This document shows, piece after piece, positions 1 through 64,000 of a DNA stretch of 64,000 nucleotides (position 1 is its first letter; each line of letters starts with the position of its first letter). The position numbers were made by a program, and so were the translations under genes. The DNA is taken from the NCBI RefSeq assembly GCF_035084215.1, contig NC_090363.1, forward strand, positions 9,424,001 to 9,488,000, in the 5' to 3' direction. Source of the stretch: Heptranchias perlo (taxonomy: Eukaryota). Under the pieces are notes generated by a model, which was not told the origin of the DNA, did no database searches, and was given only the letters and a program-made list of their open reading frames with translations.

Positions 1-11697: not shown

Positions 11698-14038
11698 GCG
11701 AATGTTCCTGAAGCACATCAGATGCAAATATCAGGATATTGCACATCCTTGGACCCTGATTATCCCCCATTCCATTTCATTTACTCAACTGTGTACTTGA
11801 AAATACATCAGCAATGTAATAAGTCCTGTGCCTCCCTGAGAAGCCTAGCACTTAAATTTATGGGGCTTTCCAGAGCTGTCGCTGCCAGTTAAAGAGGTAA
11901 CAAGTTGACTTTGCCTCCTACCACACATCTGCATCTACAACTCTCGGATTTTACTTTATTTAGAGCAATATTTCAAGTTAAACCTTGACTGTAGGACAAG
12001 GAAACATACATAGAATTACATAGAATTTACAGCACAGAAACTGGCCATTTGGCCCAACTGGTCCATGCCAGTGTTTATGCTCCACATGAGCCTCCTCCCA
12101 CTCGACTTCATCTAACCCTATCAGCATAGTCTTCTATTCCTTTCTCCCTCATGTACTTATCTAGTTGCCCCTTAAATGCATCTATACTTCTTGTACATAA
12201 GTACAAACTAGTAAGTGGCAATTTTAGGATTGATGTCAGGAAGTATTTCTTTACACAGACAGTGATTTATACCTAGAATGGCCTTCTTAAGAGGGGCACT
12301 AGAGGTCAAAGCTCAGGAAACATTCAAGGCCTTTCGATACTGTGGGGTATTAATTTGTCTCAGGAGGTAGCAGGAAGTGGGCGGTATCCAATCGGCCGCT
12401 CGTTATACGCCCCGTCCGATATTCCTTTCGATTGACTCCACTGGGACTGAATACCGGGCGGGCAGTATAACGGGCGGCCGATTGGATTACGTAGGATTTG
12501 CGCTACTCGCCTAAGACCAATTTCTACCACCATAAGTTTCTACAGGAGGATTCATTTGATGGGTTGCCTGTGAGATCTTCTTGATTGGCAGCAACACTAG
12601 TGATTAAAAGCATGTCAGGACTTGCTGTTGGTAAGCTTTGCCCCATTGCTGAACCCTCTGTTAGTGATGAAGAGGCACTGACAGGGTTAAGAGCCAGGAA
12701 AACCATGTTTAGAAGTAGTGAAATTAATCAGGCTTTTTCGTAAACTTAGCAAAATAAGGATAAGCATCAACTTGTCATTTTTCGTGAGGTAAGCGCTGAA
12801 AAAATATCAAGTTACCATGTTCAAGGACAACTTTACTCGGCAGGTACAACTTGTATCAGAAATTAATCTTTGCACTTTGAAACATTATATTTTGTAATGA
12901 TTACAACAGTTGCATTTCATATAATTTATGTGTTGAAAGAAAACAAAAAAAAGTTATATATATTTCTCAGAGTGGGGCTAAGTTTAACTTTGGGCGATGG
13001 TATGAAACAGGCGATATCGAATTAGCCTCACCACGTCCGATTTTCCTCTCGACGTCAAGAGTTAAAATTACCCTCCCGCCACTGGGAGTGCACCAGGAGT
13101 ATCTGAACAGAAAATCTCAACCAAGGTCATTAAAAAAAATACTTCAAAGCACAAGCATAAATGTGACCAAACCTGAAAAAATAGGCCCTGTGGGAAATGG
13201 GGTTCATTGCGAATGTGCGAACCATGTGCGTGTAATGTCACATCGAGTCACGTCACATCGAGTCTACAGCACAGAAACAGGCCATTTGGCCCAACTGGTC
13301 TATGCCGGCGTTTATGCTCCGCAGGAACCTCCTCCCTCCCTTCTCTATCTAACCCTATCAGGATACCTTTCTATTTCTTTCTCCTTCATGTGCTTATCTA
13401 GCTTCCCTGTAAATGCAATTTGCTATGCTAATTGTCTCAACTACTCCTTGTGGTAGCGCGTTCCACATTCTTACCACTCTTTGAGTAAAGAAGTTTCTCC
13501 TGAATTCCCTATTGGATTTATTAGTGTCTATCTTATATTGACGACCTCTAGTTTTGGACTTCCCCACAAGTGGAAACATTTTCTCTATGTCTACCCTATC
13601 AAGCCCTTTCATTAGCTTAAAGGTTACCCCTCAGCCTTCTCTTTCATAGGGAAAAGAGCCCCAGCCTGTTTAGTTTTTCCTGATAAGTATATCCTCTCAG
13701 TTCTGGTAACATCCTAGTAAATCTTTTTTGCACCTTGTATGATGCCCAAATTGTGATGGGACAAATTCAAGCAAGAAAGATAATGGAGCAAAATCCTGAA
13801 ATTATTCATGAAGATGCAGGGTTACATATAGCAAATATATTGCTGGAAAAAAATAATTATTAAATGTAATAAGCTTTTCAAAAGACAAGTGAAAATTACA
13901 AAATCAGAATGTCTGGGAAGTTTCTCCTGTTAAACGTTTACTTCCTGTACCAGACAAGGTTGTTCAATGTATTTATTTTATGTTTACTAACTATTTGCTA
14001 CTCCAATTTGTGACCTGTTTTGTTTTATTTGGTCTCAG

Positions 14039-14173
14039 AATTCACCAACGAGCAATCCTGCCTCGTTATATACTGAGATGGAGTCATCTGAATCTACAGG
14101 AACTAATGGAAGGAAGATGTGTGTTACTGATGAGAATACTGAATTTGCTCATATTCAGATATTGAGGAACTAA
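14039..14173 (+). CDS. Upstream receptor gene, terminal coding exon: NSPTSNPASLYTEMESSESTGTNGRKMCVTDENTEFAHIQILRN*
   Basis: TACTAAC branch point (13985-13991), T-rich tract and ctcAG acceptor. Phase-0 open frame to TAA, AATAAA directly after the stop, tyrosine-motif-like SLYTEM and TEFAHI. Confidence 0.7.
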   Translation, partial: NSPTSNPASLYTEMESSESTGTNGRKMCVTDENTEFAHIQILRN

Positions 14174-15506
14174 TAATAAAATAATGATCACCCTGTTTAT
14201 ATTGGACCACTCTGTGATAAATAAACTGTCTAATTGTTATACTCGCTTACAGTAAATGTATGAAAAATACCATGTTGGCTACAAGCATTGAACTATAACT
14301 GGTCCTCCGGTTTTAAATATAAAACCCAATACTTTCTGATTAGTGCTTGTATTGGGTTGACATTTTCTTCATAGAATACTCTGGCCTCAAAATGCCTAGG
14401 CCTAGGAGGGCACTGCAGCAGCATAAGCTGGGGGGAGAGAGGGGGGGGGGGGTCAAAATTTGAGGTAGGATAGAGTTTTTGTAAAATTATGAAAGGTTTT
14501 GTTAGGACGAATATGAAAGACAATGGGATTGATTTTCAACTTGCCGCCTGGACTTAAAAATGGCATCGTGGATTGGCCGCCCGTTATAGGAACTACCCAG
14601 TTTTTATTTTCATTTAAATCAAAGGAAATGAAAATTGAACAGTTTCTATAAGGGGCAGCAGGTTTGTAATGCCAGTTTAATGCCCGGGCTCCAAGTTGAA
14701 AATCTACCCCTACCTCCTCTGGTTGCAGAGCCAGGAATGAGGGGTCATCAACTTAGAATAGTCACTAAGAGGGGATGCGGACAGAGGTTAGGGGCAATTT
14801 CTTAACGCGCAGGTTTGTTGGATCATGGAATGCTTTGCCACAGGGAGTGGTTGAGGCAGAAATCATTATATCTTTTAATTAAATAAACATTTGAACTAGA
14901 AGAAGGGCGTGGGGCAGTGCGATTCATTTTGGATTGCTCTAGCAAAGAGCTGACATAGACATGATGGGCCAAATGGGCTCCTACTGTGCTGGAAACCAAT
15001 ATGGCTCTATGGTATTAAAGTGGGCCTCTCTACTGGCAAGGCTTCCCAATGAGGTACTTACCATAGGGCTCCCCTAACTCCTGTCACTGATTTAATTTCC
15101 CCTTCTAGAGCTGAGTAGATCCTGCCATGTTGTGTTCAAACTCCTCCCAACTACACCTTAGGGAGTTCTCCCTTGTATCCTGGCCAATATTTATCCATCA
15201 ACCAACACCACTAAAACAGATGATCTGGTCATTATAATGTTGCTGTTTGTGGGAGCTTGCTGTGCGCAAATTGGCTTTCCTACATTACAACAGTGATTAC
15301 ATTTCAAAAGTACTCCATTGGCTGTGAAGTGCTTTGGGGCATCCTAAGGTTGTGAAAAGCGCTATAGAAATGCAAGTCCTTTCTTTTGATATATCCTTCC
15401 AGTGCCTCTGAAGTCACAGGCAGTGAAATTGGTCCACGCCAGAGCGTGAAACGGGCCCATAGTGAATTGGCAGCCCGTTTTACAATGCGCACAATTTTCC
15501 ATTTGA

Positions 15507-16824
15507 AACATAGAAAAATTTACAGCACAGAAGGAGGCCATTCAGCCCATCATGTCTGTGCTGGCCAAAAGAGGGCTACCCAGTCTATTCCCAATTTCCA
15601 GCACTTGGTCCGTAGCCTTGTAGGTTGTGGCGCTTCAAATGCATATCCAAGTACTTTTTAAATGTGATGAGGGTTTCTGCCTCTACCACCCTTTTAGTTA
15701 GTGAGTTCCAGACCCCTACCACTCTCTGGCTGAAAACATTTTTCCTCAGCTCCCCTCTAATCCTTCTACCAATTACTTTAAATCTATGCCCCCTGGTTAT
15801 TGACCTCTCTGCTAAGGGAAATAGGTCCTTCCTTCCACTCTATCCAGGCGCCTCAATTGAATCACCCCTCAGCCTTCTTTGATCCAAAGAAAACAACTCC
15901 AGCCTATCCAATCTTTCCGCATAGCTAAAATTCTCCAGTCCTGGCGGCATCCTCGTAAATCTCCTCTGTACCCTCTAGTGCAATCACATCTTTCCTGTAA
16001 TGTGGTGACCAGAACTGTATGCAGTACTCATGCCGTGGCCTAACTAGTGTATTATACAGTTCCAGCATAACCTCCCTGCTCTTATATTCTATGCCTCGGC
16101 TAATAAAGGAAAGTATCCTGTATGCTTTCTTAACAACCTTATCTAACTGGCTTGCTACCTTCAGGGATCTGTGGACATGCACTCCAAGGTCCCTCTGTTC
16201 CTCTACACCTCTCAGTATCCTCCCATTTATTGTGTATTCCCTTGCCTTGTTTGACCTCCCCAAATGCATTACCTCACAATTCTCTGGATTGAATTCCATT
16301 TGCAACTTTTCTGCCCACCTGACCAATCCATTGATTCTGCAGTCTACAGCTTTCCGCCTCACTATTAACCACATGGCCAATTTTTATAACATCTGCAGAC
16401 TTCTTAATCGTGGCCCCTACATTTAAGGCTAAATCATTAATATATATCACAAAAAGCAAGGGACCTAGTACTGAGCCCTGCGGAACCCCACTGGAAACAG
16501 CCTTCCAGTCACAAAAACACCTGTCGACCATTACCCTTTACTTCCTGCCACTGAGCAGGATCCAATTGGATCCAATTTGCCACTTTCCCTGGGATCCCAT
16601 GGGCTTTTACTTTTTTGACCAGTCTGCCATGTGGAACCTTGTCAAAAGCCTTGCTGAAATCTGTGTAGACTACATCAAACATACTACCCTCATCGACCCT
16701 CCTTGTTACCTCCGAAAAAAATTCAATCAAGTTAGTCAGGCATAACCTTCCCTTGACAAATCCATGCTGACTGTTCTTGATTAATCCATGACTGACTGGC
16801 CTGTAATTACTAGGTCTATCCTTT
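15507..16824 (-). mobile_element. CR1 LINE subfamily A, 3' part; its 5' part continues at 18550-18800
   Basis: Frameshifted RT fragments ([21 protein letters not shown]). Reads KD-RPSNYRP at the break, continuing FKKGEK from 18550. Confidence 0.85.
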
Positions 16825-16903
16825 TAAGAACATAAGAACATAAGAAATAGGAGCAGGAGTAGGCCAATCGGCCCCTCAAGCCTGCTCCGCCATTCAATAA
16901 GAT

Positions 16904-17167
16904 TATTGTAAACAATTTTACAACACCAAGTTATAGTCCAACAAATTTATTTTAAATTCCACAAGCTTTCGGAGGCTTCCTCCTTCCTCAGGTGAACGGT
17001 ACACCTGAGGAAGGAGGAAGCCTTCCATACTGTTCACCTGAGGAAGGAGGAAGCCTCCGAAAGCTTGTGGAATTTAAAATAAATTTGTTGGACTATAACT
17101 TGGTGTTGTAAAATTGTTTACAATTGTCAACCCCAGTCCATCACTGGCATCTCCACATCATGGCTAC
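16904..17167 (+). mobile_element. Penelope pLTR-derived foldback element, copy 4, inserted in a young CR1 3' UTR
   Basis: Inverted repeat of about 90 bp, TSD caataagat (16895-16903 / 17168-17176), hammerhead cores on both strands. Confidence 0.78.
17033..17071 (+). ncRNA. Minimal type I hammerhead ribozyme motif (mirror copy on - strand at about 16957-16996)
   Basis: UUCAC-CUGAGGA-A-GGAGG(AAG)CCUCC-GAAA-GC-UU-GUGGA; base pairing is kept despite sequence changes. Confidence 0.62.
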
Positions 17168-18809
17168 CAATAAGATCATGGCTGATCTGATCCTAACCTC
17201 AAATCTAAATTCATGTCCAATTTCCTGCCTGCTCCCCGTAACCCCTAATTCCCTTTACTTCTAGGAAACTGTCTATTTCTGTTTTAAATTTATTTAATGA
17301 TGCAGCTTCCACAGCTTCCTGGGGCAGCAAATTCCACAGACCTACTACCCTCTGAGTGAAGAAGTTTCTCCTCATCTCAGTTTTGAAAGAGCAGCCCCTT
17401 ATTCTAAGATTATGCCCCCTAGTTCTAGTTTCACCCATCCTTGGGAACATCCTTACCGCATCCACGCGATCAAGCCCCTTCACAATCTTATATGTTTCAA
17501 TAAGATCGCCTCTCATTCTTCTGAACTCCAATGAGTAGAGTCCCAATCTACTCAACCTCTCCTCATATGTCCGCCCCCTCATCCCCGGGATTAACCGAGT
17601 GAACCTTCTTTGTACTACCTCGAGAGCAAGTATGTCTTTTCTTAAGTATGGACACCAAAGCTGTGTGCAGTATTCCAGGTGCGGTCTCACCAATACCTTA
17701 TTTAACTGCAGCAATACCTCCCTGTTTTTATATTCTATCCTCCTAGCAATAAAAGCCAACATTCCGTTGGCCTTCTTGATCACCTGCTGCACCTGCATAC
17801 TAACTTTTTGATTTTCTTGCACTAGGACCCCCAGATCCCTTTGTACTGCAGTACTTTCCAGTTTCTCGCCATTAAGATAATAACTTGCTGTCTGATTTTT
17901 CCTGCCAAAGTGCATAACCTCACATTTTCCAATATTGTATTGCATCTGCCAAATCTCCGCCCACTCACCCAGCTTGTCTATATCCCCCTGTAGGTTTTTT
18001 ATGTCCTCCTCACTCTCCACTTTCCCTCCCATCTTTGTATCATCTGTAAACTTTGATATGTTACACTCGGTCCCCTCCTCCAGATCGTTAATATAGATTG
18101 TAAAGAGTTGGGGACCCAGCACCGACCCCTGCGGAACACCACTGGCTACTGGTTGCCAGTCCGAGAATGAACCATTTATCCCAACTCTCTGCTTCCTGTT
18201 AAATAACCAATCCTCCACCCATGCCAGAATATTACCCCCAATCCAGTGATTCTTTATCTTGAGCAATAATCTTTTATGTGGCACCTTGTCGAATGCCTTC
18301 TGGAAGTCTAAATACACTACGTCCACTGGTTCCCCTTTATCCACCCTGTACGTTATGTCCTCAAAGAACTCAAGCAAATTTGTCAGACATGACTGCCCCT
18401 TCGTAAAGCCATGCTGACTTTGTCCTATTAAATTATGTTTATCCAAATGTTCCGCTACTGTCTCCTTAATAATAGACTCCAAAATTTTACCCACCACAGA
18501 TGTTAGGCTAACTGGTCTATAATTTCCAGCCTTCTGCCTACTACCCTTTTCTCCCTTTTTAAACAACGGTACAACATTAGCAGTCCTCCAATCCTCTGGC
18601 ACCACACCTGTAGCCAGGGAGGATCGGAAAATGATGGTCAGAGCCTCTGCTATTTCCTCTCTTTCTTCTTTTAACAGCCTGGGATACATTTCATCTGGGC
18701 CTGACGATTTATCTACTTTAAAAGATCCTAAACCCCTTAATACTTCCTCTCTCACTATGTTTATCCCATCCAATATTTCACACTCCTCCTCCTTAACTAC
18801 AATCTATTG

Positions 18810-20338
18810 GCTCCAATGGAAAAGAAAATCTGGTGGCATGTAAAATGAGCTGCCAATTCGCTATGGGCCAGTTTCACCTGACTGCCGTGGACCAATTTCA
18901 GCCCCACTGACTATAGCAGCTGAAATTTGCATTGAAACAATTGAAATTCATAACAAACACTGCATCTTCTGTGGCTTTGCCCATTAAACTCAGGTCAATG
19001 CGAATTTCCCTCAAGAGTGCAATAGTTATGCTGTGGATAGAGGTATGAGCAACTGCTTATAAGCCCCATCTAGTGGTATGAGTGTGACGCTGCAGGTATG
19101 ACAGTGGGACAGGTAAATCCTATCAAGACGCCACCTAGAGGCATGCCCATCTGGTGTTATCCAAATAAGGAGTGTGTGACATCGCACACATCGGTCACAG
19201 TATGTGAGGTGATGCCTGGGAGTGAGGAAATAAGTGACACCGGGAATGTTTTGGGGCAGATGAACATGGGGCAGGAGGTCTGTGGAGGAACTCATGGGTG
19301 GGCTTCAGTCCACCTTCATCTCCCTCTTCATCATCAACCTCCTCACCATCATTGTAGTTGACAAGGAGTTATTTAAATCTCTGTTTTTCCTCCTCCTCAT
19401 AATCATCATCTTCCTCATCCTCTGACCCCCCCTTCCTGCGATGGATCTGCAAGAAAGGAGCGTAGAGGGTGAGAATTACCCCTAAGGATTAAGAAGAGAA
19501 GAGGGAGTGGTAGCTTGTGTCTATGTAGTGTTTCACGGGAATGCCAGGATGACAGTGTAGGTGTTCAGTCACTAACCTGGCACTGGCAAACTGCCGCCAA
19601 CTTCACCATCTCACATGGCAAGAGCAGAGTGCCTCCCCATAAGTTCCATGGCCTTCTCCTCAAATAGTATGAGGTGTTTCAAGGTGGAGATACCCCCTCC
19701 AGTAGTCTACCTTTCCACCAATTTCTCCTACAAGTAGAATAAATGAGGGGAATGCTAGCAGTTGAGGCATCTCTGCCAAGAGACACGGGAGAGCTGAAGT
19801 AAGAGATGCTGTGTTATCACCCTGTTAAATTGGGGCAAGGGGTTTAGGGTTGAACATGCAATTACTGTTATAGGAGTTGGGTAGCCATAGTGCAAGATCC
19901 CCTGAGAGCCGCCCACCCTTCAACCAGAGTGAGTTGTAATGGGTTAGTTGTACCAGTGTTCCTTTAAGAGGGTGAAGAGTGTGCTGGTTCCCAGGGGGTG
20001 CAAGAATGAAAAGGGGGCGTGTCCAGTGTGTTACCTTGCCTGCCCTTGTGAGGTCATTGAACTTCTTGCGGCACTGATCCGCAGTCAGTGCCAGTGCCAC
20101 CTCCCTCCAGGTGACATGAATGACATTCCTGGCAGGTTTGCTGGCACAGATAACCAGCAGCCTGCATCTCCTCAATTCTATTTCCTCCCAGAGAGCTTGG
20201 AGGTCCGAGACAGAAATGTTCTGGGTGGTTCTTCTCTGCCTATGTGCCATGCCCTGTTGCCCTGTTTGACTGTTTGCTTCAGCTGCTCCTGTAGTAGGCA
20301 TTCTTGAAAAGGTTGATGAGACGTGCAATGAACTTAGC
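18810..20338 (-). mobile_element. Degenerate Harbinger remnant (Myb/SANT-like), interrupted by the LINE chimera and probably continuing after 21630
   Basis: ORF 19825..20328 has WREVAL...ADQCRKKFNDLTRAGKV; boundaries approximate. Confidence 0.6.
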
Positions 20339-20344
20339 TGAGAA

Positions 20345-21629
20345 GAGGCAGGGACTGATTAGGAACAGTCAGCATGGTTTTGTGAGTGGAAAATCATGTC
20401 TCACGAATTTGATTGAGTTTTTTGAAGGGGTAACCAAGAAGATAGATGAGGGCTGTGCAGTAGACGTGGTCTACATGGACTTTAGCAAAGCCTTTGACAA
20501 GGTACCGCATGGTAGGTTGTTACATAAGGTTAAATCTCACGGGATCCAAGGTGAGGTAGCCAATTGGATACAAAATTGGATTGACGACAGAAAACAGAGG
20601 GTGGTTGTAGAGGGTTGTTTTTCAAACTGGAGGCCTGTGACCAGCGGTGTGCCTCAGGGATCGGTGCTGGGTCCGCTGTTATTTGTTATTTATATTAATG
20701 ATTTGGATGAGAATTTAGGAGGCATGGTTAGTATGCAGATGACACCAAGATTGGTGGCATTGTGGACAGTGAAGAAGGTTATCTAGGATTGCAACGGGAT
20801 CTTGATAAATTGGGCCAGTGGGCCAATGAATGGCAGATGGAGTTTAATTTAGATAAATGTGAGGTGATGCATTTTGGTAGATCGAATCGGGCCAGGACCT
20901 ACTCCGTTAATGGTAGGGCGTTGGGGAGAGTTATAGAACAAAGAGGTCTAAGAGTACAGGTTCATAGCTCCTTGAAAGTGGAGTCACAGGTGGATAGGGT
21001 GGTGAAGAAGGCATTCAGCATGCTTGGTTTCATTGGTCAGAACATTGAATACAGGAGTTGGGATGTCTTGTTGAGGTTGTACAAGACATTAGTAAGGCCA
21101 CACTTGGAATACTGTGTACAGTTCTGGTCACCCTATTATAGAAAGGATATTATTAAACTAGAAGAAGCTCGACACCATCCAAGATAAAGCAGCCCGCTTG
21201 ATTGGCACCCCATCCACCACCCTAAACATTCACTCCCTTCACTACCGGCGCACTGTGGCTGCAGTGTGTACCATCCACAGGATGCACTGCAGCAACTCGC
21301 CAAGGCTTCTTCGACAGCACCTCCCAAACCCGCGACCTCTACCACCTAGAAGGACAAGAGCAGCAGGTACATGGGAACAACACCACCTGCACGTTCCCCT
21401 CCAAGTCACACACCATCCCGACTTGGAAATATATCGCCGTTCCTTCATTGTCGCTGGGTCAAAATCCTGGAACTCCCTTCCTAACAGCACTGCGGGAGAA
21501 CCGTCACCACACGGACTGCAACGGTTCAAGAAGGCGGCTCACCACCATCTTCTCGAGGGCAATTAGGGATGCGCAATAAATGCTGGCCTTGCCAACGACA
21601 CCCACATCCCGTGAACGAATAAAAAAAAA
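20345..21629 (+). mobile_element. Chimeric LINE insertion: CR1 RT (to about 21163) joined to the 3' end of a second Jockey-group (CR1/L2-like) LINE family
   Basis: ORFs 20304 and 20762 are CR1. Abrupt switch to aagaagctcgacaccatcc...gaataaaaaaaa, matching the family at 40917-46320. Confidence 0.85.
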
Positions 21630-23399
21630 CACTTAGCCTCTGAAGCAACCAGCTGTTTTCATTTGTTGGAAGTGCCTCAAGCAGCCTGGTTGAACATAAA
21701 TTTCAGAATTGGACCCTCCCACCCACCACAACACGGAGCATAAAGTCTAGAATCACCTCCCGCAGCATAAATTCCAGAATCGGACACTCTTCCACCCTTC
21801 TCTCCCCGGGCCTCTTCCTGTGCTGTACCCTCCCCCTTGGCCTCTAACCCTATTCTACCTCCCCCACCCCCCCTTGTCCCTCATAATGCTCGATCTTCCC
21901 CATCCCATTCTACCATCCTCTTCTAGCTTACATTGTTGCAGTACTCCCTCAGGACCCAAGGATTACACTTAATCTTGACTCCCCATGTTTAGCGCGCTGG
22001 GAGATTGACACAAGTATGTGTGTATATGTGTATATATAATTATAATATGCTTATACAGAAATATCATGAGCTCATCTCCAGAAGTTCTGTTTAGTACAGA
22101 ATAAAACATCACCAGTGTTATTACTTTATTCAAACTTTTATAGATGGAGAATTTATCTGCAAATATTGGAACTGTCAGCGTGCCTCCTCAAAACACCTTA
22201 CCTGAGGTGCAGCAATAATTCCCCTCATATATATTGTGAATCACAGGTTTTGGGGTACAATGTATGTGATTGCACACTGGGCGTGTAAAGTTGTGGGATG
22301 TTCAACAATTCAGTCGTTACTGAATCCCTGCCATTCGATTACTTTTGAAGTATTAGAAAAAAGGTGAGAATGTGGCCTATTCTACAAGAAGCTCCCAGAG
22401 CAATTTTTATTTTAGTCTTCTTGTTCTGTTTCTCCTTAGTTCAGCGCATGTCTGAGTCTGAATTTGGAAACCGTCTGGGCGGGGAAGGGGAAGGTGTAAT
22501 TGGGGGTGTAATCCCCACCCTCCCTTCCCTCTGGGCTCCCCGATTCCCCTCCCCTCCCCTGGGCTCACCATGTCCTCCTGCCCTTTCCTCTGTCACCCCT
22601 TCCTCACCCTCCGGGTACTCCCCCACCCCGCCCCATCACACATCAGAAGCTGCTGGCAGAAATTACTGAGGGACTATCAATAAGATAAGAATCACTGAAT
22701 CATTAAGAATCATGGCAAGATTAGCAATGTGTGCGGAAGAGTGACTTTTACAGATGAGCATCAGAAGTGGTGTGATGCAGTTTGGGGAAAATGGGACAGA
22801 GAGCGTTGATGCAGCTGGACCGGTCAAATGCACACACGTTTTGCGGAGATGCAGACATGCTGGTGAGAAAAGGGCAAGGACGGGCAGAAGTTATACATTG
22901 CCTCACTAATCACATCATTGCTTGTGCAGCTTTTTACGATTGCAGGCTTCACAGAGATTTAGCTCTTGCCCACCTGGGGGTGGGTTATAATCATTTTAGT
23001 GTCAGGCACTGAACAAGAAATCAAGTGTTGAGGCACAAAACCGGTTCTGGGCATGCAGAGGAACAGCACAGCAGCTACTTCCCTGGGGGTCGGGCTGACC
23101 CCACGAACGGGCACTGTAAGTTCGTGTGGGGTGCTGTAACTGTTTCTCTGAAGCTGCATTTGATAAATCCACAGCACTGACTATTTTACATTATTTAAGC
23201 TGCAAGGTTTCTATCTTCACCTGAGCTTCTTTCAGCAAGAACGCGATAGGTGATATAATCGGAAGTGAGTTAAAGGGAGTCATTTTAATCTAACACGCCG
23301 GGTTAAAATTGGGCGGGGTAGAAACCCAACGTCGCACCCGATCCCTGCCCAGCGAGTTATATTAAAAGTATCCCATGAAACTCAGTTACCTTGAGAACT

Positions 23400-24080
23400 T
23401 GCTATCAGTCAGACCAAGTCCCACCCCCTGTGGAGTTGTAAATGAAAATGGAAGCGAAAAGACGGAGCACTTGTGGAGAGTCGCCGCGATTGGGGTAGTT
23501 GTGCATCAAAAGGCAGGATTTGAAGAGTTTGATGCCGTGAACCCAAGTGACTTTTGAGCTAGCGGATTAGTTTGGGTTTCGCTGGATGGAGCGACAGTTC
23601 ACTCTTCTATTGCCGCTGCGCCTCTTCCTCCACCTCCTGCTCCTGCTCCGGTCGCTTGATACAGAAGGTAAGGGAGGAACTAAAGTGGGGAAAGGGTTTA
23701 AAGATCGGCAGCGGAGAACCCAAGTGCCGCAGATCCTGCAAAGAGGGTCGGAAATGTGGGCCCACCTGAGTGACAAAATGTTACTCGTAACTTTCGTCAG
23801 CGGCTCAAGTTGCAGTGTGCGCATGCTCCTTATTGGGGGAGTTGGCGGGGGAGGTCAGAGGATCGCCTCTGGTCACCGAAATCCCTGCTGTAACAGTCCG
23901 GGTTTGTAATTGTTGTTGGAGGGGGTTCCTGGAGGGTTGATCTTGGGTAATGATGATCGTTAATTACGATGCTGAGCTCTTCTTCCTTCGCCTCCGCGTC
24001 CACTTCTTTGCCCCGCCCCCGCCCCCGCCCCTTTCTTCCATCTTCAGCATTCTCGTTCCCGCTGGCCTCTTACCCGCTCA
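23400..24080 (+). promoter_or_regulatory. CpG-rich promoter / first exon / first intron region of the Ig-5TM gene
   Basis: Visibly elevated CpG density relative to flanks, tandem GC boxes (gccccgcccccgcccccgccc, about 24010-24030), surrounds the ATG exon. Confidence 0.5.
23586..23667 (+). CDS. Ig-5TM receptor gene exon 1, signal peptide MERQFTLLLPLRLFLHLLLLLRSLDTE
   Basis: ATG plus Leu-rich leader, AAG|GTAAGG donor, 82 nt (phase 1), in a CpG-rich region, in frame with the IgV exons. Confidence 0.85.
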
Positions 24081-24082
24081 TG

Positions 24083-26121
24083 GGGCCCGATTTTACCAGG
24101 GGTGCGGGTACTCGGCGGGTAGGCCAGCGGGCGCGTTGTGAAATTAGTGGGTTGCCCGCGCGATCGTAGCAGGCAACACACTAATTGGATTCACTTACCT
24201 GCTCCTCCGGGGTCCGCGCTGCTGGTCTGCGCGTTGGGCGGGCTGCGCATGCGCAGTAACATCTGTCAGCTGGAGGCGCTCTATTTAAAGGGGCAGTCCT
24301 CCACTGACAGATGCTGCAACCAACAGAACAAATTACAGCATGGAGCAGCCCAGGGGGAAGGCTGCTCCCAGTTTAATGATGCCTCACCCCAGGTATCATC
24401 AGATGGGGTGAGGAGGAGGGGGAGGACAGAGCTCTTCCACCCGGCTGGCGGGAGGAAGCGGCCTGCCTCTGCCACCAAGAAGGCCTGGCTCGAGGTGGCA
24501 GAGGGGGTCACCTGCACCACCAACATATCGCCCACCTGCATACAGTGCAGGAGGCGCTCCAATGACCTCAGTAGATCAGCCACAGTGAGAACACGTAGTC
24601 TTTCTCCTACACTCCGTCTGCCACAACACTGCCCCCACCCCACATCTCCTTCGGCACCGCCAACACTACTCTGTCACATCACCCCTCATACCCACTCAAA
24701 CCCCATCCTCACCTTACCTGCACCTACTCACCTCGCGAGTACTCACCCCGCCACTAACACGCAACCCAATCCTCATCTAATCTCATGGCTCTATCCCATA
24801 CTCACCCTCTCGTGCATCTCCCTCACGGCCAGCCTCACTCAACCTGCCACCACCTGTGCTGCAGCCACAGGGCATGCATCACATATGTGCAGTAGGCAGC
24901 ATAAGGCAAACATGTCGTGAGCATGAAGGGGATGCACAAGGGTGTTTGAGGGTTTGTCATGGGTGTTACCTATATTGAATTTCAGAACAACTCACATCAC
25001 ACATTATATTGGCACCACCACTGCCATGTCTCCGCGAATCCTGTCTGTTTTGTGCAATAATGCCCGCTCCTGGGTATCCCTATGAGGACCCACCACTGAT
25101 GCCACCCATTGTGTTACTGCAGAGTAGGTGCAGGTGTATTTGCAGGGCTCTTCCGCGCAGACGACTGAGAGACATCGGCGGTGTACCCGGCTGCACCCTG
25201 GAAGGATGCGGAGGAGAAGTTGTGGAGGGCTGTGGTGACTTTGGCAGCGACAGGTAAGCAGATGGTGCTGGGGCCAGCCAGGAGCAGCTCGGCATGAAAG
25301 AGGCTGCAGATGTCCACGACTACATGTCGAGTGAATCTGCGCCTCCGTGTGCACTACTGCTCGGAGAGGTCCGGGGAGCTGCGCCTCGGTCTGTGGACCC
25401 TGTGGCGAGTGTAGTGCCCTCTGCGACGCGTCTCTCTTGCAGTAGCCCTCCCTCCTGCTGTACAGGTGGATGTGTCACAGCACTCTGTTGTGGAGCTCCA
25501 CGTGTCAGAGGTGGACGGCGTGGATGGCGAGGCTGGTGATGCTGTTCGCCCTCCGAGGGGGTCATGACTGCAGCTATGACGGCCCCCATCTGCAATATGG
25601 ACATCTGAGGGGGTCCGCAAGGTAGACACATGTCTCCGGACCCCGGGGTGTGTGTGCAGGTTGGTGACTTTGACCGTCAGGAGGTGGGTGATGGAGGCCA
25701 AACTTTGTCCCAAGTGACAGAGCGGCCTCCTGCAATGGGTGAGGGTCTCCCCCCCCCACCCCCTGTCAAATGGACCTTTGCAGCTGCCACAGGCTGACGG
25801 CTGCAACACGTCCAGTTCAACTAGGACTGTTTCCCCCAGTGTGTGAAACAGTCCCATGTTCTCCAAAATCACACACAGTCCCTTAATCAGGTCAGTTAAT
25901 GACCTGAACAAGCAAAATAAATACACTCAAGTGGCATCCCGCTGGCTTTAATTGCCTGCGGGATTCCCACCAGCGGGGGCTGCGCTCGCACCCCCGCACG
26001 TCATCGGGGAACCCGGAAGTGGTCGGGATCGTGGCGCGATCCGGTCACGTGCCTGGATATCGGGATTTTCGGGGCCCCCCCGCTGGAAACCCACAGGAAA
26101 CCCGACGGTAAAATCGAGCCC
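24083..26121. mobile_element. Non-autonomous Harbinger transposon in intron 1 of the Ig-5TM gene
   Basis: 15-bp TIR gggcccgattttacc / ggtaaaatcgagccc (1 mismatch), TSD ATG. Myb/SANT-like remnant on +, convergent HARBI1-like N-terminus (RRGHYTRHRVHRPRRSSPDLSEQ) on -. Homologous to 3864-5594. Confidence 0.88.
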
Positions 26122-26129
26122 ATGATCTT

Positions 26130-28210
26130 TGCATTGCGAACTGCCGGCGTGACATCGTCTCAATTTCTCTACTCCCCTCACTCACTCACTCACTCTAACC
26201 TACCTCCCTCTGAACTCGCAGCACTCCGTTCTCTCAGGTCCAACCCTAACATTGTCATTAAATCTGCTGATCAGGGCGGCCCTGTTGTTCTTTGGCGAAC
26301 ACAACCTTGCAGAGGCTGAACGCCAACTCTCCGACCATGACCCCACCGCCAAACATCAAGCCATAGTTTCCCAGACCGTCACTGACCTCATCTCCGCTGA
26401 AGATCTTCCTCTCTATGGCCTCCAACCTCATAGTTCCCCCAATCCCACACAGCCCGCTCTATCTCCTTCCTAAGATCCACGAACAGGACTGCCCCCGAAG
26501 ACCCACCGTTTCAGCCTGTTCTTGCCCCATGGAACTCATTTCTTCCTATCTCAACTCTTTTTTCTTCCCTTGTCCAGCCTCTTCCAACCTACAATCATGA
26601 CTCTTCCGACACCCTCCACCACTTTTACCAGCTTCCAGTTTCCCAGCCCTAACCGTCTCCTTTTCACCATGGATGTCCAGTCCCTCTACACCTCCATCGC
26701 CCACCAGGTCGGCCTGTGGGCCCTCCGCTCCTTCCTTGAACAGAGGCCCAACCAGTCTGCATCCACCACTTCCTTCCCTGGCCTGTCTGAACTTGTTCTT
26801 TGACTCCACTCACTTCCTCCAAATAAAAGGTGTCGATATGGGTCCCAGCTATACCTGCCTTTTTGTGGTATATGTGGAACATTCCTTGTTCCAGTCCTAC
26901 TCAGGGCCACAACTCCACTTTCCTGCCTGATCCCCATATCCCTTGATTCTCCTAGAGTCCAAAAATCTATCTATCTCAGCCTTGAATATACTCAATGACT
27001 CAGCATCCACAGCCCTTGGGGTAGAGAATTCCAAAGATTCACAACCCTGAGTGAAGAAATTCCTCCTCCTCATCCAGTCTTAAATGCTGACCCCTTATCC
27101 TGAGACTATGCCCTGTAGTTCCAGACTCGCCTGCCAGGGGAAACAGCCTCTCAGCATCTACCCTGTCAAGCCCCCTCAGAATCCTACATGTTTCAATAAG
27201 ATTATCTCTCATTCTTCTAAACTCCAGAGAGTATAAGCCCATTCTACTCTATCTCTCCTCATAGGACAACCCTCTCATCCCAGGAATCAATCTCGTTGCA
27301 CCACCTCCAAGGCAAGTATATCCTTCCTTAGATAAGGAGACCAAACGGTACACAGTACTCCCAGGTGTAGTCTCACCAAATCCCTGTACAATTCTAGCAA
27401 GACTTCCTTACTCTTGTACTCCAACCTCCTTGCAATGAAGGCCAACATGCCATTTGCTTTCCTAATTGCTTGCTGTACCTGCATGCTAACTTTCTGTGTT
27501 TCTTGTATGAGGACACCCAGATCTCTCTCAGTGCCAACATTCAATAGTTTCTCACCATTTAAAACATTTTCTATTCTTCCTACCAAAATGAATAATCTCA
27601 CATATCCCCACATTATACTCCATCTGCCACCTTGCCCACTCACTTAACCTCTCTATATCCCTTTGCAGACTTTTTGTGTCCTCCTCACAGCTTACTTTGC
27701 CACCTACCTTTGTATCGTCAGCAAACTTGGACACATTCCCCTAATATCTAACATATCTTCCCCTAATCCCCTCTCCTTTCAGCATTCTGAAGGGACTGCT
27801 CCCTCCATGACACCCTGGTCCACTCTTCCAACACACGCTCCCCTCCCCGTGGCATCTTCCTGTGTGAGCGCAGGAGATGCAACACCTGCCCTTTCACCTC
27901 CTCCCTTCCCACCGTCCAGGGCCCAAACACTCCTTCCAAGTGAAACAGTGATTTACTTGTACGTCTTTCAATTTGATATACTGTATTCACTGCTCACAAT
28001 GTGGTCTCCTCTACATTGGGGAGACCAAACGCAGATTGAGTGATCACTTTGCTGAACACTTCTGCTCAATCTGCAAGCGTGACCCTTACCTGCCGGTCGC
28101 TTGCCATTTTAGTTCCCGGTCCCACTCCTACTCTGACCTCTGTCATCGGCCTCTTACACTGTTCCAATGAAGCTCGAGGAACAGCACCTCAGCTTTTGAT
28201 TAGGCATCTT
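26130..28210 (+). mobile_element. Degenerate Penelope-like element (RT and GIY-YIG fragments), split by a CR1 at about 26910-27735 (-)
   Basis: IVIKSADQGG, YLLPKIH, LFTMDVQSLYTSI, IYCIHCSQCGLLYIGETKRRL...EH. Confidence 0.85.
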
Positions 28211-28453
28211 ACGCCCCCGTGTTCTTCCTTTCCGCGCGCCCCCCCCCCAAACCTTGGCCCCTTAGTATGGTCACTGTATCACAGTAAACATCAGATATCC
28301 AGGTCCTGAATTACCAATGAGTAACTCGATTGATATCTGCTGGTATAATGTGTACTCCCATTTGCTGCAGTTTTTCTTCACATTTACAGTTGTATTTCAT
28401 TGTTTAGTTGCCTCAGTTTAAATTATTAAATTTGCTTTTTTTATGTCAATCAG

Positions 28454-28759
28454 CTGGAATGAAAAATGTGTTTGGTGTCGTTGGTTCTTCAGTTTTACTG
28501 GATCCTGAATACGAAGCTGATCTCAGCAACAGTGATATTATATGGGAGTTCACTGCCAGCAACAAAAGCCCTGTAACAATTTTGGATTATGTACCAAATG
28601 GCCAGAAAGAGGAACCAAATAAACACTTCAAATCTCGTTTACATTTTAATGCTTCGAATGGCTCTTTGATGTTAAACAATTTTAAACCTAGCGACCAAGG
28701 GGTTTATACCATCACCGTAGATACACAAGTGCCAAGAAGAATAGATTTGAGGCTCACTG
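28454..28759 (+). CDS. Ig-5TM receptor exon 2, IgV domain A (CD2/SLAM/CEA-type, no B-F disulfide)
   Basis: cAG acceptor and G|GTAAGT donor, 306 nt, phase 1-1. Motifs GVVGSSVLL, IIW, FKSRLHF, GSLMLNN, SDQGVYTITV. Confidence 0.9.
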
Positions 28760-29574
28760 GTAAGTAGTTTCAATACTTTGTAGACTTTGAAAGTGATGCA
28801 GCTATTCACTACTTAAGAACTGTCTGTTGCAGAATAGGAACAGGAGTAGGCCATTCAGCCCCTCGAGCCTATTCCACCATTCCATAAAATCATGGCTGAT
28901 TTGTACCTCAACTCCATTTACCTACCTTTCTTCCCTATCCCCTGATACTCTTGCCCAACAAAAATCTATCGATCTCAATCTTGAAAATTACAATTGACCC
29001 AGTAGCCACAGCCTTGGACAATAGATTTCCACTACATAAGAAATAAGAGCAGGAGTAGGCCATACGGCCCCCGAGCCTGCTTTGCCATTCAATAAGATCA
29101 TGGTTGATCTTCTACCTCAACTCCACTGTGAAAAAATGCTCTGCTGACTTCACTACTAAATGGCCTAGCTCGTTTGCATGATGTAACTGCTCTTTGTACT
29201 GGTTAAATCAGCATCGACTTTTATTAAGCACCAACTTTATTTGCTAACTGCTTAGTGCTGAGATACAGCCTGGAAATTTGAGACGGGGAGGAGGATGGAT
29301 ATAAGGGGTTACAAGTGGTTTTACTGCATTTGGTTTTTTTAAGTCCACACACCCTGACATCCACATAGGTCCAAATCCTCAACAATCCCCACCCCAGTGC
29401 TTATACAAATGCAAGTTCTTTCTTTTATATATAATGCCTTTCACGACCTTAGGACGTCTAAAGCGCTTTACAGCCAATTAAGTACTTTTGAAGTGTAGTC
29501 ACCGTTGTAATATAGGAAACGTGGCATTCAATTTACACACAGCAAGATTCCCACAACCAACAATGTGATAATAC

Positions 29575-30075
29575 GACACAGAATTGCACTGATGTGCCAA
29601 GTGATGATGGACCTGGAAAAGAACATATGGTCATTGCATCTCCCGCTCCCAACAAAACCTCGTCTGTATAATATCTGCATCACTCCAATTCTCCTGTATG
29701 CATCGGAGACATGGACTGTCTCGCAAGTCGACTTGCCCAGCAGACCAGTGGTGTCTTCGCCATGTTCAGTGGTGTGACTACATCATCAATAGTCAGGTCA
29801 GAAAGATAACTGCCCAACAAAATGTCACAATTACCAAAAGGCGTTTATCGCTGTTTGAACACATGGCCAGGCTAGGCCATTCACGTGACACATCCAGGAC
29901 ATTCCGAGCCTGTCCTTTTTAAAGACCTGGAAACACTTCCCTAGAAGGCCAAGAAGCATCTGGCTCTCAACTGTTACGGCTGACCTCTGGTCCCTGAAAA
30001 CAAGGTTCTTCTGCGCCATGCGAAGAGCCAAGGACTGTGAAGGATGGAGATATTTGATCCACCAAGCATCACTAT
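29575..30075 (+). mobile_element. RTE-clade-like LINE 3' fragment
   Basis: TKPRLYNICITPILLYASETW and RRLSLFEHMARL motifs. Confidence 0.65.
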
Positions 30076-31914
30076 GAAGGAGCATACTACAATGACACAC
30101 ACTTCTGCACAACCTACATGTGCTGATAGTACTGTGCCAGTAGGTGGCGTGATAAACACAACTTTATGTGACACATAGAAAATAGTGGAATTAAAGTTGT
30201 GATGCCCACCTACTGAATCTACTTCATTGCAGAACCATTTACTGTCTTCAAAAAATTGCAGTACTTGCCCCATGGGATCAACTCCTGCAAAGATCATCAT
30301 GTCGCTAAGGAAACCATGGCCCCAGCTTTAAATGCCAATCAGCTGAAATAGAAAAAAGAAAAATTGAATGAAAGCGAAATTCGAGAGAAGCCGGAATTGG
30401 TACTACCCAGTATCCTGTTGAGACTGAAATCTTCATGTAAATCATATTCTGAACAGTTGAAGCCCATGTGGAAAGCCTTTGAAAGAAATAATCGTGGTCC
30501 AAAAGGGTGAAATACATATGCAAGCATGTGGCCGAACAAGGATGGATCACAGTCGGCCAGAAGAAATGACAAAAGCATTGTTCCCTCCCCACTCCACTGA
30601 GAGAATTCATATGCCATTCTCACGAACCCCCCTGCCCCGCTGAGGTTAAAAGCGGCTGTAAGCACCCCCCTTTGAGGGCAAACTGTTTGAGGCTCGGATT
30701 TTTTTTTTGTTAATTGTAAAAACTTCGAGACTGCATAAACTATGAACTTTTCAGCATTTTATGTGATAACGGGTTTATGGAATTTTATGTTTAATGAAGA
30801 CTTAGTCTCCCTTGTGCACTAAATTTTCTGCTTTTGCAGTCCTGGCACACACTGGGCATGCATAGTAGGAAATTGCATACACGATGCCTGTGATTAACCA
30901 TCCATTTATTTAAGAAAATTTGCATTTATATGCTTTAAGGGGATAACATAATGACAGCAACTAGTTGATAATGGGGAAATTGGTGCTGGGGTACCGGAGG
31001 GTGCAAAAGGACCGACAGTTAGGATTGGGGAAGAGGCTGATGGCTTGAAAGATGCCAGTAAAGTGGCAGTTTTGCTGCCATTCTACTGGCCCCCCCCACA
31101 TGGCCCCCCTCTCCCAGGCTGTTAGAACCTGGTCCCTCAACACACCGATGTCAGCAACCCCCAACACTCCAGACTTGGAGGGGGGTGCAATTTTCCAAAA
31201 CCAGAGTTCAGCTGAATCCCTCCCCCTGCTCCCTGTTTAGTCTTCACAAACCCCTAGACTACATCCTTGCTGCTTCTAGAAATGATCGCTCTGCATTGTT
31301 CCCAGAACTCTGCAACTCCCTTAAAATACTGTTCGACATTGAGACCTCCATCCAGCACCGCCACACTCCAGGCCTCCTTTTATCAGTGCTCCCAGATCCT
31401 ACTACCACGTCCAATGTTTCTGGTAATATTACTTGGTGTAACACTTCTGTTCTTATAAAACTTCGGAGTCATCGTGAGTAATGCCACAGGAGATTTCTGG
31501 TTGCTGACATATTGAAGTCCTCTACATTTTGGTATTGGTAAGCTGTGTGATAGTCTTACCTAGTCAGTCATGGGATATATCAGTAAATTTGGTGCAATCC
31601 AGCAATGGGTAAAACGTTATATTTAGGCCGCAGTGTGGTCACTGTAAACATCAGAGGGTAGAGATTCCACTTTGGGAAATTCCGCCTGAAATTTCACTGG
31701 TTAGGGTACAGTTTAAGTTTCTGCTAAAATGCATTTGGATTATCACAAACATAAAATCTTCCATGGATCAGCGCAATCGGGCAACGTAATAGAATGTAAT
31801 TTTTTTTTCTTTGCATTAAAAAATATTCATGTATTTAAGAGTGGTAATCTGGTGCAGTTTTATTAATACAGCTGAAAATGGGTTTAATCACAAAAAAATA
31901 AGCATTTTTAGTAC

Positions 31915-33170
31915 CCTTTCAGGAAGTGCGTTTCAGATCTTAACAACCCTCTGTGAAAAAAAATTCCCCTTATTTCCTCTCTCATTCATTTGCAAATTAT
32001 TTTAAATCTGTGATCGCTGGTTATTGACACACTTGCCAGAGGAAACAGTTTCTCCCTACTTACTTTATCAAAACCCCTCGTAGTTTTAGGCGTAACTCAC
32101 TTATGCTTAAAATGACCATAGAAGCTTACAACACAGAAGGAGGCCATTTGGCCTGTGTTGGCTCTTTGAAAGAGCTGTCCAATTTAGTCCCACATCCCAG
32201 CTTTTTCCTCATAACCTTGCAAATTAGTCTTCTTCAAGAACATGTCCAATTGCCTTTTGAAAGTTCCTGTGGAATCTGATTCCACCACCCTTTCAGAGTG
32301 CATTCCAGATCATAACAACCCTCTGTGGGAAAAAAAATTCCCCTAATTTTCCCTCTAGTTCTTTTGCCAGTTATTTTAAATCTATGATCTCTGGTTCCCG
32401 ACCCACTTGCCAGAGGAAACGGTTTCTCCCTACTTGCTCTATCAAAGCTCCTCATAATTTTGAATACCTCTATTGGGTCCCCCCTTAACCTTCTCTGCTC
32501 TAAGGAGAGCAATCCCAGCTTCTCTAATCTCTCCACATAACTGAATTCCCGCATTCCTGGTATCCTCCTGGTAAACCTCCTTTGTACCCTCACCAAGGCC
32601 TTGACATCCTTCCTAAAGTGTAGTGTCCAGAATTGGACACAATAGTCCAGCTGAGGCCTAACCAGTGATTTGTGAAGGTTTAGCATGACTTCCTCGTTTT
32701 TGTATTCAGAGCCCCCATTTACAAAACCAAGCATCCCAAACGCTTTCTTAACCACCTTATCAACTTGCCGTGCCACCTTCAAAGATTTGTGAATATGCAT
32801 CCCAGGTCCCTCTGCTTTTGCTCCCCCCTCAAAATGGTACCATTTAGATAATATTGTCTCTCCATATTGTTCCTACCAAAGTGCATCACTTCACACTTAT
32901 CCGCATTAAATTGCATCTGCCCATTTCACCAGTCTGTCTATATCCTCCTGAAGTCTGCTACTATCCTGCTCACTATTTACCATGCTGCCAAGTTTTGTGT
33001 CATCTCCAAACTTTGAAATTATACCCTCTAAACCCAAGTCCAGGTCATTTATATATAACAAAAAAAGCAATGGTCCTAATACCGACCCCTGGGGGACCTC
33101 ACTGCATACTTCTTTGCGGTCAGAAAAAGATCCGTTCACCACTGCTCTCTGCCTCGTATCCCTTAGCCCA
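31915..33170 (-). mobile_element. CR1 LINE fragment nested in a TIR element (about 31657-33266) upstream of IgV copy B
   Basis: ORFs 32234..32800 and 32906..33178. Flanks gggtagagattccac / gtggaaactgatagccc interrupt sequence that is contiguous in copy A. Confidence 0.8.
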
Positions 33171-33425
33171 ATTACCAAAATTCCCTGATCTTTTGCGCTG
33201 GTTTGGCCAATTCCGTCTAGATTGCACTGATATTATTGGCGTAAACAAGTGGAAACTGATAGCCCCTGATAGCCAGGTCCTGAACTCCCAATGAGTAACT
33301 CCATGGATATCTGCTGGTATAACGTGTACTCCCATTGCTGTAGTTTTTCTTCACATTTACAGTTGTATTTCATTGTTTAGTTGCCACAGTTTAAATTATT
33401 AAATTTGCTTTTTTATGTCAATCAG

Positions 33426-33731
33426 CGGGAAAGAAAAATGTGTTTGGTGTCGTTGGTTCTTCAGTTTTACTGGATCCTGAATATGAAGCTGATCTCAGCA
33501 ACAGTGATATTTTATGGCTGTTCAATGGCAGCAATAAATCCCTTGTAACAATTTTGGATTACGTACCAAATGGCCAGAAAGAGGAACCAAATAAACACTT
33601 CAAATCTCGTTTATATTTTAATGCTTCGAATGGCTGTCTGATGTTAAACAATTTTAAACCCAGCGACCAAGGGATTTATACCATCACCGTGGATGCACAA
33701 GTGCTAAGAAGAATAGATTTGAGGCTCACTG
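33426..33731 (+). CDS. Ig-5TM receptor exon 3, IgV domain B (duplicate of exon 2)
   Basis: Same splice sites and 306-nt length. 21 nt and 11 aa differences from copy A by manual alignment; frame intact. Confidence 0.88.
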
Positions 33732-35264
33732 GTAAGTAGTTTCAATACTTTGTAGACTTTGAAAGTGATGCAGCTCATGAACTATTCACTACTTAAGAAC
33801 TGTCTGTTGCAGAATAGGAACAGGAGTAGGCCATTCAGCCTATTCCACCATTCCATAAAATCATGGCTGATTTGTACCTCAACTCCATTTACCTGCCTTT
33901 CTTCCATATCTCCTGATACCCTTGCCCAACAAAAAATCTGTCGATCTCAATCTTGAAAATTTCAATTGAACCAGTATCCACAGCCTCAGACAATAGATTT
34001 CCACTTCCCTTTGTGTGAAAAAATGCCCTGCAGATTTTACTATTAAATGGCCTAGCTCTAATTTTAAGATTATGTCCCCTTGTTCTGGATTCTCCCACCA
34101 GAGGAAGTGGTGGTAGTCGTCTTCATTCAAAGTTAAACTGAACCACTGATCCAATAGGAGAAAAAATGACATTATGGAAATTAAATGCAGCTGTTCAGTC
34201 AGCCTCCATTGCTGTAATATGTCTGTCATCCCATGGAGAGATCCACCAGGGATTGTGATCCACCATCCTTAGCTATATTGGTGAGGTGAAGGCAGGAGAA
34301 CTCTTTCCCAAATCAGAAAATTGGAAGTTTCTGGTAGGTGGAGGGGGAATCAGCAAAGGAGGGGAGAGGTGGGCAGTATCAGGATTGAGGTTGAATGTAA
34401 CATTTTGGGATTTCAGACCATGCTGCCAGCGAGGGACCTTGATGTAATATATCTTAAAAATGCTACTAATGAGCTAAATACAGAGGACAGCAGAGCTGGG
34501 AGATGTAGATTGAAATTCTCTGGGCAAGCTTGCTGCAAACAGTGAAAGACTCCAGTGCTATGAGAACGGTTTCCATTAGAACTCAGTAGGGGTCATTGCC
34601 AAGTTAGGCTGGTGGATTCTACCCCCTCGGGGAGAAGGGGGAGTAGTCAGTGTTAGTAAAACTTCCCTGGCATCAGGCTGATGGAAGAAAAGATGAAACT
34701 GCAGGGAGAGGACATTCTGCCCTGGGCTGAAGGCCATAATGCAGGGGTTCAGTTTCTTGCAGCCAGTGGTTGTACAGAAAATCAGATCTATTCTGAAAAT
34801 GCCAGTAGAATAGTGTGGTGTGCTCATTGGATTAATTGGGTTTCGATTCCAGCTGGTGCTCTTAATTTCGTTTGCCGTCTGGAAAATAAAGCAGCTTCAT
34901 GATTTACATCTGGCCTCTTACGTTTGGAAAAATTGGAGAGGAATGTGAAGTCATGTACAGAAGACAAAAAATATCCGGTTCAGGTTGCAGGAGGGTGCCA
35001 TTGTTACACCACAGGTTATGCTATTGCAGAAGTAGATATAGGGCAGTGTGAGTCAACTCTGACAAAGTAATGTGCTCAGTCCACTTACAAGAGCGACTGA
35101 TGATTAATGATTTTAAATTGATGACCCTCCCCTGTCACTGACTTCCCTAACCAGAGGAAATACTTTCCCATTAACTCAATCATAATTTTTAACAAAACTC
35201 TATGAAAATCTCCTTTAGCCTTTTTTTCTTCTTGTGGAATAAGTCCCAGACTCCCAAGTTCCAG

Positions 35265-35675
35265 GGCTTGTATTCCCTTGAGTATAGAAGATTGAAGGGT
35301 GATCTGATCGAGTTGTTTAAAATGTTAAAAGGATTGGATAGGATACATACGGAGAAACTATTTCCTTTGGTGGGTAATCAAGAACAAGGGGACCTAATCT
35401 TAAAATTAGAGCTAGGCCATTCAGTAGCGAAATTAGAAAGTACTTTTTCACACAAAGGGTAGTGGAAATCTGGTACTTCCCCCACCCCCAAAAGGCAGTG
35501 AATGCTGGGGGTCATTTGGAGCTTTCAAGACTGAGATTGATAGATTTTTGTTAGGAAACGATATCAAGGGAAATGGAGCAAAGGTGGGAAAATGGAGTTG
35601 AGGTGCAGATCAGCAATGATCTAATTGAATAGCAGAGCAGACTCTAGGGGCTGAATGTCCAACTTGTGTTCCGAT
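35265..35675 (+). mobile_element. CR1 3' fragment; similar + strand fragments at about 54600-55455 and 58070-58620
   Basis: GLYSLEYRRLKGDLIE motif and CR1 3' UTR. Confidence 0.8.
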
Positions 35676-36849
35676 TCTCTCCTCCTACAATAGTTTCTCA
35701 TTGCTAGTGTTATTCTTTTGAATCTAGGCGATACGTTCTCCATGGCTTTAATGTCTTTTCTGTAATGGAGTGCCCAAAACTGCACACGTTACTCTACAGT
35801 CTAACCATGATAAACTTATGATGAGCTCCTTGATCTTTAATTCTGTGTTTTTATTTATATGATCCAAAATACTATTAGCCTTTTTTTAATGGCTTTACCT
35901 ACCTGCACTTGCACTTCCAAGAAATTATGTATTTGCACCCATTTCTCCGTTCATTACACGCAATTCAAAGACACTGAACGTGCCATAGTCCCATTGTTTG
36001 TTTGTTTTTCCTCCCAAAATGAATTATCTTGCATCTTTTCACATTAAATTACATCCATCTGTCCATTCTGCCAACCTATTTATGTCCTCCTGAAATTTTT
36101 AATGGTCTACTTTTCTGTTTGTCCACCTCGACCTTTTGTGTCATCAGCAAATGTCAATATTGTGCTCCCTGCCCAAGATCAAACCGTCTATATATAGTGG
36201 ACCCAGCACTGAGCAACAATCCTTAACCCTTAGTTTCCTGTCAGCGAACCAATTTTCTATCCATGCATATTAGGAGAAGACATCAAAAGCTTGTTCAGAG
36301 GTGGGATTTAAGGAGAAGGTGGTGGAGAAGCAGAAGGGTTTAAGGAGGGAATGTCAGAGCGTGGGGCATAAGCGGCTGAAATTTAGAGGGGCAATGACAT
36401 GAAGAGATTCAAACACCAGGATGAGAATTTTAAATTTAAGGTATTGGGCGGGTGGGAGTCAATGTAGGTCAGTGAGGACAGGACTGATGGGTGACTGGGA
36501 CTTGGTAAGAGATAGGATACAAGGAGCAGAGTTATGGATGAGCTGAGGTTTACGGCGGGTGAAGGATGGGAAACCGGCGAGGAGAACATTAGGATCGTCA
36601 AGTCTGAAGGCGAGAAAGGTGATGGATGAAAATTTCCGCTGGGCTGAAGTCGGGACATAGACAGGCGATGTTACGGAGGTGGAGAGTCTGCAGTCTTTGT
36701 GATAGGATTATAGAGTAAGAAGTTCATCTGAGTCAAAGTACCTGTGAAGGACAGAGCTCTTATTAGTTAACTACACTAACATAATGTGAAGCAATAATGT
36801 TACCTTAATGCTCAAACCTGTTTAATTGTTGATGCATTATCTCCCACAG

Positions 36850-37119
36850 AACCACTGTCGGAACCTTTGATCATTAGTAATTCTACCTATGTGGATACCA
36901 CCGTTGAACTGATCTGTCATGTGCCTGTGGGGAAAGCGAGTTCCATTCAGTGGAGGAAAGATGACGAAGTGATAACGAATGGCCAACGTTATGAGTTAGT
37001 GCAAAACAACAGCAAGTTGATTATTTCTAAAGCCAACAAATCAGACTGCGGGATATACACCTGCACCGTTGAAAACCCTGTTAGCGAGAAGAATAATTCG
37101 TATTCTCTTTCTCTTTACA
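36850..37119 (+). CDS. Ig-5TM receptor exon 4, IgC2/I-set domain (EPLSEPLI...VELICH...IQWRKD...SDCGIYTCTVENPVS...SLSLY)
   Basis: ctcccacAG acceptor, A|GTAAGT donor, 270 nt, phase 1-1. Canonical C...W...DxGxYxC plus NPVS, typical of second domains in the CD2/CEA/HEPACAM families. Confidence 0.92.
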
Positions 37120-38174
37120 GTAAGTCAAGCCAGCCAGTGAATTCCATTTATTATTTAAAAACAATATTCCACCGACATCCCTTGCACTCAGCCTCGCTAA
37201 GGGCGTGGGAATAACGTCATATGTTATCATTCTCATTTTTATATGGACTCTCCCACAAATCACACAGAACATAAGAAATAAGAGCAGGAGTAAGCCATAT
37301 GGTCCCTCAAGCCTGCTCTGCCATTCAGTAAGATCATGGCTGATCTTCTACCTTAACTCCACTTTCCTTCCCTATCCCCAAATCCCTTGATTCCCGTAGT
37401 GTCCAAAAATCTATTGATCTCGGTCTTGAATATACTCAACAACTGAGCATCCACAGCCCCCTGGGGAGAGAATTTCAAAGATTCACAGCCCTCTGAGTGA
37501 AGAAGTTTTTCCTCATCTCTGTCCTAAATGGCCGATCCCTTATCTTGAGACTATGACCCCTAGTTCTAGACTCTCCAGCCAGGGGAAACAGCCTCTCCGC
37601 ATCTACCCTGTCACGCCTTCTAAGAATTTTATACGTTTTAATGTGATGACCTCTCATTTTTCTAAGCTCCAGAGAATATAGGCCCACTCAATTCAATCTC
37701 TCCTCACAGGACAACCCTCTTATCCCAGAAATTTCCATGGCAGGAAAAAGGGGTAGAATGGAAAATCGCTGGTAGTGCACAATTTCCCGATACACCTGGC
37801 ATTTACCAGGAGTGCCAAAGTGGAAAATCACCCTTTAAGTTAGCAGTGTGACTCGAGTGCAGACAGGATGCCCGATAAGGGAAATGCAAAATATCACACT
37901 GGCGCACTATGATACTCTCTTCTGATCGTGGAGTTGAGATATATTGTTGGCAGAGAGTCGAGTGTAATTTACAATGCATCTAAGTGTACGATATCCAGCC
38001 TGTTTGGGTTTGGGGCGGGGGGTCCTTGATACTAGCGTTGGATCCGTGAAGCGCGAAGTGTTCTGTTTTTTAGCACACAAGACCTTGATAACTACACGTA
38101 TAAAGGGAAAATGTCCCTGTTTTGTAATCTGGTTTGGAATGTAGTTTAAGTTTGAAATAATGTTTCTATTTCAG

Positions 38175-38291
38175 GTCTTACACAAATGCATCATTGCACT
38201 ATGGGATTGTACATTGCTACACTGATTACTGCTGGTATTGCAACCTTGATCAAAACAATCTCTTGCTTCGTTGACTGCATCAATAAAATAA
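38175..38291 (+). CDS. Ig-5TM receptor exon 5, TM1: SLTQMHHCTMGLYIATLITAGIATLIKTISCFVDCINKI
   Basis: tttctatttcAG acceptor, A|GTAAGA donor, 117 nt, phase 1-1, open, hydrophobic helix. Confidence 0.82.
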
Positions 38292-38486
38292 GTAAGAGAA
38301 ATTTGCTCTTTACACAACTTGATGTTGAGTTTAAAACTATTACAATTTAATAAGAGACCCTGTGAAACATTTAAATGTGAGACCTGTGACATAAATTCTG
38401 GACCTCAATTTTTTGAAATTATTGATTCAAATGTGTGAATATTCTCTGCTCGAGTAATGTTGATATCAATTTGCTTATTATTCAAG

Positions 38487-38588
38487 GTCATCAGTTTCTT
38501 CAACATGTACTACAAGCCTTGCAGTTTGCCCCAATGCTTTCATTTATCAGTCTTTTCGCTGCATCTGTGTGTTGGATATGGGCTGAAG
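38487..38588 (+). CDS. Ig-5TM receptor exon 6, TM2: SHQFLQHVLQALQFAPMLSFISLFAASVCWIWAE
   Basis: ttattcaAG acceptor, AAG|GTATTG donor, 102 nt, phase 1-1, inside ORF 38435..38764. Confidence 0.75.
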
Positions 38589-38658
38589 GTATTGTATGTG
38601 CTCCTGTTACCTTTCTCTCTGTTAGTAATTGCATTTCTGTCAATACTTCTGACATCCG

Positions 38659-38892
38659 GGGGGTGATTTTAACCCCCAAGAACAGGTGGGTTGAGGGCGG
38701 GTGGGAGTTGAAAGTAGTTGTTTTTTGGGTCGCGACCGCAACCTGGTTTTATTTCCAGGTTTAACTTGGCGTGTAAAAGTACAGGCTTCCCACTGGGAAT
38801 GCAAAGTCCAAAAATTTTGCAGTTGCGACCCTAAAACAACGACTATTTTCAACTCCCAAACCCACCCATTCTTGGGGGTTAAAATCACCCCC
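38659..38892. mobile_element. PIF/Harbinger-type MITE, copy 2, 70 bp downstream of the TM2 exon
   Basis: Same TIRs and internal sequence as 1943-2184; TSD not preserved. Confidence 0.85.
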
Positions 38893-39434
38893 ACTATATT
38901 CCAGTGTAGTGGTTATGGTATTAGGCTATAGAACTCACAGGTTGTGAGTTCTAATCTCACATGGCAAACTGAATTTGAATTCAATAAATTTGCCAATTTG
39001 TGGGCTAGTACCAAAAAATAACTCTGAAAGCCGTCATTTTATTGTAAAAACTCAACTAATTCACTACGGTTGGGAATTTCCTCGGTGCTGCTCCTGCTTC
39101 GCCATCATAACTTCATTGTTCTTTTGACAAAATTATGGGGTGGAGCGGAAATAGCTCCGAAGAAATTCCTGTTCTAAAGATCATTCACCTCTTATGTGAC
39201 TACAAGTCCCACATTATACGGATACCCTCTGAAGTGGACTAAAAAACCATTTTGTTTTAAAACGTAACACTTAAGATAACTCATTCCCAAATCCTTTCCG
39301 TGGAAAAAAAAAAGTAAAAAATCCTGAAACGTGACAGTCTCCCTTGTGTTTGTGACCAGAACTGGATAAAATATTCAAGGTGTGGGCTGACTAGAGAACA
39401 CGAGTCAATCAAATATTATAATGAGGAGGAAAAC

Positions 39435-42400
39435 ATGTTGTCCAGGTCTTGCTGCATGCGGGCACGGACTGCTTCATTATCTGAGGGGTTGCAAATGCAA
39501 CTGAACACTGTGCAATCATCAGCGAACATCCCTATTTCTGACCTTATGATGGAGGGAAGGTCATTGATGAAGCAGCTGAAGATCGTTGGGCCTAGGACAC
39601 TGCCCTGAGGAACTCCTGCAGCAATGTCCTGGGGCTGAGATGATTGGCCTCCAACAACCACTACCATCTTCCTTTGTGCTAGGTATGACTCCAGCCACTG
39701 GAGAGTTTTCCCCCTGATTCCCATTGACTTCAGTTTTACTAGGGCTCCTTGGTGCCACACTCTGTTAAATGCTGCCTTGATGTCAAGGGCAATTACTCTC
39801 GCCTCACCTCTGGAATTCAGCTCTTTTGTCCATGTTTGGACCAAGGCTGTAATGAGGTCAGGAGCCGAGTGGACCTGGCGGAATCCAAACTGATCATCGG
39901 TGAGCAGGTTATTTATTGGTGAGTAAGTGCCGCTTGATGGAAGGTGTCATCGACAGTGCTATCACTTTGCTGCTGATTGAGAGTAAGCTGGTGGGGCGGT
40001 AATTGGCCGGATTGGATTTGTCCTGCATTTTGTGGACAGGACATACCTGGGCAATATTCCAGATTGTCGGGTAGATGCCAGTGTTGTAGCTGTACTGGAA
40101 CAGCTTGGCTAGAGGCACAGCTCGTTCTGGAGCACAAGTCTTCATTACTACAGCTGGGATGTTGTCGGGGCCCATAGCCTTTGCTGTATCCAGTGCACTC
40201 AGCCGTTTCTTGATATCACGTGGAGTGAATCGAATTGGCTGAAGACTGGCTTCTGTGACGGTATGAGGCCGAGATGGATCATCCGCTCGGCACTTCTGGC
40301 TGAAGATGGTTGCAAACACTTCAGCCTTGTCTTTTGTACTCACGTGCTGGACTCCATCATTGAGGATGGGGATGTTTACAGAGCCTCCTCTTCCCGTTAG
40401 TTGTTTAATTGTCCACCACAATTTACGACTGGATGTGGCAGGACTGCAGAGCTTTGATCTGATCCATTGGTTGTGGAATCGCTTAGCTCTGTCCATAGCA
40501 TGTTGCTTCTGCTGTTTAGCATGCATGTAGTCCTGAGTTGTAGCTTCACCAGGTTGACACCTCATTTTTAGGTACGCCTGGTGCTGCTCCTGGCATGCTT
40601 TTCTGCACTCCTCATTGAACCAGGGTTGATCCCCTGGCTTGTTGGTCATGTTAGAGTGAGGAATATGCCGGGCCACGAGGTTATAGATTGTGCTGGAATA
40701 CAAATCTGCTGCTTGATGTGAGCATTTGTTGGACAATCTGTACTGCAGTGTTGTAGCCCTATCTTCATCACTTGCTCATATCAAGTACTGCTCCCAATGA
40801 GAGTGCAGGATACTAAACTTACCATGTAGTGAAAATTCACCACTGGAAGCCTGGTCAACAGTAAGGTCAGAGCATGTGGAGTCAGGGACAAGTAGCAGAA
40901 TGGATAGCAAGCTGGCTTTTTTTTTATTCATTCATGGGATGTGGGCGTCGCTGGCGAGGCGAGCATTTGTTGCCCATCCCTAATTGCCCTTGAGAAGGTG
41001 GTGGTGAGCCTTCTTGAACCACTGCAGTCCATGTGGTGAAGGTTCTCCCACAGTGCTGTTAGGAAGGGAGGACCAGGATTTTGACCCAGCGACGATGCAG
41101 GAACGGTGATGTATTTCCAAGTCGGGATGGTGTTTGACTTGGAGGGGAACGTGCAGGTGGTGTTGTTCCCATGTGCCTGCTGCCCTTGTCCTTCTAGGTG
41201 GTAGAGGTTGCGGGTTTGGGAGGTGCTTTTGAAGAAGCCTTGGCGAGTTGCTGCAGTGCATCCTGTGGATGGTACACACTGCAGTCACTGTGCGCCGGTG
41301 GTGAAGGGAGTGAATGTTTAGGGTGGTGGATGGGGTGCCAGTCAAGCGGGCTGCTTTGTCCTGGATGGTGTTGAGCTTCTTGAGTGTTGGAGCTGCACTC
41401 ATCCAGGCAAGTGGAGAGTATTCCGTCACACCCCTGACTTGTGCCTTTTAGATGATGAAAAGGCTTTGGGGAGTCAGGAGGTGAGTTACTTGCTGCAGAA
41501 TACCCAGCCTCTGACCTACTCTTGTAGTCACAGTATTTATGTGGCTGGTCCAGTTAAGTTTCTGGTCAATGGTGACCCCCAGGATGTTGATGGTGGGGGA
41601 TTCGGCGATGGTAATGCCGTTGAATGTCAAGGGGAGGTGGTTAGACTCTCTTGTTGGAGATGGTCATTGCCTGGCACTTGTCTGTCGCGAATGTTATTTG
41701 CCCGTATCAGCCCAAGCCTGGATGTTGTCCAGGTCTTGCTGCATGCGGGCACGGACTGCTTCATTATCTGAGGGGTTGCAAATGCAACTGAACACTGTGC
41801 AATCATCAGCGAACATCCCTATTTCTGACCTTATGATGGAGGGAAGGTCATTGATGAAGCAGCTGAAGATCGTTGGGCCTAGGACACTGCCCTGAGGAAC
41901 TCCTGCAGCAATGTCCTGGGGCTGAGATGATTGGCCTCCAACAACCACTACCATCTTCCTTTGTGCTAGGTATGACTCCAGCCACTGGAGAGTTTTCCCC
42001 CTGATTCCCATTGACTTCAGTTTTACTAGGGCTCCTTGGTGCCACACTCTGTTAAATGCTGCCTTGATGTCAAGGGCAATTACTCTCGCCTCACCTCTGG
42101 AATTCAGCTCTTTTGTCCATGTTTGGACCAAGGCTGTAATGAGGTCAGGAGCCGAGTGGACCTGGCGGAATCCAAACTGATCATCGGTGAGCAGGTTATT
42201 TATTGGTGAGTAAGTGCCGCTTGATGGAAGGTGTCATCGACAGTGCTATCACTTTGCTGCTGATTGAGAGTAAGCTGGTGGGGCGGTAATTGGCCGGATT
42301 GGATTTGTCCTGCATTTTGTGGACAGGACATACCTGGGCAATATTCCAGATTGTCGGGTAGATGCCAGTGTTGTAGCTGTACTGGAACAGCTTGGCTAGA

Positions 42401-45287
42401 GGCACAGCTCGTTCTGGAGCACAAGTCTTCATTACTACAGCTGGGATGTTGTCGGGGCCCATAGCCTTTGCTGTATCCAGTGCACTCAGCCGTTTCTTGA
42501 TATCACGTGGAGTGAATCGAATTGGCTGAAGACTGGCTTCTGTGACGGTATGAGGCCGAGATGGATCATCCGCTCGGCACTTCTGGCTGAAGATGGTTGC
42601 AAACACTTCAGCCTTGTCTTTTGTACTCACGTGCTGGACTCCATCATTGAGGATGGGGATGTTTACAGAGCCTCCTCTTCCCGTTAGTTGTTTAATTGTC
42701 CACCACAATTTACGACTGGATGTGGCAGGACTGCAGAGCTTTGATCTGATCCATTGGTTGTGGAATCGCTTAGCTCTGTCCATAGCATGTTGCTTCTGCT
42801 GTTTAGCATGCATGTAGTCCTGAGTTGTAGCTTCACCAGGTTGACACCTCATTTTTAGGTACGCCTGGTGCTGCTCCTGGCATGCTTTTCTGCACTCCTC
42901 ATTGAACCAGGGTTGATCCCCTGGCTTGTTGGTCATGTTAGAGTGAGGAATATGCCGGGCCACGAGGTTATAGATTGTGCTGGAATACAAATCTGCTGCT
43001 TGATGTGAGCATTTGTTGGACAATCTGTACTGCAGTGTTGTAGCCCTATCTTCATCACTTGCTCATATCAAGTACTGCTCCCAATGAGAGTGCAGGATAC
43101 TAAACTTACCATGTAGTGAAAATTCACCACTGGAAGCCTGGTCAACAGTAAGGTCAGAGCATGTGGAGTCAGGGACAAGTAGCAGAATGGATAGCAAGCT
43201 GGCTTTTTTTTTATTCATTCATGGGATGTGGGCGTCGCTGGCGAGGCGAGCATTTGTTGCCCATCCCTAATTGCCCTTGAGAAGGTGGTGGTGAGCCTTC
43301 TTGAACCACTGCAGTCCATGTGGTGAAGGTTCTCCCACAGTGCTGTTAGGAAGGGAGGACCAGGATTTTGACCCAGCGACGATGCAGGAACGGTGATGTA
43401 TTTCCAAGTCGGGATGGTGTTTGACTTGGAGGGGAACGTGCAGGTGGTGTTGTTCCCATGTGCCTGCTGCCCTTGTCCTTCTAGGTGGTAGAGGTTGCGG
43501 GTTTGGGAGGTGCTTTTGAAGAAGCCTTGGCGAGTTGCTGCAGTGCATCCTGTGGATGGTACACACTGCAGTCACTGTGCGCCGGTGGTGAAGGGAGTGA
43601 ATGTTTAGGGTGGTGGATGGGGTGCCAGTCAAGCGGGCTGCTTTGTCCTGGATGGTGTTGAGCTTCTTGAGTGTTGGAGCTGCACTCATCCAGGCAAGTG
43701 GAGAGTATTCCGTCACACCCCTGACTTGTGCCTTTTAGATGATGAAAAGGCTTTGGGGAGTCAGGAGGTGAGTTACTTGCTGCAGAATACCCAGCCTCTG
43801 ACCTACTCTTGTAGTCACAGTATTTATGTGGCTGGTCCAGTTAAGTTTCTGGTCAATGGTGACCCCCAGGATGTTGATGGTGGGGGATTCGGCGATGGTA
43901 ATGCCGTTGAATGTCAAGGGGAGGTGGTTAGACTCTCTTGTTGGAGATGGTCATTGCCTGGCACTTGTCTGTCGCGAATGTTATTTGCCCGTATCAGCCC
44001 AAGCCTGGATGTTGTCCAGGTCTTGCTGCATGCGGGCACGGACTGCTTCATTATCTGAGGGGTTGCAAATGCAACTGAACACTGTGCAATCATCAGCGAA
44101 CATCCCTATTTCTGACCTTATGATGGAGGGAAGGTCATTGATGAAGCAGCTGAAGATCGTTGGGCCTAGGACACTGCCCTGAGGAACTCCTGCAGCAATG
44201 TCCTGGGGCTGAGATGATTGGCCTCCAACAACCACTACCATCTTCCTTTGTGCTAGGTATGACTCCAGCCACTGGAGAGTTTTCCCCCTGATTCCCATTG
44301 ACTTCAGTTTTACTAGGGCTCCTTGGTGCCACACTCTGTTAAATGCTGCCTTGATGTCAAGGGCAATTACTCTCGCCTCACCTCTGGAATTCAGCTCTTT
44401 TGTCCATGTTTGGACCAAGGCTGTAATGAGGTCAGGAGCCGAGTGGACCTGGCGGAATCCAAACTGATCATCGGTGAGCAGGTTATTTATTGGTGAGTAA
44501 GTGCCGCTTGATGGAAGGTGTCATCGACAGTGCTATCACTTTGCTGCTGATTGAGAGTAAGCTGGTGGGGCGGTAATTGGCCGGATTGGATTTGTCCTGC
44601 ATTTTGTGGACAGGACATACCTGGGCAATATTCCAGATTGTCGGGTAGATGCCAGTGTTGTAGCTGTACTGGAACAGCTTGGCTAGAGGCACAGCTCGTT
44701 CTGGAGCACAAGTCTTCATTACTACAGCTGGGATGTTGTCGGGGCCCATAGCCTTTGCTGTATCCAGTGCACTCAGCCGTTTCTTGATATCACGTGGAGT
44801 GAATCGAATTGGCTGAAGACTGGCTTCTGTGACGGTATGAGGCCGAGATGGATCATCCGCTCGGCACTTCTGGCTGAAGATGGTTGCAAACACTTCAGCC
44901 TTGTCTTTTGTACTCACGTGCTGGACTCCATCATTGAGGATGGGGATGTTTACAGAGCCTCCTCTTCCCGTTAGTTGTTTAATTGTCCACCACAATTTAC
45001 GACTGGATGTGGCAGGACTGCAGAGCTTTGATCTGATCCATTGGTTGTGGAATCGCTTAGCTCTGTCCATAGCATGTTGCTTCTGCTGTTTAGCATGCAT
45101 GTAGTCCTGAGTTGTAGCTTCACCAGGTTGACACCTCATTTTTAGGTACGCCTGGTGCTGCTCCTGGCATGCTTTTCTGCACTCCTCATTGAACCAGGGT
45201 TGATCCCCTGGCTTGTTGGTCATGTTAGAGTGAGGAATATGCCGGGCCACGAGGTTATAGATTGTGCTGGAATACAAATCTGCTGCT
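39435..45287. repeat. Tandem repeat, period 2287 bp, about 2.5 copies (LINE 3' part plus about 200 bp of flank)
   Basis: ORFs recur with identical translations at exact +2287 offsets (39909/42196/44483; 40980/43267). Confidence 0.95.
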
Positions 45288-46320
45288 TCTGATGGCCCAC
45301 AGCACCTCATGGAGGCCCAGTTTTGAGCTGCCAGATCTGTTCTGAATCTATCCCAATTAGCACGGTGATAGTGCCACACAACAACGTTGGATGGTGTCCT
45401 CAGTGCGAAGACTTCATCTGCACGAGGATTGTGCGGTGGTCACTCCTACCAATACTGTCATGGACAGATGCATCTGCGACAGGTAGATTGATGAGGACGA
45501 GGTCAAGTAGGTTTTTCCCTCGTGTTGGTTCACTCACCACCTGCCGCAGGCCCAGTCTGGCAGCTATGTCCTTCAAGGGCTCGGTCAGTAGTGTTGCTAC
45601 CGAGCCACTCTTGATGATGGGCATTGAAGTCCCCCACCCAGAGTACGTTCTGTACCCTTGCTACCCTCGGTGCTTCCTCCAAGTAGTGCTTAACATGGAG
45701 GAGGACTGATTCATCAGCTGAGGGAGGACGGTAGGTGGTAATCAGCAGGAGGTTTCCTTGCCCATGTTTGGCTTGATGCCATGAGATGTCATGGGGTCCG
45801 GAGTCAATGTTGAGGACTCATAGGGCCACTCCCTCCTGACTGTATATCACTGTACCGCCACCTCTGGTGGGTCTGCCCTGCCGGTGGGACAGGACATACC
45901 CAGGAATGGTGATGGAAGAGTCCGGGACGTTGGCTGAAAGGTATGATTCTGTGAGTATGGCTATGTCAGGCTGTTTGCTTGACTAGTCTGTGGGACAGCT
46001 CTCCCAATTTTGGCACAAATCCCCAGATGTTCGTGAGGAGGACTTTGCAGGCTTGGTTTGCCTTAGTCGTGTCTGGTGTCTCGTGGTCTGTCCGGTTTTA
46101 TTCTTTATTATGACTTTTTTTAAGCGATATTTTACAACTGAGTGGCTTGCTAGGCCATTTCAGAGGGCAAGAATCAACCACATTGCTGTGGGTCTGGAGT
46201 CATATGTAGGCCAGACCGGGTAAGGACGGCAGGTTTCATTACCTAAAGGGCATTAGTGAACCAGATAAGTTTTTATGACAATCCGGTAGTTTCATGGCCA
46301 CCATTATTAATACTAGTTTT
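43204..46320 (-). mobile_element. Long copy of the second Jockey-group LINE family (endonuclease + RT, frameshifted)
   Basis: PTRGKNLLDLVL...SDH endonuclease motif, [22 protein letters not shown], poly-T/ttca tail. Confidence 0.88.
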
Positions 46321-47009
46321 TTTTTAATTCCAGATTTTATTTAATTGAATTCCCCCAGCTGGCATGGCGGGATTTGAACTCATGATTCTGGATTACTAGT
46401 CTAATCACATAACCACTATGCTACTGTACCACTGCTGCAGAACAGAAAACAGAGGTTAAGAGTAGCTATGCAGACTGGCAAAAGGTGGCAAGTGATGTCC
46501 CACAAGGATCAGTGCTGGGACACTGTTGTTCACAATTTGCATTAATGATTTGGACTCTGGAATCAGAAACACAATTTGAAAATTTGCGGATGACATCAAA
46601 TTGGGTTTATAGTGAAGACTGTGACAAAATACATGGGGATTTTAATAAACTTGCAGAATGGGAGTGTAATTGGCAAATGAATTTGAATATAGATAAATGT
46701 GAAGAGTTACATTTTGGTAGGAAGAATAAGGAGGCCGCATACTGGAAAATAAGAGTAAGTGGGGTAAAGCAGCAAAGGGATCTCGGGGTACAGATACACA
46801 AATCACTAAAAGTAGCGACGCAGGTTAATAAGGCCATAATAGCAGCAAATATTGCACTGAGGTTGATTTCTAGAGGGATAGAATTGAGGAGCAGAGAAGT
46901 TATGTTGTATTGAACATTGGTTAGACCACATTTGGAGTACTGCGCACGGTTCTGGTCTCCATAGGAAGGTTACAGAACGGATGAAGGCCATTCAGCCTAT
47001 CAAGTCTGT

Positions 47010-47559
47010 TGTAGCGACCATCTCGGTCGCCATTCAAATCGCCCATGCTGAGTTCGGAGAGCCTTTTGTAAGCAGAGTTTATTCGAGCATATGCAGGGGA
47101 AAGCCTTAGTGAGCCAAGGGTCTCTCCGATTAAACAATTTCATCAGGCTTTATACACGGTACGGTTGACACTGACAGGCAGCAGTTTGTTGACCTCACGC
47201 ATGTGACCAACTAGGTCCCGTCTATACCTTGCCCATAATCATCATGGAGTCTCGCACGTGTACAGGAGCAGATGTTCCTGTTATCTCAATTGTCCTAAGC
47301 TCTTACTTCTGCCTTTCAGTGGTTTACAATTCCCCTTATCCGTGTCCGAGGTCTCCCATTATCATTATCTTAGTCCACTGTTCTTGTTACAAGGTTTCGT
47401 GAAAACATCTTTATGACAACTGCTACGGTTAAACTGCTAACACTATGCATTAGTCCTTTTTGGTCAAGCTTCCTATTATGCCTTGCGGTTACACTTATTG
47501 TCTCGTAGCTAGCATAACTTCAGTATACATACAAGGATTATACACTCACACCCCTCACA
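47010..47559 (-). mobile_element. Possible solo LTR
   Basis: TGT...ACA termini, AATAAA on - strand near 47078, inserted in a CR1 tail; no clean TSD. Confidence 0.35.
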
Positions 47560-47591
47560 TCAGCATTAATATTGCAAAGCCCATAACTCTA

Positions 47592-49866
47592 GTTTTTTTT
47601 TTATTCATTCATGGGATGTGGGCGACCCTGGCGAGGCCGGCATTTATTGCCCATCCCTAATTGCCCTAGAGAAGGTGGTGGTGAGCTGCCTTCTTGAACC
47701 ACTGCAGTCCGTGTGGTGAAGGTACTCCCACAGTGCTGTTAGGAAGGGAGTTCCAGGATTTTGACCCAGCGACGATGAAGGAACGGCGATATATTTCCAA
47801 GTCGGGATGGTGTGTGACTTAGAGGAGAACGTGCAGGTGGTGTTCCCATGTGTCTGCTGCTCTTGTCCTTCTAGGTGGTAAAGGTCGCGTGTTTGGGAGG
47901 AGCTGACGAAGAAGCCTTGGCGAGTTGCTGCAGTGCATCCTGTGGATGGTACACACTGCAGCCACTGTGCGCCGGTGGTGAAGGGAGTGAATGTTTAGGG
48001 TGGTGGATGGGGTGCCAATCAAGCGAGCTGCTTTGTCCTGGATGGTGTCGAGCTTCTTGAGTGTTGTTGGAGCTGCACTCATCCAAGCAAGTGGAGAGTA
48101 TTCCATCACACTCCTGACTTATGCCTTGTAGATGATGGAACGGCTTTGGGGAGTCAGGAGGTGAGTCACTTGCTGCAGAATACCCAGCCTCTGACCTGCT
48201 CTTGTAGCCACAGTATTTATATGGCTGGTCCAGTTAAGTTTCTGGTCAATGGTGACCCCCAGGATGTTGATGGTGGGGGATTCGGCGATGGTAATGCCGT
48301 TGAATGTCAAGGGGGGCTGGTTAGACTCTCTTGTTGGAGATGGTCATTGCCTGGCACTTCTCCGGCGCGAATGTTACTTGCCACTTATCAGCCCAAGCCT
48401 GGATGTTGTCCAGGTCTTGCTGCATGCGGGCTCGGACTGCTTCATTATTTGAGCGGTTGCGAATGGAACTGATCACTGTGCAATCATCAGCGAACATCCC
48501 TATTTCTGACCTTATGATGGAGGGTAGGTCATTGATGAAGCAGCTAAAGATGGTTGGGCCCAGGACACTGCCCTGAGGAACTCCTGCAGCAGTGCCCTGG
48601 GGCTGAGATGATTGGCCTCCAACAACCACTACCATCTTCCTTTGTGCTAGGTATGACTCCAGCCACTGGAGAGTTTTCCCCCTGATTCCCATTGACTTCA
48701 ATTTTACTCGGTCAAATGCTGCCTTGATGTCAAGGGCAGTCACTCTCATCTCACCTCTGGAATTCAGCTCTTTTGTCTATGTTTGGACCAAGGCTGTAAT
48801 GAGGTCTGGAGCCGAGTGGTCCTGGCGGAACCCAAACTGAGCATCGGTGAGCAGGTTATTGGTGCCGCTTGATCGCACTGTCGACGACACCTTCCATCAC
48901 TTTGCTGATGTTCGAGAGTTGACTGATGGGGCGGTAATTGGCCGGATTGGATTTGTCCTGCTTTTTGTGGACAGGACATACCTGGGCAATTTTCCACATT
49001 GTCTGGTAGATGCCAGTATTGTAGCTGTACTGGAACAGCTTGGCTAGAGGCGCAGCTAGTTTTGGAGCACAAGTCATCAGCACTGCAGCTGGGATGTTGT
49101 CAGGGCCCATAGCCTTTGCTGTATGCAGTGCACTCAGCCGTTTCTTGATATCACGTGGAGTGAATTGAATTGGCTGAAGACTGGCTTCTGTGATGGTGGG
49201 GATATCGGGAGGAGGCCGAGATGGATCATCCGCTCGGCACTTCTGGCTGAAGATGGTTGCAAAGGCTTCAGCCTTGTCTTTTGCACTCACGTGCTGGACT
49301 CCGCCATTATTGAGGATGGGGATGTTTGCAGAGCCTCTTCCTCCCGTTAGTTGTTTAATTGTCCACCACCATTCACGACTGGATGTGGCAGGACTGCAGA
49401 GCTTTGATCTGATCTGTTGGTTGTGGAATCGCTTAGCTCTGTCTATAGCATGTTGCTTCCGCTGTTTAGCATGCATGTGGTCCTGAGTTGTAGCTTCACC
49501 AGGTTGGCACCTCATTTTTGGGTACGCCGGGTGCTGCTCCTGGCATGCTCTTCTACACTCCTCATTGAACCAGGGTTGATCCCCTGGTTTGTTGGTAATG
49601 GTAGAGTGAGGAATATGCCGGGCCATGAGGTTACAGATTGTGCTGGAATACAATTCTGCTGCTGCTGATGGCCCACAGTGCCTCATGGATGCCCAGTTTT
49701 GTGCTGCTAGATCTGTTCTGAATCTATTCCCATTTAGCACTGTGATAGTGCCACACAACACGTTGGATGGTGTCCTCAGTGTGAAGACGGGACTTCACCT
49801 CCACGAGGACTGTGCGGTGGTCACTCCTACCAATACTGTCAAGGACAGATGCATTTGCGACAGGTG
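47592..49866 (-). mobile_element. Second-family LINE copy; older copies at about 57010-57830 and 59000-60070
   Basis: ORFs 47819, 48321 and 48856 are homologous to 43267, 43981 and 44483. Confidence 0.88.
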
Positions 49867-51067
49867 TTGCCACGACAGAGTCCGTGCCGGCTCTATGCAA
49901 GAGCAATCCAGCTAGTCCCACTCCCCCGCGCTACCCCTGTAGTCCTGCAAATTTTTTTCCTTTCAAGTACTTATCCAGTTCCCTTTTGAAGGCCATGTTT
50001 GAATCTGCCTCCACCACCCCCTCAGACATTGCATTCCAGATCCTAACCACTCGCTGTATTAAAAAAAAATCCTCATGTCCCCTATGATTCTTTTGTCAAT
50101 CACTTTAAATCTATGTCCTCTGGTTTTTGATCCTTCCGCCAGTGGGCACAGTTTCTCTCTATCTACTCTGTCTAGACCTTTCATGATTTTGAATACCTCT
50201 ATCAAATCTCCTCTCAACTTTCCGTGTTCCAAGGAGAATAACCCCAGCTTCTCCAGTCTATCCACGTAAGTAAATTCCCTCATCCCCGGAATCATTCTAG
50301 TAAATCTCTTCCGCACCTTCTCTAAAGCCTTCACATCTTTCCTAAAATGCGGTGCCCAGAACTGGACATAATACTCTAGCTGTGGCTGAACCAGTGTTTG
50401 TTTTATAAAAGTTCATCATGACTTCCTTGCTTTCGTACTCTCTGCCTCTATTTATAAAGCCCAGGATCCCATATGCTTGTTTTTAAACTGCTTTCTCAAC
50501 CTGCCCTACCACCTTCAACAATTTGTGTACATATATCCCCCAGATCTCTCTGTTTGTGTACCCCTTTTAGAATTGTGCCCATATTATAAAAAGGATATTG
50601 AGGCACTGGAGAAGGTGCAAAAAAGATTTATAAGGATGATACCAGAACTGAGAGGTTATACTTATCAGGAAAGGCTGAACAGGCTTGGGGCTTTTTTCTC
50701 TAGAAGAGAGGGCTGAGCTATGACCTAATTGAGGTCTTTAAAATTATGAAGGGGTTTGATAGGGAAGACATAGAGAAGATGTTTCCACTTGTAGGGGAAA
50801 CCAAAACTAGGGCCATAAATATAAGATAATCACTAATAAATCCAATAGGAAATTCAAGAGAAACTTCTTTACCCAGAGAGTAGTTAGAATGTCGAACTCA
50901 CTACCACAAGGAGTTAGAGGTGAATAACTTAAGAGGAAGCTAGATTAGCACATGAGGGAGAAAGGAATAGAAGGATGTGATTAAATGATGAGGGTTGGAG
51001 GAGGCTCGTGTAGATTCCCTAATCTATGAATTTGTGTAATTTTATGCATCTTTTATTACTTTAATAG

Positions 51068-51193
51068 GATGTTCTAGAATCAAAGTGTTTGTGTTGGTGC
51101 TTTCGTGTCTTCTGATCATATTAACCACGTTACCGGCTTTTAGTAGGATGACCTGTGCCCCAAAATGGTTAAAAAAGATCTTGTCGACCAAAC
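51068..51193 (+). CDS. Ig-5TM receptor exon 7, TM3: GCSRIKVFVLVLSCLLIILTTLPAFSRMTCAPKWLKKILSTK
   Basis: T-rich tract plus aatAG acceptor, C|GTAAGT donor, 126 nt, phase 1-1. Strongly hydrophobic helix followed by a basic loop. Confidence 0.82.
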
Positions 51194-52299
51194 GTAAGTT
51201 CAGACACAAGTTATGTTATTATTTATATCACTCTTTTAAAACCCTCCATTAAATCTCCTCTTAGCATTCTCTGCTATTGTTAAAGAGTCCAGTTAACCTC
51301 ATCCTGCTAATCTATGCAGTACGCTCTATATGGCTTTAATGCCCTTTCTATGAGCCCGGCCATTACTATGCAATTGGCCACTGTGGCTCCCAAAACAAGC
51401 GTGCAGCATGTGTGATGGTGAAGAAGTTTATGGCCTTGTCACTGAGCAAATTATTTTCTTTGTCCCATTACTGAAGCAGAGTTTGCATTTATCCTTATTT
51501 TTCTCATGAATTTGCCATTCTTTTCCTACCTAGTCTACCTTCTGTCTTTTTTTTTCAAGATGCCATTATACTGCTGCTTGTTTGAGAGAGACATGATGCA
51601 GGAAAGCCCAGTTATACTTCCATTCAGTTTGAAAACTGCAGTTAGGACCAAGCAAGGTGCAGGAACAGAAGGTCGGGGATGTAAACTTACCAGAGTCAGA
51701 GCTTCACTGTATAGTTTGGGAAGTCTTTGAGTCATTAGGCTCCCTGTCTCTGAGCGTCAGGCAGCTGCTGTCAGATTTCACTGCTGCATGGGCATTGCTC
51801 CCGGCTCAGGTGCCTGTCTCCAAAATATTAATACCCCCCGCTTCTCTGGGATTGGAGACAGGGGTCAGGGAGAGGCCAAAGCGACAGACGGAGTTTCTAT
51901 GCCGATAGCTCCAGAGGATGAACTATCACCGGCACAGGCATGATGGGTCGAATGACCTCCATCTGTGACCAAGATAAACAGACTGACAGAAAGTGAAATA
52001 AGTTCAGAGAGGGTGAGTGCAAAGTTAAGATAGTTTGATTCAAAATGAACTCTGAGAGGAAGAGCCTAAAACAGTAACATTATCACATTTAATTTCACTA
52101 TGTCAAAGAGACCAGGAACATATCGGGAGCAAGGACTGACAGAAATAACAAAAGATTTTTTTTAAGATCACTCCTATTTTTGTAATTTGTGAATTTTTAA
52201 AAATGTTCTAAAGCATATTTGTGGATGGTATGGGGTGCATTAGTGATTGTTTCTATATCTATAGAATTAGATTGAGAATGCTGTTCACTGCAAGTTGTA

Positions 52300-52737
52300 A
52301 GAAAAATCCTGTATTCATATAGCACCTTTCACAACCTCAGGCAGTTAACAGCCAATGAAATACTTTTTGAAATGAGTCACTGTTGTAATGTAGGGAAACA
52401 CAGCAGCCAAATTGGGCAAAGCAAGGTCCCACAAAAAGCAATGAGATAAATGACCAGATAACTTTTTTTAGTGATGTTGATTGCAGGATAAATGTTGGCC
52501 AGGGCATCAGAGGAACTCCCCGCTTGTCTTAAAATAGTGCCATGGGATCATTTACATTCACCTGAGGAGAAAGAAGGGACCTAACTTTAATGTCTTATCC
52601 AAAAGACAGCACTTCCAACAGTGCAGCACTCCCTCATTACTGCACTGGAGTGTCAGCCTAGATTATCTGCTCAAATCTCTGGACTTGAATCTATGAACCT
52701 TTGACATTTAAACTGAGAGTGAACCAAGGCTGACACC
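52300..52737 (-). mobile_element. Deu-domain-type SINE; partial copies also at about 15160-15385 (+) and 29400-29575 (-)
   Basis: Sequence similarity to 9565-9978. Confidence 0.72.
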
Positions 52738-53082
52738 TATACACTGACATAGGGATCACAACCTTGGTATAAAAAAGGTAATTGGGCAAATGTTCCTGTT
52801 CCTGCTTCTGGGACTATTGGATCTCCTGGGCACAGCAAATACAGGAGAATCAGATGGAGAGGAGCACACATCAGGGAGGCCATCTGATTTTCTCTCCATT
52901 AATATAAATGATGGAAAATTGAATGGGCTCTGTTAGGGGAGTATGCTTCTCCCAGCCCATTATTCCTGTATTCACTGTATCCAGACGATCTAATAGCCCC
53001 AAACACCGGAAAACCATCCCTGTATTTTTCTTGACCACTTGCATTCCCCAGAGGCACATGTGGCAGCAGACAGATCAGCATT

Positions 53083-53104
53083 TGTGTGTGTGTGTGTGTG
53101 TGTG
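53083..53104. repeat. (TG)11 microsatellite upstream of the TM4 exon acceptor
   Basis: Direct reading. Confidence 0.9.
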
Positions 53105-53156
53105 AGAGATGAAAACTCCTGTCCTCTCTGATTCTTTCTGTTTTATTTGTTACCAG

Positions 53157-53252
53157 TTTGCAGGGCAATACTGGGTGCAGTAACTCCATTGGGTGAAATC
53201 ACTGTGATATGTGCATCGGGTATCCTGCTTGCGGAAGTAATGAAACAAGCTG
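53157..53252 (+). CDS. Ig-5TM receptor exon 8, TM4: LCRAILGAVTPLGEITVICASGILLAEVMKQA
   Basis: Long pyrimidine tract plus ccAG acceptor, G|GTGAGT donor, 96 nt, phase 1-1, open. Confidence 0.8.
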
Positions 53253-56200
53253 GTGAGTGTTCAATGATAAAGTTGTAGCCAACGAATCAATTCTGAAAGT
53301 AATACCTCTTGAGGAATACTGTGATTAGGAGAGCTAATTGCAGTCATTTTTGCCACAGTTTTCATGGGAACCCATCGAACTATTGAAGTTTACAGTGCAG
53401 AAGGAGGCCCTCTGGCCCATCGTGTATGCGCCAGCTCTTTGCTGGAGCAATCCAAATCCAATCCCACTGCCTTGCTCTGGTCCCATAACCCTGCATCATC
53501 TTCTGCTTCAAATATTTATCCAATTTTCTTGAGATGCAATGGTCTATGCCTCAACCACTCTTGGTGGCAATGCATTCCATGCTCCAAAAATCCTGTGCAA
53601 AGAAATTTCTGCTAACCTCCCTTACGTTAGTGACCATTTTAAATTGATGACCCATTTTTACTGACTCCTCAACCAGAGGAAATGGTTTCCTTATTCATTC
53701 TATCAAAATCCTTCATACTTTCAAAAAAAACCTCTACTAAATCTCTCTGCCTTTGCGGCAGTGAAAACAGCCTTAGTATTTCAAGACCCTCCTCATCCCT
53801 GGCTTCTTCCTGGTGTCATCAACCATATTGATACATGCAAATAGGTTCAAAAGACAGGCTTGTTGTCCTGAAGTATGAGAAATCTCTGTGTAAGAAAGGC
53901 ACCATGAGTGGAAAAACTACAGGCTGGATACCCACACTGAGCTGCAATCTCATCTGCAGTACAAACAGCAATTTGCATTTATATAGTAGCTTTAACATAG
54001 AATGACATCCCAAGAATGTAGTCCATTGTAGTCAGTGGAGAGTAATATTGGGTGAGGTGTAAAACCAGTGTTCCTCCTGATCCCATGGGTTTTTTGCTTG
54101 GCGAGTTGGGTTAATATTTCCCTCTTGGAGCTTATGTATATTTAATTGTATTCTGCAAGCCTAGCAAAATAACCTTATGGCTTGACCAAGTTCACTCTCC
54201 GAACAAACCTACTTTCTACTTTAGCAGATGATTAATGGTACATGTTATCAACTTTCTGTTAAGGCTACTTTGTCAGTTAATTAAATATCGCATAGTAATA
54301 CCTGTAAATCCCTACAATAATGTAGTGTGAGCACCTTAGCTTGTCTGATCAGAAGTGTCTGGTTTGACTGACTAATCATTTTTTCACTCAAACCATCCCC
54401 GGAGAGAGAATAAAGCAGGGATTTTAATCAAACTTTAAACAGATTGACCTCCCACCATTAATAGCAGACAATGGAATGCTATCCAAAGATAGTGACACAG
54501 ATTTTCCTCTTCGGTGTCCGAGCATCAGTGCTCAGATCACTGGGAGGATCCAGGGCAAATTCAGATACATGTTGCCCATAACTCCCCTCAATTAAAATTA
54601 ATGAACAGAAAATGGGGGTTATAGTTAATACTGAGGAGGACTGCAACAAAATACAAGAAGACGTTAACAAACTTGCAGAATGGGCGTGTGATTGGCAAAT
54701 GATTTTCAATATAGATAAATGTGAGGTGCTGTATTTTGATAGTGGAAGCCACATACATCCTTGGAAAATAAGAGTCTAAATGGGGTGGAGGAGCAAAGGG
54801 ATCTAGGGGTACAGATTCACAAATCATAAAAGTAGCAATGCAGGTTAACAAAGCCATAAAAAATGCAAATTAATGGGGTTAGTTTCTAGAGGAGTAGAAT
54901 TCAAAAGCCAAGAGGTTATGTTAAACTTCTATAGTACCTTGGTTAGACGATACTTGGAGTACTGTGCACAGTTCTGGTCTCCATATTACAAAAAGGATAT
55001 AAAGTCACTGGAAAAGGTGCAAAAAGATTTACAAGGATGATACCAGAAATGAGAGGTTATAACTATCAGGTAAGACTAAACAGGCTGGGGTTCTTTACCA
55101 AAGAAAAGAGAAGGCTGAGAACTGACCTGATAGAGATCTTTAAAATTATGATGGGGTTCAATAGGTTAGATGCAGAGACGATGCTTCCACTTGTGGGGGA
55201 GTCTAAAACTAGGGGCCATAAATATAAAATAGTCACCAATAAATCCAATAAGGCATTCAGAAGAAACTTCTTTAATTACAGAGTGGTTAGAGTGTGGAAT
55301 CTGTTACTACATGGAATGGTTGAGGCGAATAGCATAGATGCATTTATGAGGAAGCTAGAGAAAGGAATAGAAGGATATGTTGGTAGGGTGGGAGGAGACT
55401 CGTGTGGAGCATAAACACTGACATGGACCAGTTGGGCCAAGTGGCCTGTTTGAATTACATAGAATTTACAAAACACAATGTAAAACGATGGCAGCTTGCA
55501 TCCGAATTTAGAGTAGGTGCTGTCAGCGAGTAAAGCTCTTGTGCCTGGGCTCTGAAGAGAAAATTCTGAATTTGCTAATATTGCTAGCTGTAGTTTCCAC
55601 AGTCACCGGGAGTCAAAGATTGACTCATTACCAGTAGATGTTCCGTGTCGTTGCTCATAGTAAGTCAGATGATGCGTTTACAAGGACAAGATTTATTATT
55701 CTGCGGAGGTGAAGTATTAAAGGCCACAAAATCTTCATTGCTATTAAGTAAATGCGGGTGAGTTCATACATGAGTCAATGAAGAGACTGCAGACATTCTG
55801 ACTCTGGTATTTTCAGTCCCTGAAGAGTTTCTCCATACATTCCAATTTTTGTTTCTATATACTTTTTTTTTGAAGTGCGACACAAAAATTTGAATGTGAC
55901 ATTTGAAGTGTGATGGACAAGAAATGCACGCTGAACACGATGGCTGGGATTTTCAGCTTCAGTGCTCTGTTATCCTGGGAGCGAGCATTCAGAAATCGGG
56001 AAATTCCACATCAGCTGCCCATGATTTTCAGATAATTAAAATCAACGGTTGGAAAATCACAGTTCATAGATATACAGTTTCCTGATATGTGCTGCCAGCT
56101 GTGCCAAGAGTGCTGAAAAAGAATGTTCTGGCCGGCCATTTTATAATAATAGATGAGATGCGCATCATACTAAACGTACTGTAGCTAATAATACAAGCTG

Positions 56201-56415
56201 AAAAGGTTGGGAGCCAAGGATTTCTAGTGACTTAACTGAGAGGCCTCCAATGGAGGGTATAGTTAATTTTTCTAATGATGTGTGTTGTACATATGTCAAA
56301 GGAATATATTACATATTTATTGTACTTATTTTGAATATAACAATTTATCAGTCTTCCAACTAATGTGTTGATTGGAACTGCAGTTTGATTATTACATGAT
56401 AATATCTATTGGCAG

Positions 56416-56517
56416 ATAAAGGATGTGATCCAGCTATCAATCTACAATCAACTATAATATTAGCTGTGATGGGGCCACTGGTTCTTCTGGTTGCAAGCTT
56501 TGCAGTTTACATCGTAT
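56416..56517 (+). CDS. Ig-5TM receptor exon 9, extracellular loop and TM5: DKGCDPAINLQSTIILAVMGPLVLLVASFAVYIV
   Basis: ttggcAG acceptor, T|GTAAGT donor, 102 nt, phase 1-1, hydrophobic helix. Confidence 0.82.
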
Positions 56518-59169
56518 GTAAGTAATGATACAGGTTGTTTCAAAACTATTGTAATGGACACAAAGTGCTGAGGGCAGGAACTGTGACTGGGATTTTCCAC
56601 ATCAGTCACTCCTGGTGACCACTGGGAGTACACATTGGGAAATTCTGCACCTCCAGCCCATGACTATCTGCCCACTAATTTTACTGCTTCAAAAACAATT
56701 ACGAGCTGGGAGTGTGGAAATTACTGATTATTGCCTGGTTTGAGCCAGGAACACTGAAGTGAAAATCCTGGCCAAAATTCTTCATTCATCTTGCATTTGT
56801 CATTGAGATTTTGTTAAGAGTAAAAGAAAATTCAATTTTTTGACGTTGCGGTTTGGCACATTGGAGCTCTGATAGCATTTATAATAAAATGCTAGGGCAT
56901 GTGTTGGCTGGGCAAGTGCTGATATAGGGTCTGCACTAGATATTCCCTCTGGTTCAGTGCCACTGGTCTCCCATGTAAGTAGTTTGTCACTTGTATTTGA
57001 TCCCAATCCCAAATTTCTGGTCAGTGGTGACCCCCAGGATGTTGACGTCAGGGACTTGGCGATGGTAATACCATTGAATGTCAAGGGGAGGTGGTTAGAT
57101 TCTCTTGTTGGAGATGGTCATTGTGTGGCACGAATGTTACTTGCCACATATCAGCCCAAGCCTGGATGTTGTCTAGGTCTTGCTGCATGCGGGCACGCAC
57201 TGCTTCACTATCTGAGGAATTGCAAATGGAATTTAACATTGTGCAATCATCAGCGAATAGCCCCACTTCTAACCTTATGATGGAGGGAAGCTCATTGTTG
57301 CAGCAGTTGAAGATAGTTGGGCCCAGGACACTGCCCTGAGGAACTCCTGCAGCGATATACTCGGGCTGCGATGATTGGCCTCCAACAACCACAGCCATCT
57401 TCCTTTGTGCCAGGTATGACTTCAGCCATGAGTGTATTCCCCCTGATCCCCGTTGACTTCCGTTTTACTCGGGCTTCTTGATGCCATACTCGGTCGAATG
57501 CTGCCTTGATGTCAAGGGCATCACTCTCATCTCACCTCTGGAATTCAGCTCTTTTGTCCATATTTGGACTAAGGTTGTAATAAGGTCTGAAGCTGAATGG
57601 TCCTGATTGAACCCAGGTGCCAGTTTTGTAGCTATACTGGAACAGCTTGGCTAGTGGCACGGCTATTTCTAGAGCACAGGTCTTCAGCACTACAGCCGGG
57701 ATGTTGTCGGGACCTGTAGCCTTTGCTGTGGCCAGTGCGCTCAGCCGGTACTTTATCATGCGGAGTGAATTGAATTGGCTGAAGACTGGCATCTGTGATA
57801 GTAGGGACCTCAGGTGGAGGCTGAGAAAGATTATCCACTCAGCAGTTCTGGCTGAACATGGTTTTGAGACTTGCAATTTACAATGAGTTGGTTGCAACCT
57901 GGTGCATGCCATTGGAATCCCAAGCCTGGGGCTAGTACATATCAGGAGTTTATTGTATGGTGGCATGGACTCTGGCAAGTGAAGATTCACCTTCCTGCAC
58001 TATGGTTTGAATAATTTCTTTTAGATGGAGTCCTTTATTTCTGAAATCACTCCAACCCCAACTATGCACTAATAGCATTTTGGGTTTTATTAATAGGGGC
58101 ATAGAGTACAACAAGAAAGAGATGATAAATTTCTACAAGACAATGGTTAGGCCACAGTTAGTGCACTTTATATAGTTTTTGGTGCACTATTATAGAAAGG
58201 ACATTAAAGCTATAGAGAGCAGGCAGCATAGATTCATCAGGAAGATGCCAGGAATTAAAAACAGTAGTTAAGACGAGAGATTTGAAATGTTGGGTCTATT
58301 TCTACTGGAACAACGAAGGCTAGGAGGACATTTAAGGGATTCTTAAAATTGGTTTTGATGGTGAATAGGGAAAGTTGGGGAGTCGGTGATGGCTCATCGA
58401 TTTAAGCGAGTAAGAGGAGAGATTTCCTCACAGGATTGTTGGAACATGGAAAGCTTTGTAACAAGGAGTGGTTGAGGCAGGGACCATTGCATCTTGTAAG
58501 GGTAGAATAGATGGACATTTGAAGCATGGGAAGATACAGGGCTATGGGGAGAGCAGGGCAGTGGAATTAGTTTTGAATTGCTGTAGCAAAGGGCTGAATG
58601 GCCTCCACCTGTGCTGTAAACTTATCCTATTAAAGAATGCTCAAACACCATTACTTGGGTCAAAAGGACTGGATCAGTGGTGGTCTCAATTATCTCAGAC
58701 CCTACATAGGTACACTGACCTCTCTTCGGCCACTTATGTTCCTTATGATGGAGGAGAAAGAAACGGAAGAACTTTTAACTGTAAGAGGGATCTAAATGGT
58801 TATTCACCAATATGTAATTTGTTTTCTTAAATGTGCCTTGACTCCATTGAGCAACATCCTAGAATCACTTGGGACGTGGGTGATGTGGTAAATGGCCCAA
58901 GATAAGAATTGTTGCACTTTTCTTTGCCATTATCTCTTGGGGAGCAACTATAATTGATACTTAGAGTTCCTCTATGAATCTTTCAGTAATTGTAGAGGTT
59001 TGTTTAGTTCTCAGAATGTGGGTGTTGCTGGCAAGGCCGCATTAATTGCTTATCCCTTGTTGCTCTGAGAAGATGGTGGGGGTGTTCTCCTTGACTCGCA
59101 ACAGTCCTTGAGGCGATGGTGTTAGGTACAGAATTCCAGGCCGTGAAACTGCAATGAAGGAATGACTAT

Positions 59170-59409
59170 GGGGGTGATTTTAACCCCCAAGAACGGGTGA
59201 GTTGGGGTCGGGTGGGAATTGAAAATAATTTTTTTTGGGTCGCGACTGCAAAATTTTCAGACTTTGCATTCCCAGTGGGAAGCGTGTACTTTTACGCACC
59301 CAAGTTAAACCCGGAAATAAAGCCGGGTTATGGTTGTGACCCAAAAAAAACTATTTTCAACTCCCACCCGCCCCCAACCCATCTGTTCTTGGGGGTTAAA
59401 ATCACCCCC
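59170..59409. mobile_element. PIF/Harbinger-type MITE, copy 3 (inverted), inserted in an old LINE
   Basis: Same TIRs, TSD TAT, internal sequence is the reverse complement of copies 1 and 2. Confidence 0.85.
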
Positions 59410-60471
59410 TATATGTCCAAGTCAGGATGGTGTATGACTTGGAGATGATGGTCTCCCCACTACATTGCTGCTCTAGTCCTTTTTGCTGGTGGCACTTGCA
59501 AGAGAGGGAGGTGCTGTTGAAGTAAACTTGGTGAGTTGCTGGAGTACACTATAGATCATACATACTGCAACCACCATGCGCTGGTGATGGAGGGATTGGA
59601 TATTAAGTCCAGTGATAGGGGCGTGGATCAAATGAACTGCTCTGTGTTGGATGGTGTTAAACTTCTTTAGTGCTATGGCTGCACCCATTCAGGTGACTGG
59701 TGAGTATTCCATCAGACTCCTGATTTGAGTCTTGAACATGGTGGAGAGGGTTTGAGGTGCCAGGAGATGAGCCACTCGTCAGAGCACCCAGCCCTACTCT
59801 GCCCTGCTGTAGTAGCCATGATGTTGATATGGTTGGTTCAGTTGAGCAGTGGTGACCTGCAAGATGTTGATGGTGGGGGACTGATGGTGCTGCTGGAAGG
59901 TCGGGGAGAAATTTCTGGACTTCATGTTTGAGATGGTCATTATTCAGCGCTTCTGCAGTGGAAAGGTTAACCTGCCACTTGTCAGCCCAGCCTGGATGTT
60001 GTAATCTGACATGAGCTGCTTAATTATCGTTAGTTATGAATGGAGCTGAATATTGTAAAATCATCAGTAATTTATTCTAATAGCAGCCTTAGTTTTCTTT
60101 GGCTTTTTCTTACCACACTCCCATCTTTTGACTGGCAAATAGGAATGAGCCAGTTGTATAATGGTCAGTTAACCTGAGACTACAGGATAATATCCTACGG
60201 CTTTGAAATTACACTTGAGTGTAACATATTCTTGTGAAATTCCATTGTTTGCCACTTTAACGGAGGCATTAAAATAAGCAGGTCAGTTAATATAAGAGAC
60301 ATGGGAGTTTCATATGAGCTGTTAAACCTTGGTACACTGGATGGTAAAATTTGATGGACAAAGAGTTTTGGGAATGAATTGATGGACTTGTATTCTAATC
60401 ATCCATTAGTGAAAACCTTTGCTCGGTTCATTATTGCATCGATGCAACTCATTGTATGTTTATATCAACAG

Positions 60472-60551
60472 ATACAAAATGGAAAAAATGGACAACTAGA
60501 GCTCTGCCTACATATCCCAGTGTAAACGATCCTGATGAGTTTCATTGTATT
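60472..60551 (+). CDS. Ig-5TM receptor exon 10, cytoplasmic: YTKWKKWTTRALPTYPSVNDPDEFHCI
   Basis: caacAG acceptor, ATT|GTAAGT donor, 80 nt, phase 1 to 0. Basic stop-transfer KWKK directly follows TM5. Confidence 0.78.
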
Positions 60552-61347
60552 GTAAGTATTGGGATCAAATACAAGTGACAAGTTAGAAATACAGCTGTTG
60601 CTCTGAACCTTTCTGAAAATGAATGTTCCTGTAGTTTTCACACATTTATTTTAGTCAGAAATGGAAGATTCTGTTTAATTTTGCTGATTGAGTGAGTAAT
60701 TTGTGTGGAGAATGGGAAAGGCTCCAGTATCTGCTAAGCAAAAGGCATGCACACTACAGTGCTTACTGGAAGTAGAGGTGTTTGGTCCTGGTGATACACA
60801 GATAAATGGGATTATTTCTCATAAGCTATGCTCTGTTGAACATTTAAAAGGGAAGTGAAACAAAACCAAATCTCACCTTGTAGGCAAAATGTACAAGATG
60901 AAATTAAAGAACTTAAACTCTTGAATTTTAATGCCAGAAAGTTGAAAATTTATTAAAAGATATATGCCTTCATCAAATGCCAATAAATGATCGAATGTAA
61001 AAAACCTGAACTTTAGAAAATAGGGGAAAAGTACTGAAAGTGCTGCATGTAGAGAGATGATTTAAATTGCTGTATTAAACTCCATATATTACTCTGGTCC
61101 ATAGTAAACACATTTATTGTTAAACCTAAACGGGTCATATTTCTTTTTTTAAAAAAAACTTGACTAATAAAGCTTGTTGTTCAGGTCTAAAAGGAAAAAA
61201 CTTGATTGAAGGCATCATTAAAAAGAGACAAATCTCATTCATTTTACCATGTGTTACTAATTGTTAATTTTACATTTTTGTGTATTTAATAAAAATTAGC
61301 CTTTTCTTTTGCAGTTTACAGACATTTTGATTGTCTTTTTTCTGTAG

Positions 61348-61452
61348 GAGTTGAATTCAGCACCACCGCTACCAGTGAAGAACAACCTTCAATCTAGGAC
61401 CACTGCTACCAGTGAAGAACAACCTTCAATCTCGGACCACTGCTACCAGTGA
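61348..61452 (+). CDS. Ig-5TM receptor terminal coding exon: ELNSAPPLPVKNNLQSRTTATSEEQPSISDHCYQ*
   Basis: tcttttttctgtAG acceptor, phase 0, open to TGA at 61450-61452. A competing acceptor ends at 61314. Confidence 0.65.
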   Translation, partial: ELNSAPPLPVKNNLQSRTTATSEEQPSISDHCYQ

Positions 61453-61457
61453 AGAAC
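61362..61457 (+). repeat. 37-bp tandem repeat, about 2.6 copies, in the terminal coding exon
   Basis: accac(c/t)gctaccagtgaagaacaaccttcaatct(a/c)gg at 61362, 61399 and 61436 (partial). Confidence 0.92.
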
Positions 61458-61659
61458 TTTCTTAGACTGGGCCGGGTCTCCTAGATTTAACAGTCTAAAG
61501 AAGCGCGAGAGCGGAGACCCAGCCCAGTCTAACAGTCTGAAGAAGCGTGAGAGCGGAGCAATGAGTCTATTAATATAGTATGAACCATGTAACGTGTATT
61601 CAATAAGAAAGGGCAGGTGAGCCGAAAAGGATGCATGATGGTTATTATAGTCAAGTTTG

Positions 61660-63710
61660 CGGAATTAGTAAAGAAATTAAGGATAGTATCCGACTAAAAA
61701 CAAGGACATATAAGGTAGCCAAACTTAGTGGGAGGATAGAAGATTGGGAAGTCTTCAAAAGACAGCAAAAAGTAACTAAAGGATTGATTGATTAAGAAAG
61801 GGAAGATAGATTATGAAAATAAATTAGCAAAAAATATAAAAACAGATAGCAAGAGTTTCTACAGTTATATAAAAAGAAAAAGGGTGGCTAAGGCAAATGT
61901 AGGTCCCTTAGAGGATGAGACCGGGAAATTAATGGTGGGAAACATGGAGATGGCAAAATTGCTGAACAAATATTTTGTTTCAGTCTTTACGGTAGAGGAC
62001 ACTAAGAATATCCCAACACTGGACAAACGGGGGGCTCTAGGGGGGGGGGGGAGGAGCTAAATACAATTAAAATCACTAAGGAATTGGTACTCAGTAAATT
62101 AATGGGACTCAAGGCAGATAAATCCCCTGGACCGAATGGCTTACATCCTAGGGTCTTGAGGGAAGTGGCAGTAGGGATTGTGGATGCTTTGGTAATAAAT
62201 TTCCAAAATTCTCTGGACTCGGCAAAGGTCCCGGCAGATTGGAAAACTGCTAATGTAACACTCTTATTTAAAAAGGGTAGTAGGCAGAAGGCTGGAAATT
62301 ATAGACCAGTTAGCCTAACATCTGTGGTGGGTAAAATTTTGGAGTCTATTAATAAGGAGACAGTAGCGGAACATTTGGATAAACATAATTTAATAGGACA
62401 AAGTCAGCATGGCTTTACGAAGGGGACGTCATGTCTGACAAATTTGCTTGAGTTCTTTGAGGACATAACGTACAGGGTGGATAAAGGGGAACCACTGGAC
62501 GTAGTGTATTTAGACTTCCAGAAGGCATTCGACAAGGTGCCACAAAAAAGATTAGTGCTCAAGATAAAGAATCACTGGATTGGGGGTAATATTCTGGCAT
62601 GGGTAGAGGATTGGTTATCTAACAGGAAGCAGAGAGTTGGGAATAAATGGTTCATTCTCTGACTGGCAACCAGTAGCCAGTGGTGTTCCGCAGGGGTCGG
62701 TGCTGGGTCCCCAACTCTTTACAATCTATATTAACGATCTGGAGGAGGGGACCGAGTGTAACATATCAAAGTTTGCAGATGATACAAAGATGGGAGGGAA
62801 AGTAGAGAGTGAGGAGGACATAAAAAACCTACAAGGGGATATAGACAGGCTGGGTGAGTAGGCGGAGATTTGGCAGATGCAATACAATATTGGAAAATGT
62901 GAGGTTATGCACTTTGGCAGGAAAAATCAGACAGCAAGTTATTATCTTAATGGCGAGAAACTGGAAAGTACTGCAGTACAAAGGGATCTGGGGGTCCTAG
63001 TGCAAGAAAATCAAAAAGTTAGTATGCAGGTGCGCAGGTGATCAAGAAGGCCAACGGAATGTTGGCTTTTATTGCTAGGGGGATAGAATATAAAAACAGG
63101 GAGGTATTGCTGCAGTTAAATAAGGTATTGGTGAGACCACACCTGGAATACTGCATACAGTTTTGGTGTCCATACTTAAGAAAAGACATACTTGCTCTCG
63201 AGGCAGTACAAAGAAGGTTCACTCGGTTAATCCCGGGGATGAGGGAGCGAACATATGAGGAGAGGTTGAGTAGATTGGGACTCTACTCATTGGAGTTCAG
63301 AAGAATGAGAGGCGATCTTATTGAAACATATAAGATTGTGAAGGGGCTTGATCGGGTGGATGCGGTAAGGATGTTCCCAAGGATGGGTGAAACTAGAACT
63401 AGGGGGCATAATCTTAGAATAAGGGGCTGCTCTTTCAAAACTGAGATGAGGAGAAACTTCTTCACTCAGAGGGTAGTGGGTCTGTGGAATTTGCTGCCCC
63501 AGGAAGCTGTGGAAGCTACATCATTAAATAAATTTAAAACAGAAATGGACAGTTTCCTAGAAGTAAAGGGAATTAGGGGTTACGGGGAGCGGGCAGGAAA
63601 TTGGACATGAATTTAGATTTGAGGTTAGGATCAGATCAGCAATGATCTTATTGAATGGCGGAGCAGGCTCAAGGGGCCGATTGGCCTACTCCTACTCCTA
63701 TTTCTTATGC
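61660..63710 (+). mobile_element. Young CR1 LINE subfamily B, 5'-truncated, with frameshifts and a stop
   Basis: ORFs 61788, 62084, 62637 and 63038; near-identical to 16825-18549 in the opposite orientation. Confidence 0.92.
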
Positions 63711-64000
63711 AATTAAAACTAACAGAATGTTGATCACATTGAAGTGACAATTAACAGACCTTGGGAAAAATCACAGGCTTGAGGGAGGATGGGCTGTAAT
63801 GATCAGGGAGTCACCCAGGCTCAGGCCACTATCTCGAGCCCCTGCAAGCTAGTGAATAGAAGTCGTATTATACAAACGGTGTCCTGTGAAGGCTGGCAAT
63901 GTAACTCTAAGATAAGGTACCGTTAGGAACATAGGAACAGGAGTAGGCCATTCAGCCCCTCGTGCCTGCTCCGCCATTTGATAAGATCATGGCTGATCTG

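Follow-up and report, generated by a model that had tools for sequence, protein, structure and literature searches.

The arrangement of immunoglobulin (Ig) domains on five membrane helices is otherwise known from the 'don't-eat-me' protein CD47, described as the only 5-TM receptor that the immune system has (PMC8410850), and its apparent presence in a shark gene raises the question of whether such a protein is really made, to which family it belongs, and how it stands to CD47. The locus lies in a window of 64,000 nucleotides from Heptranchias perlo (contig NC_090363.1, positions 9,424,001 to 9,488,000). The original prediction, made from the DNA letters, joined eleven GT-AG exons in frame into a protein of 563 aa, and all borders were found where it had placed them: the eleven translations are exact substrings, in the same order and with one split-codon residue between neighbours, of the RefSeq protein XP_067830133.1 ('uncharacterized protein [Heptranchias perlo]', 563 aa; here P0001), a computer prediction that may share reads with the contigs described below. 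The exons add up to 1689 nt (563 codons) on the + strand, after which comes the stop codon, ending at 61452; an AG acceptor precedes every exon but exon 1, and a GT donor follows every exon but the last. Exons 2 to 9 are all phase 1-1, and the coordinates and translations confirm that each of the five hydrophobic exons (117, 102, 126, 96, and 102 nt) carries a single transmembrane (TM) helix. The features, in window coordinates, are the following:

23586..23667, + strand: exon 1, signal peptide with the start codon (27 codons and 1 further base; P0001 residues 1-27; donor GT)
28454..28759, + strand: exon 2, first V-set Ig domain, V1 (306 nt, phase 1-1; residues 29-129)
33426..33731, + strand: exon 3, second V-set Ig domain, V2 (phase 1-1; residues 131-231)
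36850..37119, + strand: exon 4, membrane-proximal I/C2-set Ig domain (phase 1-1; residues 233-321)
38175..38291, + strand: exon 5, TM helix 1 and start of cytoplasmic loop 1 (117 nt, phase 1-1; residues 323-360)
38487..38588, + strand: exon 6, TM helix 2 (102 nt, phase 1-1; residues 362-394; the Gly395 codon spans the donor)
51068..51193, + strand: exon 7, TM helix 3 and basic cytoplasmic loop 2 (126 nt, phase 1-1; residues 396-436)
53157..53252, + strand: exon 8, TM helix 4 with Glu450 and the near-invariant Ser457 (96 nt, phase 1-1; residues 438-468)
56416..56517, + strand: exon 9, TM helix 5, preceded by outer loop 2, which holds the conserved Cys472 (102 nt, phase 1-1; residues 470-502)
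60472..60551, + strand: exon 10, basic membrane-adjacent tail, YPSV, and acidic DPDE stretch (80 nt, phase 1 to 0; residues 504-529)
61348..61452, + strand: exon 11, last 34 codons and stop codon (residues 530-563)

Hydrophobic open reading frames of like size, flanked by AG and GT, also occur by chance between 37000 and 61500 (47269-47385, 59783-59899, 59747-59848, and 59747-59872). The proof of the exons therefore lies in their match to relatives from other species and in spliced contigs, not in the pattern. Using relatives as tblastn queries, we obtained matches at the TM2 exon from 8-10 relatives, at the TM4 exon from 5-6, and at the TM5 exon from 7-9, and no other exon of the family was found within the window. 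For two of the genuine exons, the scan for hydrophobic reading frames also offered other possible ends.

Splicing was assessed on contigs from four runs of one sample, which is not on record as RNA and was read as RNA from the exon-only coverage, intron depth being 0 outside repeats. Contig X1-3 (1291 nt, 0 differences) covers V2, C2, TM1, and TM2 with GT..AG joints. The V1>V2 joint was present in three of the four runs, in contigs that carry V1's own 8 letters and reach the first base of V2; the V2>C2 joint (33730>36849, GT..AG) was found in run X1, the C2>TM1 joint (37119>38175) in three of the four runs, and the TM1>TM2 joint (38291>38487) in all four. One low-depth contig (X3, depth 3.6) continues through the TM2 donor into the intron, which spans 12.5 kb up to TM3 and is rich in LINE copies. 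The joints TM2>TM3, TM3>TM4, TM4>TM5, and those of the tail are supported indirectly, by conservation in relatives and by the contig remainders past TM2, which measure 653 nt (X1-3) and 480 nt against an expected coding sequence of 509 nt. The predicted splicing was thus recovered in contigs from V1 through V2, C2, and TM1 to TM2, while the TM3-TM5 joints lie outside the directly covered part. That this is a real, spliced H. perlo gene for a multi-pass surface glycoprotein is strongly supported.

Pfam assigned the Ig exons to V-set (exon 2, E 1.3e-10), V-set (exon 3, 6.9e-9), and I-set (exon 4, 8.9e-15), the third domain scoring as I-set or Ig_3. Exon 2 alone also gave a weak Receptor_2B4 match; this family reached 31.2 bits in P0001 against a cut-off of 21 and matched 23 of the 45 members, and SLAM matched 9 of the 45 weakly. 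V1 lacks the canonical cysteine pair and V2 holds a single cysteine, C200. In the C2 domain, C254 and C303 make up the canonical pair, and C298 is an additional cysteine. V2 duplicates V1 as part of a repeated block of ~745 bp, 21 of the 306 bases differing (~93% identical).

The signal peptide was visible both as a hydropathy peak (residues 6-24) and as a helix in the AlphaFold model (8-21). Five further peaks were found at residues 329-347, 374-392, 401-419, 444-462, and 481-499, the one at 401-419 (TM helix 3) scoring 2.66. AlphaFold returned five long helices (TM1 at 325-356 and TM3 at 398-422, for instance) with a pLDDT of 78.4 when the module was modelled by itself and of 77.6 in the full-length model, the tail (residues 518-563) staying below 50. 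Lysine and arginine were commoner in the predicted inner segments in 45 of 45 aligned rows, and PKWLKKILSTKLCR and TKWKKW, the basic stretches on which the predicted positive-inside topology had been built, are both present in P0001; the two cytoplasmic loops (26 and 24 residues) are both basic, the short tail varies widely among relatives, with little conservation, and all ten sequons fall within residues 64-313. The predicted layout of signal peptide, V, V, C2, five TM helices, and tail was thus recovered, Pfam giving the Ig domains, and hydropathy and AlphaFold each giving the signal peptide and five helices expected of the spliced protein. An N-out/C-in arrangement, on which hydropathy, AlphaFold, charge bias, and sequons agree, is strongly supported. 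Within the module, the position of Gly395, just before helix III, is invariant in alignments A4 and A5 and near-invariant in A2; the TM4 serine (S141 of A2, corresponding to Ser457) is near-invariant. Pfam searches with the five TM exons and the two tail exons returned nothing beyond a chance-level DUF7394 (E 0.16).

Of the 159 proteins compared, phmmer detected the module in 21 and jackhmmer in 48. All 30 clusters that were looked up, and 27 and 1 further matches, came from elasmobranchs (17 shark and ray species), and no carrier from outside this group was found among these 30 clusters and 28 further matches. The prediction had offered a cartilaginous fish family of Ig-5TM receptors as one of two readings, and such a family is supported, all looked-up carriers being elasmobranch. 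The V-C2-5TM order recurs in independent gene models of the 17 species, which also conserve the exons for TM3 to TM5 together with the GC motif and the TM4 serine. The module is 12-21% identical between sharks and rays. In the Atlas, a cluster of 110 chordate Ig proteins matched residues 322-501 at TM 0.73. Most relatives have one V domain, and there are also some with two (P0016, P0004, and P0005); some ray models carry 2-3 modules and resemble fusions. That P0001 belongs to a clustered, fast-evolving multigene family of sharks and rays is strongly supported by these sequence comparisons. The family is unnamed so far, and our literature search found no published description of an Ig-5TM family in sharks or rays.

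As had been anticipated, annotation overlooks the five helices: relatives are labelled HEPACAM family member 2-like, CEACAM1-like, CXADR-like membrane protein, CD48-like, contactin-like, or uncharacterized. HEPACAM/CEACAM/CXADR-type labels arise because the relatives share V and C2 Ig domains with those proteins, and they reflect the Ig part only. Members of the CD2/SLAM group (CD2, CD48, 2B4/CD244, and SLAMF) and HEPACAM/CEACAM/CXADR-like proteins are single-pass or GPI-anchored. The shark protein resembles the former in starting with a V-set domain devoid of the canonical cysteine pair, ahead of a C2-type domain, and in its multigene clusters, but differs in its five spans and in the tails, among which an ITSM was found in 0 of 45 rows, an ITIM-like motif in 1 of 45, and an ITAM in 0. 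It shares the V and C2 domains with the HEPACAM/CEACAM/CXADR-like proteins; its five spans do not agree with a single-pass or GPI-anchored V-C2 adhesion molecule of the HEPACAM/CEACAM kind.

Two cysteines might connect the ectodomain with the helix bundle. Of 38 aligned rows, 36 carry the cysteine of the TM4-TM5 loop (Cys472), and 32 of 36 carry C298, the additional cysteine of the C2 domain. Where a C2 domain is present (35 relatives), both cysteines occur in 30 and neither in two (one shark and one ray); two more, representing one gene, have the loop cysteine alone, and one is without the loop. Because the two cysteines co-occur among relatives, they may pair, and a C298-C472 disulfide would tie the membrane-proximal Ig domain to the bundle. 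CD47 has a Cys15-Cys245 bond that links its IgV domain to the membrane domain and fixes the orientation of the ectodomain (PMC8410850).

The comparison with CD47 extends further. Both proteins place an Ig ectodomain on five membrane helices, N-out/C-in (PMC8410850, PMC10902115), and end in a short tail that varies and lacks tyrosine signalling motifs, as CD47's is described in PMC10902115. In both, the outer loop between TM4 and TM5 has a conserved cysteine, and a conserved glycine marks the outer end at which helix III begins (PMC8410850). According to Fenalti et al., only seven residues are common to human and viral CD47, the inter-domain disulfide and the glycine at the top of helix III being among them (PMC8410850). 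The proteins also differ: CD47 has a single disulfide-bonded IgV domain, whereas the shark protein has V-V-C2 with V domains devoid of a disulfide; the putative tether would leave from the C2 domain, before the F strand, and not from near the N-terminus of a V domain; the cytoplasmic loops (26 and 24 residues) are about twice as long; and CD47 is a single receptor, whereas the shark gene belongs to a multigene family. If exons 1 and 2 of CD47 encode the signal peptide and the IgV domain, five exons would be left for the membrane domain, and its TM segments may, as the prediction supposed, also lie on short phase-1 exons. In the shark gene each helix has a short phase 1-1 exon of its own, and the tail is encoded by further short exons. 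The human CD47 gene is described as having 13 exons, tail variants arising from the skipping of exons 8-13 (PMC10902115).

Our sequence and fold searches detected no homology to CD47. PF04549 (the CD47 transmembrane region) matched none of the 10 full-length proteins searched at E<=1 and none of the five TM exons, and was absent from the precomputed Pfam lists of 26 different proteins returned by family searches. It was also absent from the 25 families listed for the 45 members; as the last families listed had 2 members, at most 2 of the 45 could match it. A profile of the family's TM region gave 0 matches at E<=10 against 177,635 PDB sequences. Fold comparison, called for by the prediction, did not bring out a resemblance: no CD47 chain was present among the 49 matches listed by Foldseek against the PDB (best E 0.1), among the 50 listed by a wide VIA-align search, whose library may hold CD47 as an Ig-only chain, or among the 50 listed by VIA on Foldseek's top 995 chains. 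BFVD, which should hold models of the poxvirus CD47-like proteins, gave no such model among the 50 matches listed, and the Atlas gave no CD47 among its matches. Helix bundles are hard for such methods, and the solved CD47 carries a BRIL insert (PMC8410850). V-set_CD47 (PF08204) gave weak matches, below the cut-off (best E 0.0013), to the Ig domain nearest the membrane in 11 of the 45 members. The term 'CD47-like' holds only for the architecture, an Ig ectodomain with five TM helices; among the matches listed, neither sequence nor fold comparison brought out CD47.

Descent from a common ancestor with CD47, the five helices and the tether being inherited and the ectodomain rebuilt with CD2/SLAM-type V exons, is nevertheless conceivable because the membrane module evolves fast and shares with CD47 the topology, the covarying cysteine, and the glycine. 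The common design down to the short variable tail, a separate exon for each helix where CD47 would leave five, and the weak V-set_CD47 matches point the same way, and with 12-21% identity between sharks and rays a loss of detectable similarity to CD47 would be expected. Set against this are the searches by PF04549, PDB-sequence profile, Foldseek, VIA-align, BFVD, and Atlas, none of which listed CD47, the different place of the tethering cysteine in the fold, in a C2 and not a V domain, and the longer loops. We consider such descent unlikely, though a serious candidate; the design matches that of CD47, and an independent origin and a far-diverged relationship both stand.

Other readings concern the gene product itself. 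The Ig exons of a single-pass CD2/SLAM/HEPACAM-type gene might have been mis-joined to foreign or chance hydrophobic exons, as the chance reading frames nearby, the LINE-filled intron at which the contig joints stop, and the fusion-like ray models could suggest. This artefact is close to refuted: one contig joins V2, C2, TM1, and TM2, the V-C2-5TM order with its conserved TM3-TM5 exons appears in independent models of 17 species, and the window holds no further exon of the family. V1 and V2, being recent duplicates in a family of mostly single-V relatives, could also be mutually exclusive exons, the main product being V-C2-5TM of ~461 aa; given that V1-specific contigs are joined to V2 in three of the four runs, that V2>C2 lies in the 1291-nt contig, and that two-V relatives exist, this is improbable, but single-V isoforms may be made too, since contigs drop rare variants. 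Still less probable is that the five-helix module is the working part (a small transporter, a channel subunit, or a redox protein) and that the Ig domains regulate or localise it.

The best explanation as a whole, to which we give a probability of about 0.6, is an Ig-on-5TM surface glycoprotein of a shark and ray family with recognition by the V domains and a tethered C2 domain. Like those of the CD2/SLAM type, the outer V domains would engage a partner on a second cell, and the C298-C472 tie would hold the ectodomain in a set orientation, the role that Cys15-Cys245 plays in CD47. Because the family's tails almost never carry an ITIM, ITSM, or ITAM, the protein would more likely be a displayed ligand or marker, or signal sideways through the membrane bundle, than be a classical tyrosine-motif receptor. 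An immune role can only be guessed at, from the domain type and the behaviour of the family. More speculatively, and with rather little likelihood, sharks and rays might have made the CD47 design into a recognition system, in which dozens of clustered, quickly diverging Ig-on-5TM genes would supply ligands or 'self' markers that vary. Phagocytes or NK-like cells would recognise these through paired Ig receptors, inhibitory and activating, in the way that SIRP recognises CD47, the Ig-to-loop disulfide setting the pose of the binding domain. If this were true, jawed vertebrates would once have had a larger five-pass Ig class, of which CD47 would be the last survivor or which it would echo by convergence.

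Finally, a tail similar to that encoded by exon 10 was also found in the relatives P0008, P0017, and P0031, and exon 11 consists mostly of a 37-bp tandem repeat (61362-61457, period 37, 2.6 copies).

The window, part of the genome of the sevengill shark Heptranchias perlo, contains all 11 exons of the gene under study on the + strand (23586-61452), with AG acceptor and GT donor borders; exons 2-9 are of phase 1-1, and the five hydrophobic ones measure 117, 102, 126, 96, and 102 nt. Pfam was queried exon by exon, with the exons of the gene model unjoined. Exons 2 and 3 matched V-set (E 1.3e-10 and 6.9e-9) and exon 4 matched I-set (E 8.9e-15), and the transmembrane (TM) and tail exons gave no real match in this search; a hit to DUF7394 (E 0.16) was dismissed as chance. 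A phmmer search with the V1 exon (exon 2) against 1.84 billion proteins returned 350 proteins at E<=0.001, the top one being P0001 (563 aa, E 5.2e-120), which is RefSeq XP_067830133.1, titled 'uncharacterized protein [Heptranchias perlo]'. The 11 exon translations are exact, ordered substrings of P0001, with one split-codon residue between adjacent exons. Hence, the original prediction, which had joined eleven GT-AG exons in frame into 563 aa without database help, reproduced the public model exactly, and the borders, phases, and sizes that it gave for the TM exons were as claimed. XP_067830133.1 is itself a predicted model and no proof of expression. The exon pattern is insufficient by itself, because the same scan found four chance AG/GT-bordered hydrophobic ORFs of TM-exon sizes in the introns.

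To examine splicing, we used reads from four runs of one sample, kept as contigs, the RNA nature of which was inferred from the coverage pattern. The runs contained 0.10-0.25 of the sampled words of 36800-38700, a stretch of which three exons make up 0.26. On 33380-38650, contigs covered the exons and repeats, and the other intron bins had a depth of 0 (e.g., 37780-38131 and 38308-38483 in all four runs), the pattern of RNA. The joints examined were those from V1 to TM2 within 33380-38650, and three GT..AG joints lay exactly at the predicted sites:

33730>36849, + strand, V2 (exon 3) to C2 (exon 4), in one of four runs
37119>38175, + strand, C2 to TM1, in three of four runs
38291>38487, + strand, TM1 to TM2, in all four runs

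A 1291-nt contig without differing letters joined the 3′ part of V2 to C2, TM1, and TM2 and continued for 653 nt beyond the stretch; a second, of 888 nt, continued for 480 nt, where the remaining coding sequence would need 509 nt. A further joint, present in three of the four runs, went back 306 nt on contigs carrying eight other letters. The seven listed places of these letters coincide with differences between V1 and V2, and all are V1 letters; these contigs therefore carry the V1 end joined directly to the start of V2, so that the transcripts include both V exons one after the other. The predicted splicing thus stood from V1 through V2, C2, and TM1 to TM2, except that one low-depth contig reads past the TM2 donor. 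This contig, from run X3 (depth 3.6), extends into the intron at 38589-38650, with one differing letter at 38592, and could be an unspliced precursor or a truncated two-span isoform. Separately, the intronic repeats at 33732-34259, 35140-35667, and 37252-37779 had word depths between 10^3 and 6x10^4 across the four runs, compared with ~3-16 for the exons, and gave many spurious joints between repeat copies; they look like highly transcribed interspersed repeats.

The hydropathy profile of P0001 showed a signal peptide and five peaks (residues 329-347, 374-392, 401-419, 444-462, and 481-499). AlphaFold, run with a family alignment of 42-45 rows, modeled the membrane module as five long helices plus a short cytoplasmic one, whether alone (pLDDT 78.4, pTM 0.62) or within the whole protein (pLDDT 77.6, with the tail, 518-563, below 50). 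Hydropathy, Pfam, and AlphaFold thus agree on the proposed order of signal peptide, V, V, C2, five TM helices, and tail. The inner segments of P0001 contain 2, 6, and 4 Lys+Arg versus 0, 2, and 2 for the outer ones, and the inner segments were richer in all 45 aligned rows, bearing out the positive-inside topology; the charge bias fits an N-out/C-in orientation as read from sequence. All ten N-x-S/T sequons of P0001 fall in the ectodomain. Together, these results show, or strongly support, a five-span glycosylated surface protein with an Ig ectodomain.

The V domains of P0001 lack the usual cysteine pair and score 31.2 bits with the Pfam 2B4 receptor family, above its cut-off of 21. The third Ig domain possesses the canonical pair plus an extra cysteine, C298, and a cysteine in the outer TM4-TM5 loop (C472 in P0001) is present in 36 of 38 rows. 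Among the 35 rows with a C2 domain, loop and extra Ig cysteines were both found in 30 and both absent in two (from a shark and a ray); the loop cysteine alone was present in two rows that are isoforms of a single gene, and one row had no loop. A glycine just before helix III was invariant in the family alignments A4 (TM-only) and A5 (including Ig columns) and near-invariant in A2.

We then looked for relatives of the membrane module. It was found in 21 of 159 stored proteins by phmmer and in 48 by jackhmmer, colinear over all five helices, and all 30 named clusters among the 48 jackhmmer matches were sharks or rays. The 27 matches of the A5 profile, which inform on distribution rather than on the TM module alone as Ig columns were scored too, and the single match of the A4 profile were also all from sharks or rays. 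This taxon range is what the searches returned, with no chimaera or bony fish among the returned matches. Against a 5.8-billion-sequence library, the TM-only A4 profile added a single catshark protein, and no relative of the size of CD47. A word-filtered homologue search started from the P0001 TM region retrieved, out of 2714 candidates, P0001 itself and nothing else; its filter missed phmmer relatives at E 1e-33. A cluster of 110 chordate Ig proteins in the Atlas matched P0001 residues 322-501 (TM 0.73), and an Atlas search by features gave no usable match.

In total, 17 elasmobranch species encode family members, several of them (e.g., Pristis, Hypanus, and Mustelus) grouping four to six loci on a single chromosome-sized contig. 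The matches and their taxon range support the proposal of an Ig-5TM receptor family in cartilaginous fish, with V-5TM, V-C2-5TM, V-V-C2-5TM, and V-V-5TM architectures. As had been anticipated for automated annotation, relatives are titled 'HEPACAM family member 2-like', 'CEACAM1-like', and 'CD48 antigen-like', and others 'CXADR-like membrane protein', 'CD276 antigen homolog', 'contactin-6-like', 'VEGFR2-like', or 'uncharacterized'. PF28321.1 (P0001 and six relatives) and PF28299.1 (the related protein P0012) appear in precomputed Pfam lists and are absent from the local Pfam copy; these entries might already cover part of the family proteins. Four ray models (P0002, P0010, P0003, and P0154; 702-941 aa) carry two or three membrane-module matches each, and P0002 has further V domains after its first module; such models either fuse neighboring genes or represent genuine proteins of at least ten spans.

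The membrane module (P0001 322-503) is the fastest-evolving part of the protein: every comparison showed it less conserved than the Ig domains, with shark-ray identities of 12-21% for the module versus 36-55% for the Ig domains. Receptors under ligand-driven selection usually show the reverse, with the Ig part changing faster than the membrane part.

Table. Identity to P0001 by region.
Sharks: V, 51-69%; C2, 40-79%; TM module, 28-49%
Rays: V, 38-55%; C2, 36-47%; TM module, 12-21%

The CD47 structure paper describes CD47 as the sole 5-TM receptor in the immune system, with a unique fold (PMC8410850). The family shares its topology and its short variable tail, and each helix of the family lies on its own exon, which may be a further similarity of design. 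The TM4-TM5 loop cysteine that goes with an extra Ig cysteine and the glycine before helix III are possible further parallels: Fenalti et al. (PMC8410850) report only seven residues shared between human and viral CD47, including the disulfide that links the domains and a glycine at the top of helix III. The searches did not return CD47. The Pfam CD47 transmembrane family matched none of ten proteins at E<=1 and was neither among the 25 Pfam families listed for 45 members nor in the precomputed Pfam lists examined. A profile of six TM modules against 177,635 PDB sequences gave nothing at E<=10, nor did a single TM exon against PDB sequences. Foldseek with the module model found nothing at E<=0.001, the best E values being 0.1 in PDB and 0.056 in BFVD, with no CD47 or poxvirus CD47-like row listed, and the whole 563-aa model retrieved multi-Ig proteins only. 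These negatives are weak because helix bundles are hard to compare and the module diverges very fast. They are further weakened because the solved CD47 carries a BRIL insert. Searches with the CD47 membrane domain itself are reported to have detected no similar protein (Fenalti et al., PMC8410850). On balance, we consider common descent of the family module and CD47 unlikely.

Were the two related, the family would be the first outgroup for the origin of CD47 and its membrane domain and for the residues that matter. If they are unrelated, one uncommon design, an Ig domain disulfide-tied to a five-helix base, would have arisen twice, which would carry a general message on what a base of this kind does for a binding domain. 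In both cases, this is a second set of Ig-on-five-helix proteins besides CD47, a clustered family rather than a single gene, and, among the oldest jawed vertebrates alive today, a concrete candidate for immune-type recognition that can be tested. It has been hidden under misleading names (e.g., HEPACAM-like or contactin-like) and illustrates that annotation pipelines label proteins after the Ig part and overlook new membrane modules. The P0001 sequence is public but unnamed, and no paper on such a family was found in open-access and bioRxiv full text.

By analogy with the CD2/SLAM group, the distal V domains would probably bind a partner in trans, and a C298-C472 bond, a pairing inferred from the cysteine pattern, probably ties C2 to the helix bundle. 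In CD47, the inter-domain bond is needed for ligand binding and signaling (PMC8410850, PMC10902115). An ITIM-like motif occurs in only one of the 45 family tails and ITSM or ITAM in none, and in P0001, YPSV and an acidic stretch are all that the tail offers. Because the tails are nearly devoid of such motifs, the protein is less likely a classical signaling receptor than a ligand or marker on display or a partner, via its bundle, of other membrane proteins. That the family is multigene, clustered, and fast-changing suggests a possible role in immune-type recognition.

Within the window, no exons of this family were found besides those of the gene under study. A duplicated block of ~745 bp (28300-29040 and 33270-34015) contains the V exon. 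V1 and V2 differ at 21 of 306 bases (6.9%), above the duplicated flanks (4.1-4.6%), with 11 amino-acid-changing and 7 silent codons and many changes at exon positions 87-118; relaxed or diversifying selection may act on the V exon, although these counts are too low to decide. A 37-bp tandem repeat (61362-61457, 2.6 copies, 96% matches) makes up most of the last coding exon and encodes the C-terminal ~30 residues, its period not being a multiple of three; the tail looks young and little constrained, and its pLDDT is <50. The TM2-TM3 intron of 12.5 kb contains LINE fragments on the - strand (39416-49761), one ORF of which matches reverse transcriptase (RVT_1, E 1.7e-20). Identical translations recur at 2287-bp offsets as three copies, which may reflect tandem duplication or an assembly effect, and a further, diverged copy lies at 47600-49761.

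What the first reader, a model, noticed from the sequence alone, without database searches (positions are those of the whole stretch)
28294..34058. Tandem-duplicated IgV exon: V-V-C2 or mutually exclusive ligand-binding domains, diverged in a hotspot
Seen: two intact 306-nt phase 1-1 exons with duplicated flanking intron (about 28294-29170 vs 33268-34058). They differ at 21 nt and 11 aa. Nine of the 21 nt changes, and 5 aa changes, fall in 11 codons: IWEFTASNKSP vs LWLFNGSNKSL, including two double-nucleotide codon changes (GAG/CTG, AGC/TCC). Two more are in the FG region (DTQVP vs DAQVL). Established: the C strand, CC' loop and FG region form the GFCC' ligand-binding face in CD2-family V domains. 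Inference: diversifying selection or a gene-conversion patch from a paralogue. Because the exons are symmetric, A-only, B-only and A+B isoforms are all in frame, giving a possible splice-switched specificity.
Basis: partly seen in the sequence, partly recalled or inferred. Interest (0 to 1): 0.72.

Follow-up and report, generated by a model that had tools for sequence, protein, structure and literature searches.

The report
Doubled Ig exon in shark receptor
A shark cell-surface receptor gene carries two copies of its outermost antibody-like exon that are spliced one after the other rather than as alternatives; the inner copy has changed quickly on the surface predicted to bind ligands, and the gene belongs to an unnamed vertebrate family predicted to cross the membrane five times like CD47.

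Summary
The cluster is modestly significant (scan p 0.0035, 0.017 after correcting for window size, 0.066 at amino-acid level). The splice switch is not supported. RNA contigs of one sample show leader-A, A-B and B-C2 junctions, and their break pattern matches L-A-B-C2 alone. RefSeq already lists the V-V-C2 protein (P0001). No donor paralogue was found. Divergence is one-sided: A keeps the ancestral patch, B changed (protein branch lengths 0.008 vs 0.12), gaining an N-glycan site on that face and losing another. The patch exceeds the flanking-intron rate about sixfold, so local selection on B is likelier than drift, on few sites. The gene is not a CD2/SLAM member. It encodes V-V-C2 plus five predicted membrane helices, and belongs to an unnamed family seen in chimaera, sharks, rays, amphibians, turtles, birds and monotremes. 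Two co-occurring cysteines predict a CD47-like tether between the Ig domain and an extracellular loop. The exon duplication is an ordinary process; the host family is the better lead.

The parts
23586..23667 (+). Exon 1: ATG and signal peptide, phase 1
   Evidence: Matches P0001 residues 1-27; spliced to exon A in RNA contigs of X1, X2 and X4
28294..29171 (+). Duplicated block, copy A (exon with intron flanks; repeat inserted at about 29034-29126)
   Evidence: blastn; alignment
28454..28759 (+). Exon A: distal V-set domain without cysteine, ancestral-type
   Evidence: Pfam V-set E 1.3e-10; branch length 0.0083; junctions leader-A and A-B
28540..28571 (+). Patch in A (codons 29-39; C strand, CC' loop, start of C')
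   Evidence: E31, T33, A34 and P39 shared with Pristiophorus P0010 and with the leader-joined V of organism B
33268..34058 (+). Duplicated block, copy B
33426..33731 (+). Exon B: proximal V-set domain, fast-changing copy
   Evidence: Pfam V-set E 6.9e-9; branch length 0.12; junctions A-B and B-C2
33512..33543 (+). Patch in B: 9 nt and 5 aa changed; new N-glycosylation sequon N33-G-S at 33524-33532
36850..37119 (+). C2/I-set Ig exon; canonical cysteine pair plus extra Cys298 (codon 37047-37049)
   Evidence: spliced to B in X4
38175..38291 (+). Exon for predicted membrane helix 1
38487..38588 (+). Exon for predicted membrane helix 2
51068..51193 (+). Exon for predicted membrane helix 3
53157..53252 (+). 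Exon for predicted membrane helix 4
56416..56517 (+). Exon for second extracellular loop (Cys472, codon 56424-56426) and predicted helix 5
60472..60551 (+). Cytoplasmic exon 1
61348..61452 (+). Last coding exon with stop codon

Best explanation
A tandem duplication doubled the V exon of this receptor gene, both copies are spliced in series (leader-A-B-C2), and the outer copy A likely stays the ligand-binding domain while the inner copy B has likely been remodelled by selection on its former binding face. Shown: the exon structure, the three junctions, the one-sided divergence and the sequon swap in B (N33 gained, N68 lost). Inferred: the protein is one Ig domain longer; A binds in trans through its GFCC'C'' sheet as CD2 and CD58 do; B now acts as a second-tier or spacer domain whose old face would be masked by the new glycan and made more hydrophobic (E31L, P39L, P93L). 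Predicted: C2 is tied by a Cys298-Cys472 bond to the second extracellular loop of a five-helix membrane domain. Ligand and signal are untested. My odds: series splicing is the main form, 0.9; the patch reflects selection rather than drift or clustered mutation, 0.6.
For: Junction contigs: leader-A in X1, X2 and X4, A-B in X2 and X4, B-C2 in X4. Simulated contig lengths for L-A-B-C2 alone (51, 79, 111, 111, 185, 255, one long) equal the 7 X4 records, while the three skipping models add or shift breaks (after masking the one site where the RNA sample shows no A/B difference). RefSeq P0001 has both domains. One-sidedness: branches 0.0083 vs 0.12. Organism B's leader-joined V is A-type at 14 of 18 covered sites, B-type at 3 (all synonymous) and different at 1 (hand count; binomial p=0.013; replacement 9:0 vs silent 3:3, Fisher p=0.044). 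23 of 32 family V domains are closer to A, 4 to B, 5 tie (rows not independent). Rate: patch 9/32=28%, flanking intron 18/423=4.3%, exon outside the patch 12/274=4.4%. Changed sites are family-variable (mean entropy 1.79 vs 1.17, p=0.002). A second V sequence in organism B differs from A at codons 28, 29, 31, 32 and 33, with residues at 31 and 33 unlike B's. The GFCC'C'' sheet as ligand site of CD2, CD58 and CD48: PMC11969063, passages.
Against: Whole-exon pN/pS is 0.059/0.093, below 1, and exon vs flank is not significant (p=0.135). Only 5 residues make the patch, with amino-acid clustering p=0.066-0.072. Two of its seven changed codons keep the residue (N36, S38). G34 and L39 of B are common in other family members (20 and 13 of 27), so they may just be tolerated. 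A 181-nt run without substitution (28734-28923, p=0.00045) hints that A-B conversion has lowered the flank rate used as yardstick. The RNA is one sample, held as contigs only, and labelled RNA by guess; rare isoforms would drop out. Organism B's V may be the orthologue of A rather than an outgroup to both. No ligand is known and side-chain exposure was inferred from strand position, not measured.
Confidence: 0.55

Rival explanations
1. Relaxed constraint: B is simply a spacer drifting at tolerant surface sites, and the patch is a chance or doublet-inflated cluster.
For: pN/pS 0.63 overall; residue-level clustering not significant; B's new residues G34 and L39 are common in the family; counting doublets once weakens p to 0.018.
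Against: Drift should not exceed the neutral rate, yet the patch is at 28% vs 4.3% in the flanks, and 14 B-side changes stand against 5.6 expected (p=0.002; assumes the flank is neutral and organism B is an outgroup).
Confidence: 0.2
2. Older duplication with ongoing A-B gene conversion that homogenises most of the block while selection keeps conversion out of the patch, as described for bovine CEACAM32.
For: 181-nt substitution-free run, p=0.00045; the RNA sample's B carries the A letter at the 28512 site; organism B also has two V types; precedent in PMC7042247 (abstract).
Against: The run holds two indels (8 and 9 nt), which a recent conversion would have erased. Divergence outside the patch is otherwise even (5.1%, 4.4%, 3.8%).
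Confidence: 0.12
3. Splice-switched specificity: A-only and B-only isoforms are made in some cells.
For: All exons are phase 1-1 and the splice sites are near-identical. RefSeq lists isoforms of a Hypanus family member with 5, 4 and 2 V domains (P0002, P0003, P0013; predictions, not checked).
Against: No skipping junction among the 12 records of X2 and X4 on exon A; contig pattern fits series splicing only; 4.7 kb between the exons leaves no steric bar to joining them.
Confidence: 0.06
4. The patch came from clustered mutation, such as template switching at a fold-back, not selection.
For: Two doublets; 7 of 9 patch changes are transversions vs 12 of 30 elsewhere (p=0.065); B folds a more stable DNA hairpin than 95% of random letters at the same sites (p=0.049).
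Against: The test was post hoc; the register test gives p=0.24 and RNA parameters give p=0.16; the stem keeps a mismatch at the invariant Trp codon.
Confidence: 0.04
5. The patch was copied into B from a divergent paralogue.
For: Dense, short tract with silent and replacement changes; several paralogues lie within 250 kb.
Against: The next-best V match in the genome is 37% identical. DNA and peptide searches return only A and B, plus a 58-nt intron piece, and none turned up in 200 kb of neighbouring DNA. A donor missing from the assembly is not excluded.
Confidence: 0.03

Closest known systems
CD2/SLAM family (CD2, CD58, CD48)
   Same: Cysteine-free V domain followed by C2. The model's V-C2 part fits CD2 (1hng, TMt 0.74), CD58 (1ccz, 0.74) and CD48 (2dru, 0.72) best by target-normalised TM-score among the listed rows. 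Weak Receptor_2B4 Pfam match.
   Different: Five predicted membrane helices instead of one or a GPI anchor (the family's anchor type is recalled); two V domains in series; no ITSM-type motif in the tail.
CEACAM family (CEACAM1; bovine CEACAM32)
   Same: Cysteine-free N-type V plus C2; CEA and CEACAM1 are the top V-C2 sequence matches of the family profile; fast change of ligand faces and escape from conversion are known there (PMC7042247, abstract).
   Different: CEACAMs have one membrane helix or a GPI anchor (PMC4079198, passages). Here the duplicate is an exon inside one gene, not a paralogous gene.
CD47
   Same: Ig ectodomain on five membrane helices. CD47 has an Ig-to-ECL2 disulfide, C15-C245 (PMC8410850, passages and section 10); here Cys298 and Cys472 co-occur in 75 of 83 family sequences and are both absent in 5.
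   Different: Two or three Ig domains instead of one; the tether cysteine is in C2, not in V; no SWF linker motif in 8 of 8 members checked; no sequence or fold match to CD47 was listed (inconclusive).
Ig-exon duplications in the same family (RefSeq models)
   Same: Hemitrygon P0056 is V-V-C2; Hypanus P0002 has five V domains; Heterodontus P0004 and Scyliorhinus P0018 are V-C2-C2; Scyliorhinus P0020 and P0023 are V-V'-C2.
   Different: Separate events: A and B group together (support 91/88) and the Hypanus repeats form their own clade.

Membership tests
CD2/SLAM family | N-terminal V-set domain without the B-F disulfide | tested here: met
   Pfam V-set; A has no cysteine, B has one at position 70 only
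CD2/SLAM family | Membrane-proximal C2-type domain | tested here: met
   Exon 36850-37119, Ig_3/I-set hits; V-C2 fold fits CD2, CD58 and CD48
CD2/SLAM family | Single membrane helix or GPI anchor (recalled) | tested here: not met
   Five hydrophobic segments, five exons and five long helices in the model
CD2/SLAM family | ITSM motifs in the tail (SLAM subgroup; recalled) | tested here: not met
   Only YPSV, without the S/T at -2, in the last 70 residues of P0001
CD2/SLAM family | Binding to family members through the GFCC'C'' face | not testable with these tools
   Needs a binding assay
CD2/SLAM family | Synteny with the CD2 or SLAM clusters | not tested
   Only 200 kb of neighbouring DNA was scanned, and only for Ig and membrane exons
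CEACAM family | Cysteine-free IgV N domain plus IgC2 domains | tested here: met
CEACAM family | One membrane helix or GPI anchor | tested here: not met
   PMC4079198 passages vs five predicted helices
CD47 | Five membrane helices | tested here: met
   Predicted: hydropathy, one exon per helix, model with mean pLDDT 73
CD47 | Single IgV ectodomain | tested here: not met
   V-V-C2 here, V-C2 in most relatives
CD47 | Disulfide from Ig domain to second extracellular loop | tested here: inconclusive
   Co-occurrence of Cys298 and Cys472: 75 both, 5 neither, 3 only one, of 83; the bond itself was not observed
CD47 | SWF linker motif before helix I | tested here: not met
   0 of 8 members carry SWF after residue 200
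CD47 | CD47 membrane fold or Pfam PF04549 match | tested here: inconclusive
   Not listed; top Z 10.8 is a generic helical bundle; the genome search with PF04549 rang nowhere, controls included
Mutually exclusive exon pair (Dscam-type) | The two exons are not joined to each other in mRNA | tested here: not met
   A-B joint in X2 and X4

The most novel reading that the evidence does not exclude
This gene belongs to a second, undescribed family of five-pass Ig receptors, kept from chimaeras to platypus, that works like CD47: a cell-surface marker whose Ig stalk is locked by a disulfide onto a five-helix bundle. Its reach and binding face are retuned by repeated Ig-exon duplication, and in this shark selection has rewritten the binding face of the inner V copy.
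Probability: 0.3. Interest if true: 0.7.

Novelty: new variant of a known kind. Interest (0 to 1): 0.42.

Why it matters
The duplication is a clean small case of what happens after an Ig exon doubles inside one gene: series splicing, one copy frozen and the other remodelled on its binding face. That process is known and the protein is already in RefSeq. The larger point is the host family. CD47 is described as the only five-pass receptor of the immune system (PMC8410850, abstract). A second Ig-plus-five-helix family with a predicted Ig-to-loop disulfide, present in chicken (LOC422295) and platypus, would give an independent system in which to ask how such receptors signal and whether the CD47 design arose once or twice. 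Whether this family has an immune role was not tested.

Tried and rejected
Assembly artefact: rejected. The copies differ by 39 substitutions and 5 indels in 729 columns, and RNA contigs carry both types and their joint. Donor paralogue: none found. Homodimer prediction for domain A gave no answer and is not used either way. Fold and profile searches of the membrane part gave no match to a solved structure: no PDB sequence at E up to 10, no Foldseek hit at E up to 0.001, only generic helical bundles by VIA; CD47 was not listed, which does not exclude it. The Atlas gave one cluster of 110 chordate Ig proteins for the shark membrane part and nothing for the chicken one. PF04549 found nothing in the genome but also nothing in the controls; PF28321, precomputed for P0001, is not in the held library, so its name is unknown to me. 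The run search listed no holder on record as RNA; I treat X1-X6 as RNA because their contigs are spliced. X2 has no contig on the 3' half of B, a gap not used as evidence. Contig depths were not used to rank isoforms. The first read-laying was swamped by repeats and its joint table was cut. No marsupial, placental or teleost name appeared among 20 of 51 unnamed representatives looked up or among the 16 hits; these searches are limited and do not show absence. P0079 (14 short stretches) was treated as a chance hit. Earlier findings of this scan: three look-ups returned nothing. Ten paper searches listed no paper on this gene or family by title or abstract start, and LOC422295 is in 0 papers; subscription journals are mostly outside the library and no supplements were read.
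Full report
Observation. Exons A (28454-28759) and B (33426-33731) are open 306-nt phase 1-1 V-set exons that differ at 21 nt and 11 residues, with 9 nt and 5 residues in codons 29-39. They sit in a block duplicated about 5 kb apart. The cluster is more than chance at nucleotide level (p=0.0035 for 33 nt; 0.017 over all window sizes; 0.018 by codon) but not clearly at residue level (0.066).

The gene. A database protein, P0001, labelled Heptranchias perlo by its source, matches exon A at 100%. Eleven window exons splice to exactly this 563-residue protein: leader, A, B, C2, five phase-1 exons of 96-126 nt and two tail exons. Each of the five exons carries one hydrophobic segment, and a model of that region has five long helices (mean pLDDT 73). 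The V-C2 part fits CD2, CD58, CD48 and CEACAM1. So the ectodomain works like CD2 or CEACAM, but the protein fails the single-anchor feature of both families.

Splicing. Four runs of one sample hold the exon as contigs. Records join the leader to A (X1, X2, X4), the end of A to the start of B (X2, X4), and B to C2 in one unbroken 1291-nt record (X4). I simulated the contig lengths that four splice models would give. L-A-B-C2 alone yields 51, 79, 111, 111, 185, 255 and one long piece, which are the 7 X4 records; skipping A, skipping B or mutual exclusion each add or move breaks. The first simulation did not fit until one site (28512) was masked, where the RNA sample shows no A/B difference. Contigs drop rare forms and this is one sample, so minor skipping is not excluded, but the exons are not mutually exclusive.

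Which copy changed. In a tree of 34 V domains A and B group together (support 91/88), with branch lengths 0.0083 and 0.12. Pristiophorus shares A's E31, T33, A34 and P39. The leader-joined V of the coded relative, organism B, is A-type at 14 of the 18 A/B sites it covers, B-type at 3 silent sites and different at 1 (hand count; tests). B gains the sequon N33-G-S and loses N68-G-S through S70C; only 1 of 32 other family V domains has a sequon at 33. On the model of domain B, 8 of 11 changes fall in the C to C'' and F to G segments (45 of 101 positions, p=0.047), the side that binds ligand in CD2, CD58 and CD48 (PMC11969063, passages).

Selection, drift or conversion. The flanking intron differs at 18 of 423 columns (4.3%), the exon outside the patch at 12 of 274 (4.4%) and the patch at 9 of 32 (28%). 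Drift alone should not beat the neutral rate, so something local acted on B. Against a strong claim: whole-exon pN/pS is 0.63, two of the seven changed codons keep their residue, G34 and L39 are common in the family, and a 181-nt substitution-free run (p=0.00045) suggests conversion between A and B may have lowered the yardstick, as described for bovine CEACAM32 (PMC7042247, abstract). A fold-back mutation mechanism is borderline (p=0.049 and 0.24). A donor paralogue was not found: the next V match is 37% identical and DNA, peptide and neighbourhood searches gave only A, B and a 58-nt intron piece. Organism B has a second V sequence, changed at codons 28, 29, 31, 32 and 33 and lacking one codon in the BC loop; whether it lies in the same gene could not be told.

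Mechanism. I commit to series splicing giving a receptor one Ig domain longer, with A kept as the outer binding domain and B remodelled into a second-tier domain whose old face would be glycan-masked. The exon order, junctions, asymmetry and sequon swap are shown; binding, masking and selection are inferred.

The family. A profile of the membrane region found 62 proteins among 1.84 billion representatives, nearly all of the full-length ones V-C2-membrane. The 20 looked up come from chimaera, sharks, rays, salamanders, a caecilian, turtles, birds and monotremes and carry only automatic names. An extra cysteine in C2 (Cys298) and one in the loop between helices 4 and 5 (Cys472) occur together in 75 of 83 distinct sequences, are both missing in 5 and single in 3. 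The rows include isoforms and close orthologues, so the printed p of 4e-6 overstates the case; the five double losses look like about four events. This predicts a disulfide like CD47's C15-C245 (PMC8410850, passages and section 10). Homology to CD47 is open: no sequence or fold match was listed and the SWF motif is absent. Ig-exon duplications recur in the family, so this shark's V-V is one of several.

Literature. Ten searches listed no paper on this gene or family. I saw passages and one section of PMC8410850, passages of PMC11969063 and PMC4079198, and the abstract and outline of PMC7042247; the other papers only as search listings. The anchor types and ITSM motifs of the CD2/SLAM family are recalled.

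Verdict. The feature is real, the splice-switch and donor readings are not supported, and local selection on the inner copy is plausible on few sites. The duplication alone would score about 0.3; the unnamed five-pass family with its predicted CD47-like tether lifts the score to 0.42.

Noticed in passing
window 37047-37049 and 56424-56426: Cys298 in C2 and Cys472 in the second extracellular loop co-occur across the family (75 both, 5 neither, of 83), predicting a CD47-like interdomain disulfide.
   Followed up: partly
window 39435-45288: A LINE fragment repeated head to tail with period 2287 nt and 100% identity over 3567 nt: a very recent tandem duplication or an assembly artefact, inside the intron between helix exons 2 and 3.
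   Followed up: no
window 29529-31795: Intron stretch between A and B is covered by near-exact RNA contigs in X1-X4 and its middle has no close copy elsewhere in the genome, yet no contig links it to exon A: pre-mRNA or a separate transcript.
   Followed up: partly
window 28512 and 33484: The assembly differs between A and B here, but the RNA sample does not: a CpG polymorphism or a conversion event.
   Followed up: partly
window 28734-28923: 181 aligned columns without a substitution between the copies but with two indels of 8 and 9 nt.
   Followed up: partly
window 61348-61452: The last coding exon holds about 2.5 copies of a 37-nt unit, each read in a different frame, with the stop codon in the third (sequence).
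   Followed up: no
window 38487-38685: An X2 contig runs from the helix-2 exon about 100 nt on into the intron; the frame stays open to 38761, so a shorter form is possible.
   Followed up: no
G000:C42 9382213-9393529 (-), 9421785 (+), 9576839-9590842 (-), 9686945-9693670 (-): Neighbouring Ig genes form a cluster; at least two (P0058 and the L004 gene) have family-type membrane exons.
   Followed up: partly
P0002, P0003, P0013: A Hypanus family member has four near-identical V domains after a first membrane block, with RefSeq isoforms lacking one or three of them; V-exon skipping may be real there.
   Followed up: no
window 17168-18593 and 62237-63653: Two inverted CR1-like LINE copies at 97% identity, one with a 530-codon open frame.
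   Followed up: no
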